This document shows, piece by piece, positions 1 through 64,000 of a DNA stretch of 64,000 nt. The DNA comes from Raillietiella orientalis. Lineage: Eukaryota. Both the position numbers and the translations under genes were made by a program. Every line of letters starts with the position of its first letter. Position 1 is the first letter of the stretch. Location: assembly GCA_036172245.1 (NCBI GenBank), contig JAYWIR010000033.1, forward strand, positions 124,001 through 188,000, in the 5' to 3' direction. Under the pieces are notes generated by a model. That model worked only from the letters and a program-made list of their open reading frames with translations, searched no databases and was not told the origin of the DNA.

Positions 1-600
1 AATTTGAATACAGACAATAAAACAATCTTCGATGCAATTTCAACCTATAAATTAAATTATTACTATGCTACCTTGGTAAAACCAATAAACCACAACTCTT
101 CATTACACCCCAGACAAATTATACCCTATCTCACCCATAAGAAAACGTACTTAAAACAAATTTTTACTAATTTCCTTATCACATTCCTACTCTACAATTT
201 CATTTACCCATCTTACCAATTCAGACGTACTTCCCACAATGAGAACTATATTCCATTTTTATAATATTTTTACGATCCACACTAACCCAATATAAAACTT
301 TACCTCAAACCTCATAATTGTACCGATTACATTTAAAAATAAGCAAAATTATCCTCATTTTTAGCTCTACCAATTCAAAATATGAATTTGTCAATATATC
401 ACCTCCAAATAAAACTTTACCGCATTTTATTACATACAAAAATCACTCTATTCAATTCGTCAACATTCGAACATTAAATAGAAATTTCAATTCCAAATAC
501 AAAAATAATTTGAATTTATCATTAAGCAACAATTCTTTTCAATATTTTCATCTATGACCATAGAATAAAAATTTTGAACTCCATACCCAAATTTCACAAA
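1..600 (-). rRNA. rrnL: NUMT: mitochondrial 16S (rrnL) pseudogene fragment, copy 1; runs off the window start
   Basis: AT-rich, G-poor strand. 'tactatgctaccttgg' (~61) resembles the reverse complement of a conserved 16S motif. Colinear with 18330-18930, which follows clearer 16S motifs. Confidence 0.7.
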
Positions 601-654
601 ATTCCAATGAATTACCAATATGAAATTAATTTTGACCTCAATTAGTAAAATTAC

Positions 655-838
655 TCCCTTGCCAAGATACACCTTCCGGTACATCTACTATGTTGCGACT
701 TATCAAATATTCATCAGAGCGACGGTCGATTTGTATTTAATGATTATCACATTCAATTTACCCTTCTTAAACAAATTTGCAATTAATTCCTATTTCAATA
801 CAAAATTACATATGTATATCCAAACCAACCATATTGAA
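655..838 (-). rRNA. rrnS: NUMT: 3' part of mitochondrial 12S (rrnS), copy 1
   Basis: The reverse complement reads GATAAGTCGCAACATAGTAGATGTACCGGAAAGGTGTATCTTGG, matching the 12S 3' end. 'agagcgacggtcgatttgta' is a second conserved 12S motif. Confidence 0.85.
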
Positions 839-840
839 GT

Positions 841-1900
841 TCCCCAATTCCCTGATGGCGAACCGTTTCGCCACGGGCTGGAGGCAAGAAGTGACGATGG
901 CGCCCTCTCCATACTCAACTCGAGCGGCTGCAGGCGGATGGGGCCGCTGAGAGGAGCCACGTGCTTAGCTCAAGGGTTTCGAAGATTCCCGCGAGGCGGC
1001 GGTGGTTCTGCTGGCGCCCAAGCCGAGCTTCAATTCCAGACTGCGTTTTTGAGCTCAGGGGCATTACTAGCCGGGCGGGCACTGGCGGGCTTCTGGAGCA
1101 ACGGAAAAACATCGTCTTCAAGAAGAAGAACGAACGGACAGGTAGCCACATTCCAACGTCAATCAGAGTTTCATGTTTACTCTCAATTCGTCCACTACCG
1201 CATCGTCTGAATCGAAATGGAAGCGAGGTGCAACGAGCACTCGTCCTGTCAACCGTCTCTCGCCAAACAAGCATCGCAATGACCATCCGGGAGAACACAA
1301 CTGCGATACTGGAAAAGATTGGCAGAGGAAAGCATCGCACCTCCGTTCAAAAACATTGACCAGCTGACTGTGATTCAGCCACGGTGTAGTCGCGGAAGTC
1401 AGGCGCTACCAACATGCCCTGGAGCTTCAGCACTGACAACGACGGCAAGCGATGCACCTCGCTGCGTATCTACTCAGAAGGGACTTGGGTATGCACTTCT
1501 CCGCTTTCACCGCATCTGGAAGTGACCCTCGGGCTCCTGAGGAGAAAATTTCCGTCATGTTCGAAGGCTAGGATGGGATTCATCGCTACCCTGACCCGTC
1601 CACCGCATCCTAGGTAAGTTCTGTTTCTTCCTCTGAACGAGAACACTTCCCTACACGGTTTGCGCAACTTAGACCACGCTACACTGCCAAACAGTGCCCA
1701 CGCCAACGTGTTTTTTTTGCACGACCTTGCTTTCCCCGGCAAAGTCAACTAGCAGAAATCTCAGGGGTAAGTGTTTCGGTACATGCACAGTGCAGTCACC
1801 TCGCCTGCATGTGGCAGTGCTCACACCTCCTTGGACCCGAGTCGCAGATCCGAAAAGCGGAACACTACTGCCACTCTTAAAACTACGTCGCGGAAGGGGT
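841..1900 (+). mobile_element. Degenerate C-terminal part of an L1-like ORF2 (post-RT region plus zinc-binding motif)
   Basis: 'ARSDDGALSIL' resembles the GGLG-x-P region after RT. 'ARMGFI(A/P)TLTR' is followed by a frameshifted C-x2-C...E...H motif that is clearer in the paralog at 19900-20000. Confidence 0.5.
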
Positions 1901-2549
1901 GAAAAAAGGGTGGCACGATCGCTAATCCTAATTTGCCCGCAAGAATCGCCTTTGCGGCACGCCGATTCCGAAAATGGTCAAAAGTCTGTTTCCTCTGCAG
2001 CTTTATCCCCAAAGCGCACGTTCCGCCTTCCTATCCAGAGACCGTCCTTGCTTGTGCAATCCGCTCCGTTTATCACGCCATTCGTTTGGTGTGCTTTACA
2101 GCTCTTGCACTGGTTTGTTTCTGCACTCCGTCAGTTCCAGCTATCTATTCCCGAAGTCACACTCCTCGCGGCCAACACGCCGAACTTCCCACTTGCAACC
2201 TTGACTTTTCATCTTATGAGGAGCAGCTCAATGTTTTATCAATATCTCTGCTCTTGCAACTGCTTCCCAGAGCTATTGACAACCTCTCCAAAGGATTCCA
2301 CTTTTTCTTCAAAAGTCTCCTCCTCGGACCACGCTACACTCGCCGGACAATCATTAAATCGAAAGTCTCCTAAACACAACAACGAACTTCGACGTCGCTG
2401 TCTCAGCAACCTTCGATCACGGATGTCTCTTCACCCAGCATGCGGCCTCCACTTTCCACCCGATCTCGTTTCCATGGTTTCCTTTGGTAAGGAAATTTTG
2501 CTTTCCAATTGCAAGGCAGCTAGCAGTTTCTTAGTGCAAAAGAGAGAAG

Positions 2550-3329
2550 ATGACTTCGAAGGACTGCGGCTTAGTTGCAAGAAGCGACGACTGCAAGATG
2601 GAAAGACCGTCCGACGAGGAGATTCCTTGGCGCGCATCGTCCCCTGGGGCGGAGGGGACGAGCGCGCATCGGGGACTGGATCTCGGGGAGATCACTTGGA
2701 TCGACGAGGAAGAGGGCCACGTGCAGAACGATCCGTGCACCGACGTATCTGGAGAGGCCTGCGTCACGTTGTGCTCGGCCGGGCCGTCTTCCTGCACGTT
2801 GGCCATGAAGATGCCTTCGGTAACGGAAGAGGTCCACAAGATCGAAACCGATTTTCCTGAGTATGCACCCGAGTCCGCGACCTTGCATTCCACTTCTGGG
2901 CAAGGTGAGAAGGTATATTTCCTGAATCCCATCTGCCCTCACTGTGGAGAAACGTGGCAGGACCGGGAAAGAATTAGGAAGCCGGGCGCCTTTGTGGTCC
3001 ATTACGGACCCATCTGTCTCCTGGTGAGAGAACGTGTTCACACATCTGAGCACAAGCACGTGCAGGCAGGAGCATCGCACGCCGACGGCTCGCCGTCCTT
3101 GGCGGAGGACGTGCGCGCCACACGCGTCAGTGCTGGCCAGCAACCAAGCTGCTCCGGAACGGGGGCCGTGAGCAACGACACCGGAGTCAGAATGCCAGAG
3201 CGGATGCCAGCGCGGAATGCTCGCACCCTGTTGACGGCCATCGCCCCACCGGAACGCCATGTCTATGATCGGAAAATTTTTCCGTGGGTCACTCGTTGCG
3301 TTGCTCCACGGCGTCGCCGTGAAAGATGA
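2550..3329 (+). other. Unassigned open frame (259 aa) with an acidic stretch and a CPHC motif; possibly ORF1 of the downstream element
   Basis: The frame stays open in all three paralogs (2550, 20887, ~46444). It lies just upstream of an APE/RT remnant in the same orientation. I do not recognise a family. Confidence 0.3.
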
Positions 3330-3499
3330 ATGTAAATTCCTGTTTCAAGTGGCTCAGTTCGAATCTCCTGTTGGTGGGCTATACGGGTTTGGATTGGTTT
3401 GCTGGGGTGCGCGCGCAAGTCCCTGAACGTGCAACATCTCGCTAGCCGGCTGTAGCGCAACCTGCTTCCAGCGTGCTGTCGACGCCTGTGGCAATTCGA

Positions 3500-6400
3500 C
3501 ACCGCCAACCTCTGCAGCGAAAGCAGCGCGGCATCCGTTGACGTATACGGTGTGGTTGGCATGAACCATCCGGAGAAGGAGCCGACTCTTACAGCACAGT
3601 TTGAGGCAGAGCCTACACCTTCGTAGTGGACGCGTTTCCGTCAGCAGGACGAGATTTCCATCCCGACACGAGCGCACAAATCCTTTAGGCTGAATAGACC
3701 ATTAAATGCAGTCCCAGGCATTCCTAAGCTCGCCTTTCATTTCCACTATCTGGCGTGCGGACAACAAGCGGAAAGCGGAAGACTTGCGCACATACTTCAT
3801 CCACACCGCGGCTTGTTTCGGCGACAGAAGCGTGCCATGCTCGATTCTGACGATCGCCGACGCTGTCTTCTGGTGGCAGCTGGACAACTTCTCTTCCGGG
3901 GAATAGTCCCTCTACGGTGCACCGAGCTACTTAAGATACTTAGACGCAAGCATGGAAAAGTGGATCCATTTCAGATATCCTGCCCACGCGATACCGAATG
4001 CAACCATGGACGGGTTCGCTTTGTTCGTCCTGTTCACCTCCATTCCAGTCCCTCAGCTCAATGGCTCGAAGAAATCTTCGCTCCCCGACAACGGTGTTGA
4101 CATGGAGAGTACCAAAGGAAAATTGTCCGCGGATGCTGACACGGACGGTGCGATTCAGCATCATATGTCAAGCGAGCTAGGGCTCTTCAGCGGCTCAGCA
4201 ACAAATCGTGGAAGGTGCTGAAGAGCAAGTGGTTCAGACTGGCGACCAGCCGTATGCCGTAACGCACCTCCACAGTGTACACCTTTTGCCCTCTGAACGA
4301 ATTGTTTATTATTGCGCTTCCCGGCAGGTGTGCATAGAGTAGTTTGAGATTCCGGGAAGCGCTGGCGTACCGCACGATGCAGAAGAAACTGCTGGTCGAT
4401 GCAGTCCAATATATGAAGACGCAAGGTTGCTGGCGAAGGTTTGTGCACAGGACAAACCTTCGCGGGATTGCATACGCTTTCATCAGCACGGAACAGACAT
4501 AAGCTATTTGCGAGCGAGTTATGGAAGCTAACCTGTTCGAAGCGTCCATCTGGCTAGAGCTCTTACAAGAAATCGAATTGGTGCGTAGCCAGAATTCCAT
4601 TGCTTGCGCCGGCAAATGCTCAGATGGTCAAGTTGGGGAGGTCGCTTTTGCGGGCGTTGTCGACTTACGCAGAGAATTCCAGTACCTCGACCAGAATCTT
4701 CTGCTGTAGCTTCAAGAACGCTTAAGCTTCCCGGTCTCATTATTGGCCTATCAGCGCTCCAACTGGCGCGTCGCGCTCATCGACTTTTCCATCATCTGGC
4801 AGAACGTGCACGGCGTGCCGGTGCGGCGTGGGATACTCCAGGCAGACAGTCAGAGCATACTGCTCTTCAGTACCTACTTCGAGATGGTAGTGAGGGCGTG
4901 CATGGAAGATCTGGCGCTCCTGCCGCACGACTGCTCCAGTACGCCGGCGGTTTCATCGTACGCGGAGAACCACCTGTTACTGCTCCCTCCGTCCACCCCG
5001 GCTTCGGCGGTCTAGGAGTTCTTCGACCAGTTGAATGGGGGATCCGGTCTTACGGTGAACAGGAAAAATTCGTACGTATTGCATGTTGGTGCGACTTGAG
5101 CAGGGCAGCAGCACTGGGTGCGTTTGGGGATCCGCACAATTAGGTACTTCAAGTACGTTGGTGTACCGTTCGCGGTCAATCTTCCTGCGCAATTGTGGTC
5201 CGGCAGCCTACGAAAGGTAGAGAATGCGATCGTCCCGTTCCGAGGAGACAATTGTTTCCTGCCGGACCGGCCACGGTTTCTAAGACGTTCGCGGCTCCAC
5301 TCCTTCGACGTTTACTTTTTGATTGCCCCTTTCCACAAACAGAAGCAAAAAGCGTACGAATGCCCCCCTTCGAATCGCCCTTCGGGACAACGGGAGTTCG
5401 CGAGTCAGCTTGAGAACGCTTGTGCGCCCTTGCACGTCGCGATAGCGGTCCAGGCATCCTGACGTTGCATCTATGGAACATCAGCTCCAGTTCGGCATGT
5501 TGCCCGTTGTGCCGCAGTTGTGGTGCAGCTGCTGGTACGTACCTGCACTTCCCCTTGTGAAGAAAGCCACCAAGAAGACGGGACTAACGTCCTGTCTTTT
5601 ACTCCATCGCTACCGCATCAACCGATGTGGGCTCCAGCTTCGGAGGTGCCTGAGTAGGTTCGGAAAAACCACCAATAGATCATTTGTCTCTTCTGCGAAC
5701 ACTAGTGTCTGGTTGCCGAAAATCGATCCGCTCGTGTGCACAGTGAGCCATGCAGCGCGCCTAACAGGAACACGGTTCCCTTTTAAGAGCTGCAGAGGTT
5801 GCACGCTCCAAGAGATCCCGTAGGATCCGAAGAAGCAAGCGTGGTCAGAAGGAACCACCCTCGCTGCTTCGCTGGACTCCTTAATGGAATATCTCGACAG
5901 TGATGTTGCGGAGAAATGGTGCTTTAAAGTAAACATTTCCGTAAAGGAGAACAAGCAGGGAAAGTGGAAGACGTGTCAGTTAACAGACACTGCGATTCCA
6001 TGTGCGCCTCCCAATAGGCTTCTGCTCTTTGGCGCGCTTCTCGATGGTCCCTTCGATCATCTGAAGTAACATGCTATTCTCTTGAACTCTTCCACCCTCC
6101 CCTGCAAATGGCAGCAGTTGGCTCTACTGTTCAAGCATTAGTGACTCCTTGCAACGCCCTCCGACACCAGTGGACCTGGGCAGTGCTCGATCCCAATTGT
6201 GTTAAATGCAGTGAACGGGAGTCCCTCTTCTACCTCAATGTGGATTCTGTTGCTCTTCTGCCCCTTTCGTTTCGCTCTTCGCTCCCTTCGCTATTCCTGT
6301 GGCATTTCTAGGTACGCATTGAAAGCCCTCTTTGTCAAAAAAGCCCTTCGGCCAGCGGCCTCGATGGCAGCCAATGGTCGCCTTCGCGGTATCGTCTTCA

Positions 6401-6770
6401 GATGGAGCGTCGCTACGGGGAGGACCACGCCATCAGGATCCCATCCAGGGTGGCGCCCATTTCCTGAGGAGGGCGTCGCGATAGCCCCACCTGGATCCGC
6501 GAGAACAAGAACACCTTTTCGGCATCCTGAGAACGATGCAACGGCCCCAGCAGCAACAGTGATCCCTTCTCCCACTCTTGGTTTTCTTTCTTTTTTTTTT
6601 TTCTGTTTTTCCCTTTTACCGCTGCTGCCTTCGTGCACCGAACCGGTCTGAGGTCTCACGACCAGCGAGCCGGCAGGATTCGTGCTTCCTCGTCCGAAGC
6701 TGGAGCATAGCTCCAACCACTGACGTCTTTCTTTAAGTTTATTTTTAAATAAACGCACCGGCCAAATCCG
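3500..6770 (+). mobile_element. L1/Tx1-like ORF2 pseudogene (weak APE, RT, zinc finger) with T-rich 3' UTR and AATAAA
   Basis: Degenerate RT motifs in order: FISTEQT, VDLRREFQYLDQ (KAFD box), GVPVRRGILQADSQSILLF (QGD box), SYAENH (YADD), GLTVNRKNS, KYVGVP. CVKCSERES zinc finger at ~6200, T-tract at 6583-6610, AATAAACG at 6748. Confidence 0.85.
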
Positions 6771-6949
6771 CGTAGAAATCCAATGATTCTCGCATGTCGA
6801 CAACGACCGCATCACCGGTGACTGAAGGCTTCTCTTTCACATCGCGTCCTCCATCAATTAAGGCCGCTCTGAAATTCCGGTGGCGACCGTGTTCTTTGTC
6901 TACAGCCGACTCCAAGTTCCTGTCGAAGAACTCGAGTTTCTCGGACACC

Positions 6950-7310
6950 TCCATGTGCAAACGAGACGTTCGCTTCACGCGGAATTCGGCTGCAATCAGT
7001 GCGCACAGCTGCTTTGCATAGAGGATGCACCCCGAAGCTCGTGTTGATCTGCAGCGGCCTCGCGGACATTAAGCAGGCAACCTCGTCCCCGTCACTTCAT
7101 CAGAAGCATCTCTTATTCCTCCCTTGCGTGGGACATGCTGCAGACAGTTTCCGTGCAAGGCGGGCCCACAGCAAAACCCACGATCGCGACGGGAAGCTGC
7201 ATCCGCGGTATCGTCGGCACAGCCCGCTCCGCGATGGCGTCTCTCTCTCTCAACGACGGACGGCCGTCTTGACAGCAGCATCCTGGCGAGGACGGGTGCG
7301 GGGTGGCCTT
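6950..7310 (+). mobile_element. Short ORF2 C-terminal fragment of a related element
   Basis: 'IATGSCIRGIVG' matches the 'CCIRGIV' C-terminal motif shared by the other copies in the window. Confidence 0.5.
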
Positions 7311-8229
7311 ACGCCATGCAGAATACAAATATGCGCTGCATTGATGTTTTCATTCACAACGAATATCCCTGAAGAAATGATTTCAATTTCTTCAAAAATC
7401 ATAGCGATCCTCCAACATCCAGTGTCTACAGCATTTCGTTCCCATGCTTCTATGCAGAAGCCACTACGAAAAGAAAAAAGAACAGGTATGTAAGGTCCGT
7501 ATTCTCAATTTACTGCATCTGATGCATATGTTGTTTTCCCTTCCAGTCCCGGAAATCTTTATGAAATTTCACAACCACGTGAGAACAACACTTAACACCC
7601 CTATGTATCTACGGGACAGTGGTTACTTGGTGAGGAAAATGTAGCGAAGTTGAAAATCGATGGAGTCGAATATTGCCATCTCTTCTAGCGAGGAGTGATT
7701 CGGCTCAATTCACCGCATGTGAAGAAGTGCCTGGATTTCCTTGGGAATCATTCCAAGAGATACAAACTCGATGCAAATTAAAATTCAGCGAGAATCGTTC
7801 AATCTGACCGATTTTTGGTCAGGTTGTACGATTGGGCTTTTGTCCTGCAGGAAAGTGTCTTCCAAGGACTTACCAAGGTGTGCATTTTTTTGGGAAGCTG
7901 CAAGTTCATTTGGGGTTCCGTGGAAACCAACATGAATAGGAAAATCTTCATTTCAGAGTGCAATCCAGACCTGTATTTCCAGTCTGTAATCTGGGAATTT
8001 TGGAAATTAGAATATAGAATGACGGTGGAGCAAATGGCTGTGTTCAATTGGAATCCAATACTTTTCCGTCTTGTATGCGTGCTAATTTTTGAACCTGCGT
8101 CACAGTCCTTCAGAATTGCGACGCGCACATTCCTCAGTGCATGGACAACTACGAGCCCGTGTGGTTGCTAGGGCGATTGCTCTTATGTGTGCCTTCATAC
8201 TAACTAGTTGAGATTCAAACGCTTTTTCG

Positions 8230-9530
8230 AAATGAAATTACTGTTACTCAACGAAAATCATGATGATGTTGGGATGAACATGGTCTCTCGGCGCACGGAG
8301 CTCCCTATTCGAGATGTGTTCAAATATGGCGCGCCGCCCGGGGGAGGGTCTGATACTTTACTCACACACGTAATAGCAATTATGAACGTCCGAAGTTCGT
8401 TAACTGCAGATATTGCGGTATTTTCGCAGTAACCAATTTCGTTGTATGAAAAAAAAAAAAAAAACATAAGAAGGATTTTCATGAATTGCTATCCAGGGAA
8501 TTCCAGGAATTTGCTAAAATGATCCTCACAAAATTCGGTTTTCCGAAGCCGTCCAACAACGTTCTGTGGTAAGAGCATCCACGATGTCAAAGTGGAAGAA
8601 GCTTTTAGAATGAAGCAGATTCACAGAGCTAGAAATTTACATTCCAGAAGTGATACTTTGCTGGAGTTACATGACCTCGCTTATCATACATCATTTGAGT
8701 GAGCTTTCTGTATAAGAGCACCTATGTATTTCCACCACGTCCCCGCTGCTCTGCAAAGTAGGAGATCAGTAGAAAATAGGGAATTCACGCGAAACGCAGC
8801 GAAAGATATTGTTGGCCAAATCGACAACGAAATGGATCATTCCAGATTCCGCAAATGATGAAGTGTGCACGAGCTGCAGAATCAGCATTTCACAGTACAG
8901 TGGATACCATGCGTGCATTGAAATCTATCCCCAGAATCTGTACGCATCACTGTTCCCTCGATTCCGTGCCAATTACCGCGTGTTCGCCTCTGACTACCAA
9001 TAAAGCCAACCTGGTCATTTTTGGAAGAATTATCCCAGGAATCAACTGAATGGACCACGAACGGGAGCAAGGACTGAGGTCGGCAAAGTTAAGAGTACAA
9101 TTATGAGAATCCGATGCTCATAGAAATGCATGGTGAATTGCTTCTGAATCATCACGTGAGTTAGCTCATCAATTCGGCTCATTTCAATATTCTTGTTTCT
9201 TCCAAATTTATGGCATTTCAGGTGAATTGCTCGTCCGTACAGTCAATGCAATTCTACGATACGAACAGCCTCTCGTTTGATCGACTATTCTTCTCGGAAT
9301 GTGTCACTGTCTCTGCTCGATTGCTGCAGACATGCTCGGCAAAGGCAATTTCCTGAAGGCAGCTTTTCGACACATGCATGAGCACATGGAAATCCATAAC
9401 ACATTTCCGAATGCTTCCCAAATCAATGAAGTCATGGAAGTCGATATTCTGAACGCATCTGTCTGCATCCACCTGACCTTTCATTGACTAACGTATCTGC
9501 TACCAAGATGTTCAAAAAACTTCAGAAGAA
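8230..9530 (+). pseudogene. Probable NACHT (STAND NTPase, NLR-like) pseudogene remnant
   Basis: Walker A-like IAIQGIPGI[frameshift]AKMILTKF at 8485. LCSIAADML at ~9310. CIHLTFH[frameshift]DYVSA at 9464 resembles the winged-helix F-x-H-x-TFQEY-x-AA motif. Motif order and spacing fit, but there are many stops and frameshifts. Confidence 0.5.
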
Positions 9531-9559
9531 AATTTGAAAAAATTTCAAAAGTAGCTATT

Positions 9560-9825
9560 CACGAATCAACCTAACCTCATATGTAGAAATGACCGTTTCA
9601 AACAAAAATAATAGGAACATTCAAATTTTCAATAATCCCATTTGTTATCTCGGAAATGTTTTTGATTCGTTGCTTTCTTGAGATCATTCCTCCATGCTAG
9701 ATTAAGAGTCAATCCACAATTCAAATTTTTCTGACCCCCTCTGACCTCCCCTTACCATCTGCCATAGAAGTACCACTATTTGATACCAATCTTCTATTCA
9801 GATCAGGCTTCTCAGTGACACTGCA
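9560..9825 (+). pseudogene. cox3: Small independent NUMT: internal cox3 fragment
   Basis: Aligns by eye to 16580-16830, sharing 'tagaagtaccactattt', 'aatccacaatt' and 'ttatctc(g/a)gaaat', but with many substitutions. Confidence 0.8.
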
Positions 9826-11314
9826 AGTGTATCAAATGTCTTTTGCCATTTCTCACTATGCTTGTATGTATCTGTGATAGTGCGTGCACAAGCTCTTACT
9901 TGAAGCCCTCAACTGATTGAAAATATATTGACTCAGATATAAAATGAATTTGTGAAGAAAAAGCATTTATTAGAAAAATTGCTCCTTGTTTCAGAAATTT
10001 ATAAGAAGAACTCCACCTTCTTGATTGATGTATAGTGTTGACATTAGTAGGTTTCCGTTTTTTCCCTTTCGGGAATATGTTAACAAGGAAGGGTCAGCTT
10101 TCTTTCTTATTTATATCTTTGCGAGTGTAATGGTAAAGCAACGTTTCTGTCCGGTTCGCCTCTTTCCATATACTAGTCGGATGGCAAAATTGCTCAGAGA
10201 TAAGCATGAAAATCCTGATAAATATCGAAAGTGCTCACTTCAGTCCATAGGAATGTTGCTCCTTCAGTATATCAGTGTATGAATACCGGTGAAAAATCAC
10301 TCGAATTCGTGGCGTCCAAACCTAGAAACCTCATGCTTCTCGGGGCAACGCTTTCCCAATGATGAGAAGCGTGCGTGAAAAGAAATGACTTCTTCCCATT
10401 CTTGTTCTCTTGGGCCTCCTATGTTCCGTTTTCAACCAGCAGGTACCAAAGCACCAAGTATCATCCTTGGGTACGATCCAATTGAATGCACTCCTACGGT
10501 GTCTTCCTATTCGATGTTTGGCAATTAAAGGAACTGGTTTTGTACAATTAGAAAGTGCTAAACCCCAATATCGTTTCGAAAGAAGTGGCAGTTGCGTTTC
10601 GCAGTTGCTCTACACTCTCGCAGCACCCCCACACGCACGATTCCGAGAGTGGGCCCTGCTGAGTCGAGCGCTCTTCTTTTCTTTCGCCAAGCAAATCTTC
10701 CGTCGGCGGCAGGGGAGCGCGCGAGCACGACGGGCATCAGCCACCTTCCAAGATTCCTCTGCTGCGCGGCCGGCCCGTCAGCAGGGCTGCCCGACTTCCA
10801 AATGCGGTCCCGTGGCGCGGGGATGAACACCACTCGTCAGTGCCGTCAACCGATCGGCCCTTCGCAGCAAGGAGGCCCTTGCATGGGCACACGAGCCCCC
10901 ACAGAGTTCTTGTGTAGCTCTCCCTAGGCGAAGCAGTTAAGATGGCAGTAACAAGCCCGATAAAAAAACCCCTCACTTTAGGAACCCAACAACAACTATT
11001 ACTACAAAATTACTACTAATCACCCCATTAAAATATACTAACTAAAATCTCTCATTACTAAATACTTAAACCATCATCTCCAATTTACTACATCAAGCAA
11101 ACAATCAATACTCAACATTTCAACAACAACCTATAAATACCTGATCTCACCACCTAACTAATAACCCTATCAATATGCCATTACAACTTTATTAATCCCG
11201 CCTCTACCATGAACGATAAACTTCAATTCATGACCATATCAACAACACATAACCTCACTCAACCCCAAACATCACAAGTATTTACTCACTCTTACACGTT
11301 CGCCAACCAAGTTC

Positions 11315-11371
11315 AGGTTCACTAGTTTAATAAAAACATTTATCTTGAAAATAAAAATTCTACTCAACCTA
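11315..11371 (+). tRNA. trnS2: NUMT tRNA-like sequence with TGA anticodon (trnS2 candidate), lacking a T-arm
   Basis: Acceptor aggttca/tcaacct, D-arm tagtttaataaaaac, anticodon arm tttat-cttgaaa-ataaa. Confidence 0.5.
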
Positions 11372-11382
11372 TACAACTGGAA

Positions 11383-11443
11383 AGTAATGTACCTTAAAAA
11401 CAGGATTTCTTCGATAAAGATAGCACGTTATACACCATTACCA
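11383..11443 (+). tRNA. trnI: NUMT tRNA-Ile(GAT), lacking a T-arm
   Basis: Acceptor agtaatg/cattacc, D-stem cct/agg, anticodon loop tcGATaa. Confidence 0.65.
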
Positions 11444-11464
11444 TTCAAACTCAACCTAAATAAA

Positions 11465-11525
11465 TCAAAGATAAGCTAAGTATATGCTGATGGGCTCATA
11501 CTCCATTTATGATTCGTCTCTTTGA
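11465..11525 (+). tRNA. trnM: NUMT tRNA-Met(CAT), lacking a T-arm
   Basis: Perfect acceptor tcaaaga/tctttga, typical taagcta D-arm, anticodon arm atggg-ctCATac-tccat; lies directly before nad2. Confidence 0.85.
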
Positions 11526-12481
11526 TCCCCTCATCCTCTCTCTCCCTTCACTAATCTTTTTACCTCTAGTCTTCTTCAGAACACTAATCACATTATCAAC
11601 TAACAATTGACTAATAATGTGACCAAGCGTAGAAATTAATACAATCTCCATATGTCCCATTATCGCAACCGACAACACCAACTTCTCAACACACTCAAAC
11701 AATAAAATACTTCCTAATCCAAGCAGTTTCATCCTCACTCTTCCTAATCATTTCCGTCATATCCAACTCTTTTCCTTCCATCATATCGAACATCATGGCA
11801 ATAATTACACTAGTTACACCCTGCATACTACCATTCCACTACTGATTACTACCCATCATCAATAACTCCTCATGCACAACAACCAAAATATTACTATCCT
11901 GACAAAATTTAAACCCTATACTCTGCATTTCCCTATCACCATTATCAATCATCTTAATCAATTAGATTCTCAGAGCCACAACAGCCACTGTCATAGGACT
12001 AATCTCCCCATCTATTCGACAACTCATAACCTACTCTTCCATCTCCCACCTATCATAAATAACCGCTTCAATAAACACATCCTCCAGAATAGGAACTTCA
12101 TACCTAATTATATACTCCATCAACACACTCGCACCCATCATAATCTTACAAAAAAGAAATACACAATCATTGGCTCACATCCCAATCCTCTACTCCTTCC
12201 TTACCTCACCTATAGTATTTCTAGCATTACTAAATCTCTATGCCATACTCCCCCTCCCAGGCTTCTTCCCAAATTCAATAACCCTAGAATTAATCCCTAC
12301 TCCACTAGCAATCACCCTGATCATCTCCTCTTCAATCTCCCTCCAAATTTACCTCAACATTAGACTACCATCATTCACCACCCTACCAATAAACAAACCA
12401 CAAATCCACCACAAAACATCCCTTGTCCCATACTCCATCTCATATCTCTTTAAACTCTTGCAACCATCCCTACTATCCTAA
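11526..12481 (+). pseudogene. nad2: NUMT nad2 pseudogene
   Basis: NNWLMMWPSVEINT (cf. W..W.GLE.N), KYFLIQA, LPFHYW and LPGFFP motifs in the invertebrate mitochondrial code, with frameshifts. Confidence 0.85.
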
Positions 12482-12499
12482 CCTTTACCACAAACATAC

Positions 12500-12560
12500 A
12501 AGTTACGTTCGACATATTTCCTAAACTCAAATTTTACTGTGCATCCCACACTACATTGCA
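12500..12560 (-). tRNA. trnQ: NUMT tRNA-Gln(TTG)
   Basis: The plus strand shows taaa-ctCAAat-ttta followed by 'tgtgcatc..cac', the usual reverse-complement trnQ signature. Confidence 0.6.
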
Positions 12561-12569
12561 CCAATAATA

Positions 12570-12628
12570 ACCAATTCTTATACAACATGGAACTTGCAAT
12601 TCTACAAACCCATGAACATTAATACCAT
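12570..12628 (-). tRNA. trnC: NUMT tRNA-Cys(GCA)
   Basis: Anticodon arm tggaa-ctTGCaa-ttcta on the plus strand; the other arms are unclear. Confidence 0.5.
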
Positions 12629-12634
12629 ATTACT

Positions 12635-12693
12635 AGTAAAAGTATCCATCATTGATAAATTTAAAATTTACCGCTTTACTCAGCCATTTTACC
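12635..12693 (-). tRNA. trnY: NUMT tRNA-Tyr with mutated anticodon
   Basis: 'ccgctttactcagccattttacc' is the characteristic reverse-complement trnY 5' end. The anticodon position reads taa instead of tac. Confidence 0.7.
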
Positions 12694-12704
12694 ACCACCA
12701 CTCA

Positions 12705-12770
12705 TTTAACATTACAAGTTAAATAAAACTACTAACCTTCAAAGTTAAAAATATAAAATCTTATGAACAT
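12705..12770 (+). tRNA. trnW: NUMT tRNA-Trp(TCA)
   Basis: 'aagttaaataaaactactaaccttcaaagtta' gives a D-arm and the anticodon arm taac-ctTCAaa-gtta. Confidence 0.75.
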
Positions 12771-12771
12771 A

Positions 12772-14287
12772 ATTCAACAATGACTCATATCTACCAACCA
12801 CAAAGACATCCTAACCTCATACTTCATTTTTAGAGCCTGAGCTGGCATCCTAGGTACCTCTCACAGACTCATCATCCGAATTGAACTCTGACAACCAGGC
12901 CCCACAATCCACAACAACGAACTTTACAACAGCATCATTACCACACACGCCCTAACTATAATCTTCTTCTTAGTTATACCTGCCATAATAGGAGGATTTG
13001 GAAATTGACACAATCCTCTAACACTTGGAGCCCCAGACATAGCATTCCCACGACTCAATAATTTCCAGTTTTGACTATTACCGCCAGCCTTCTGTATACT
13101 ACTCCTTAGAATCTTATATTCAAAAGGACCAAGAGCAGGATGAACCCTATATCCCCCCCTTACCAGAACCCCTTTTACACCATCCATAAGAATTGATCTA
13201 ACCATCTTCTCTCTCCATTTAGCTGGAATCTCATCCATCCTAAGAGCCATTAACTTTACTACCACCATTATCAAAATGACATTCAAGCATATATCTTACA
13301 CAAATACCCCCTCTCCCATGATCAATCCTTATTACTGTACTAATCCTAGCACTTCCTGTTCTAGCAGGAGCCATCACCATACCTCTGTTCGACCGAAACT
13401 TTAACTCATCTTTCTTTGATCCAGTAGGAGGCGGAGACCCCATCCTTTTTCAACATCTATTTTGATTCTTCGGCCACACAGTAGTTTACATCCTAATTCT
13501 ACCAGGATTCGGGATTACATTCCACATCATCCTCTTCAACAGAGGAAAAGAAGAAATCTTTGGTACATTAAGAGTAATTTATGCCATAGCCGCCATCGCC
13601 CTTCTAGGATTCATAGTATGAGCCCACCACATATTCACAGTAGGATTAAACATCCATACGAGCTTACTTCACCTCAGCCACCATAATCGTCGCTATCAAC
13701 AGCAATTGAAATTTTCAGATGACTAGGAACCCAATCAGGGTCAACTCTATCACACAATATCCCTCTATTCTGGATCTTAGCATTCATCTTCTTATTCACC
13801 ATCGGAGGACTAACCGGAATAACCCAAGCCAACTGCTCCATCGATACCTCCCTACACGACACATACTACGTCGTAGCTCACTTCCACTACGTTCTCTCCA
13901 CAGGAGCCGTATTCACAATTATCGCGGCATTCATCCGCTCATATCCAATAATAACAGGACTATCACTAAATTACCCCCTACTAAACATGCAATTCATCCT
14001 AATATTCATCGGAGTAAATATAACATTCTATCCACATGACTTCCTGGGACTATCAGGCATACCAAGACGCTATTCTGATTATCCAGACATTTTTAGCTCA
14101 TGAAACCTAATATCCTCAATCGGCTCACTCATCTCTTTCATGTCTACCCCATTATTAATATTCATCATCGTCGAAAGATTTATTAACAAACAACCAACAA
14201 TTACACCCCTTTCATCATCTCACTCGCTAGAATGATCTCACAGTAACCCATCCACAATTCATTCATTCCTATAACTACCATCCATAT
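12772..14287 (+). pseudogene. cox1: NUMT cox1 pseudogene
   Basis: [60 protein letters not shown] and PSRYSDYPD. Has frameshifts and lost conserved residues (KDIG>KDIL). Confidence 0.97.
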
Positions 14288-14350
14288 TCTGATATGGCAG
14301 AATTAATGCAATGGACTTAAAATCCATCAATCCTACTTAGGAGTAAAACC
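14288..14350 (+). tRNA. trnL2: NUMT tRNA-Leu(TAA) directly after cox1
   Basis: tctgatatggcagaattaatgca start and anticodon arm atgga-ctTAAaa-tccat; the 3' acceptor strand pairs poorly. Confidence 0.8.
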
Positions 14351-14899
14351 AAATTCCAAAAATTGTACTCCACCATCAAAAGACTCTCAAACTCGCTACC
14401 TTCCTTAACACCCCTAATACACACATTTCCATCCCTATCCATCCTTTTTGTAATAAACACCAACTACCTAACTTATCCAGTTATTAAATCGACCATTAAC
14501 CAATGACTAAAATCATGAAAACATACAATCTACAAAACTTTCAAACTGAAATCCAAGTCCAAGTCCACCATACCCATTAAAGAACCCTATGACCATTTAC
14601 AATTACCATCACCCCATACAACCATGCTCAACTGAAAATGACCCCACTTTCCAATCCATCAGTAAATAAAATTAACTCAATCGATTGACCCACCAATATC
14701 TCCTTCCATGCGACAAATTACATAATAACCCATACTACAACACATAACATACAAAAACACCCTCAAACACCATTAAAATGCTCCAATAATACACTATGGG
14801 AAACTAACGCAAACGGCACATCACTAATACACAATTCGTTCCAAATAAACATATTAAAATAGCAAATACAATGCACTGGATTTCAAATACATCAACAAC

Positions 14900-15550
14900 A
14901 TTTAGCGTTAGCACCTCTCATATTTCAAAACTCGTACTCCCCCCTCACAGAACATTTCATCCTACTACACCATTACATCATAATCACTCGAATCATCAAC
15001 TGTTTAATAATCCTATATAATACCTTCATCTACCTCTATAACTCCTACACAAACTTCATACTGCTCAAAAACCACCTTATAGAACTTGTCTGCACCTCCC
15101 TGCCCTCACTCATCCTCCAACTGATCATACTTCCCTCCTTACACATCCTCTACCTCCTAGATACTAGCTACTTACCCTCCATAGCTATTAAATCAATTGC
15201 TATCCAACGATTCTGAACATACGGATATTCAACTTTCAAGAAAACCAAATTCGATTCCTTCATAGTACCAGACAGGATTCTTAGACAACGACAAACTTCT
15301 ACCTTATAACACCATAATTCACATAATCATCACATGATCAGACGTTCTTCACTCGTGACCCATCCCATCCTGAGGAATTAAAATCGACGCCATCCCCGGA
15401 CGACTTAATCAACAAGCCATCTTCCTAGATAAACCTGGCGTATCATTTGGACAATGCTCCGAAATTTGCGGCATCAATCACAGATTTATACCAATCCAAC
15501 TCAACTCAGTGAGACTAAAAGATTTCATTCATACAATAACAGAAAATTAG
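14900..15550 (+). pseudogene. cox2: NUMT cox2 pseudogene
   Basis: [28 protein letters not shown] and the CuA motif [16 protein letters not shown]. Confidence 0.95.
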
Positions 15551-15611
15551 AATTTTAGATAAAAAAAAAACAATAACCTGGCAGCTTATAATTGGTAAAA
15601 CAAATTTTAGA
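15549..15611 (+). tRNA. Possible degenerate tRNA-Asp
   Basis: Sits between cox2 and atp8; arm ataa-cctggcagc-ttat has ggc where gtc is expected. Confidence 0.35.
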
Positions 15612-15622
15612 ACTTTATTTCA

Positions 15623-15769
15623 ACACCACACTTAACACCAATATACTGACTCCCTCTATGCATCTTCTTCACAACCCTAACCGCAAGCATAACTCTATTT
15701 ATCCCCCTCCACATCGCACCATCACCATCACACAAAAACCATAAAATAAATACCAAAGGATCATGATAC
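15623..15769 (+). pseudogene. atp8: NUMT atp8 pseudogene
   Basis: PHLTPMYW start (cf. MPQMAP..W); expected length and overlap with the atp6 ATGATA start. Confidence 0.7.
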
Positions 15770-16396
15770 ATTCTATCTTCACCCCCTTACACCCCTGCAC
15801 CATAACCCCACCATATTTCATCACTACCTCAATCACTATCATCCTAATCCTTTCTTACCCCATATGAATAATACCAACAATTTCGAGACTCTCCATCGCT
15901 GGTCCAATAACGCTACTGGCAAAAACCATCAACAATAACCCACACTACCAAACCACTACATCAATTAAAAGATTCATTACATAGCAATACCATTACTCTC
16001 ATAAAACTATAAGGGCACACACCCCTTATACAAGCCCTCATTCCTTAACTTATTGCTATCAACATTCCTTGCCATCCCACTATGAACCGCCAGACAACTA
16101 TTTTCCATTTTCAACAATCACTCGAACTTCCTAACCCATCTTATCCACAAATGAACTCCCCTTTCACTCTCCCCATTCATTCCATTATTAGAAACCATAA
16201 GACTGATAATACAACCCATATCCTTATCGCTACGACTAACAGCCAACATTACCCCCGGACACATCCTTATTATTATACTATCCAACAAACTCTAAACCTC
16301 GTCCCATCCAGACCTATTATAATACTAGAAATTACTAGAGCTTTCATGCAAGCTTACATCTTTATTACACTAACATCACTATACACAAACAAATAA
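15763..16396 (+). pseudogene. atp6: NUMT atp6 pseudogene
   Basis: MMHSIF start, LETMSLMMQPMSLSLRLTANITPGH, and QAYIFITLTSLY near the end. Confidence 0.92.
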
Positions 16397-17173
16397 CTAC
16401 AATAACAAATCACCAACCCTTCTTCATCCACCAATACAGCCCCTTACCCTTTCTCATCTCCCTATCACTCCCATCAATAACCCTCTCCCTCACATGGCTT
16501 ATGCACAAAATATACTCACCCATTACCCTATGCATTACAACCACAATCTTAAACAGATTCCTCTGCGGAAAAGACATGAAGCGAGAATCCTCATTCATGG
16601 GTATTCTCCCAAGAAAAATAATAAAAACACTGAAATTTGCCATAATCATATTTATTATCTCAGAAATTTTTTCATTCATATCATTCTTTTGGTCATTCTT
16701 CCATTCTGGATTAATATACAATCCACAATTTTGATTTTCCTGACCTCCAACTAATCTTACACTACCTCCGTTATAGAAGTACCACTATTTAATCCTATTC
16801 TTTTATTAAGATCCTGCATTTCAATAACATCAACACATCACTCCCTCCTAAATAAAAATTACTCCATCTCACTTTTCTCTCTACTTATTACTATTGCAAT
16901 CGGATCAGCATTCCTCAGAACTCAAGCCATAGAATATTTCACACAAGTTCTCTATTGCAGATTCCATTATTGGCTCTGCATTTTTTATTGCACCAGGATT
17001 CCACGGCTTACACGTATTTGCTGGCCTCATTTTCCTCGCCTTATCTATAAGCCAAATCTTTTCGCTTTCCATTACTCACCTCCATCACCTATCATTTGAA
17101 TTCCCCATTTGGTATTGACATTTCGTAGATATCGTGTGACTCTTCCTATTTTTATTTATATACTTATGAACAT
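16396..17173 (+). pseudogene. cox3: NUMT cox3 pseudogene
   Basis: IFIISEIFSFISFFWSFFHS, GFHGLHV and WYWHFVDIVWLFLF. Confidence 0.95.
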
Positions 17174-17228
17174 ATTCTTTTAGTATATACAGTAGAACAA
17201 ACTTCCAATTGTTAAGAAATAAAGAGTA
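17174..17228 (+). tRNA. trnG: NUMT tRNA-Gly(TCC), lacking a T-arm
   Basis: Acceptor attcttt/aaagagt, anticodon arm aacaa-actTCCaa-ttgtt; follows cox3. Confidence 0.75.
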
Positions 17229-17237
17229 CTTCTTCTA

Positions 17238-17474
17238 GTGTATCGCACTAATCTCTAATATCCTTATTCTTACTACCCTACCAATACACAAAATCCCAAC
17301 CTTACCATCTTCTCACTATTACTTCAGATAAAAAATTCTCTTGTCATTTGTGCTATCCTCATTCTTCATCCTGACATGAGTAGGAATCCAAGCCATTACT
17401 TTATCCACTTGTCACCTCTTAGACAAATAGAATCACCCATCTACTTCCTATTCTTCATCATGTTCCCTCTCTAA
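17238..17474 (+). pseudogene. cob: NUMT cytochrome b, C-terminal fragment only
   Basis: IALISNILILTTLP...FILTWVG...GQ..IYFLFF matches the end of cytb (GVIAL..SI.IL..LP; LLTWIG; GQ...LYF). Confidence 0.7.
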
Positions 17475-17477
17475 TCC

Positions 17478-17536
17478 GGCATTATTAGTTTAATTAAAAC
17501 ATTGATTTTGTAAATTAAATAAATAAATTAATGGCA
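17478..17536 (+). tRNA. trnT: NUMT tRNA-Thr(TGT), lacking a T-arm
   Basis: tagtttaattaaaacattgatttTGTaaattaa, with acceptor ggcatta/taatggc. Confidence 0.7.
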
Positions 17537-17539
17537 ATA

Positions 17540-17800
17540 ATATACCGTCAAGAACTAATCCTTCGTACCCAAAATTTATTCTTTTTAAATAATTCTAACC
17601 ACCTCACCATACCATCCTCCCATTCCCACCATCACATTTCTAGCAGCTCCCATAATCAACCGTTCACACATATAACAACTGCACACACCTCTACCTTTCA
17701 CCAATCTCCCGTACGATTTTAATCTTAAAATTTTACATCTAACTGAACTTACAAACACAGTAATCAATATCTTATCATTAAAAATATCCATTGAACAACC
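17540..17800 (-). pseudogene. nad1: Probable nad1 remnant, heavily deleted
   Basis: Minus strand FWVRS...RY (cf. IWVRGT.PR.RYD) and VFVSSV.CKILS (cf. VAF.TL.ERK.L); expected position between cob and rrnL. Confidence 0.45.
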
Positions 17801-17899
17801 ATTAACACAGTCAATCTTCTAAACACTTTCAAATTCGTAGTCATCAACTACTATTCAACCCTACTCACTAAAATCAATATTTCCACAGAATCATCTACA

Positions 17900-18930
17900 T
17901 ATATGAAATCTATTCTTAAAAATGTTTTAATTTTTCAATATTCGTACTTAAAACATATTACAATTTGAAAATAAAAGCCAATTTAACTCACAACAGGCTA
18001 AACTCAAATCATAGACCTCTTCAATCAAACAAACTTACTGTAGCCTTATTCACCCTATCAACATTGAATTCGAGATCGAAATAAAAAATTTCATATCAAT
18101 TAAACTCCCCGTTATAATTAATTATCCCTTAAATAAATTTTTCTTTATTTTTAGAACGCTATTACTTCATATTAAATGATCATAAAATAAATTCCTCATT
18201 ATCCACCCTAGATAACATCCTATCGAAATTTGATTCCACCGCTACATTTTCAATCTATTCGTGACAACACTTGATTCCAAAAGTATTATCGCCCCTTAAA
18301 TTTATCATAGATTTTTCAGTATAAAATTAAATTCAAATACAAACAATAAAACAATCTTCGATGCAATTTCAACCTATCAATTAAATTATTACTATACTAC
18401 CTTAGTACAACCGATATACCACAACTCTTCATTACACCCCAGACAAATTATACCCTATCTCACCCATAAGAAAACATTGTAAGAAACAAATTTTTACTAA
18501 TTTCCTTATCACATTCCTACTCCACAATTTCATTTTACCCATCTTACCAATTCAGACGTCACTTCCCACAATGAGAACTATATTCCATTTTTATAATATT
18601 TTTACGATCCACACTAACCCAATATAAAACTTTACCTCAAACCTCATAATTGTACCGATTACATTTAAAAATAAGCCAAAATTATCCTAGATTTTAGCTC
18701 CTACCAATTCAAAATATGAATTTGTCAATATATCACCTCCAAATAAAACTTTACCGCATTTTATTACATACAAAAATCACTCTATTCAATTCGTCAACAT
18801 TCGAACATTAAATAGAAATTTCAATTCCAAATACAAAAATAATTTGCATTTATCATTAAGCAACAATTCTTTTCAATATTTTCATCTATGACCATAGAAT
18901 AAAAATTTTGAACTCCATACCCAAATTTCA
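17900..18930 (-). rRNA. rrnL: NUMT 16S rRNA pseudogene, copy 2
   Basis: Degenerate reverse-complement 16S motifs in the correct order: 'ctcacaacaggctaaactcaaatca', 'aattcgagatcga', 'acgctattac', 'tactatactacctt'. Confidence 0.8.
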
Positions 18931-21900
18931 CAAAATTCCAATGAATTACCAATATGAAATTAATTTTGACCTCAATTAGAAAAAATTACTCCCTTGCCAA
19001 GATACACCTTCCGGTACATCTACTATGTTGCGACTTATCAAATATTCATCAGAGCGACGGTCGATTTGTATTTAATGATTATCACATTCAATTTACCCTT
19101 ATTAAACAAATTTACAATTAATTCCTATTTCAATACAAAATTACATATGTATATCCAAACCAACCATATTGAAGTTCCCTAATTCCCTGATGGCGAACCG
19201 TTTCGCCACGGGCTGGAGGCAAGAAGTGACGATGGCGCCCTCTCCATACTCAACTCGAGCGGCTGCAGGCGGATGGGGCCGCTGAGAGGAGCCACGTGCT
19301 TAGCTCAAGGGTTTCGAAGATTCCCGCGAGGCGGCGGTGGTTCTGCTGGCGCCCAAGCCGAGCTTCAATTCCAGACTGCGTTTTTGAGCTCAGGGGCATT
19401 ACTAGCCGGGCGGGCACTGGCGGGCTTCTGGAGCAACGGAAAAACATCGTCTTCAAGAAGAAGAACGAACGGACAGGTAGCCACATTCCAACGTCAATCA
19501 GAGTTTCATGTTTACTCTCAATTCGTCCACTACCGCATCGTCTGAATCGAAATGGAAGCGAGGTGCAACGAGCACTCGTCCTGTCAACCGTCTCTCGCCA
19601 AACAAGCATCGCAATGACCATCCGGGAGAACACAAATGCGATACTGGAAAAGATTGGCAGAGGAAAGCATCGCAACTCTGTTCAAAAACATTGACCAGCT
19701 GACGTTTATTCAGCCACGGTGTAGTCGCGGAAGTCAGGCGCTACCAACATGCCCTGGAGCTTCAGCACTGACAACGACGGCAAGCGATGCACCTCGCTGC
19801 GTATCTACTCAGAAGGGAATTGGGTATGCACTTCTCCGCTTTCACCGCATCTGGAAGTGACCCTCGGGCTCCTGAGAAGAAAATTTCCGTCATGTTCGCA
19901 GGCTAGGATGGGATTCATCCCTACCCTCACCCGTCCACCGCATCCTAAATAAGTTCTGCCTCGTGCTCTGAACCAGAACACTTCCCTACACGTCTCGCGC
20001 AACGCAGACCACGCTACACTGCCAAACAGTGCCCGCGCAAACCTGTCCTTTTTTGCACGACCTTGCTTTCCCCGGCAAGGTCAACTAGCAGAAATCTCAG
20101 GGGGAAGTGTTTCGGTACATGCGCAGTGCAGTCAGCTCGCCTGCATGTGGCAGTGCTCACACCTCCTTGGACCCAAGTCGCAGATCCGAAAAGCGGAACA
20201 CTACTGCCACTCCTGTAACAGCATCGCGGAAGGGGTGAAGAAAGGGAGGCACGACCGCCGATCCCAATTTGCCTGCAAGAATTGCCTTTGCGGCACGCCG
20301 ATTGCGAAAATGGTCAAAAGCCTGTTTCTTCTGCAGCTCCATCCCCAAATCGCACTTTCCGCCTTCCTCTTCAGAGACCGTCCTTGCTTATGCAATCCGC
20401 TCCCCTTATCACGCCATTCGTCAGGTGTGCCCTACCTCTCTTGCGCTGGTCTTTTCCTGCACTCCGTCAGTTCCAGCTCACTATTCCCGAAGTCACACTC
20501 CTCGCGGCCAACACGCCCACCTTCCCACTTGCAACCTTGACTTCCCATCCCACGGCGAGCAGCTCAATCTTTTAGCAATATCCCTGCTCTTACAACTGCT
20601 TCCCAGAGCTATTCACAACCGCTCCAAAGGATGCCACTTTTTCTTCAAAAGTCTCCTCCTCGGACCACGCTACGCATCGCCGGACAATCATTAAATCGAA
20701 AGTCTCCTAAACACAACAACGAACTTCGACGTCGCTGTCTCAGCAACCTTCGATCACGGATGTCTCTTCACCCAGCATGCGGCCTCCACTTTCCACCCGA
20801 TCTCGTTTCCATGGTTTCCTTTGGTAAGGAAATTTTGCTTTCCAATTGCAAGGCAGCTAGCAGTTTCTTAGTGCAAAAGAGAGAAGATGACTTCGAAGGA
20901 CTGCGGCTTAGTTGCAAGAAGCGACGACTGCAAGATGGAAAGACCGTCCGACGAGGAGATTCCTTGGCGCGCATCGTCCCCTGGGGCGGAGGGGACGAGC
21001 GCGCATCGGGGACTGGATCTCGGGGAGATCACTTGGATCGACGAGGAAGAGGGCCACGTGCAGAACGATCCGTGCACCGACGTATCTGGAGAGGCCTGCG
21101 TCACGTTGTGCTCGGCCGGGCCGTCTTCCTGCACGTTGGCCATGAAGATGCCTTCGGTAACGGAAGAGGTCCACAAGATCGAAACCGATTTTCCTGAGTA
21201 TGCACCCGAGTCCGCGACCTTGCATTCCACTTCTGGGCAAGGTGAGAAGGTATATTTCCTGAATCCCATCTGCCCTCACTGTGGAGAAACGTGGCAGGAC
21301 CGGGACAGAATTAGGAAGCCGGGCGCCTTTGTGGTCCATTACGGACCCATCTGTCTCCTGGTGAGAGAACGTGTTCACACATCTGAGCACAAGCACGTGC
21401 AGGCAGGAGCATCGCACGCCGACGGCTCGCCGTCCTTGGCGGAGGACGTGCGCGCCACACGCGTCAGTGCTGGCCAGCAACCAAGCTGCTCCGGAACGGG
21501 GGCCGTGAGCAGCTTCAAGTCACGTGCCAGAGCGGATGCCAGCGCGGAATGCTCGCACCCTGTTGACAGCGCCCATCCTTACCGGAACGCCATGTCTATG
21601 ATCGGAAAATTTTTCCGTAGATTGCTCGTTTGCGTTGCTCCACGGCGTCGCCGTGAAAGATGAATTAATAAATTCCTGTTTCAAGTGGCTCAGTTCGAAT
21701 CTCCTGTTGGTGGGCTATACGGGTTTGGATTGGTTTGCTGGGGTGCGCGCGCAAGTCCCTGAACGTGCAACATCTCGCTAGCCGGCTGGCGCAACCTGCT
21801 TCCAGCGTGCTGTCGACGCCTGTGGCAATTCGACACATGCAACCTCTGCAGCGAAAGCAGCGCGGCATCCGTTGACGTATACGGTGTGGTTGGCATGAAC

Positions 21901-23021
21901 CATCCGGAGAAGGAGCCGACTCTTACAGCACACAGTTTGGAAAGCGAACCACTACTGCGACGTAGTGGACGCGTTTTCCCGTCAGCAGGACGAGATTTCC
22001 TTCTCGACACGGAGCGCACAAGTCCTTCAGGCTGATGAGTCCATAAAATCCATTCTCAGGCATTCCTAAGCCGGCCTTTTATTTCCACTATCTGGCGTGC
22101 GGACAACAAGCGGAAAGCGGAAGACTTGCGCACATACTTCATCCACACCGCGGCTTGTTTCGGCGACAGAAGCGTGCCATGCTCGATTCTGACGATCGCC
22201 GACGCTGTCTTCTGGTGGCAGCTGGACAACTTCTCTTCCGGGGAATAGTCCCTCTACGGTGCACCGAGCTACTTAAGATACTGAGACGCAAGCATGGAAA
22301 AGTGGATCCATTTCAGATATCCCGCCCACGCGATACCGAATGCAACCATGGACGGGTTCGCTTTGTTCGTCCTGTTCACCTCCATTGCAGTCCCTCAGCT
22401 CAATGGCTCGAAGAAATCTTCGTTCCCTGACAACGGTGTTGACATGGAGAGCACCAAAGGAAAATTGTCCGCGGATGCTGACACGGACGGTGCGATTCAG
22501 CATCATATCTCAAGCGAGCTAGGTTTCTTCAGCGGCTGAGCTACAATTCGTGGAAGGTGCTGAAGAGCAAGTGGTTCAGGCTGGCGACCAGCCGTATGCC
22601 GTCGCGCACCTCCACAGTGTTTACCTTTGGTCCTCTGAACGAAATGTTGGTTATTGCGCTGTCCCGGCAGATGTGCAGAAAGTGGCTTACGATTTCGTAA
22701 AGCGCTTGCGTACCGCAAGATGCAGAAGAGACTGCTGGTGGATGCAGTCGAATAAATGCGGATGCAAGGTTGGTAGCCTAGGTTTGTGTAGAGCGCCTGG
22801 GACGAGATTGAACCGCCTTCATCAGTACGATACAGACATATGCTATTTCCGGGCGAGGTATGGAGGCGAACCTGTTCCAAGCTTCCATCTGGCTAGACCT
22901 CTTAGAAGAAATAAAATTGGTGCTCAGGCAGAATTCTAGTGCGTGCGCCGGCAAATGCTCAGATGTCCAAATCAAGGAGGGCGCCCATGAAAGCACCGTC
23001 GACTTGCGGAAAGCAATCGAA
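18330..23021 (+). repeat. Segmental duplicate of 1-~4680 (offset ~18,329 bp)
   Basis: Identical or near-identical ORF translations (e.g. 915/19250, 2431/20768, 2531/20868) and the same rRNA-retroelement junction. Confidence 0.97.
18990..19172 (-). rRNA. rrnS: NUMT 12S rRNA 3' part, copy 2
   Basis: Near-identical to 660-838. Confidence 0.85.
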
Positions 23022-25720
23022 ATTCAACCGGATTCCGATGGTGCGTTTATTGCTAAATGAACTTTTACCAAGACGTGCAGTGGCTGGACAAATGCTCCCG
23101 CCACGCACAAAAAAACACAGAGCTTTTCAAGTCACAGGTTTGCAGGACGGAACGGTCCACCGAGGCCGAAGTGGAAGGGTGAAAAAACAAAATACCAAGC
23201 AAAAAGAATCAAAGAGTGGGAGGGAACGGGAAAGGATCACTTTTGCTGCAGGGGCTGCATCGTTCCTCTCAGGAAGCTGGCAAGCTCTTTTTGCATTTGA
23301 AGATATAGATTTTGCCATCGTGACGCTTCTCTCAAGAATTGGTAGGCGCACTGGTTGGCATCCTGATCGCTTGGCACTCCCGCCGCCGTGCTCCATGCGG
23401 CGACGTTCCCACGGAGGCAGAACGAGGCTGCAATCGAGGACTCTGGCCGAGGAGCGTCGGCAACGAAAAAGGCTTTCAGAGAGTCCCTGTGGTTGCCGCA
23501 GGGGATACCGACGGTCGCGGCAAAGCGGAACCAAAGGGACCCAAGAGAAACACGATCCACTAGGAGGTCTGGGATGGAGTCCCGTACCCGCTCCTTACAC
23601 AATTGGGGTCCATTGCACCCCAGTTCCAGTGTTGTCTGCGTGTGTTGCAGGGGGGTCTAAAATGCTTCAACAGGAGCGCCGAATGCAGCCTTTAGAAGGA
23701 ATGGGTGGAACTGTTCATAAGAAACAAGAGCCACTTCAGATGTTCATTCGGTACATCGAGCAGCGCTCCCCAGCGCAGAAGTAGATAGGGAAGTGTACTC
23801 TCGGTCGCAGCATAAGTTAACTTTCCCGTCTTCCACTCTTTCTGCTGCTTGTCCTTCCCGGTGATTTTTATTCTAACCTCCCACTTTTCCGCAACATCGC
23901 TGTCCTGATCTTCAAGTAGAAAGTCCAGCGCAGCAGTGAGGGGGGCTCTTCCATCCCACGCACTCCTCTTAGGATGCAATAAGATCTCAAGGAGCGTGCA
24001 ACTTCTGTATCCCATAAACAGGAACTTTCGTTCCTGTTGAGAGAGTTGCATGCCGAACTGTCCCTATGTTCGAACGGTTTTCCGCAACCAGGCACTACCG
24101 TACATGTGGCGACAGGTGAACCAACTCTTTACTTGTCAGCGCAGCCTCCCTCCAGAGCTCGAGTCCGCATCGGTAGACGCGGCGACGGGACGCAAGAAAG
24201 GACGCGAGTTCCGTCTTTCCGGTAGCTTGCTGAAGTTGGAGACGTGCAGGGACGCACCAGCAGGTGCACCACAACTCCGGAACAAGTGCCAACATTCGAA
24301 ATTAGAGCAGAAGCTTTAGGCGCTATTATGTGAAGAGGTTGAGAGCACCTTGCCGACGCGTAGCACACAAGTCCTTTATGCCGAGTAGGGCCCACTTGTT
24401 GCCCCAAAGGGCGTTACGGAGGAAGAACTTCGTTCGCTTTTTTATCCACTTTGTGGGGGGGTAAACAAGAAGCAGGGTTCGGAGTAAAGAAGCCGCGAAC
24501 GTGTTCCAAACCGCGGTACGTTCAGGCAGGAGAAATCTGCCGCCTCGGCGCGTTCCGATCGCCGTCTCTACATTCTGGAGGCAGCCGGAGCACGCTTCCG
24601 CAGGGGAGTAGTACCTTAACGTCACACCAAGGTACTTGAAGTACCTCACCGTGGGGATCCCTAAACGGACCCAGTCCTGGAGCCCTGCCTACGCCCCACC
24701 AACTGGAATCACGGACGACTTCGCCCTGTTCACCGTAAGTCCGGTTTCCGATCCAGCAGGTCGAGGATCTTCTTGAATACAAAGCCCGTTTGGACATAGG
24801 GAACAGCAGCAGAAGGTCGTCCTCGCAAGCTTACACCGCGATCGTAGCGCCGCAGTCGTGCGGCAGGTGCGCCAGAGTTTCCCTGTACGCTCTAAGTACC
24901 ACCTCAATGTAGGTACTGAAGAGCAACTTGCTCTGGCTCTCTCCCTTTCGTTTGCCACGTTGTAGTGGCACGCCGCGCACGGTCTGCCCGCTGGAAGTAA
25001 GAGTGATTAGCGCGTAGCTCCAGCTGGAGCGCTGATAGACTAGTAATGAGGCCGTGAAGCTAAAGGGTTCCAAAAGCTCCAGCAGGAGATTCTGGTCGAC
25101 GCTTTCGGATGCTTTACGCAAGTCGAAAGTGACCGTAAGAGCTCCCTTCATCACCCAACCATGCGTCTAATGGCTGAGGGACTTTGCGGAATTTCCGTTG
25201 CGCATCAAATCCCTTACCTGTTTGAGCTCTATCGAGGTGAAAGCGTGGAACAGGTTCGCCTCCCTACTTCGCACGAGAACAGCATACGTCTGTTCTGGGC
25301 TAATGAAGGGGTTTGCAGCTCGTAACAAGCCCTGAACCCAAACCTTAGCTATCAACTTCGCATCCGCATTCACAATTGTGATAGGACGCAAGTTGTTCAT
25401 GCTCCTCAGATCTCCTACCTTAGGGAAAAGCCGCACCTTTGCCGAACGAAACGAGGCGCAGCCTGACTTGCGTATCAGCAAGGTGAGTTGATGTACCAGG
25501 TAGTTAGCTCAACCGCGAAAGTTTGATGAAACTCCGCGGACAGGCCGTCCTCTCCTGCACCCTTGTGTTTCTAGAGATTTCCGATGACCGTGATGATCTC
25601 GTTCATCGTAAAAAACTCGTCGAGGGACTTTTTGTCCTCCTCCCCTATCTCATGAGCGCCTTTCGGATGCAAGAGTCGTGAGACATTGTGCTCGGGAGGC
25701 GCCCTGGCTTACAGGGGGGC
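23022..25720 (-). mobile_element. L1/Tx1-like 3' half (RT, zinc finger, 3' end), antisense
   Basis: KVRLFPKVGDLRSMNNLRPITIVNADAKLIAKVW, FDLRKASESVDQ, YFKYLGV; AATAAACG on the minus strand at 23044-23051. Confidence 0.9.
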
Positions 25721-25723
25721 GTT

Positions 25724-27510
25724 CAGACGTGTTTTTTCTGCGCTTTTGCCGCATAAGATTCCGAAGCCTTTTTTTAGCATGTTTGTGAGTGGTACATCGC
25801 CGGTGTCCCATGGCAGGAATGCCTATGGGCACTGCGATGGAGATTGGAGAGGGAGAAACTTGTTCCTCTCCCCAACCCACGCAGGTGGAATAAACCACCC
25901 TCACGGAAGAGAGGGCAACCGTCCCCTTGAAAAAGGGGGCAACCGCCCTTCTGAAAAACGGTGCAACCGCCCCCTTGGATTAGAACGCAAACACCCTCCT
26001 GGAATAGAGTGAAACCGCCTTCTTGGAAAAGGGGACAACTGCGTTTGCGGATCCGTGTTCTCCAAACACGAAAACCTAGAGCTCCGTGGCTGCAGCACCA
26101 TCTCCTGCAGCCTTAGCAAAACAACACGCTTACTTGGGAACAAGATAGGTTCCGAACTTGATGTACAAGGTAGGAAATCTGTTCGTTGGAAATGACGCTT
26201 GCCATTCCCAGAGGAGACTAAAGCGGCTACAAGTTAAAGAGTAGGACCTGGAAGGTCTGTCAGTTCTCAGTGGGGGCCTACGGGTGGCCCTTACTTGCAG
26301 AGATGCAAGCCTGTCTTAAGGCCTGCTGAATACTCTCCTCATGTTGGAAGGCAAGAAGTTCTTTCCAGTAACCGAGGATCGCTCTGTATTAGCGCATCAC
26401 TCATGAGTAACCCTTTGCACGTCAAAAACCGGTGTGAAGGAGGAATTGAGTAAATTCAGAACGGAACACGGGGTATGGACCAAGCCGAAGTCTTCAAAAG
26501 TTACGGAAGTTTGTTCAGTAGCACGGCTTCTGCGGGTGTGGCCGTTCACGAGAACGGTGTGCTACCTTATAAACTCGGCGTCGGCAACGATACCGTCGAC
26601 GTCTGCTACGTGGGTTAGTCCAAGAACTGTGGACACTGCGATGCCACAAGACACCTTAATAAACGATGTCCCACATCAATGGTTTCCACTGCGGCGAAAA
26701 AGGCAACCTGCGGAAGATGTGTCCAAAAGGCGAATCCCCGTTTCCCCCTGCATTGAAAAAAGCCAAGGGGAATCACGCGGGGCGAATGGAAAATCCTAAG
26801 GAGGCGCCCGAAAGGCGGAACCCACAGCCAGAGCCCGAACCCGTTCAGCAAATGCCGGTCGAGGATAATCCCGACGAGGCTGGAGAGAGCGAAGGCTAGC
26901 GTAAGGCGGACCGCATAAGTAAGAATATCAAGAAAACCTTAGGCACGACAGCGGAACACACGATATCTCCATTAAATAGGAGACAACGCCGCGCATTGCT
27001 TCGCGAATGTTCGGTTTCCTTGGAGTGCGTGGAGGTCCCCGAGACCGAAACCGGAGGAGATATACTTCGCCTCGTTGACGGCGAAGTCGCGACCGCGGAA
27101 GGCAAACCCTCTGCGCAAACAGAGGAAGAACAGCGCGACGCGCTCGCCGCAATCGAGGAGGCCGCGTTCCAAAAGGCGGCGGAAGAGCTCGCAGCCGAAA
27201 TCGCCGACCGTTAGAACCGAGCGAGTATGGCCTTACAAAGGCCAGCAGCGAGTAACGCACCTTCGATAGGTGACCACGACCCGTATGGGGAAGTGCGTAA
27301 TCCTCCGCGGAGGCGCCTTCGAAGAAGATTTGACGGAAGTCCAACAAACCGAAGAGGCGCATTACGACGAAGAAGGAGGGGACACACCGGTAACCGAGAG
27401 GGAAGCCGACACCGTGGGAACGGAGGAAGGAATTTCCCCACTATCCGCTACCGAGCAGCTTGCCAACCCTATGGAGGAGGGGGAGCAGGTAAGTGATTGC
27501 TTCTCCCTTC
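25724..27510 (+). mobile_element. L1/Tx1-like 5' UTR and ORF1 pseudogene
   Basis: GACGTGTTTT start, LMYKVGNLF, degenerate zinc knuckles at ~26620-26720, EEAAFQKAAEELA. Confidence 0.85.
25914..26045 (+). repeat. Degenerate 24-bp tandem repeat (5-6 units) in the ORF1 N-terminus
   Basis: Units like GGCAACCGCCCCCTTGAAAAAGGG. Homologous arrays at ~33950-34080, 41955-42140 (minus) and 51362-51490. Confidence 0.8.
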
Positions 27511-27520
27511 CATCGGTGGG

Positions 27521-29220
27521 CCGACGTGTGTTTCCTTCGTTCCCGAGTGAGTCGACCGGAAGCGGTTTCTTCCGTGTTGTTTTTGTGTGGAACGTAGTTG
27601 GTGTCGGATAGCAACCTTCCCTGAGAACTCCACGATGGAAGTAGGTGTGGAAGGGGCTTGTCCATCCCCACAGCCTACTGGATCAGGGAAATCCGCCCCG
27701 GAGTGATCCCCGGCGACTCCGAGCACGTGAAGCGTTATGGTGGATGCGTTTAGCGCAACAGCCATGGCGGAGATGGCCGACTACCGGGCAGCTGGGTACA
27801 AGCCTAGCTTAGTATACCGTGTAGGCAATCTTTTTGATGGGCGAACTGCACGCAGCTTTACGAAGGCGCTCCAGAACACCAACGTACTAGAAAAGGATCT
27901 TAATGGTCTATCTATGCTTCACGGGGGTCAGCTCGTCGAGGTTGTTTGTAAGGACATTATTTTCGCGCAAAATCTGATCACCACCCCGCAGAACATGGAT
28001 GAGCGCATGATCCTGCCAGTGACGATGGACCGCTCCGTAGTGGTCCATCTGAATGTTATCACCAGCCGCATGACGTGGTCTGCGGTTGGTGAAGAACTGC
28101 AGAAGTTCGGTGAGGTAGACGCGCTGTGACCAAAGGCCACTATCTTCGAGGGCTACAATAGCCTTTTCGTGGGGCAGCCTGCCGCGCAGGTGTCTGTGAC
28201 CGAGGGTGGAGCGCCACCTTACAAGTTGGGGGTCTGCCAGGAAGCGGTAAACATCTGGTACGTGGGGAAACGCCGCTACCGTGGGAACTGTAGCACAGTA
28301 GGTCACCTCCGCAAAAGGTGCCTAAATAAACAGTGCCACCTGCGTGGGAATCAAAGCCTCGATCGGCGAGTGTGCCCCAAGCGCCCCAGCCCGGTGCAAG
28401 CTGCCGCAAAAAGGCGCAGGAGAAAAAACGAAAGAGGTCGCAAGGCCTATAGTTGAAAGTGGCCGGCAGAAGCTGTTAGCACCTCAACCTCCGAAGCAAA
28501 ACTCGGAGGAACAACCTTCCTAAGTAGTGGGAGGGGCAGACGTTTGGCAGGATATAGAAGCCCGTTCGGAAAAAAGGTTCTCAACCAGGAAGCCGCAAGA
28601 GCGGATAAAAAGCCGGCCGGTAAGGAGACAAAACCTGGGCCGCGCTCCGAGGCTTAGCGGGAGTGCACGATGGCACTCGAATGCATTGCTTTTCCCGAGG
28701 TTGCCACACTGGGCGACGAGCTTCTCCTCGCCGTTTCCGCAGCGCCCGAAGCTTGCGACGGCGAACCCTCTGTACAAACAGAGGGTGAGCCGAATGACGC
28801 GCGAGCCGAAAGCGAGGACGTTGCATTCGCGCAGGCGGCGGAGCTCGCGGCCACACTGGTTGAGCGTGAGGACCTCTCTTGCAAGGTGTTGCGTAGGCCA
28901 ACTACGGCAAAGAAAACCTTCACAGGTTAGTTAGACCTTGGGGCAAGTACACATCCTTCACCTCGGAGTCACCCTTTAGAAAGTCGGGACGCAAGTTACA
29001 GAATCCCAGGAGGTGCCTCCCCTCCTCCAGCGAGGAGGAGAAGCAGGAATGTAGCGGAAGCGTGAGAATCCCTTGGAGGGAAGTCCCGCGCTCTGAATCC
29101 GTCGAACCGGCCCTCCCCATGGACGGCGGTGAGTTGGGGGGTTAAGTCCTGTCTGCAGTAGCCAAGCATAAACAGCCCGCCCTCATGGAGGAAGGCCAAC
29201 AGGTGTCGTACGTCTGCTAC
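27521..29220 (+). mobile_element. Second ORF1 pseudogene (different subfamily) with 5' UTR
   Basis: GACGTGTGTTT start, GYKPSLVYRVGNLF, IWYVGKRRYRGNCSTVGHLRKRC, EDVAFAQAAELA. Confidence 0.85.
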
Positions 29221-29239
29221 GTACACCTGTTTTTTGGGG

Positions 29240-31370
29240 GAATCGCCGCCTCCACCCCTTCACGGAGGATAGATCCATCCTGATCCACCTCCTCGGGATC
29301 ACCTTCCGGATGGCCAAAGAGGCTGTCCGAAAGGAATTATTAAAATTTGGCACCGTGAACGCGCTCTGGAAAAAGCCTACTCCGTTTTGGGAGTATGATC
29401 TTCCCAATTGCTGTCTGGCTTGCGCGCGAATCACGGTGCGCGAAACTTGCTCCTTACCAAACTAGCTGGAGGTCAACGACGAGCCCGTTGACATTTAGTG
29501 TGTTGGAAAGCCGCATTTTTGCGGGCATTGCAGCACTTGAGGTCACCTGAAAAAAAGATACCCCTACTTGCAGTGCAAGCAATGCCAGCAACCCAGGCAC
29601 ACTTTTCCGGTGTGCCCTGCAAATCAAGTCGGCGTCACGTCCACACGGAATGCTAACCACCGCGGCCAAAAAAAAGAGTTCTGGCAGCGTGAGAGCGAGC
29701 CGTCGCTAAAGAACCAGCTATCGTGCCCCAGGTAGAAGTCCGCTCCGAGATCCCGGAAAACTTGGACAAGGTCAAGGAGAACGGCCAGGAACATGGAGGG
29801 CAGGTAGTAGAATCCAAGCCGCAGAAAAACCTCAAGGAACCAAGAAAAAATTTCGCAAAACGCAGCGAGAATCTGCCGAGTCACGAAAAGAGCAAACGCT
29901 GCTCTGTGGTCATCAAGCGCATTCCTGCGGTCGAGCAGAGTGGCGAAATTGAACTCTTCGCTGCCCACTCTCAGCCCTTCGGCAAATTAATGCCGGTGGA
30001 TACCGAACTGGCGGTATTGTTTGTCGTCTAGCTCCTGCTCGACGACGTCGCCTTTGAGCGAGCGGCGGTGGAGCTCTTTGCGTCCTTGCAGCGTCTTCCC
30101 AAATCCGCGAAAAAGGCCTTAAGGCGTCCGACCTCGATCAAGAAGTCGGAGATTCTCAACTCTGACGCAGAGGCGGAAAACACAGACTGCGGCCTCGCGG
30201 CCTCGCGCCCGAGGGCTAGTGGCACGAAGAAGGCTTCCCGCAAAATGATCCCGTCCATTGAAAATGGTGACAATCAAGGGAAGCGAGCGTGCGAAGAGAG
30301 TGGTGAACTCCGGGGACTCTCCTCCAGAGGTAATCCCACGCTGGGACGCCAAAAGAAGGGAAAAGGTAGAGTCTGTGCCCCAGGTGATTCAACTGCCTGA
30401 GATGGCCGCGGAATCCTTACTCGTCTCTCATACCTGTTCCTTGACAGGAGCTGCAACGCGACGTTTGCAGCCTTAATGGCTGAAATCGCCTCTTGCCGCC
30501 TTCTGCGAATTGCCTGTTGCAACGTCAACGGGCTAAGCGACAACGGAAAGAGACGAGAGGTGGCCGCCACCCTGGCTTCGTTTGACCTGGTGCTACTGCA
30601 GGAGATCCACGCGATCTCCGCAGACCAAGCAGCGAAGATCTAGAGTATCTCGGGTGCACGGCTGCAGTATCGCTGCGGCGCCGTTAAATATTCCGGTGTC
30701 GCGTTCGCGCTTCTGCCAGCTGTCGAGGCCACGTCAAAGGGCGTACGGTTCGATAGTGCCGGTCGAGTCGGGCAGTTGACCATAAGGCGGTCCGACTCCA
30801 TCGATCTGGTCATTACCAAGTGTACGCCCTAAGCGACAGCGACGCGTTAAGGGCAAAGGCAAGGAGAGACTTCTTCCTTACCCTGAGGAACGAATATCTG
30901 AACGAAGCGGGAGAGCGCAAAGCGCACCGAATCGCAGGTGACTCCAACCTTCACCTGCTGTCCGGTGTGTCCGACACTCTTCGGAACCGTGTGAACGAGC
31001 TGTGCGCAGAGATGCACACGTGCAACTTGTCCACGGTAGATCCGGAAATAACCGACAGCATACATCTCGTGTTTCTTTACCAGCACCCATGCTCACGCCT
31101 AAGCAGGCGGGGCAAGTTACGTTCGGAACTGTCGGACCATGACCGGATCGTACTGGATTTGCGCCTACGCGATAGGGAACCCCGTCATCTGCGTGGCGAT
31201 TACCATCTGCGAGGGGGACTGCCTGAAAATTCCGGTAGCCGCGGAACATCTCCGCGGGTTTCTACGAGGTTACAGCTTGCAGACCCTTCAGGACTGGGAC
31301 CAATTCAAGCGCTCGGTCCGGAAGTTTTTGGACGAGATCTCTATGATCCTCCTATCTGCCGGGTCAGGCG
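29240..31370 (+). mobile_element. 5'-truncated ORF1 plus APE endonuclease pseudogene
   Basis: Two CCHC knuckles at ~29520-29620. ORF2 ATG at 30476: LRIACCNVNG..DLVLLQEIH, AGDSN, LSDH. Confidence 0.9.
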
Positions 31371-33758
31371 TGGCCACCCGGGTACGACCGGGGCGTTTAT
31401 TGAACAAAACTCTCTATGAAACGTGGAATAAGGCCTCATTGCGTCCTCAGACACGGGACGTGTCGGGACACCGGGAATAAGCCCGTCGTGGCACTCCCCG
31501 ACAGCGAAATGAGATGGGGGGAATACCAAAAAAGAAATTGAAGAGATAAACAAACAAAAAGCGTTTGGAGAGCAGGGAAGGGATCACCGGACGCTGTGAA
31601 AAGGGTCCTTTGGTCGAAGGAAGCCCTCGAAGTCTGTATGCATAGTTCCCAGATGGAATTATCAAGCAGCTCTTCGCAAGAGGCGTACTGCATGCTGGAT
31701 GACTTCCCTCTCGTTCCAATCTTCATTTTTGCTGCTGGCGTCGCTCCAAGCCGCCACGATGCCTCGAACGCAGCAAATAGCCGCGAGGGCTGTTGATGGC
31801 TGCAGAGCGTACCGTACAAAGAGAAGGCGGAAAACGTCTCTGGTGCAATGCACATTGGGAGCCCGAGGCTCGTCTTGAACCGTTGCTAAAGTGGTCGGAG
31901 AGCATAAGAATTGAATGTAAGTTGGAAGAGCAATTCCCGCTCTTCGCACCTGGCACACGCAGGATCCACAGCCTTTTTCGTCTAGTGAAAGCGGCGCGCG
32001 TTGCAGGGTAGACCCCAATCCAACAGGAGCTACGCCGACTGTTGCCACTTGAGAGGCAGGATCCTGGATTCCTTCATAACTGAGGGCCACTTGAGCTCCT
32101 CCCTATAAGCCACTTGAGCTTATCCCTGGGGATGCGAGCAGCACGCCCCTTCTCAATATTCCACGCACCTGGACGCTCGGGGTCGTGGCGTCCGATAGTT
32201 TACCCATGGTCCAGCCGCACAACTTCTTCTCTCCTCCCTAGAAGCAGCAGCAGACTTGCCACATTGGCGTGCGGCCGCTGTGAAGAGCCCTCCTTAGTAA
32301 GCGCATCGCCGTAGCAAGGCAGGTTGTATCGTTCCACGTGCTTGCAGCGCGATTCTCCAAGAGATCCCGCAGCGTGCAGCGGACGTAGGGGCTGCATCGA
32401 AAACGCTTCCAGCCTTCGTGGGTTCTCCGGTTTAACACAGTCCAGGTGCCGATGTTCTCCTCCAACGAGGAGGAGGAGTTGGCACGGCTGCAAATCATAC
32501 AGCGGTTCTCAATGGCCAGGGTTGCCACGCGCCTGTGCAGTAGGCTGGATCTTCTTATTTTTCGACCTGGGCACAGAAGAAAGCACGCGAGTCCTTCGCA
32601 ACATGACACACGGCTCTCTAGAAGGCGGGCTGGAATGCACCAAGAAGCGATGCACATTTTCGCTGCGATGGCGAGGTTCCGCCATGGCAGCTGTTTCTCC
32701 ACGCGTTCCAGCGTCGGGAGGCCAAGACCGCCGTCCCGACGCGGATCGCAGAAGCCCTTTAGAGGGACTCGGGAACTTCCCTTGCCCATATGGGCTATGC
32801 GGAGGAGGTCATCCGTCCTCTTCTTAATCTCTAATGGAGCGAGGCAAACAAAAAGCAAGCGGCGCAGGATGGGAGCCTCAATTGCGTTCCGAACCGCTGC
32901 CCGTTCCGGCAAGTGAAACTTGCCTTCCAGAAACGGGCCGAACGCTGTCTCTACTTTTCGGAGGCAGCTAAACCACGCTTCCGCCGGGGAATAGTCATTA
33001 AACGGCACACCAAAGTACTTCGACCACCTGGCCGTGGGGATCCCCAAAGACAACCAGTCCTGCTGCACTGCCCACGCTGCACCTAATGGAACCACCGACG
33101 ACTTCGCCCTGTTAACCTGCAGTCCGGTCCCGCGGCAAAGCAGATCGAAGAAGTCCTCGACTGCCGTTGCCGGAGTGGACATGGGTAACATGAGCAGAAG
33201 ATCGTCAGCGTACGCTGCTATGGCGGGCGTGTCGGGGCACGAGCAAGGGAAGGGAGCCAAGGACACCCTGTACGCTCTCGGCACTAAATAAAAGTAGGTG
33301 CTGAAGTGCACGGGGATGAGACTATCTCCCTGCCATATGCCACGTCGCAAGGGCACACCATACAATTTCTGACTGCTCAAATGGATTGAGATTATCTCAT
33401 TGCGCCAGCAAGAGCACAGGTAGGAAATCAGGGAGGGTGGGAAGCCCACGCGACCCAGGAGCTCCAAGAAGAGTTGCTGGTCCACACAGTCGAATGCCGT
33501 GTGGAGATCTACTGCGAGCGCAAGGCCGCTTGTCCGCCCGAGCATTCCTTCCCAGCCCGGCTGACTGTCCTAATGTGGGGTTGCCGGTTTTCCCTTTCCC
33601 TTCCTTTTTTCTACTCTGCAGGTGCATCCATGTGCACGCCAAGAAAAGGTGGGCATCCATACTTCTCCCGGGAACAGAATAAGTCTCTTCCCGGCTATTT
33701 ATGGATTCTGCCACCTGCTTCAGACGCGAAGCCCATAGCCTTGCTGGCAACTTGGCGG
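31371..33758 (-). mobile_element. L1/Tx1-like 3' half, antisense; best-preserved RT (ORF 32238..33545)
   Basis: VDLHTAFDCVDQ, RRGIWQGDSL, AYADDLLL, GLQVNRAKS, KYFGVP, GGLGLP, and a CARCEE zinc finger; AATAAACG at 31394-31401. Confidence 0.95.
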
Positions 33759-33760
33759 GC

Positions 33761-36272
33761 AAACGTGTTGTTTTCGTGCTCCTCTGCGCCTGTTGTAAAG
33801 GCTTTCGTTGCGTTAGTGTTTGTGTGTGGTGCATCTGCGGTGTGCAATGGCAGAAATTCCAGAGAACACCGCCATGGAGATCGGAGGGGGAGAGGCTTTT
33901 TATACTCCCCAACCCAAAGAGGTGGGGGCGACGGCCCCCACGGAGACAAGGACAATTACCTTCTTGAAAAAGGGATTAACCGTCCTGTCGTAAGCGAGGG
34001 CTGCCGCTTCCTGGGAAAACGAAGCAACTGTCCCCGTGCAAAAGTATGCAACCGCCCCCTTGAAAAACGGGGCAAAGGCATAATTGGATACTTCCTCGGC
34101 AACGACGAATACCTGGAACGCCATGAAGCAGCACAATTCCCTGAAGTCATTGGCGAACAGTGTGCCCACAGGGATCAAGGGTATAAACCATCCTTGATTT
34201 ATAAGGCAGAGAACCTTTTTGTTGAAACACCGTTCGGAATTTCGAATGAGAGCTACAGCGTTTGCAGGAAAGAAGCATGGTTGGCACAAAAACTGCTGCG
34301 AACTTTTGTCAGGATCGAAAGTTGCCAGACCTTTCTTGTCCCGGTGGACAACTTAATAGTTGTTTACCTCCGCGGAATCACCTCACGGATGCCACCGAGT
34401 GCCGAGAGGGCTGAATTAAGCGACTTCGGCACCGTGCACGCACTGTGAGCGAAGCCCAACAGACTCCGTACTTATGACGGACTTCTAGGCGTGCTGGCTG
34501 CTGCGCGCATCACGGTTGCCAATGACGTTGGAATTAACCACAAAATTGTTGTCAACGGCGGTACTGTCGACATCTGGTATCTGGGTAAACCCAGATACTG
34601 CGCGTTCTGTGATGCTATGGGACACGTTAAGAAACGTTGTCTAAACATCACCTGCCGCAAGTGCGAGGTGACCCGGCACACGGAAGAAGGCCTTGCCGAA
34701 CTCCCCGTCTGCGGAAACGCATGCAACCGGGGTGGAAGGAGAAGAGTCGGACTGGAAAAATTCAAGCTACAAAGAAGGGAACTTGAAAGAGAAGAATAAA
34801 GTCCCTTGAAAACCTGCGAAACCCACAAAAAATCAGGTGCTGAAGAAACGCACGATCGGACTGGAGAGTCTTACAGATGCAGAAGTGGCATGCTAACAGG
34901 CCTTTGCCGTGTGCAACAACGCCGACAGTCACGTCGCTGTGCGAAGAGCATCCCAGGGCAGTAGTGAGGGGGAAAGCCGCGTTGACGCGATCTTTTCGAA
35001 GGCTGCCGGCGAGTTCGCCGCCGCCGTTCCGCAATCACTTGCAAAAGGCGAGAAGGCCGCTCGGAGTCCGGCCGGAAGGAGGGAGACCGGATCCTCGGAC
35101 TCGGACCCGGAGGCCGGGCACGCATTATCCGTGTCTGCAACACCATGCAAGACCGCAGGAAAAATCCGTAACCCGAGAAGGATCGTTTCCTCCGAGGAGA
35201 AGGAATCTTCCGAAAACGAGGGTGCGTCGAGCGTGGGAGGAATAGACACGAGCTCTGAACTCCCACGGCCGGTCGAGACACAGCTGATCCAATCCGAGGG
35301 GGTACTGGAGGCGTCTCCCACTGCAGACGAGCAAGAAAGCATCCCTCCCGATGGGAAGGCGGGAGACGCTGCATCACGTTCCCAGCGGTAATGCCGGGAC
35401 TCGCCACCTGACGTAAAATCCGCATTGATAGTTGGAACGTCAACGGGCTTTGCGAAGTCGGCAGGAGACCAGACATAGCTGCCACCTTACAAGCCTTCGA
35501 CCTTGTGCTGCTGCCGAAGATCCACCAGATCCCCGCTGAACATGCGCGGGAGATCGAGAGGATAGCAGGTGGTCAGCTAATGTGGCGATGCGCCCACCGC
35601 CGTACACGAGGGGTCGTCTTGCTTCTGAAGCATGCGTTACACCGTTCGGTGAGGAAAGTTCGTTTCGATGACACAGGTCGGGTTGGGCACATCACCTTCA
35701 AGTGGTCAGGCTCGATCGATCTCGTCGTCACGCCCGTGTACGCGCCGAGCGGCGGTCACGTGCGCGTGGCACGGACGGCATTCTTCCGTGCGTTCCAGCG
35801 CGACTGGCTGTCGGAGGCAGGCACGCTCACGGCGCACCTGATGGCCGGCGATTTTAATATTCGCCTGCTATAAGGTGCGGCGAGGACAGAGGCCACCCGT
35901 CTTAACGAGATGTGCGCCACGGTGCACGCATCCAACTTTTTGGCCGGGGATGCCGGGATGGATCGCAGCGTGGACCACGTCTTCCTCAACGTTCACTTGC
36001 GCTGTCACGTGGGCAGGAGAGTCAAGATACATTCCACTCTCTCCGATCACTTCCGTGTAGAATTTGTCTTTCGCCCGCGCGAACCGGGGCCACCCTAGCA
36101 GGCGTTGCGTCTACCGGGGGACTGACTGACGAAGCCAGGCGTAGCGGAACACCACCGCGCGTTCTTGCGAGGTTTCAGCCTGCAGATGCTCGACGACTGT
36201 AACGTTTTGAAAGTCTCGGTGCGAGAGTTCTTCCAGCAGTTCCCCAGGGACCGTCTTTCGAAAGGATTTGGT
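33761..36272 (+). mobile_element. 5' half: UTR, ORF1 and APE
   Basis: GYKPSLIYK, DIWYLGKPRYCAFCDAMGHVKKRC, ORF2 ATG at 35391, WNVNG, VYAP, AGDFN, DHVF, SDH. Confidence 0.92.
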
Positions 36273-36657
36273 GTTGCCACCCGGGTACGCCCTGGACGTT
36301 TATTGAAAAATACTCTCATTAAAGCGTGGTATAAGGCCCCAGTGCGGCCTTAGACACGGGAGCTGTCGGGAAAGCGGGACGCAGCCCGGCGTGGCAACTC
36401 TGCTGCTTCAGTTGATGAAGCTGATCCGAGACGAATGCGATGTTCCCGCCTCGTTTCGGTCAGCCAGAGTGAGGCTCCTTCCGAAAAAGGAAGACTTTAG
36501 TGATTTAAAGAACTGGCGTGGGATCACGATTGTGAATACGGACGCCAAGTTGCTAGTTGCAACCCGGTCACGCTGTAGCGTTTATTAGAAATTCTCTATA
36601 ATTCTTGGTACGAGGCCCCACTATGGTCAACTCAAAAAGACCTGCCGGGTTGCGGCC
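36273..36657. mobile_element. Compressed mosaic: minus 3' end, plus RT piece, minus 3' end
   Basis: CGTTTATT at 36297 and 36579 flank ARVRLLPKKEDFSDLKNWRGITIVNTDAKLL (36391-36555). Confidence 0.85.
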
Positions 36658-38515
36658 GTGAGTGTGCACCGGAAGAACAGCGTGGTCGTACCTGTAGGAG
36701 CGTCGTGGGAAAGGCAGTCCAACTGGATCCGCCTGGAAATTCCCAAAGCAGTTCATATCAAGTTCCTTGGAGTTCCGCTGGGAGACCACGGTTCTGCCGA
36801 GGCGTGGTCGGACTGCCTTCAAAAGGCAGAGTTAGGAGCCAGGCTGTTTACTAACGACAAGTTCACCTTGCCGGAACGGGCAACTATCTGGAACACCTTT
36901 GTAGCACCTTCCTTCGACTCCGGATTTTTGTCTCGGATCCCCCCTACGCGGGCAAAGAGCGGGGAAAACGCCTGCTAAGGAACGCACTCTGGGGTACTGC
37001 GCGATCCAGGCTCCGCCTGAAAAACTTCGCGGCTCCAGTCGTGATGCTGGTGTTGCCATCGTGACGATGGAGAGAATCGGACTGCAAGTGCAGTTCAGGA
37101 TGCTCGCACTTTGTGCCGAGCTATGGACTTTCCTTCTGTGTGCGCCTCCGCGCATCCACCTAAGGAGGTGTGCAGGCAGTGAAGGACTTCTTTACTTGGT
37201 GCCTGGCATGCGTCACACGAAACAGGAATTTGGCTACCCTCTCAAGAAAATCGCCTCCTTATTGGAAACCAATGCGTGGATTTCCTGCTGCCCGATGAAC
37301 TACAATGCTTGGCGGCAGGAAACCATTGATTCTTGGGCTGTATCCTTAGATATGAGCCGTGAAGAATTCCGCCCCCTGCGTCGATTTCAGCCTTGGTACC
37401 TCCAACATGTCACGCAGGACGAGGTGAAGTTTTCCTCCCTGGCTGTCACGCCACTCGCCAAAGCACTGTCTGCACTCGTGGATCGAGATGACAGCAGCCA
37501 GCCATGGAAGTGGGAGTTCTCCCGCACCATTGCAGGGAGAACAAAACCAGTTGGCGAATGGGCCACGAGCGAGTTCGCGGATGCCGCCACTCCTGGTGCA
37601 ACACCAAAGGGATTACTTCGGTGAGGAGAAGCACCAAGTGCAGCCCCCGAGGAACTTACAATCCCTCCTAGGTGTTTGGACGGTTCGGTGATTCCCCTTG
37701 CATGGAAGCAAGACGTCTTGCTCTTCTTACACTGCGGCTTGCGCTATTACGAGCGGCGACACCGAGTTTCCGGTGGGGTAGCTTCTCCCTACTGTGTTCG
37801 TTGCGGGGCGACGGAGTCGTTCCCGCACCTTGTTATGGGCTGCGGTGCCCTCCATGAACTCTGGAGGAGGCTAGCATCAGCTCTCCCGCTTCCAAGTGAC
37901 ACCGCTTGAGAAGTGCTGCGACGGTTCTTCCAGCCACAAGGACTTTCGATGGTTGCGACGATTTCCACTGTTGGGTGCATCTGCGGCATCGTCACGATCC
38001 GAAACGTGATGGAGAACCCTGGACAGCAATGTTGTGCCACCAGGAAGGCAGCCTACTTCATCAGGTCGGCAGCTGGGTGGCGACACTTATGGGAAGACAC
38101 AACGGAGCAGCTAACCGGTATCCATCGCCGGATGAGAAACGGCTTAGAACGACGAACACGGTGATCCGCCATAATTATTTTCTTAATTGATTTTTTTATT
38201 CTCGCATCCTTTTCCCTATAGTCTCCGCAGTGGTGTTTGTGCTGAAACTTTTGAGTTTTCCGGTAACTGCGGAGCGTCCCTAAAGTTCCCTGGTCCACTC
38301 CTACACTTGAGAATTTTGTTGTTTCTTTTTTGTTTTTGTTTTTTGTTTTGTTTTGTTTTGTTTTTGTTTTTGGACTCCCCTCAGTCGTCCGTGTTTTTCC
38401 GTTTTTCTGACCTGCGTGGCAGTGTTGAATCTCCGCTGCATGTCTTTATGGTCGTGTCCTGGAAACAACTGTTTCTAGCTCGTTTATATTAATAAACGAG
38501 TCGACGTGATCGGAT
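36658..38515 (+). mobile_element. ORF2 3' part with zinc finger, (TTTTG)n 3' UTR and AATAAA
   Basis: IKFLGVPLG, LPERATIWN, CVRCGATESFPHLVMGC, GCICGIV; T-rich repeat at 38315-38372; AATAAACG at 38491. Confidence 0.9.
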
Positions 38516-38524
38516 AAAAAATTC

Positions 38525-39491
38525 CAACGTTCGCCTTAACCAGATGGGTACAATCACGAGCGTGACCTGGTCAACGACGTGTGCATAGCGGTGCACACCT
38601 GTAATTAGTTGGTCAGTGCACCGGGGATGGAAAACAGTATCGACCAAGTGTTTCTTGATCAGCACCTGTGTCCTCGCGTGGGCAGGCGCGGCAAGTTACC
38701 ATGCGACCTGTCCAACCATCGCCCGATAGTTCTCGAGATCCATCCGAGCGACAGGGGCCCTCCCTCGTCAGCATTTTGTCTCCCAGGAAACTGGCTGTAG
38801 CTCTCTGGCGCGGCAGAACGTCTCCACACGTTCATACTGAGCTTCAGGCAGCGGACACTCCAGGATTGGGACCGCTTCAAGCGGCCGTTCCAGGAGTTCT
38901 GCGACCAGTTGCCTCTGCACCGCCTACCTACAAGTTTTGGGAACAGGGTCCGTAATGCCCGAGCTTACCTGCAGGCCCGTCGTTACGCGAAGATCCCCGA
39001 GATCCGCAGGATCGCGAAATACAAAGAAGGAGCCGAGAGGCGTGCCTAACAGTCCGGATCGGCCAGCTTGCTGGAAGATCATGGCGAAAAGCACTCGGCA
39101 CTTGCCAAAATCCACGGCGTGCTTCGGAGATACTACTCCTCTCTGCATGCCAGGGCGCCTCCGGATAGAAATGTCTTACGACTCCTGCTTCCGAAAGGCG
39201 CTCCGATGATCGGGGAGGAGACAAAGCCCCAGGACGAGATTCTCTCGGACATTGGAAAGCTCAAGAGGTGCAAGGCACCAGGAGAGGGCGGCCTGTTCGC
39301 GGATTTGTTTCAAACTTTCGTCACTGAGCTCATCCCCCTGGTGCAACAACACCATGGTGATACGCAAGACAGGTGACGTTACCGCCTCGTATCTTTCGGC
39401 AAAGGTGCGGCTCCTCCCTAAGGGAAGAGACCTAAGGAGAATAAACAACTGGCGTGGCATCACAATATTCAATGCGGATGCCAAGTTGCTA
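38525..39491 (+). mobile_element. ORF2 middle fragment (APE end, linker, RT start)
   Basis: IDQVFL..LSNHRPI, KAPGEGGL, KVRLLPKGRDLRRINNWRGITIFNADAKLL. Confidence 0.9.
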
Positions 39492-40210
39492 GTTGCCACC
39501 CGGTCACGCCATGGCGTTTATTAGAAATTCCCTATAATTCGTGGTACGAGCCACCACTACGGTAAACGCAGAAGGACCGATCGGGTTGCGGTTCGCAGAG
39601 CGGTGCGACTCTCCTCGGCAGCGATAGGGGATGGGGAAAAAACAAAAAGAAAAATTGAAAAATAGAAACAAAAAGATTTTGGAGGGATAGAAAGGAATTA
39701 CGTTCCACTGGGAGACGGGTCCATTCTTTCCAGGATGCCCTCGAGGTCCTTCCATATAATTCCCATGTCGGACCATCTGGTCGCAATCCGCAGGTAGCGG
39801 ACTGCAAGTACGACGGCATCCCTGTCGTGGCTCGGTCTTCTGACGTCGATCCAGCACGTCACAATCCCGCGGACGCAGCAAAGTGCACCCGGGGCAGCGG
39901 CTGGTCACAGGGCATCTTGCACGAACAGAAGCCGAATAAATTCTCTGGGCTGGCTGCTTTCCTGGATCCGTACGGAGCGACGAAGACGTTCCCACAGGAG
40001 TCGGAGGGCAGCACAATCAACTCGGAGGTGGAGAAGGGTTTCCCCCTCACCAGACCTGACGCAGGAAGGATCTACTTGATTGCTAGTCCAGTGTTGGCGG
40101 CGTGTGTTGCAGAATAAACCCTAATGCAACAGCAGAAGCGCCGACTCCTGCCACTTCAGTGAGAGGATCCTAGAACCAATAATTAATGGAAGTCACTTGA
40201 GGTCATCCAT
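39492..40210 (-). mobile_element. ORF2 3' end fragment (zinc finger and terminus), antisense
   Basis: Homologous to 42361-43000; AATAAACG at 39515-39522. Confidence 0.85.
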
Positions 40211-40249
40211 CGGTTTTTAAACTGAGAAAGTGGCAGTGCGGCGTCCGCC

Positions 40250-42335
40250 ACCCGTTGCGGCGGGACGGATGTAGGAATAGAATCACCGTTCACCGGTTCT
40301 CCCTCCTATATGGGGGCCGATTCCTCGGCGGACCGCAACGGTGGAAGGGGTCGGATTTCACGCACCTGCTCCTCCAGTTCCATGGGGGTCGATTCGTCGG
40401 CTGCGCTGGACGGCAAGAGGGAGCGGTTGTCAACTGTCTGCTCTTCGTCCTATACGGTTATCTCCTCAGCAGGTCCCACAGTTGCAAGGGGGTGGCAATC
40501 ACTTACCATCTCCCCCTACTCCATGAGGGAGGCCAGCTGCTCGGTAGCAAAGGGTAGGAAAACCCCTCCCTCCGTTCCCACGCTGCCGGCTTCCCCCCCG
40601 GCTGCCAGTGCGTCCCCCTATTTCTTCGTCGGGATGCGCCTCTTCAGATTCTTCGACTTCCGTCCAGTCTTCTTCGGAGGCGCCTTTGCGGAGGAGGACG
40701 CACTTCCGGCATCCGGGTCATGGTCACCTGTCGGAGGTGCCCTGGTCGCGGCTGGCCTTCGCAAGGCCTTTCTCGCTCCGTTCTCACGGTCCGCGAGTTC
40801 GGCCGCGAGCTCTTCCGCTGCTCGCTGGAAGGCTGCGTCCTCGACTGCGGCGAGCGCGTCCCTCGGCTCCCCCTCTGTTTGCAAAGAGGCTTCGCCTTCC
40901 GCGAAGGCGACTTCGTCGTAAAGGAGGCGGGGGATATCTCCCCCGGTAGCGGTCTCGGGGACCTACATACGCTCCGAAGCGACCGAACACTCGCGGAGCA
41001 ACGCGCGGAGTTGTCTCCTTTTTAAAGGAGGTGTCGAGGGTTCTGCTGTCAAGCCTTCGGTATTCTTGCTCTTTTCACATGTAGGCTCCGCCTTATACCA
41101 GCACTGGCTCTCTCCAGCGTCGTCGGGAGTATCCTCGACCAGCGCTTGCTGCACGGGTTCGGGCTCTGGCCGTAAGTTCCGCCTCTCGGGTGCCTCCTTA
41201 GGCTTTTTCGTTCACCCCGCGCGTTTCGCTCTGGCTTTTTTCGAATCAGGGGAAGCCGTGCTTTCGCGTTTAGGACACATCTTCCGAAGGTGGCCCTCCT
41301 CTCCGCAGTGGAAGCACTGAATGTAGGAGCATTATTTTTTAAGGTTTCCTGTGGCATCGCAGTTTCCACAGTACTTGGGCTTACCCACGTACCAGACGTC
41401 GACGACCTCGTTGCCGACGACTAGTTTGTGGGGCAGCCCACCGTTTTCCTTGACGGTCACATGCGCTGCGGTCATGCCAATGAACAGTCTTCCGTAACTT
41501 TGGAAGAGGTTCGGCTTGGTCCATACCACGTGTACCGTACCGTATTTACATAATTCCTCCTTCACGCCGGTTTTTTAAATGCAGAGGGATTCTGCCTTAA
41601 GATGCGCTACCACAGAGCGATCCTCGATTACAGGAAAGACCTTTCTGCCTTCCAGCATGGGATGGGTGTTCAGCAGGCGTTGAGCCAGGCTTGCATCTCT
41701 GCAAGTGAGCTCCACCCGCTGGCCCCCTCCAAAGCACTGAAAGGCCTTCCAGGTTCTCCTTTTTTTCTTATCGACGCTGCAACTCAATCTCTAAGTTGCG
41801 GGAGGTATTTCCCACAAACAAATTTCCTACCTTGTACATCAAGGAAGGCTTGTATCTTTGTTCCAGGTAGGCGTGCTGTTCTGCTAAGGCTGCAGGAGAT
41901 GGCGCTGCAGCCACGGAGCTCCCATTCTTCGTGGATGGAGCAGACGGATTCAAAGACGCGGTTGCCCCTTGGTTCAAGGGGGCGGTTGCGCCCTTTTCCG
42001 AGGCGGAGGTTGTCCTCTTTTTCAAATGGGCGGTTGCGGCCTTTTGCACGTGGGCGATTGCTTTCTTTCTGAAGACGGCGCTAGCTCTCGTTACCGGAGG
42101 GGAGGTTGCCCACTTTTTCAAGGCAGCGGTTGCCCTCTCCTCCGTGGAAGCAGTTGCCCCCACGTCTGTGGGTTGTTGAGAGGAACAATCCTCTCTTCCG
42201 CCAACTTCGATCTCGGTGTCCTCAGGGATTTTTGTAATGGGACACCGGCGATGCACCACTCAGTAATGCACTAAAAAAAGGTTTCAAAAACTCGCGCCGC
42301 AGAAGCGCAGAAAAAGAAGTCCTCACGCTTCCACT
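40250..42335 (-). mobile_element. 5' UTR and ORF1 pseudogene, antisense; close relative of 25724-27510
   Basis: RYKPSLMYKVGNLFVGN, LPHKLVVGNEVVDVWYVGKPKYCGNCDATG, EDAAFQRAAEELA. Confidence 0.9.
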
Positions 42336-42337
42336 AC

Positions 42338-43535
42338 GTCGCCATTCTGTCACGGCGGGGCGTTTATTGTAAACTCTCTTTACAATTTGTGGTAGTAGGC
42401 CCCACTATGGCCAACTCAACAGGACCTGCCGGGTTGCCAGTACGAAGACCGGCACGTCTCTCCTCGGCAGCGGTAGGGATTGGGAAAAACACAAAGAAGT
42501 TGAAGGGCGGGGAAGGGATCACGGTCCACTGGGAGAAAGGTCCATCCTTTCCAGGATGCCCTCGAGGTCCGTCCGAATGATTCCCAGTGGGGGATATCTG
42601 GTTGCAAGCCTCAGGTATCGAACTGCGAGTTCGACGGCAGCCCTCTCGTGGCTAGGTCTTCTGTAATCGCTCCAGGTCGTCACGATCCCTCGGATGCAGC
42701 AGCGTACTGCCAGTACGGCGGCTGGTCGCAGGGCATCCCGCAAGAAAACAAGCCGAAAATCGTGTTTGGGCTGGCTGCCCTCCTGTAGCCGTAGGGAGGT
42801 ACCAAGACGCTCCCACAGGGGTCGGAGGACAGCACAATCAACATGGAGGTGAAGAAGGGTTTCCCGCTCCCCGCATTTGATGCAGGAAGGTTCTCCTCGA
42901 TTCCTGGTCCAGTGGTGGCAGCGTGCGTTGCAGGGTGGACCCCAATGCAACAGCAGAAACGCCGACTCCTGCCACTTCAGGGGGAGGATCCTCGATCCAA
43001 TATAATCCGGGGGCCACATCAGGGATGAAGAGCAGATCGCCATATCTCTTTGAACCACTCGGGAGGAAACTGCGGGTAGTGGCATCGGTTAGCTGAGCCG
43101 TCGTCCAGCCGCATAAAGTCTTCCCTCTTCCTGGGATTCGCAGTAGACCATCCACCCAGGAGTGAGGCTGCTGGAGGGCGCCCTCCTCAGGAAGGTCATC
43201 GCCGTAGCTAGAGGCGTGGTATCGGCCCACGTGCACCGGGCGGGACATTGCAAGAAGGTACACAGGCTGTAGCGGACACGGTTGTAGAATCGCAGGCAGT
43301 TGTAGTTTTCTTCTCCTTAGGCATTTCACCTCGCCCACGTTCCAACAGATGTTTTCAGCCATGCGGAGGAGTTGGCGCGGCTGCATGCCATGCAGACGTT
43401 CTCATTAGCCAGAGTTGCCATGCATCCCAGAAGAAGTCCGCATCTCTTGCTCTTCGAGTCACGGCAGAAAACAAAAGTCGCGAGACCCTCCGTCTCAGAT
43501 ACACGGCTGGCAAAGTGTAGGAAAAAACACGTCCG
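42338..43535 (-). mobile_element. Internally deleted element: 5' motif joined directly to the ORF2 C-terminus and 3' end
   Basis: GGACGTGTTTTTT on the minus strand at 43534, then the post-RT region, CIKCGERETLLHLHVDC, CCIRGIV; AATAAACG at 42361-42368. Confidence 0.8.
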
Positions 43536-43536
43536 C

Positions 43537-43885
43537 ACGCTCCCTCTACGCCAAGGCACCCTCAGAGAGGGATGTCTCGCGGCTCCTGCTTTTGGACGGA
43601 GCCCCGGCAATAGGGGAGGACGAGAGGATGAGCGTCGACGAGCCTTTTACTACTTGCGTAATTCTCGCAGGTATTAAAAGACTCAAGAGGCGTAAGGCGC
43701 CAGGGGAGGACGGCCTGCCCGCGGAGTTCTTCCAATGCTTCGCGGCAGAGCTGGCCCCCCTGCTGCTTCAGTGACCGGGTTGATCCGCAACGAAGGCGAC
43801 GTTAGCGACTCGTATCGGTCAGTCCGAGTGAGTTTCCTCGTAAAGGGAAAAGACCTGAGATCACTGAGCAATTGGCGTCCGGTAT
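43537..43885 (+). mobile_element. RT N-terminal fragment
   Basis: SLYAKAP, RKAPGEDGLPAEFF, KGKDLRSLSNWRPV. Confidence 0.9.
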
Positions 43886-44391
43886 GGATTGAAATCATTT
43901 ACCAGAATCTGTACGCATCATTGTTCCCTCGCTTCCCTGACAAATACTGCGTGTTCGCCTCTGGCTACCAATACAGCCAACCTGGTCATTATTGGAAGAA
44001 TTATCTTAGGAAACAACTGATTGGACCCTTAAATGGACCACGAACGGGAGCATAAACTGAGGTGGGCAAAGTAAAGAGTACAATGAAAAGAATCGGATGC
44101 TCATAGAAATGGATGATGAGTTGCCTCTGAATCATCATGTCAGGTAGCACATCAAGTGGATGTTTTTCGCATTCCTGTTTCTTCCGAAATTTATGGAATC
44201 TTAGGAGATTTGATCGTCCCTACAGCCAATGAACCTCTACGGTAAATTCAGCATTTGTTTGATCGAATATTCTTCTCTAAGTGTATCAATGTCTCAAGTC
44301 GATTGCTGGAGATATGCTCGGTAAAGGCAATTCCTTAAAGACAGCTGTTTGACACATTCATAATGTCATGGAAATCCATTACACATTTCCG
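43886..44391 (+). repeat. Diverged duplicate of 8915-9409 (NACHT-like remnant)
   Basis: Colinear by eye: IEIIYQNLYASLFPRF versus IEIYPQNLYASLFPRF. Confidence 0.9.
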
Positions 44392-44962
44392 CTATTACTT
44401 CATATGAAATGATCATAAAATAAATTCCTCATTATCCACCCTAGATAACATCCAATCGAAATTTGATTCCACCGCTACATTTTCAATCTATTCGTAACAA
44501 CACTTGATTCCAAAAGTATTATCGCCCTTTAAATTTATTATAGATTTCCACTATAAAATTTAATTTGAATACAGACAATAAAACAATCTTCGATGCAATT
44601 TCAACCTATAAATTAAATTATTACTATGCTACCTTGGTAAAACCAATAAACCACAACTCTTCATTACACCCCAGACAAATTATACCCTATATCACCCATA
44701 AGAAAACATTGCAAGAAACAAATTTTGACTAAATTCCCTATCACATTCCTACTCTACAATTTCATTTTACCCATCTTACCAATTCAAACGTCACTTCCCA
44801 CAATAAGAACTATATTCCATTTGTATAATATTTTTGTAATCAACACTAACCTAATATAAGATTTTACCTCAAACCTCATTATTTTACCCATTACATTTAA
44901 AAATAAGCCAAAATTATCCTAGATTTTAACTCCTACTAAATAAAAATATGAATTATTGAAGT
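44392..44962 (-). rRNA. rrnL: NUMT 16S fragment, copy 3; 12S part deleted
   Basis: Matches 18159-18720, then jumps to the last few bases before the retroelement junction ('tattgaagttcccc'). Confidence 0.85.
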
Positions 44963-47900
44963 TCCCCAATTCCCTGATGGCGAACCGTTTCGCCACGGGC
45001 TGGAGGCAAGAAGTGACGATGGCGCCCTCTCCATACTCAACTAGAGCGGCTGCAGGCGGATGGGGCCGCTGAGAGAAGCCACGTGCTTATCTCAACGGTT
45101 TCGAAGATTTTCGCGAAGCGGCGGTGGTCCTGCTGGCGCCGAGGCCGAGTTTCAATTATAGACTGCGTTTCTGAGCTCAGAGGCATTACTAGCCGGGCCA
45201 GCACTGGCGTGCTTCTGGAGCAAAGGAAAAACATCGTCTTCAAAAAGAAGAACGAACGGACAGGTAGCCACATTCCAACTCAATTAGAGTTTCATGTTAG
45301 TTCTCAATTCGTCCACTACCGCATCGTCTGAATCGAAATGAAAGCGAGTTGCAACGAGCACTCGTCCTGTCATCGATCTCTCGCCAAACAAGCATCGCAA
45401 TGACCATCCGGAAGAACAAAACTGCGAAACTGGAAAAGATTGGCAGAGGAACTATCGCAACTCCGTTCAAAAACATTGATCAGCTGACCGTGATTCAGCC
45501 ACGGTGTAGTCGCGGAAGTCAGGCGCTACCAACATGCCCTGGAGCTTCAGCACTGACAACGACGGCAAGCGATGCACCTCGCTGCGTATCTACTCAGAAG
45601 GGAATTGGGATTGCACTTCTCCGCTTTCACCGCATCTGGAAGTGACCCTCGGGCTCCTGAGGAGAAAATTTCCGTCATGTTCGAAGGCTAGGATGGGATT
45701 CATCGCTACCCTGACCCGTCCACCGCATCCTAGGTAAGTTCTGTTTCTTCCTCTGAACGAGAACACTTCCCTACACGGTTTGCGCAACTTAGACCACGCT
45801 ACACTGCCAAACAGTGCCCACGCCAACGTGTTTTTTTTGCACGACCTTGCTTTCCCCGGCAAAGTCAACTAGAAGAAATCTCAGGGGAAAGTGTTTCGGT
45901 ACATGCACAGTGCAGTCACCTCGCCTGCATGTGGCAGTGCTCACACCTCCTTGGACCCGAGTCGCAGATCCGAAAAGCGGAACACTACTGCCACTCTTAA
46001 AACTACGTCGCGGAAGGGGTGAAAAAAGGGTGGCACGATCGCTAATCCTAATTTGCCCGCAAGAATCGCCTTTGCGGCACGCCGATTCCGAAAATGGTCA
46101 AAAGTCTGTTTCCTCTGCAGCTTTATCCCCAAAGCGCACGTTCCGCCTTCCTATCCAGAGACCGTTCTTGCTTGTGCAATCCGCTCCGTTTATCACGCCA
46201 TTCGTTTGGTGTGCTTTACAGCTCTTGCACTGGTTTGTTTCTGCACTCCGTCAGTTCCAGCTAACTATTCCCGAAGTCACACTCCTCGCGGCCAACACGC
46301 CGAACTTCCCACTTGCAACCTTGACTTTTCATCTTATGAGGAGCAGCTCAATGTTTTATCAATATCTCTGCTCTTGCAACTGCTTCCCAGAGCTATTGAC
46401 AACCTCTCCAAAGGATTCCACTTTTTCTTCAAAAGTCTCCTCCGGGGAGATCACTTGTATCGACGAGGACGAGGGCCACGTGCAGAACGATCCGTGCAGC
46501 GACGTATCGGAAGAGGCCTGCGTCACGTTATGCTCGGCCGGTCCGTCTTCCTGCACGTTGGCCATGAAGATGCCTTCGGTAACGGAAGAGGTCCACAAGA
46601 TCGAAACCGATTTTCCTGAGTATGCACCCGAGTCCGCGACCTTGCATTACACTTCTGGGCAAGGTGAGAAGGTATATTTCCTGAATCCCATCTGCCCTCA
46701 CTGTGGAGGAGCGTGGCGGAACCGGGAAACAATTAGGAAGCCGGGCGCCTTTGTGGTCCATTACGGACCTATCTGTCTCCTGGTGAGAGAACGTGATCAC
46801 ACATCTGAGCACAAGCACGTGCAGGCAGGAGTATCGCAAGCCGACGGCTCGCCGTCCTTGGCGGAGGACGTGCGCGCCGCACGCGTTAGTGCTGGCCAGC
46901 ATCCAAGCTGCTCCGGAAAGGGGCACGTGAGCAGCTTCAAGTCAAGTGCCAGGGAGGATGCCAGCGCGGATTGCTCGCACCCTGTTGACAGCGCCCATCC
47001 TTACCGGAACGCCATGTCTATGATCGGAAAATTTTTCCGTACATTGCTTGTTTGCGTTGCTCCACGGCGTCGCCGTAAAAGATGAATTCATAAATTCCTG
47101 TTTCAAATGGTTCAGTTCGAATCTCCTGTTGGTGGGGTATACGGGTTTGCATTAATTTTCTGGTGCGCGCACGAGGGTTCCTGAACGTGCAACATCTCGC
47201 TAGCAGGCTGGCGCAACCTGCTTCCAGCGTGCTGCCGACGCCTGTGGCAATTGGACACATGCAACCTCTGCATCGAAGGCAGCGCGGCGTCCACTGACGT
47301 ATACGAAGTGGTTGGCATGGACCATCCGGAGAAGCAGCCGACTCTTACAGCATACAGTTTGGAAAGCAAACCACTACTGCGAAGTAGTGGTCGCGTTTTC
47401 CCATCAGCAGGACGAGATTTCCTTCTCGACGCGGAACGCACAACTCCTTCAGGCTGATGAGTCCATGAAATGCATTCTCAGGCATTTCTAAGCCCGCCTT
47501 TTATTTCCACTATCTGAGGTGCTTACAACAAGCGGAAAGCGGAAGACTTGCGCACATACTTCATCCACACCGCGGCTTGTTTTGGCAACAGAAACGTGCC
47601 ATGCAGGATTCTGATGATCGCCGAAGCTATCTTCTGGTGGCAGCTGGACAACTTCTCTTCAGGGGAATAGTTCCTCGACAGTGCTCCGAGCTACTTATGA
47701 AACTGAGACGCAAGCATCGAAAAGTGAATCCATTTCAGAAATCCTGCCCACGCGATACCGAATGCAACCACGGACGGGTTCGCTTTGTTCGACCTGTTCA
47801 CCTCCATTCCAGTCGCTCAGCTTGATGTCTCGAAGTAATCTTTGCTCCCCGACAACTGTGTTGACAAGAAGAGTACCAAAGGAAAGTACTTCGCGGTTGC

Positions 47901-50900
47901 CTAGACGGCTGGTGAGTGTGAGCATCATATCTCAGGCGAGCTAGGGCCCTTCAGCGGCTCAGCAACAAATCGTGGAAGGTGCTGAAGAGCAAGTGGTTCA
48001 GGCTGGCGACCAGCCGTATGCCGTCGCGCACCTCCACAGTGTTTACCTTTGGTCCTCTGAACGAAATGTTGGTTATTGCGCTGTCCCGGCAGATGTGCAG
48101 AAAGTGGCTTAAGATTTCGGAGAGCGCTCGTGTACCGCAAGATGCAGAAGAAACTGCTGGTCGATTCAGTCGAATAAATTCGGATGCAAGGTTGGTAGCC
48201 AAGGTTTGTGCAGAGCGCTTGGGACGAGATTAAAACGCCTTCATCAGCACGATACAGACATATGCTATTTCCGGGCGAGGTATGGAGGCGAACCTGTTCC
48301 AAGCTTCCATCTGGCTAGACCTTCTACGAGATATAAAATTGGTGCTCAACCAGAATTCCAGTGCGTGCGCGAACAAATGCTCAGATGTCCAAATCAAGGA
48401 GGGCGCCCATGAAAGCACCGTCGACTTACGGAAAGCATTCGAAATTCAACCGGATTCCGATGGTGGGTTTATTGCTAAATGAACTTTTACCAAGACGTGC
48501 AGTGGCTGGACAAATGCTCCAGCCACGCACAAAAAAACACAGAGCCTTTCAAGTCACAGGTTTGCAGGACGGAACGGTCCACCGAGGCCGAAGTGGAAGG
48601 GTGAAAAAACAAAATACCAAGCAAAAAGAATCAAAGAGTGGGAGGGAACGGGAAAGGATCACTTTTGCTGCAGGGGCTGCATCGTTCCTCTCAGGAAGCT
48701 GGCAAGCTCTTGTTGCATTTGAAGATATAGGTTTGGCCTTCGCGACGCTTTCCTCAGGAATTGGTAGGCGCACTGAATTGCATCCTGATCGCTTGGTACT
48801 CCCGCCGCCGTGCTCCATGCGGGGACGTTCCCACGGATGCAGCACAAGGCTGCAATCAAGGACTCTGGCCAAGGGGCGTCGGCAACGAAAAAGGCTTTCA
48901 GAGAGTCCCTCTGGTTGCCGCAGGGGATACCGACGACCGCGGCAAAGCGGAACCAAAGGGACCGAAGAGAAACACGATCCACTATGAGGAAGGGGATGGA
49001 TTCCCGTTGCCGCTCCTTACACGATTGGGGTCCATTGCGCCCCAGTTCCAGTGTTGTATGCATGTGTTGCAGAAGTGTCTTCAATGCTGCAACAGGAGCG
49101 CCAAATCCAGCCATTAGAAGGGGAGGGTGGAAGTGTTCATAAGTAGCAACAGCCACTTCAGATGTTCATTCGGGACATCGAGCAGCGCTCCCCAGCGCAG
49201 AAGTACATAGGAAAGTGTACTCTCGGTCGCAGCATAAGTTAACTTTCCAGTCTTGCACTCTCTTTGCTGCTTCTCGTTCCCGGAGGTTTTTATTCTAACC
49301 TCCTACTTTTCCGCAACATCGCTGCCCTGATCTTTAAGTAGAAACTCCAGCGCAGCAGCAAGAAGGGCTCTTCCTTCCCACGCTCTCCTCTTCGGATGCT
49401 ATAAGATCTCACGGAGCGTGGAACTTCTGTAACCTCCAAACAGGAACCTTCGTTCCTTTTGCGAGAGTTGCATGCCAAACTGTCCCTATGTTTGAACGGT
49501 TTTCCGCAACCAGGCACTACCGTCTAAGTGGCGACAGGTGAACCATCTCTTTACTTGTCGGCGCAGCCTCCCTCCAGAGCTGGAGTCCGCGACGGTAGAC
49601 GCGGCGTCGCAACGCAAGAAAGGACGTGAGTTCCGTCTTTCCGGTAGCTTGCTGAAGTTGGAGACGTTCAGGGGCGCACCAGGAGGTGCACCTCAACTCC
49701 GAAACAAGTGCCAACATTCGGAATTAGAGCAGAAGCTTTAGGCGCTATTATGTGAAGAGGTTGAGAGCACCTTGCCGACGCGGAGCACACAAGTCCTTTA
49801 TGCCGACTCGGGCCCACTTGGTGCCCCAAAAAGCGATAAGCCATTCGGAGGAGGAACTTCGTTCGCTTTTGTATCCTCTGTGTGGGGGGGTAAACAAGAA
49901 GCAGTGTCCGGTGTAAAGAAGCCGCGAACGTGTTCCAAACCGCGTTCCGTTCAGGCAGGATAAATCTGCAGCACCGGAGCGTTCCGATCGCCGTCTCTAC
50001 ATTCTGCAGTCAGCCGGACCACGCTTCCGCAGGGGAGTAGTACCTTAACGGCGTACCAAGGTACTGGAAGCACTTCACCGTGAAGATCCCAAAACGGACC
50101 CAGTCCTGGCGCCCTGCCTACGCCGCACCAACTGGAATCACGAACGACTTCGCCCTGTTCACCGTAAGTCTGGTTCCCCGATCCAGGAGGTCGACTATCT
50201 CCTTGAAAACAAAGCCCGTTTGGACATAGGGAGCAGCAGCAGAAGGTCGTCCTTGCAAGCTGACACCGCTATCGTAGCGCCGCAGTCGTGCGGCAGGTGC
50301 GCCAGAGTTTCCCTGTACGCTCTAAGTACCACCTCAATGTATGTACTAAATAGCAACTTGCCCTGGCTCTCTCCCTTCCGTTTGTCACGTTGTAGTTCCA
50401 CGCCGCGCACTGTCTGGCCGCTGGAAGTAAGACTCATTAGCGCGTAACCCCACCAGGCGCGCTGATAGACTACTATTGACGCCGGGAAGCTAGAGCGTTC
50501 CAAAAGCTTCAGCAGGAGATTCTGGTCGACGCTTTCGAATGCTTTACGCGAGTCGACAGCGACCGTAAGAGCTCCCTTTATCAGCCAACCATGCGTCTAA
50601 TGGCTGACCGACTTTGCGGAATTTCCGTTGCGAGTCAAACCCCTTTCCTGTTGGAGATCTATCGAGGTGAAAGCGTGGAACAGGTCCGCCTTCCTACTTC
50701 GCACGAGAACAGCATACGTCTGTTCTGGGCTAATAAAGGCGTTTGCATCTCGTCCCAAGCCCTCAACCCAAACCTTAGCTATCAACTTCGCATCCGCATT
50801 CACAATTATGATAGGACGCCAGTAGTTCATGCTCCCCAGATCTCCTCCCATTGGGAGAAGCCGCTCCCTTGACGAACGAAACGAGGCGCAAAGTCCGAAC

Positions 50901-53900
50901 GAAACGAGGCGCAGCCTGAATTGCGTATCAGCAAGGGGAGTTGATGTACCAAGGTGTTAACCTGGCAAGTTTGATTAAACTCCGCGGACAGGCCGTCCTT
51001 TCCTGCACCCTTGTGTTTCTAGAGCTTCCTGATGACCGTGATGATCTCGTTCATCGTAAAAAACTCGTCGAGGGACTTTTTGTCCTCCTCCCCGATCTCT
51101 TGAGCGCCTTTCGGATGCAAGAGTCGTGAGACATTGTGCTCGGGAGGCGCCCTGGCGTACAGGGAGGCGTTCGGACGTGATTCTTCTGCGCTCCTGCCGC
51201 ATAACATTCCGAAGGTTTTTTTTAGTATGTTTGTGAGTGGTACATCGCCGGTGTCCCATGGCAGGAATGCCTATGGGCACTGCGATGGAGATTGGAGAGG
51301 GAGAAACTTGTTCCTCTCCCCAACCCACGCAGGTGGAATAAACCACCCTCACGGAAGAGAGGGCAGCCGTCTTCCTGAAAAAGGGGGCAACCGCGCTTCT
51401 GGAAAACGGTGCAAGCGCCCCCTTGGATTAGAAGGCAAACACCCTACAGGAATAGAGTTAAACCGCCTTCTTGGAAATGGTGACAACTGCGTTTTCGGAT
51501 CCGTGTTCTCCAAACACGGAAATCTAGACCTCCGTGGCTGCAGCGCCATCTCCTGCAGCATTAGCAAAACAACACGCCTACCTGAGAACAAGATAGGTTC
51601 CGAACTTGATGTACAACGTAAGAAATCTGTTCGTTGGAAATGATGTCTGCCATTCCGAGAGGAGACTGAAGCGGCTAGAAGTTAAAGAGGAGGACCTGGA
51701 AAGTTTGTCAGTTCTCAGTGGGGGCCTGCGGGTGACCCTTACTTGCAGAGATGCAAGCCTGTCTCAACGCCTGCTGAATACTCCTCTCATGTTGGAAGGC
51801 AAGAAGTTCTTTCCAGTAACCGAGGATCGCTCTGTATTAGGGCATCTCACATGGATAACCCTTCGCATGTCAAAAACCGGCTTGAAGGAGGAATTGAGTA
51901 GATTCAGAACGGAACACGAGGTATGGACCAAGCCGAAGTCTCCAAAGTTACAGAAGTTTCTTCAGTAGCACGGCTTCAGCGCGTGTGGCCGTTCACGAGA
52001 ACGGTGTGCTACCCTACAAACTCGGCGTCGGCAACGATACCGTCGACGTCTGGTACGTGGGTTAGCCCAAGTACAGTGGACACTACGATGCCACAGGGCA
52101 CCTTAATAAACGATGCCCCACAACAATTGTTTCCACTGCGGCGAAAAAGCACGGCTGCGGAAGATGTGTCCAAAAGGCGAATCCCCGTTGCCCCCTACTT
52201 TTTAAAAAGCCAATGGGAATCACGCCGGGCGAATGGAAAATCCTAAGGAGGCGCCCGAGATGCGGAACATACAGCCAGAGCCCGAATTCGTGCAGCAAAT
52301 GCCGGCTGAGGATAATCCCGACTAGGCTGGAGAGAGCGAAGGCTAGCATAAGGCGGACCGCATAAGTAAAAATATCAAGAAACCTGAAGCACGAAAGCGG
52401 AACACACGATATCTCCATTAAATAGGAGACAACGCCGCGCATTGCTCTGCGAATGTTCGGTTTCCTTGGAGTGCGTGGAGGTCCCTTAGACCGAAGCCGG
52501 GGTAGATATTTCCCGCCTAGTTGACGACGCAGTCGCGACCGCGGAAGGCAAACCTTCTACGCAAACAGGGGAAGAACAGAGCGACGCGCTCGCCGCAATC
52601 GAGGAGGCCGCCTTTCAAAAGGCGGAGGAAGAGCTCGCGGCCGAACTCGCCGACCGTTAGAACCGAGCGAGTATGGCCTTACAAAGGCCGGCAGCGAGTT
52701 ACGCACCTCCGATAGGTGACCACGACCCGGATGGGGAAGTGCGTAATTCTCCGCGGAGGCGCCTTCGAAGAATACTTGACGCAAGTCCAACAAACCGAAG
52801 AGGCGCATCGCGACGAAGAAGGAGGGGACACACCGGCAACCGAGAGGGAAGCCGACACCGTGGGAACGGAGGAAGGAATTTTCCCACCATCCGCTACCGA
52901 GCAGCTGGCCAACCCTATGGAGGAGGGGGAGCAGGTAAGTGATTGGTTCCCCCTTCCATCGGTGGGCCGACGTGTGTTTCCTTCGTTCCCGAGTGAGTCG
53001 ACAGGAAACGGTTTCTTTCGTGTTGTGTTTGTGTGGAACGTCGTTGGTGTCGGATAGCAACCTTCCCTGAGAACTCCACGATGGAGGTAGGTGTAGAAGA
53101 GGCTTGTCAATCCCCACAGCCTACTGGATCAGGGGAATCCGACCCGGAGTGATCCCTGGCAACTCCGAGCACGTGAAGCGTTATGGTGGATTCGTTTAGC
53201 GCAACAGCCATTGCGGAGATGGGTGCCTACCGGGCAGCTGGGTACAAGCCTAGCTTAGTATACCGTGTTGGCAATCTTTTTGATGGGCGAACTGCACGCA
53301 GCTTTACGAAGGCCCTCCAGAACACCAACGTACTAGATAAGGAACTTAATGGTTTATCTATGCTTAGCGGGGGTCAGCTCGTCGAGGTTGTCTGTAAGGA
53401 CATTATTTTCGCGCAAAATCTGATGACCACCCCGCAGAACATCGATGAGCGCATGATCCTGCCAGTGACGATGGACCGCTCCGTAGCGGTCCATCTGACT
53501 GTTATCACCAGCCTCATGACGCGGTCCGCGGTTGGTGAAGAAATGCAGAAGTTCGGTGAGGTAGACGCGCTGTGACCAAAGGCCACTATCTTCGAGGGCT
53601 AGAATAGCCTTTCCGTGGGGCAGCCTGCCGCGCAGGTGTCTGTAAACGAGGGTGGAGCGCCACCTTACAAGTTGGGGGTCTGCCAGGAAGCGGTAAACAT
53701 CTGGTACGTGGGGAAACGCCGCTACCGTGGGAACTGTAGCACAGTAGGTCACCTCCGCAAAAGGTGCCTAAATAAACAGTGCCACCTGCGTGGGAATCAA
53801 AGCCACGATCGGCTAGTGTGCCCCAAGCGCCCCAGCCCGGTGCAAGCTGACGCAAAAAGGCGCAGGAGAAAAAACGAAAGAGGTCGCAAGACCTATAGTT

Positions 53901-54953
53901 GAAAGTGGCCGGCAGAAGCTGTTAGCACCTCAACCTCCGAAGCAAAACTCGGAGGAACAACCTTCCTAAGTAGTGGGAGGGGCAGACGTTTGGCAGGATA
54001 TAGAAGCCCGTTCGGAAAAAAGGTTCTCAACCAGGAAGACGCAAGAGCGGATAAAAAGCCGGCCGGTAAGGAGACAAAACCTGGGCCGCGCTCCAAGGCT
54101 TAGCGGGAGTGCACGATGGCACTCGAATGCATTGCTTTTCCCGAGGTTGCTACCCGGGACGACGAGCCTCTCCTCGCCGTTCCCGCCGTGCTCAAGGCTT
54201 GCGACGGTGAAGTCTCTGTGCAAACAGAGGGTGAGCCAAGGAACCCGCAAGCCGGAAGCGAGGACGATGTATTGGCGCTGGCCGCGAAGCTCGCGGCCAC
54301 GCTGGTTGAGCGTGAGAACATCTCTCGCAAAACCTTGCGAAGGCCGGCTTCGTCAAAGAAGGCCTTTACAAATGAGTCAGAGCTGGGGGCAAGATGCACA
54401 TCCTCCTCTTCGAAATCACTCTTCAGAAATGCGCGACGGAAGTCCCAGAAGCTGAGGAGGTTCCTACTTTCCTCCAGCAAGGAGGAGAAGCAGGAAGGTA
54501 GCGGAAGAGTGGGAATCCCGGAGAGGGGATTCCCACGCACGGAAGTCGTCGTGCTGGCCACTTCCATGAAGGAGAGTGAGTTAGGGGGTAAGGTCCTCCC
54601 TGCAGTCGCCATGCATGAACAGCACGCCCTCTTGGAGGAGGGCCAACAGGTGCCCAACGTCTGCTAGGTCACCTGGTTTTTTGGGGAATCGCCGGCTCCA
54701 CCCCATCACGGAGGATACATCCATCGTGATGCACCACCGCGGAATCACTTTCCGGATGGACAAAAAGGCTGTCCGAAAGAAATTATTAAAATTTGGCACC
54801 GTGAAAGCGCGGTGAAAAAAGCCGACTCCGTTTTGGGAGTATGATCTTCCCAATCGCGGTCAGGCTTCCGCGGGAATCACGGTGCGCGAGATTTGCTCCT
54901 TACCAAACAAGCTGGAAGTCAACGGCGAGCCCGTTGACATTTGGTATGTTGGT
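44392..54953 (+). repeat. Segmental duplicate of ~18159-29506
   Basis: Colinear paralogous ORFs (22939/48361, 25686/51134, 27737/53183, 28169/53615) and shared internal junctions. Confidence 0.97.
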
Positions 54954-54954
54954 T

Positions 54955-57117
54955 TTTCATTCGGGTGAGCCGGGTCTTTTATTATGAAAATTTTTTGAGA
55001 TGACAAAAAATTCCATAACAAAGTCTGAATTTTTTCACCAAAAATTTCATTTCCTGTTCAGGATGTCTAGAAGTTCATAAACGTTTAGTGGCACTTGTCC
55101 TTACCGACCCAAAGGCCGATAAGGTCCTTCACTGGCGCCGGGACGGGAAAAATAAAGGAAACAAAAACAAAAAAAGAGAAACGTCTGCAGGGCAATGTTT
55201 TGGGAGAGGGGGAGGGAGGGAGGGAATAACGGTGCGCCGTGAGCAGGCCTTTGCATCCGGTTTCGGATGGGAACAAGTGCCGGCAAATGTTTTTGAAGTC
55301 GGCGCCAACGGCACGCTTTCTCCATGGAGATCGCTGCCCAGTGGATGGCATTCCGACTGGTCCTTCCTCTTCTAGACGCGGTCCACTTCTCCAGGTTACC
55401 GCGTATGCAGCAGAGCACTGCTACGCTCCCGGAGGCTGGCAAGCCGTCTCGCGTCAGGAGGCGTCTGAATAAATTTTTCAGGTCACCCTCCGGAATGTTA
55501 AGGATCGTCGAGAGTCTGTCCTACATTTCGCGGAAGGCAACACACTCCAGAATCAAGTGAGGGAAGGTCTCCCTTTCCCCGCACTCTGCACAACTAGCAT
55601 CCACATTTCCCGTTGTCCAGGGAAACAGGCGTGCTCTGCTTAAAAGTCCCCAGTGGAGCAGAAGCAACGCCGTCTCCTGCCACTGCAGGGGAAGGGTGCC
55701 GCTGTCCCATGACGCTGAGGGCCACTTCACCTCCTCCGGAGGTATACCGAGCAGCGCGCCCAAGCGTAAAAGTCTGTTCGGCGGGACACTCGGGGTACTA
55801 GCGTCCGCTAGTTCCCTCGGCGTTCACGCCTTCAGTGATTTTTTCCTGCCTCCGATGAGGCAGGACACTTCTCACGATGCCTGTTGGTGACTGTCCCGAA
55901 GTTCCCTGAGGGATTGCAGCACTGGAGCAAGGGGGGTGAAGGAAGCCCACAGAAGTTTCCCTGGGTTGGAAACGATCTCCTGCAGTGGCTGACCAGCGTA
56001 CCTGCCTCTACGGAGCCAGGAGAAGTGCTCATCACTGGAGCCGTTGATTTTAGCCCATGCGGAAACGGACTCCTGAAGCCAGGTAGTCCAGTCCGCTAAG
56101 ATGCAGGAGATCCAAGGGTTGTCTCTCATCAGGAAAACCAAGTCCCGCAGCTGATAACCACAATAGTTCAGGCTGCGTTTGTTAACTACCAGGATTGAAG
56201 TCAATCCGAAGCAGCCGGTTGCCCTGTGAGCAAGGAGTCTTGCCGGTGCACACCAGGGTGCTGTCCAAAACTTTGCCACAAGGGCAAGTTTTCTAAATTG
56301 GAGCTGTTGCTCCATGCGCTCCAACGTCAGGAGACCAAATCCACCGTCCCTGAATAAAGCGGACAAGTCTTTGAGCCGGAGGCGGGACCTCCGGTAGCCC
56401 CAGAGGGCTTTCCGTATAAGGGCCCTAGTCCGTGTCCTAATTTAGTAAGGGGTAGGGCACACAAAATGTAGGGGGCGAAGAAGGGGGGCCGCGAAAGCGT
56501 TCCATACCGTGGCCCGTTCCTGCAAGTGAAACTAACCGTCCCGGAACGGGTTGATCGCCAGCTCCACTTTTTGTAGACGGTCGGACCAGGCTTCTGCAGA
56601 GCAGAAGTCCCCCAACGAACGCCAAGGTACTTGATATACCTGCCCTTGGGGATCCTTAACCGGATCCAGTCCGACCGTCCGGCCCTCGTCGAGTCGGTGA
56701 GAAGCAACGACGACTTCGTCCTGTTTACCTGGAGGCCTGTCCCACGGTATAGCAACTCGTGGAAATCCTCGAGCGCCGATGCCGGGGTGGACCCGGGAAG
56801 CAGGAGCAGAAGATCGTCGGCATAGGCCGACACGGCAGACGTGCCAAGACACGAGCTCGGCAGAGTTGCCAAAGTCTCCCTGTATGCTCTCAGCACCAAC
56901 TCAAAGTAGATGCTGAAGAGCAGGGGGCTGAGGCTGTCACCCTGCTGGATGCCACGACGAACCAGCACGCCGAACACGTGCCGGCGGCTGAAAATGATAT
57001 TGATGAGCGCGAAGCGCCAGCAGGAGCGCAGGTAGGCCAGGAAGACGGCCGGAAATCCCAAGCGTTCCAGGAGCTCCAGATGGAGCTCCTGGTCGACGAA
57101 GTCGAAAGCTTTACGTC
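54955..57117 (-). mobile_element. L1/Tx1-like 3' half, antisense (divergent subfamily)
   Basis: RKAFDFVDQ, RRGIQQGDSLSPLLF, AYADDLLL, GGFGLLTL, CAECGERETFPHLILEC; AATAAA at 54978-54983. Confidence 0.95.
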
Positions 57118-57119
57118 GG

Positions 57120-59815
57120 CTAGAGCGGACGTGTTTCCTCGATGCTCCTCATGCCAGGAACCGTCCCTAGGTGTAGGATTCGTGTGTGGTGGTGGTCGAT
57201 CAGGCAGCAGTGCCTGACACGACCACCAGTGCGTGTCAGAGGGCGGTGGCAACGTCACCTCCTGAAGAAATGGAGTGCCAGGTGGCGGCAGCAACGTCGC
57301 TTCTAGAGAAGGTGGAGTGCCAGGAGGCGGCGGCAACGTCGCCTTCAATGGCGAAGGAGGTGGGGGCGTCCGCCCCCACAAAACCGGTCCCCGCTGCAGC
57401 GCGGGCGTGGAGCGCCGTCGTGTCGGCGCCATCGCCGGCAGCTGCGGCGGAATTATCTGCCTATGTGGAAGAGGGGTATAACCCATCACTATTCTACAAG
57501 GTAGGAAATTTGTATACTTCTGAGAGTGCGCGCGCCTTTTCGAAGGGGATGCGCGCTCTCGATGTTAAATAGGAGGAGCTCTGCGCTATGACCATTCGTA
57601 GCGGGGGGCAGTACGTAGAGGTGATCTGTAAACATGCAGATCTGGCCCAACGTCTGCTTAAAACCCCCGTGGTAATGGAAACACGCAGGCCTATTCCCGT
57701 TAGGGCGCACCACAGTATGGTGGTCCACCTTTTAGGAGTTACCGCGCGGATGCGGAAAGAACAGTTACGCGCCGCGTTGGGAAAAGAAGGCACGGTGCAT
57801 GCAGTATGGACCAAGCCTAGTCCTTTCGAGGACTATACCACACTTCAGTGCAGCCTCACGGCTGCCCGTGTAACCGTTCGGGAGGGATCTACCCTTCCTC
57901 ACAAACTGGTGGTCGGCGGAGAAAGCGTCGACCTCTGGTACGTGGGGAAGCCCAAATACTGTGGCTTCTGCAACACGTCGGGACACCTCAAAAGAAGGTG
58001 CCCCAACGTACAGTGCCTGGTATGCGGGACAATGAGCCACACGAGGGAAGTGTGTCCACAATCTGCTGTGCGCGTGGTTTCCGCGAGCAACCTAAAAAAA
58101 CGCGCGGGGCTGCTACATAAAAAACTGGCAGCGATGGCTGCCGCTCAAGCTGTGCCACCCACTTTCGTGGTCCAAGCCTCATTCGACACCCCGGCAGCGA
58201 ATGCCGAAAAGATCGACAAAAGCGGTGAGGTGTCGGAATGGCAAGAAGCCACAGCGAAAAAAAAAAAAAAGTCGAAGAAAGAACGACGAATTGAAAAAAA
58301 GCTCGCCTACCAAAATAAAAAACAGCAGGTTAGCGAGAATTGAAAAGAATGCCGCGTCGTCGTGAAACGCGTCCTTGCCGAACGCCGGAAGGTAGAAATC
58401 GCTGCTACCGACGAGCAACCCACTGTTGAAAATGTGAACAGCGTGAGGAGCGAACCGGCGGAAGCGTCCGTCATCGAGACCGTGATCGAGGACGCCGCCT
58501 TCGAGCGTGCGGCGGAGGAGCTGGCTCCATCGTTGCAGCCAGACCCCTCCAAGGCTGGCAAAAAGGCAGTGAGGCGTCCGGCCTCCACCGAGAAGTCGGT
58601 AACTTCCGACCTTGAAGCGCAGGCCGGAAACCAAGTTTCCATCTCCGCGGCACCCCGCCGGAAGGCTGGAAGGAAGTATAGCAAACCCTGTAAAGCACCT
58701 CTCCAGGTCGAAGGCGTGGAGATGACTTCCGACTGCGAGGGTGCAATGAGCGTGGGAGAATCCCGGGAATCGTCACCCGAGAGACCACCACGCACAGACA
58801 CGGAGGAGATCGAGGGGGCTGAAGCCGAAAAGGTACCCAAGGTGCCTGACGAGGCTAAAACCCAAATGGTCATCTCACCCGCCTCGCAAGAGGCAAGTTC
58901 CCATACACCGTCATCTTCCCGGCATTACTGCCGGGAATCTCCTCCCGCCGTCGTTTGCGCATCGCCGTTTGGAACGTAAACGGGATGACAGACGCCGGCA
59001 GGAGACGGGACATGGCCGCCATTCTAGGATCGTTCGACCTTGTGCTGCTGCAGGAGATCCATGTGATCTCTGCAGAACAAGCGCAGGAGATCGAACGCAT
59101 CTACGGAGGGCGGCTGTGGTATCGGTGTGGAACATCGAGAAGTTGTGGTGTCGCCTACCTGCTTCGGCCCGCCATCGAGGCCGCCGCCCGTGGAGTTCGG
59201 TTCGACGATCACGGTCGTATCGGCCAGCTGACTCTCAGCTGGTCCGACTCGATCGACCTGATCCTTACGAACGTTTAGGCCCCGAGGGGAGCGGATCTGA
59301 CGAACAGGAGGGCCAGGAAAGAATTTTTCCTTGCCCTCCATCGCGACTGGTTGACCGAGGCAGGCGTGCAGAATGCCCATCTGGTTGCAGACGATTTTCA
59401 CGTTCGTCTGAAACCGGATGTGCAGAATCACGAGCGTGACCTGGTCAACGAGGTGTGCGCGGCGGTGCACACTTGTAATTTGTTGGCCAGTGTACCAGGG
59501 ATGGAGGACAACATCGATCATGTGTTCCTTGACGAGCACTTGTGCACTCGTGTGGGCAAGCGCTGCAAGTTGCCGTGCGAGTTGTCCGACCATCGACCAA
59601 TCGTGATTGAAATCCATCCACGCGAAAGGGGCCCCCCCTCGTCAGCGTGGCGTTTGCCAGGGGACTGGCTGAAGATCCCGGACGCGACGGAACATCTCCG
59701 CACGTTTATACGGAGCTTTAGGATGCAGACACTTCAGGATTTGGACCGCTTCAAACGGTCGGTCCAGGAGTTCTGCGACCAGTTCCCTCGGCACCGCCTA
59801 CCTTCGGGATTTGGG
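57120..59815 (+). mobile_element. 5' half: UTR, ORF1 (two CCHC knuckles) and APE
   Basis: GYNPSLFYKVGNL, YCGFCNTSGHLKRRCPNVQCLVCGTMSHTREVC, RIAVWNVNG..LLQEIH, DHVFL, SDHRP; in-frame stops. Confidence 0.95.
57243..57360 (+). repeat. 42-bp tandem repeat (about 3 units) in the ORF1 N-terminus
   Basis: ATSPPEEMECQVAA / ATSLLEKVECQEAA / ATSPSMAKE; the sibling copy at ~61905 has one unit. Confidence 0.8.
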
Positions 59816-61778
59816 GATATCACCCGGGTACGCCCGGGGCGTTTATTAATAAAATTTACATGCGTGGTACAAGGCCCTACCACGGCTGTAAACACAGGAC
59901 CTGTCGCGACACCGGGACGTAGCCCGGCGTGGCACTCCCCGACAGCGAAAGGGGATGAGGGGAAAAACAAAAAGAAAAATAAAGAAATAAAAAACAAGAA
60001 GAGTTTGGAGGGCAGGGTAAGGATCACTGGTCGCTGTGAGGAGGGCCCATCCTTCGAAAATGCCCTTGAGGTCTCTCCGCATATCTCCCAGCTGAGGCCA
60101 TCCGGCAGCTATCCGCAAGAAGCGTTGGGCATACGGGATGACATCCCTCGCCTGTGGACCCACTCCTTCGTTGTTGGCGTCGCTCCATGCCGCCACGATG
60201 CCACGGACGCAGCACAAGGCTGCGATGGCTGCGACTGGCTGCAGTGCGTCCTTCACGAAGAGAAGCCGAAGAACGTCTATGAGGGTTCTGCCCGTAGGGA
60301 GCCCGAGGTTCGTCCCGGACCGTTCCCAAAGGGGTCGGAGGGCAGCACAATCCGCAATAAGGTGGGGAAGCGACTCCCGCTCCCCACATCTGGCACACGG
60401 AGGATCCACAGCTCCCCTCGTCCAGTGAAAGCGGCGCGCGTTGCAGAATAGACCTCAGTGCAACAGGAGCAACGCCGACTCTTGCCACTTGAGAAGCAGG
60501 ATCCTGCATTCTTTCATCACCGGGGGCCACTTCAGCTCATCCCTGGGGATGACGAGCAGCTCGCCCCATCTTACTAATCCTCGCGGCTGGACGCTCGGGG
60601 CGAAGCGTCGGTTAGTTCTCCTGTTTTCTAGCCGCTAATTAACTTCTCGCGTCCCTCGATGCAGCAGGAGACTTGCCACCTTGGCATTCGGCTGCCCTGA
60701 AGTGCCCTCTTCAAGAAGGGCAACGCCGTAGCTAGGCAGTTCATTTCTGCCCACGTGCATCTTGCTGGACTCTCCAGGAGATTCCGCAGCGTGCAGCTGG
60801 CGTACGGGCTGCATCGGAGACGACTCCACGTTTTGTGGCTCCTCTGGTTAACCACTGCCCACGTTCCAATATTCTCCTCCAGCCAGGCGAAGGAGTTGAC
60901 GGGGCAGCAAACCATCCAGCTGTTCACCTTGGCCAATGTTGCCATGCGCCCGAGCAGTAGGCCGCATCTTCGCATCTTCCGGCCAGGGCTCAGAAGAGAA
61001 GACGCGAGTCCATCGCACCGGGGCACACGGCTGGCCAGGAGGTGGGCCGGAATGCACCAAGGGGTGCTCTGCATCTTCGCTTCGATGGCGAGGGTTCGCC
61101 ATTGCAAGTGCTTTTTCACGCGCTCCAGCGTCAGGAGGGCAAGGATGGGGGCCGCGGAGGCGTTCCAAACCGCGGCTTGTTCCGGAAAGTGAAACTTGCC
61201 TTCCAGGAACGGGCCGATCGCCGTCTCGACTTTTTGGAGGCAGCTGGACCACGCTTCCGCAGGGGAGTAGTCCCCCAACGGCACACCAAGGTACTTGAAG
61301 CACATCGCCGTAAGGATCCCTAGACGGACCCAGTCCTGCTATTCTGCCCACGCCGCACCTATTGGCACAACCGACGACTTCGCCCTGTTAACCTGCAGTC
61401 CGGTCCCGCGGCTGAGCAGATCGAAGAAGTCTCCGACCGCCTTTGCCGGGGTGGACATTGACAACAAGAGCAGAAGATCTTCGGCGTACGCTGCTACGGC
61501 GGGCGTGCCGGGGCACGAGATCGGCAATGGGGCCAAAGTCACCCTGTACGCTCTCAGCACCAACTCAAAGTGGGTGCTGAAGAGCAGGGGGCTGAGGATA
61601 TCTCCCTGCCTTATGCCCCGTTGCACCGGCACGCCATACACCTTGTGACCGCTGAAAGAGACGGTAATCATCGCATTCCGCCAGCAAGAGCGCAGGTAGG
61701 AAATCAGGGAGGGTGGAAAGCCCATGCGACCCAGGAGCGCCAAGAGGAGTTCCTGGTCTACACAGTCGAACGCCTTGT
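59816..61778 (-). mobile_element. L1/Tx1-like 3' half, antisense; relative of 31371-33500
   Basis: HKAFDCVDQ, RGIRQGDILSPLLF, AYAEDL, FKYLGVP, CARCGERESLPHLIADC; AATAAACG at 59840-59847. Confidence 0.95.
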
Positions 61779-61779
61779 G

Positions 61780-64000
61780 CGCTCTAAGGTGGACGTGTTT
61801 TCTCGGTGCTCCTCGTGCCAGAAAGTCTCCCCCAGTGCAAGCGTCGTGTGGTTCGGTGGTCGATCAGGCAGCGATGCCTGACGCGACCACGAGGAATGGC
61901 CAGGGGGAGGCGGCAACGTCGCCCCCAGAGGCGATGGAGATGGGGGCATCCGCCTCCACAGAATCAGTCCCCGCTGCAGCGCATGCGTGGAGCGCTGTTG
62001 TATCGGCGCCATCGCCTGCAGCCGCGGCGGAATTGTTGGCCTATGTGGAGGAGGGGTACAACCCCTCATTGTTCTACAAGGTAGGCAATTTATATTCTTA
62101 AGAGAGCGCGCGCGCCTCCTCGAAGGGCATGCGCGCTCTCGATGTGAAAGAGGAGGAGCTTAGCGCTATGACCATCCGCAGAGGAAGTCAGTACGTTGAG
62201 GTCATCTGCAGACATGCAGAGCTGGCCCAACGACTGCTTAAAACCCCCGTAGTGATGGGGACGCGCAGGCTTCTCTTCACTACGGCGGACCGCAGCATGG
62301 TGGTCCACCTGTTAGGCGTCACCGCGCGAATGCGCAATGAACATGTTCGCGCTGCTTTGAAACAGTTCGGAACGGTCCACGCGCAGTGGACTTAAGTTTG
62401 TCCCTTCGAGGACTACGCAAGGCTGCAACACGGCCTCACGGATGCGCGCGTGACCGTTCGGGAGGGCTGCACTCTTCCCCACAAACTGGTGGTCGAAGGC
62501 GAAACCGTCGACCTCTGGTATGTGGGGAAGCCGAAATACTGTGGCTTCTGCAAGACGTCGGGCCACCTCAAAAAGAGGTGTCCCAATGTGCAGTGCCAAG
62601 TATGCGGCACAATGGGCCACACGAGGGAGGTGTGCCCAAAAGCAGCAGTGCGGGTGGTTTCCAAGAGAAACCTTAAAAAACGCGCCCGGCCTCTGCAGAA
62701 AAGACTGGCGGCGAAAGCTGCCGCGAAGGCTGTGCCACCCGCTCCCAAGACCCAGGCCGCACCCGAGACCCCGACGACCAACGCCGAAACAGTCAAGGGA
62801 ACTAGGTGGAAGCCTGGGTGGCAGGTGGATACGGCCAAAAAATCAAAGAAGGAGAGGATCATGGAAAAGAAAATCGCCTAACAACAGAAGAAGAAAGAGC
62901 AGGGTAGCGCGATAATTAAAGAGTGCAGCGTCGATATCGAACGCGTTCTTGATGTTGCCGAACGCTGCCGGAAAGAACTCGCCGCTACCGACGACCTCCC
63001 CTCTGTTGACACAGTCAACAGCGAGGGGAGCAAGCCGGCGGCGGCGTCCGTCATAGACACCACCATCGATGACGTAGCCTTCGCGCGAGCCGCGGAGGAG
63101 CTGGCAGCCTCGTTGCAGCCAGAACCCTCCAGGGCTGGTAAGAAGGCCGTAAGGCGTCCGGCCTCTTCTCAGGATTCCCCCACTTCCGACCCCGAGGTGG
63201 AGGCCGGAAGCGCAGCCTCCGTTTCCACGGCACCGCGCAAGAAGGATGGACGTAAGTCCACAAAGCCAAGGAAGCTCGTCTCCCCCGTCAAAGGGGAAGA
63301 GATGGCTTCCGCAAGCGAGGGTGCCATCAGCGTTGGAAACTCTCGGGACCCGTCGCCCGAGAGACTCCCACGCGCGGACACGGAAGGGATGGAGAGGGTG
63401 GAGGCCGAACAGGTACCTCAGGTGCCTGAGAAGGCCGAAACCCCCATGGACATCCCGCCCGCCTCGCAAGAGGAGGGCTTCCCCACACCTTAATCTTCCC
63501 AGCAGTAATGCCGGGAATCTCCTCCCGCCGTCGTCTGCGCATCGCCGTTTGGAACATGAACGGCATGACAGACGCCGGCAGGAGACGAGACATGGCCGCC
63601 CTTTTGGAGTCCTACGACCTTGCGCTGCTGCAGGAGATCCACGTGATCTCTGCAGAACAAGCGCAAGAGTTCGAACGGATCTCCGGAGGGCGGCTATGGT
63701 ACAGGTGTGGGAGAGCGAAAAGTTGCGGTGTTGCCTACCTACTTCGGCCAGCCGTCGAGGAAGCGGCTCGGGACGTGCGGTTCGACGATCACGCTCGTGT
63801 CGGCCAGCTGACTCTCAGGTGGTCCGACTCGATCGATCTGATCGTCACGAACGTGTACGCACCGAGCGGCAAGGACCTGATGAACAGCAGGGCTAGGAAA
63901 AAGTTTTTCCTTGCCCTCCGGCGAGACTGGCTGACCGAAGCAGGCGTGCGGAATGCCCATCTGGTTGCAGGCGATTTCAACGTTCGCCTCAAGCCAGATG
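61780..64000 (+). mobile_element. 5' half: UTR, ORF1 and APE; runs off the window end
   Basis: YCGFCKTSGHLKKRCPNVQCQVCGTMGHTREVC, ORF2 ATG at 63508, WNMNG, LLQEIH, NVYAP, AGDFN. Confidence 0.95.

Follow-up and report, generated by a model that had tools for sequence, protein, structure and literature searches.

A nested cluster of one LINE family

The 64-kb window, that is, the whole stretch of 64,000 nucleotides analysed here, is occupied at 3.6-7 kb and again at 22-64 kb by a nested cluster whose members all belong to a single LINE family, old and now dead. All copies (Table 1) were placed with nhmmer on a single element coordinate, el 1-5574, which was set up from three pieces of the window joined as a scaffold and from a profile HMM. 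The element is ~5.6 kb long and is laid out as ORF1, an APE endonuclease and a reverse transcriptase (RT). Pfam Exo_endo_phos identifies the endonuclease at 63430-63999 (copy D, E 7.3e-11) and at 35412-35873 (E 9.1e-6), and RVT_1 identifies the RT on the minus strand at 56327-57148 (E 5e-13) and 32238-33569 (E 5.5e-8). The APE domain lies upstream of the RT, 3' ends are complete, some copies are 5'-truncated (g2, l and e) and target-site duplications (TSDs) are present, as in an APE-type LINE. In these decayed copies, zf-CCHC (E 0.016) and zf-RVT (E 0.24) both fall below the Pfam cut-offs. No window copy retains an intact ORF2, the longest open frame being 443 aa.

Many of the guests, the copies inserted into other copies, are full length. 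They share a 5' terminus that resembles GGACGTGTTTT (6/6 ends aligned) and a 3' terminus that consists of AATAAACG plus about 21-24 nt, without poly(A) (8/8 ends). A 3' terminal hairpin was considered as a recognition element and dropped, as seven of eight folds were no stabler than shuffled sequence.

A protein search returned 243 proteins, the closest full-length relatives being of the L1/Tx1 type and only 26-30% identical; these come from tick, lizard, frog and plants and have an APE+RVT_1+zf-RVT architecture. Two metagenome proteins, P0004 (RVT_1 E 4.7e-24) and P0005, were the only close relatives in an exhaustive representative search. Scanning metagenomes with the RT alignment gave 15 loci at 22-30% identity, with one short piece at 61%; they are too distant for testing junction sites. 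The window also carries a decayed metazoan-type mitochondrial insert (COX1, COX2 and COX3; best solved relatives, mammalian COX1), which identifies the host genome as that of an animal.

Table 1. Copies of the family in the window, with the sites at which they are interrupted (el, element coordinate)
Copy	Positions	Strand	Description	Basis
h0, left half	3637..4409	-	Old host copy (el 4269 to 3487), ends at KAFD	nhmmer and alignment
g2	4410..6778	+	5'-truncated lineage III guest (el 3228 to 3' end), antisense in h0 at KAFD	
h0, right half	6779..6960 (outer end approximate)	-	Resumes at the KAFD motif (..VVVDMRESLD)	alignment and translation
g2'	22753..23021	+	Paralogue of g2 (75% identical) into which b has inserted at KAFD (el 3493)	
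g2' copy	48161-48443		Copy of g2' in unit 3	
b	23022..25722	-	Lineage III guest (3' end to el 2893), 3' junction at KAFD, cut at SLYA by c	
b'	48444-51170		Duplicate of b	
c	25723..27515 (duplicate 51171-52966)	+	Guest with intact 5' end at SLYA of b	
d	27516..29042	+	Intact 5' end; follows c without a change of orientation, contrary to the antisense rule	
e	29210..31370	+	Host (el 534 to 2699), cut at APE-end	
f	31371..33757	-	Lineage I guest (3' end to el 3238), 3' junction at APE-end	
g	33758..36272	+	Intact 5' end at DAKLL of f, cut at APE-end by h	
h	36273..36396	-	Lineage I guest at APE-end, reduced to 124 nt of 3' end	
i	36397..36555	+	Host piece (el 3095 to 3249), ends at DAKLL	
j	36556..36646	-	Lineage II guest at DAKLL, reduced to 90 nt of 3' end	
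k	36647..38515	+	3' part (el 3848 to 3' end)	
l	38521..39491	+	Host (el 2278 to 3249), cut at DAKLL	
m+n	39492..42324	-	Lineage II guest reduced by internal deletion to its 3' 0.73 kb and 5' about 1.7 kb	
Left TSD copy of o	42325..42337	+	ACGCTTCCACTAC, 13-nt host remnant at SLYA	
o	42338..43537	-	Lineage II guest (about 40 nt of the 5' end, then el 4359 to 3' end), complete antisense SLYA insertion	
p	43538..43890	+	Host (el 2891 to about 3215), starts with right TSD copy CGCTCCCTCTAC	
e'	54652..54952	+	Paralogue of e (88.6% identical) with the 3' end of A inserted at el 831	
A	54953..57116	-	Guest in e' (3' end to el 3477-3478), cut at KAFD by the 5' end of B	
B	57117..59815	+	Intact 5' end at KAFD of A, cut at APE-end by C	
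C	59816..61781	-	Lineage I guest (3' end to el 3476-3477), cut at KAFD by the 5' end of D	
D	61782..64000	+	Intact 5' end at KAFD of C, runs off the window, carries the APE domain	

Recurrent junction sites and insertions in place

Fifteen non-duplicate junctions join an element terminus to an internal position of another copy, and these fall at four sites of the element, all in antisense. At the APE-end site (el 2699), three 3' junctions occupy an identical position (31370, 36272 and 59815). At DAKLL, the 3' junctions at 36555 and 39491 are likewise identical, the host ending at el 3249, and at the 5' junction 33757/33758 the host starts at el 3238. KAFD is represented by a 3' junction at 23021/48443 (el 3493) and by 5' junctions at 57116/57117 and 61780/61781 (el about 3476-3478). 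At SLYA (el 2891-2903), the 5' junctions 25722/51170 and 43537 start at the same host nucleotide, such that three 5' junctions (c, n and o) begin at one position. A further site, el 831, receives the 3' end at 54952. 3' and 5' junctions use the same sites, and the overlaps of reciprocal junctions measure 12-17 nt. Comparison of the 15 junctions indicates that 22 of 105 pairs lie within 20 nt of each other in the same orientation, where 100,000 uniform simulations gave a mean of 0.39 such pairs and a maximum of 7. The evidence base for these counts is one 64-kb window in which all copies are dead, with 2-5 junctions per class.

A sequence-only reading had reported element ends meeting opposite-strand ORF2 at recurrent positions, with overlaps resembling TSDs. 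All 12 junctions that it listed are real and lie within 3 nt of its coordinates, and the overlap strings it quoted at KAFD and DAKLL are present in the sequence. Five junctions are added here. Three lie in its range, 42324 and 42337 (5' and 3' at SLYA) and 54952 (el 831), and two, 4409/6778, lie outside that range and bound a complete KAFD insertion. The antisense rule has exceptions: four junctions are sense-to-sense or tandem (about 27515, 29042-29210, 38520 and n/o at 42324-42338). In addition, the truncated guests h and j abut host positions that do not recur, with host deletions of about 395 nt after h and 600 nt after j. Copies k, g and i may belong to the same old element.

Two insertions are preserved in place with their TSDs. 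Copy g2 sits between both halves of h0, flanked by a 6-8-nt TSD, (A)RTCCAAT, at 4403-4410 and 6777-6784, and o is flanked by 13-nt repeats that match at 11/13 positions. Filled and empty states of a site can also be compared directly. At el 831, e is empty (uninterrupted at 29506/29507) and e', its paralogue and segmental duplicate, is filled by A; the two are 88.6% identical (265/299) up to the exact 3' terminus of A and 45% thereafter. At KAFD, g2 is empty and g2' is filled. We rejected g2 and g2' as independent guests: similarity of ~75-85% runs through the h0-g2 junction and the truncation point is shared, so that they are old paralogues.

Inspection of guest 3' ends reveals that each guest lineage has its own 3' target site. 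Lineage I (f, C and h) is found at APE-end in 3/3 cases, lineage II (m, j and o) at DAKLL in 2/3 and at SLYA in 1/3, and lineage III (b and g2) at KAFD in 2/2. The two sites of lineage II share TAN^GCYAAGG, with SLYA reading CTCTAC^GCCAAGG in p and DAKLL reading TTGCTA^GCTAAGG. APE-end reads TTTTGGG^AAC and el 831 reads TGTTGG^AAA; the motif strings of the sites are TAN^GCYAAGG, TTGG^AA and GAAA^GCGTCGACC. No one consensus emerges across all the sites compared, as had been remarked from the sequence alone; the remark is refined by the use of different sites by different lineages and by the motif common to the lineage II sites. Each shared motif rests on two sites. Microhomology between the guest 3' end and the host site was set aside as sole determinant, since GTTGC at DAKLL is kept in both host and guest copies and no overlap was consumed.

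Independence of the insertions and later rearrangement

The sequence-only reading had offered two explanations, preferential antisense targeting of relatives or amplification and shuffling of a few old nested insertions, and had proposed a comparison of host and guest trees. If one old insertion per junction class had been amplified as a composite and then shuffled, recurrence would reflect descent, and hosts and guests should be equally diverged. Instead, hosts are more diverged than guests in 7/7 class comparisons (Fisher p from 0.017 to 1e-38). Identity is 0.594 for hosts e-B (n=2130) versus 0.783 for guests f-C (n=1908; p=1.5e-38), 0.604 for hosts A-C versus 0.785 for guests B-D (p=2e-36), and 0.669 for hosts i-l versus 0.814 for guests j-m (p=0.017). 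Filled hosts cluster with empty-site copies in the trees, such that empty copies nest inside groups of filled hosts. The filled copy B is 0.80 identical to the empty l, which is uninterrupted at APE-end and SLYA, and 0.62-0.66 identical to other filled hosts. Similarly, C, filled at KAFD, is 0.78 identical to the empty f (uninterrupted at KAFD and cut at DAKLL by the 5' end of g) and 0.60 to A. ML trees recover (B,D,l) at 100/100, with e and g outside, together with (f,C) at 99/99, (m,o) at 100/100 and (g2,(b,b')) at 100/99. At KAFD, the insertions of g2 into h0 and of b into g2' lie one within the other and cannot be the same event, and the three SLYA 5' junctions have different guests and orientations. 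The junction events are independent and are not one amplified composite. Descent from amplified composites is thus an improbable account of the recurrence, and incongruence, empty sites and TSDs favour targeting.

Amplification and rearrangement are nevertheless real, and this part of the second explanation holds. A segmental duplication links 21021-29506 to 46443-54952 at 91.2% identity and has copied two junctions, so that 23021/48443 is one event and 25720/51170 another. The 1-4.6 kb block is present in three copies, and the ORFs of the repeated 1-3.6 kb block matched no Pfam family and no Atlas entry. Patches of 95-100% identity between units represent gene conversion. Similarity also continues through some junctions, with 30470-32726 matching 58922-61143 at 71% and 56473-57275 matching 61137-61939 at 74%. 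Within the window the nests stay open, in that b, c, e and f lack their right-hand halves before 43885; a tandem-duplication breakpoint would explain this. Copy c, which is related to n, carries an internal deletion (5' 1.6 kb). The composite m+n has its 3' junction at DAKLL of l and its 5' end at the SLYA nucleotide of another host, the p-host, which is just 0.66 identical to l. Flanks drawn from different hosts and sites require a later recombination between two guests. Treating l and p as one host, which would give m+n a TSD of 359 nt, was rejected because l-p identity is 0.66 and l-b identity is 0.77.

Two other accounts attribute the junctions to something other than a targeting element. 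An artefactual origin of the inverted junctions, be it from chimeric assembly or from twin priming or template switching during one insertion event, is very unlikely. The region is highly repetitive, with stretches identical between units, and L1 twin priming does place sense and antisense pieces of one LINE family side by side. However, the junction types recur between partners that are 20-45% diverged, unlike in a collapsed or chimeric assembly. The product of twin priming is a join between two internal points of the same RNA, made during a single insertion, whereas here complete 3' and 5' termini from one lineage abut fixed internal positions in another, and TSDs surround whole guests. We also give little credence to the idea that the sites are fragile or structure-prone hot spots (sense-strand nicks in R-loops, replication pauses) open to any LINE or repair machinery in place of a sequence-specific endonuclease. 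A lineage-blind hot spot does not predict that guest lineages differ in site, and nucleotide-precise junctions, regular short TSDs and the motif common to the sites of one lineage argue against it. On the other hand, it would accommodate the lack of a consensus common to all four or five sites, the use of the same sites by 3' and 5' junctions, and the 5' truncation of g2 only about 10-20 nt from DAKLL; an R-loop model would likewise be expected to give antisense-only orientation.

Probable self-targeting and comparison with known LINEs

From where the junctions lie and how they are oriented, from the TSDs, from the events being independent of one another and from the association of lineages with sites, we infer that the cluster likely arose by target-primed reverse transcription (TPRT) into sequence of the family itself, specific in both site and orientation, followed by shuffling through duplication, gene conversion and deletion. 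By this mechanism, new copies would integrate into resident copies of the same family at a few short sequence-defined sites (el 831, 2699, 2891-2903, 3238-3249 and 3477-3493). The nicked primer strand would always be the sense strand of the host, so that the guest would always be antisense, and a second nick 6-17 nt upstream would yield the TSD. Specificity would be set by the element's own endonuclease, perhaps aided by pairing of the RNA 3' flank with the target. As each newest guest in turn received an insertion, Russian-doll chains such as A>B>C>D would form, and tandem segmental duplication, gene conversion and deletions would later have shuffled the cluster.

A bolder and distinctly more tentative proposal is that every lineage has acquired an endonuclease and a 3'-end specificity of its own, directed at a different short motif in the family's own sequence, where it integrates antisense. 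On this proposal, two of these motifs lie in conserved RT coding motifs that active relatives could hardly change. Were such lineage-specific self-targeting true, the family's own copies would be safe haven and victims at once, in a homing, "fratricidal" life style with target-site switching. That is to say, nested antisense clusters would be an intrinsic product of the element, not of genome decay. Target-specific LINEs are models of safe-site choice and starting points for site-directed gene insertion. A family that uses its own conserved coding motifs in antisense, at sites differing by lineage, would offer a natural series for specificity change in APE-type endonucleases. It would also show one route by which dense inverted TE clusters self-build, and such clusters may, by analogy, resemble those at centromeres or small-RNA source loci. 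With a single decayed cluster behind it, how much the finding is worth will turn on a genome-wide census and an intact relative.

The R1 and R2 LINEs insert precisely and with fixed orientation into a conserved multicopy target, with a high share of full-length copies, and resemble the family in that the sequence they target is not readily altered. They insert into a host gene, the 28S rDNA, and R2 uses a restriction-like endonuclease; neither is known to nest in its own copies.

Insertion into own copies and localized nested clusters link the family to the L1-type LINEs Zepp and ZeppL of Coccomyxa, Chlorella and Chlamydomonas, which are described as self-inserting to build such clusters (PMC3446292, PMC8226300). 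Zepp nesting is reported to give tandem arrays, mostly of 3' ends (PMC8226300, PMC3446292). Same-orientation 3'-end arrays of this type are not seen in the window, where one tandem junction (42324-42338) contrasts with site-specific junctions that are antisense in 16/16 cases. In contrast to Zepp as described in those accounts, the guests here are antisense, often full length and placed at defined sites after the APE and inside or just upstream of the RT. The 3' end here is also without poly(A), and the host is an animal, not a green alga.

With the Tx1 clade the family shares an animal host, an APE-type layout and target-specific integration, with recurrent sites and fixed orientation. As presented in PMC4494074, target-specific Tx1 LINEs occupy a fixed position and orientation in multicopy sequence, often as tandem or nested copies. 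Several target other TEs (Tx1L in Tx1D, Tx1-Mar in Mariner-N4_AMi, Tx1-8_Crp and Tx1-4_AMi in LTR retrotransposons), and Keno targets U2 genes (PMC4494074). The family differs in that its target is its own sequence, with several alternative sites that depend on lineage, and it is likened to Tx1 by features, its best relatives being 26-30% identical. Among the papers listed by full-text literature searches, judged by title and abstract, none describes a LINE that integrates in antisense at set positions within its own ORF2. On the favoured reading, the family represents a variant of target-specific LINEs, in the manner of Tx1-type TE targeting, or of self-nesting LINEs, in the manner of Zepp.

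Recurrent antisense junctions within one LINE family

Self-comparison of the window reveals two layers of repetition, where the first is a block in three tandem copies, parts of a larger segmental repeat, and the second comprises numerous pieces of a single retroelement family, 65-83% identical. All copies of this family were placed on a common coordinate (el 1-5574) by means of three-frame tblastn, a profile HMM and a scaffold built from three pieces of the window, which yields a chain of resident copies (hosts) and inserted copies (guests).

Features of the window; element copies are listed in chain order, each after the one before, and named by letter
Feature	Strand	Window position	Extent or remark
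g2'	(+)	22.7 kb onward	chain start; up to el 3493
b	(-)		3' end to el 2893
c	(+)		from own 5' end
d	(+)
e	(+)		el 534-2699
f	(-)		3' end to el 3238
g	(+)		el 1-2699
h	(-)		124 nt of 3' end
i	(+)		el 3095-3249
j	(-)		90 nt of 3' end
k	(+)		el 3848 to 3' end
l	(+)		el 2278-3249
m+n	(-)
Host remnant			13 nt, between m+n and o
o	(-)
p	(+)		el 2891-3215; then non-element DNA
e'	(+)		up to el 831; after duplicated part
A	(-)
B	(+)		el 1-2699
C	(-)		3' end to el 3477
D	(+)		el 1 onward
Internally deleted variants		25723-27515, 39492-42324, 42338-43537	both termini retained
g2 5' truncation		4410 (also 22753, 48175)	el 3228
42-nt unit		57242-57342	x2.4
Degenerate repeats		40217-40543	mid-n
(GTTTT)n-like microsatellite		38320-38372	copy k
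AP-endonuclease domain		63430-63999
Repeated block		1-4683, 18157-23021, 44390-48443	B' is 18157 onward, B'' 44390 onward
Duplication, 8.5 kb		21021-29506, 46443-54952	91.2% identity (self-comparison)
395-aa frame	(+)	1673-2860
430-aa frame	(+)	45793-47085
Block X		8914-9409
Block X'		43885-44391
Mitochondrial insert	(+)	12781-17196
tRNA match	(-)	12634-12693
Skewed low-GC stretch		about 10 to 18 kb

A sequence-only reading had described element ends that repeatedly meet opposite-strand ORF2 at the same positions, with overlaps resembling target-site duplications (TSDs). This observation is confirmed, and its junction coordinates were all right to within 3 nt. The recurrent sites are the APE-end site (el 2699), SLYA (el 2891-2903), DAKLL (el 3238-3249) and KAFD (el 3477-3493). 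Further junctions place the 3' end of guest A within e' at el 831 and the 5' end of n at the same SLYA nucleotide, and guest o lies between 13-nt repeats, ACGCTTCCACTAC and (A)CGCTCCCTCTAC, that match at 11 of 13 positions, so that SLYA has a 3' junction as well. Outside the 23000..64000 range of that reading, guest g2 forms a complete antisense insertion, 5'-truncated, in host h0 at KAFD, where both host halves are retained and the TSD is 6-8 nt. TSD-flanked insertions are in place at these sites, with o at SLYA (13 nt) and g2 at KAFD. At DAKLL the overlap between reciprocal junctions is 12-13 nt; at KAFD it is 15-17 nt. Across 15 junctions, with duplicated copies counted once, same-orientation pairs no more than 20 nt apart number 22/105; in 100,000 uniform simulations the number averaged 0.39 and never exceeded 7.

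The 5' truncation of g2 falls just 10-20 nt upstream of the DAKLL site, which could be coincidence or could mean that reverse transcription also stops at this site.

Independent insertion versus amplification

Two explanations had been proposed, namely that the family targets its own relatives in antisense, or that a few old nested insertions were amplified and shuffled. A single event would leave host and guest halves equally diverged. Separate comparison of the halves within each junction class instead indicates incongruence, with hosts less alike than guests in 7/7 comparisons, which argues against descent of each class from a single event. Independent pairwise alignment reproduced this contrast.

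Identity of host and guest halves within junction classes
Class	Junctions	Host	Guest	Fisher p
APE-end	e/f vs B/C	e-B 0.594	f-C 0.783	1.5e-38
APE-end	e/f vs g/h	e-g 0.533	f-h 0.829	9e-11
APE-end	g/h vs B/C	g-B 0.547	h-C 0.781	6e-7
DAKLL	i/j vs l/m	i-l 0.669	j-m 0.814	0.017
KAFD 5'	A/B vs C/D	A-C 0.604	B-D 0.785	2e-36
KAFD 3'	h0/g2 vs g2'/b	h0-g2 0.567	g2-b 0.675	3e-7
SLYA	b/c vs p/n	b-p 0.625	c-n 0.771	1e-7

Amplification accounts only for the duplicated pairs, and elsewhere several lines of evidence besides the unequal halves stand against it. Filled hosts B, C and l are nearer to empty-site copies than to fellow filled hosts (B-l identity 0.80 vs B-e 0.66 and B-g 0.62; C-f 0.78 vs C-A 0.60; l-b 0.77 vs l-i 0.67). 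A maximum-likelihood (ML) tree recovers (B,D,l) with support 100/100 and leaves e and g outside, and the ML tree of guests recovers (f,C) at 99/99, (m,o) at 100/100 and (g2,(b,b')) at 100/99, b' being a duplicate of b. At KAFD, b sits inside g2', which itself sits inside its paralogous host h0', and this nesting necessarily involves two separate events. The paralogues e and e' are an empty and filled pair: they are 88.6% identical (265/299) as far as the precise point where A's 3' end begins in e', past which they are unrelated, with e continuous where e' carries A. The explanation that fits best, and on evidence from one 64-kb window a likely one, is independent antisense self-insertion at specific sites.

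Among the guest lineages, APE-end is where lineage I ends in 3/3 guests (f, C, h), and KAFD is where lineage III ends in 2/2 (b, g2). Lineage II guests m and j end at DAKLL and o at SLYA, and the orphan guest A ends at el 831. The site motifs, with very few sites behind each, are TTTTGGG^AAC (APE-end), TGTTGG^AAA (el 831), GAAA^GCGTCGACCAG (KAFD) and, for lineage II, CTCTAC^GCCAAGG and TTGCTA^GCTAAGG. The missing consensus had been held to weaken targeting, which is not borne out: on these very few sites, motifs differ by guest lineage and the two of lineage II are alike, so the lack of a single common consensus is no argument against targeting. That site use varies with lineage favours a property of the element over one of the DNA alone.

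The element family and its surroundings

Pfam identifies the AP-endonuclease (E 7e-11) and reverse transcriptase (E 5e-13) domains, with only a weak zinc-knuckle match for ORF1 (E 0.016). ORF2 is intact in none of the window's copies, and stop-free frames reach 443 aa at most. The closest protein among 1.8 billion cluster representatives searched is P0004, a 619-aa metagenome protein (56% identity). Full-length relatives from tick, lizard, frog and plants are 26-30% identical with APE+RVT_1+zf-RVT architecture, and on this identity and architecture the family is, by sequence comparison, an L1/Tx1-type LINE. Guests share a GGACGTGTTTT-like 5' terminus (6/6 ends) and a 3' terminus in which AATAAACG precedes about 21-24 nt and poly(A) is lacking (8/8 ends); predicted 3' hairpins were no better than shuffled sequence in 7/8 cases.

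Internally deleted variants also occur. In c and m+n the 5' part spans about 1.6-1.7 kb; m+n also keeps about 0.7 kb of 3' sequence, and o joins about 40 nt of 5' end to 1.2 kb of 3' end. Identity between c and n is 77-79%. These variants suggest a non-autonomous derivative, itself mobilised. The 42-nt unit lies close to the 5' end of B, and the degenerate repeats in n (CCCCCATGGA..GGAGGAGCAGGT) resemble it. Copy k, whose T-rich microsatellite is in the 3' UTR, has no close relative within the window.

Background divergence of unit 1 of the segmental repeat from units 2/3 is about 15-25%, and a number of 500-nt bins show 100% identity between unit 1 and either unit 2 or unit 3, a sign of gene conversion or of assembly collapse. 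Searches of Pfam and the Atlas gave no match for the two stop-free frames of the repeated block, which lie upstream of the LINE cluster. A decayed nuclear insert of mitochondrial DNA lies between blocks X and B', where COX1, COX2 and COX3 fragments follow metazoan order with broken frames; the best solved relatives are COX1 chains of mammals. On this evidence the genome was read as an animal's and probably a vertebrate's. The low-GC stretch surrounds this insert and the single tRNA match is near it. In the next unit, X' directly adjoins B''.

Insertion mechanism and comparison with known LINEs

At the junctions, the host sense strand stops at the site and gives way to a guest's complete 3' end in antisense, and the host resumes 6-17 nt upstream, past the guest's 5' end. 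As read from these sequences, the geometry is that of target-primed reverse transcription, for which the element's own endonuclease would nick the host's sense strand and a read-through 3' flank of the RNA may aid by pairing with the target. Such 3'-flank pairing has been described for other target-specific LINEs.

Some features do not fit. Four junctions are sense-to-sense or tandem, and host deletions follow h and j. Guest m+n joins l at DAKLL by its 3' end and a different host at SLYA by its 5' end (l-p identity only 0.66); these mixed flanks would be accounted for if two lineage II guests had recombined. The nests do not close within the window: neither the rest of f, expected after k, nor the right-hand parts of b, c and e, expected before 43885, are present. 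A tandem-duplication breakpoint inside the nest would shift the missing halves past the window's right end.

Self-nesting LINEs and transposon-targeting LINEs are already known. Zepp and ZeppL are self-nesting clusters described as tandem arrays of 3' ends (PMC3446292, PMC8226300), and Tx1-clade LINEs target other transposons at fixed position and orientation (PMC4494074). A search of titles and abstracts found no LINE inserting antisense at several fixed, lineage-specific sites in its own sequence. The present family shares self-nesting with Zepp and ZeppL, whereas its guests lie antisense at fixed sites and not as tandem arrays of 3' ends. It shares fixed position and orientation with Tx1-clade LINEs, whereas its target is its own sequence and theirs is other transposons.
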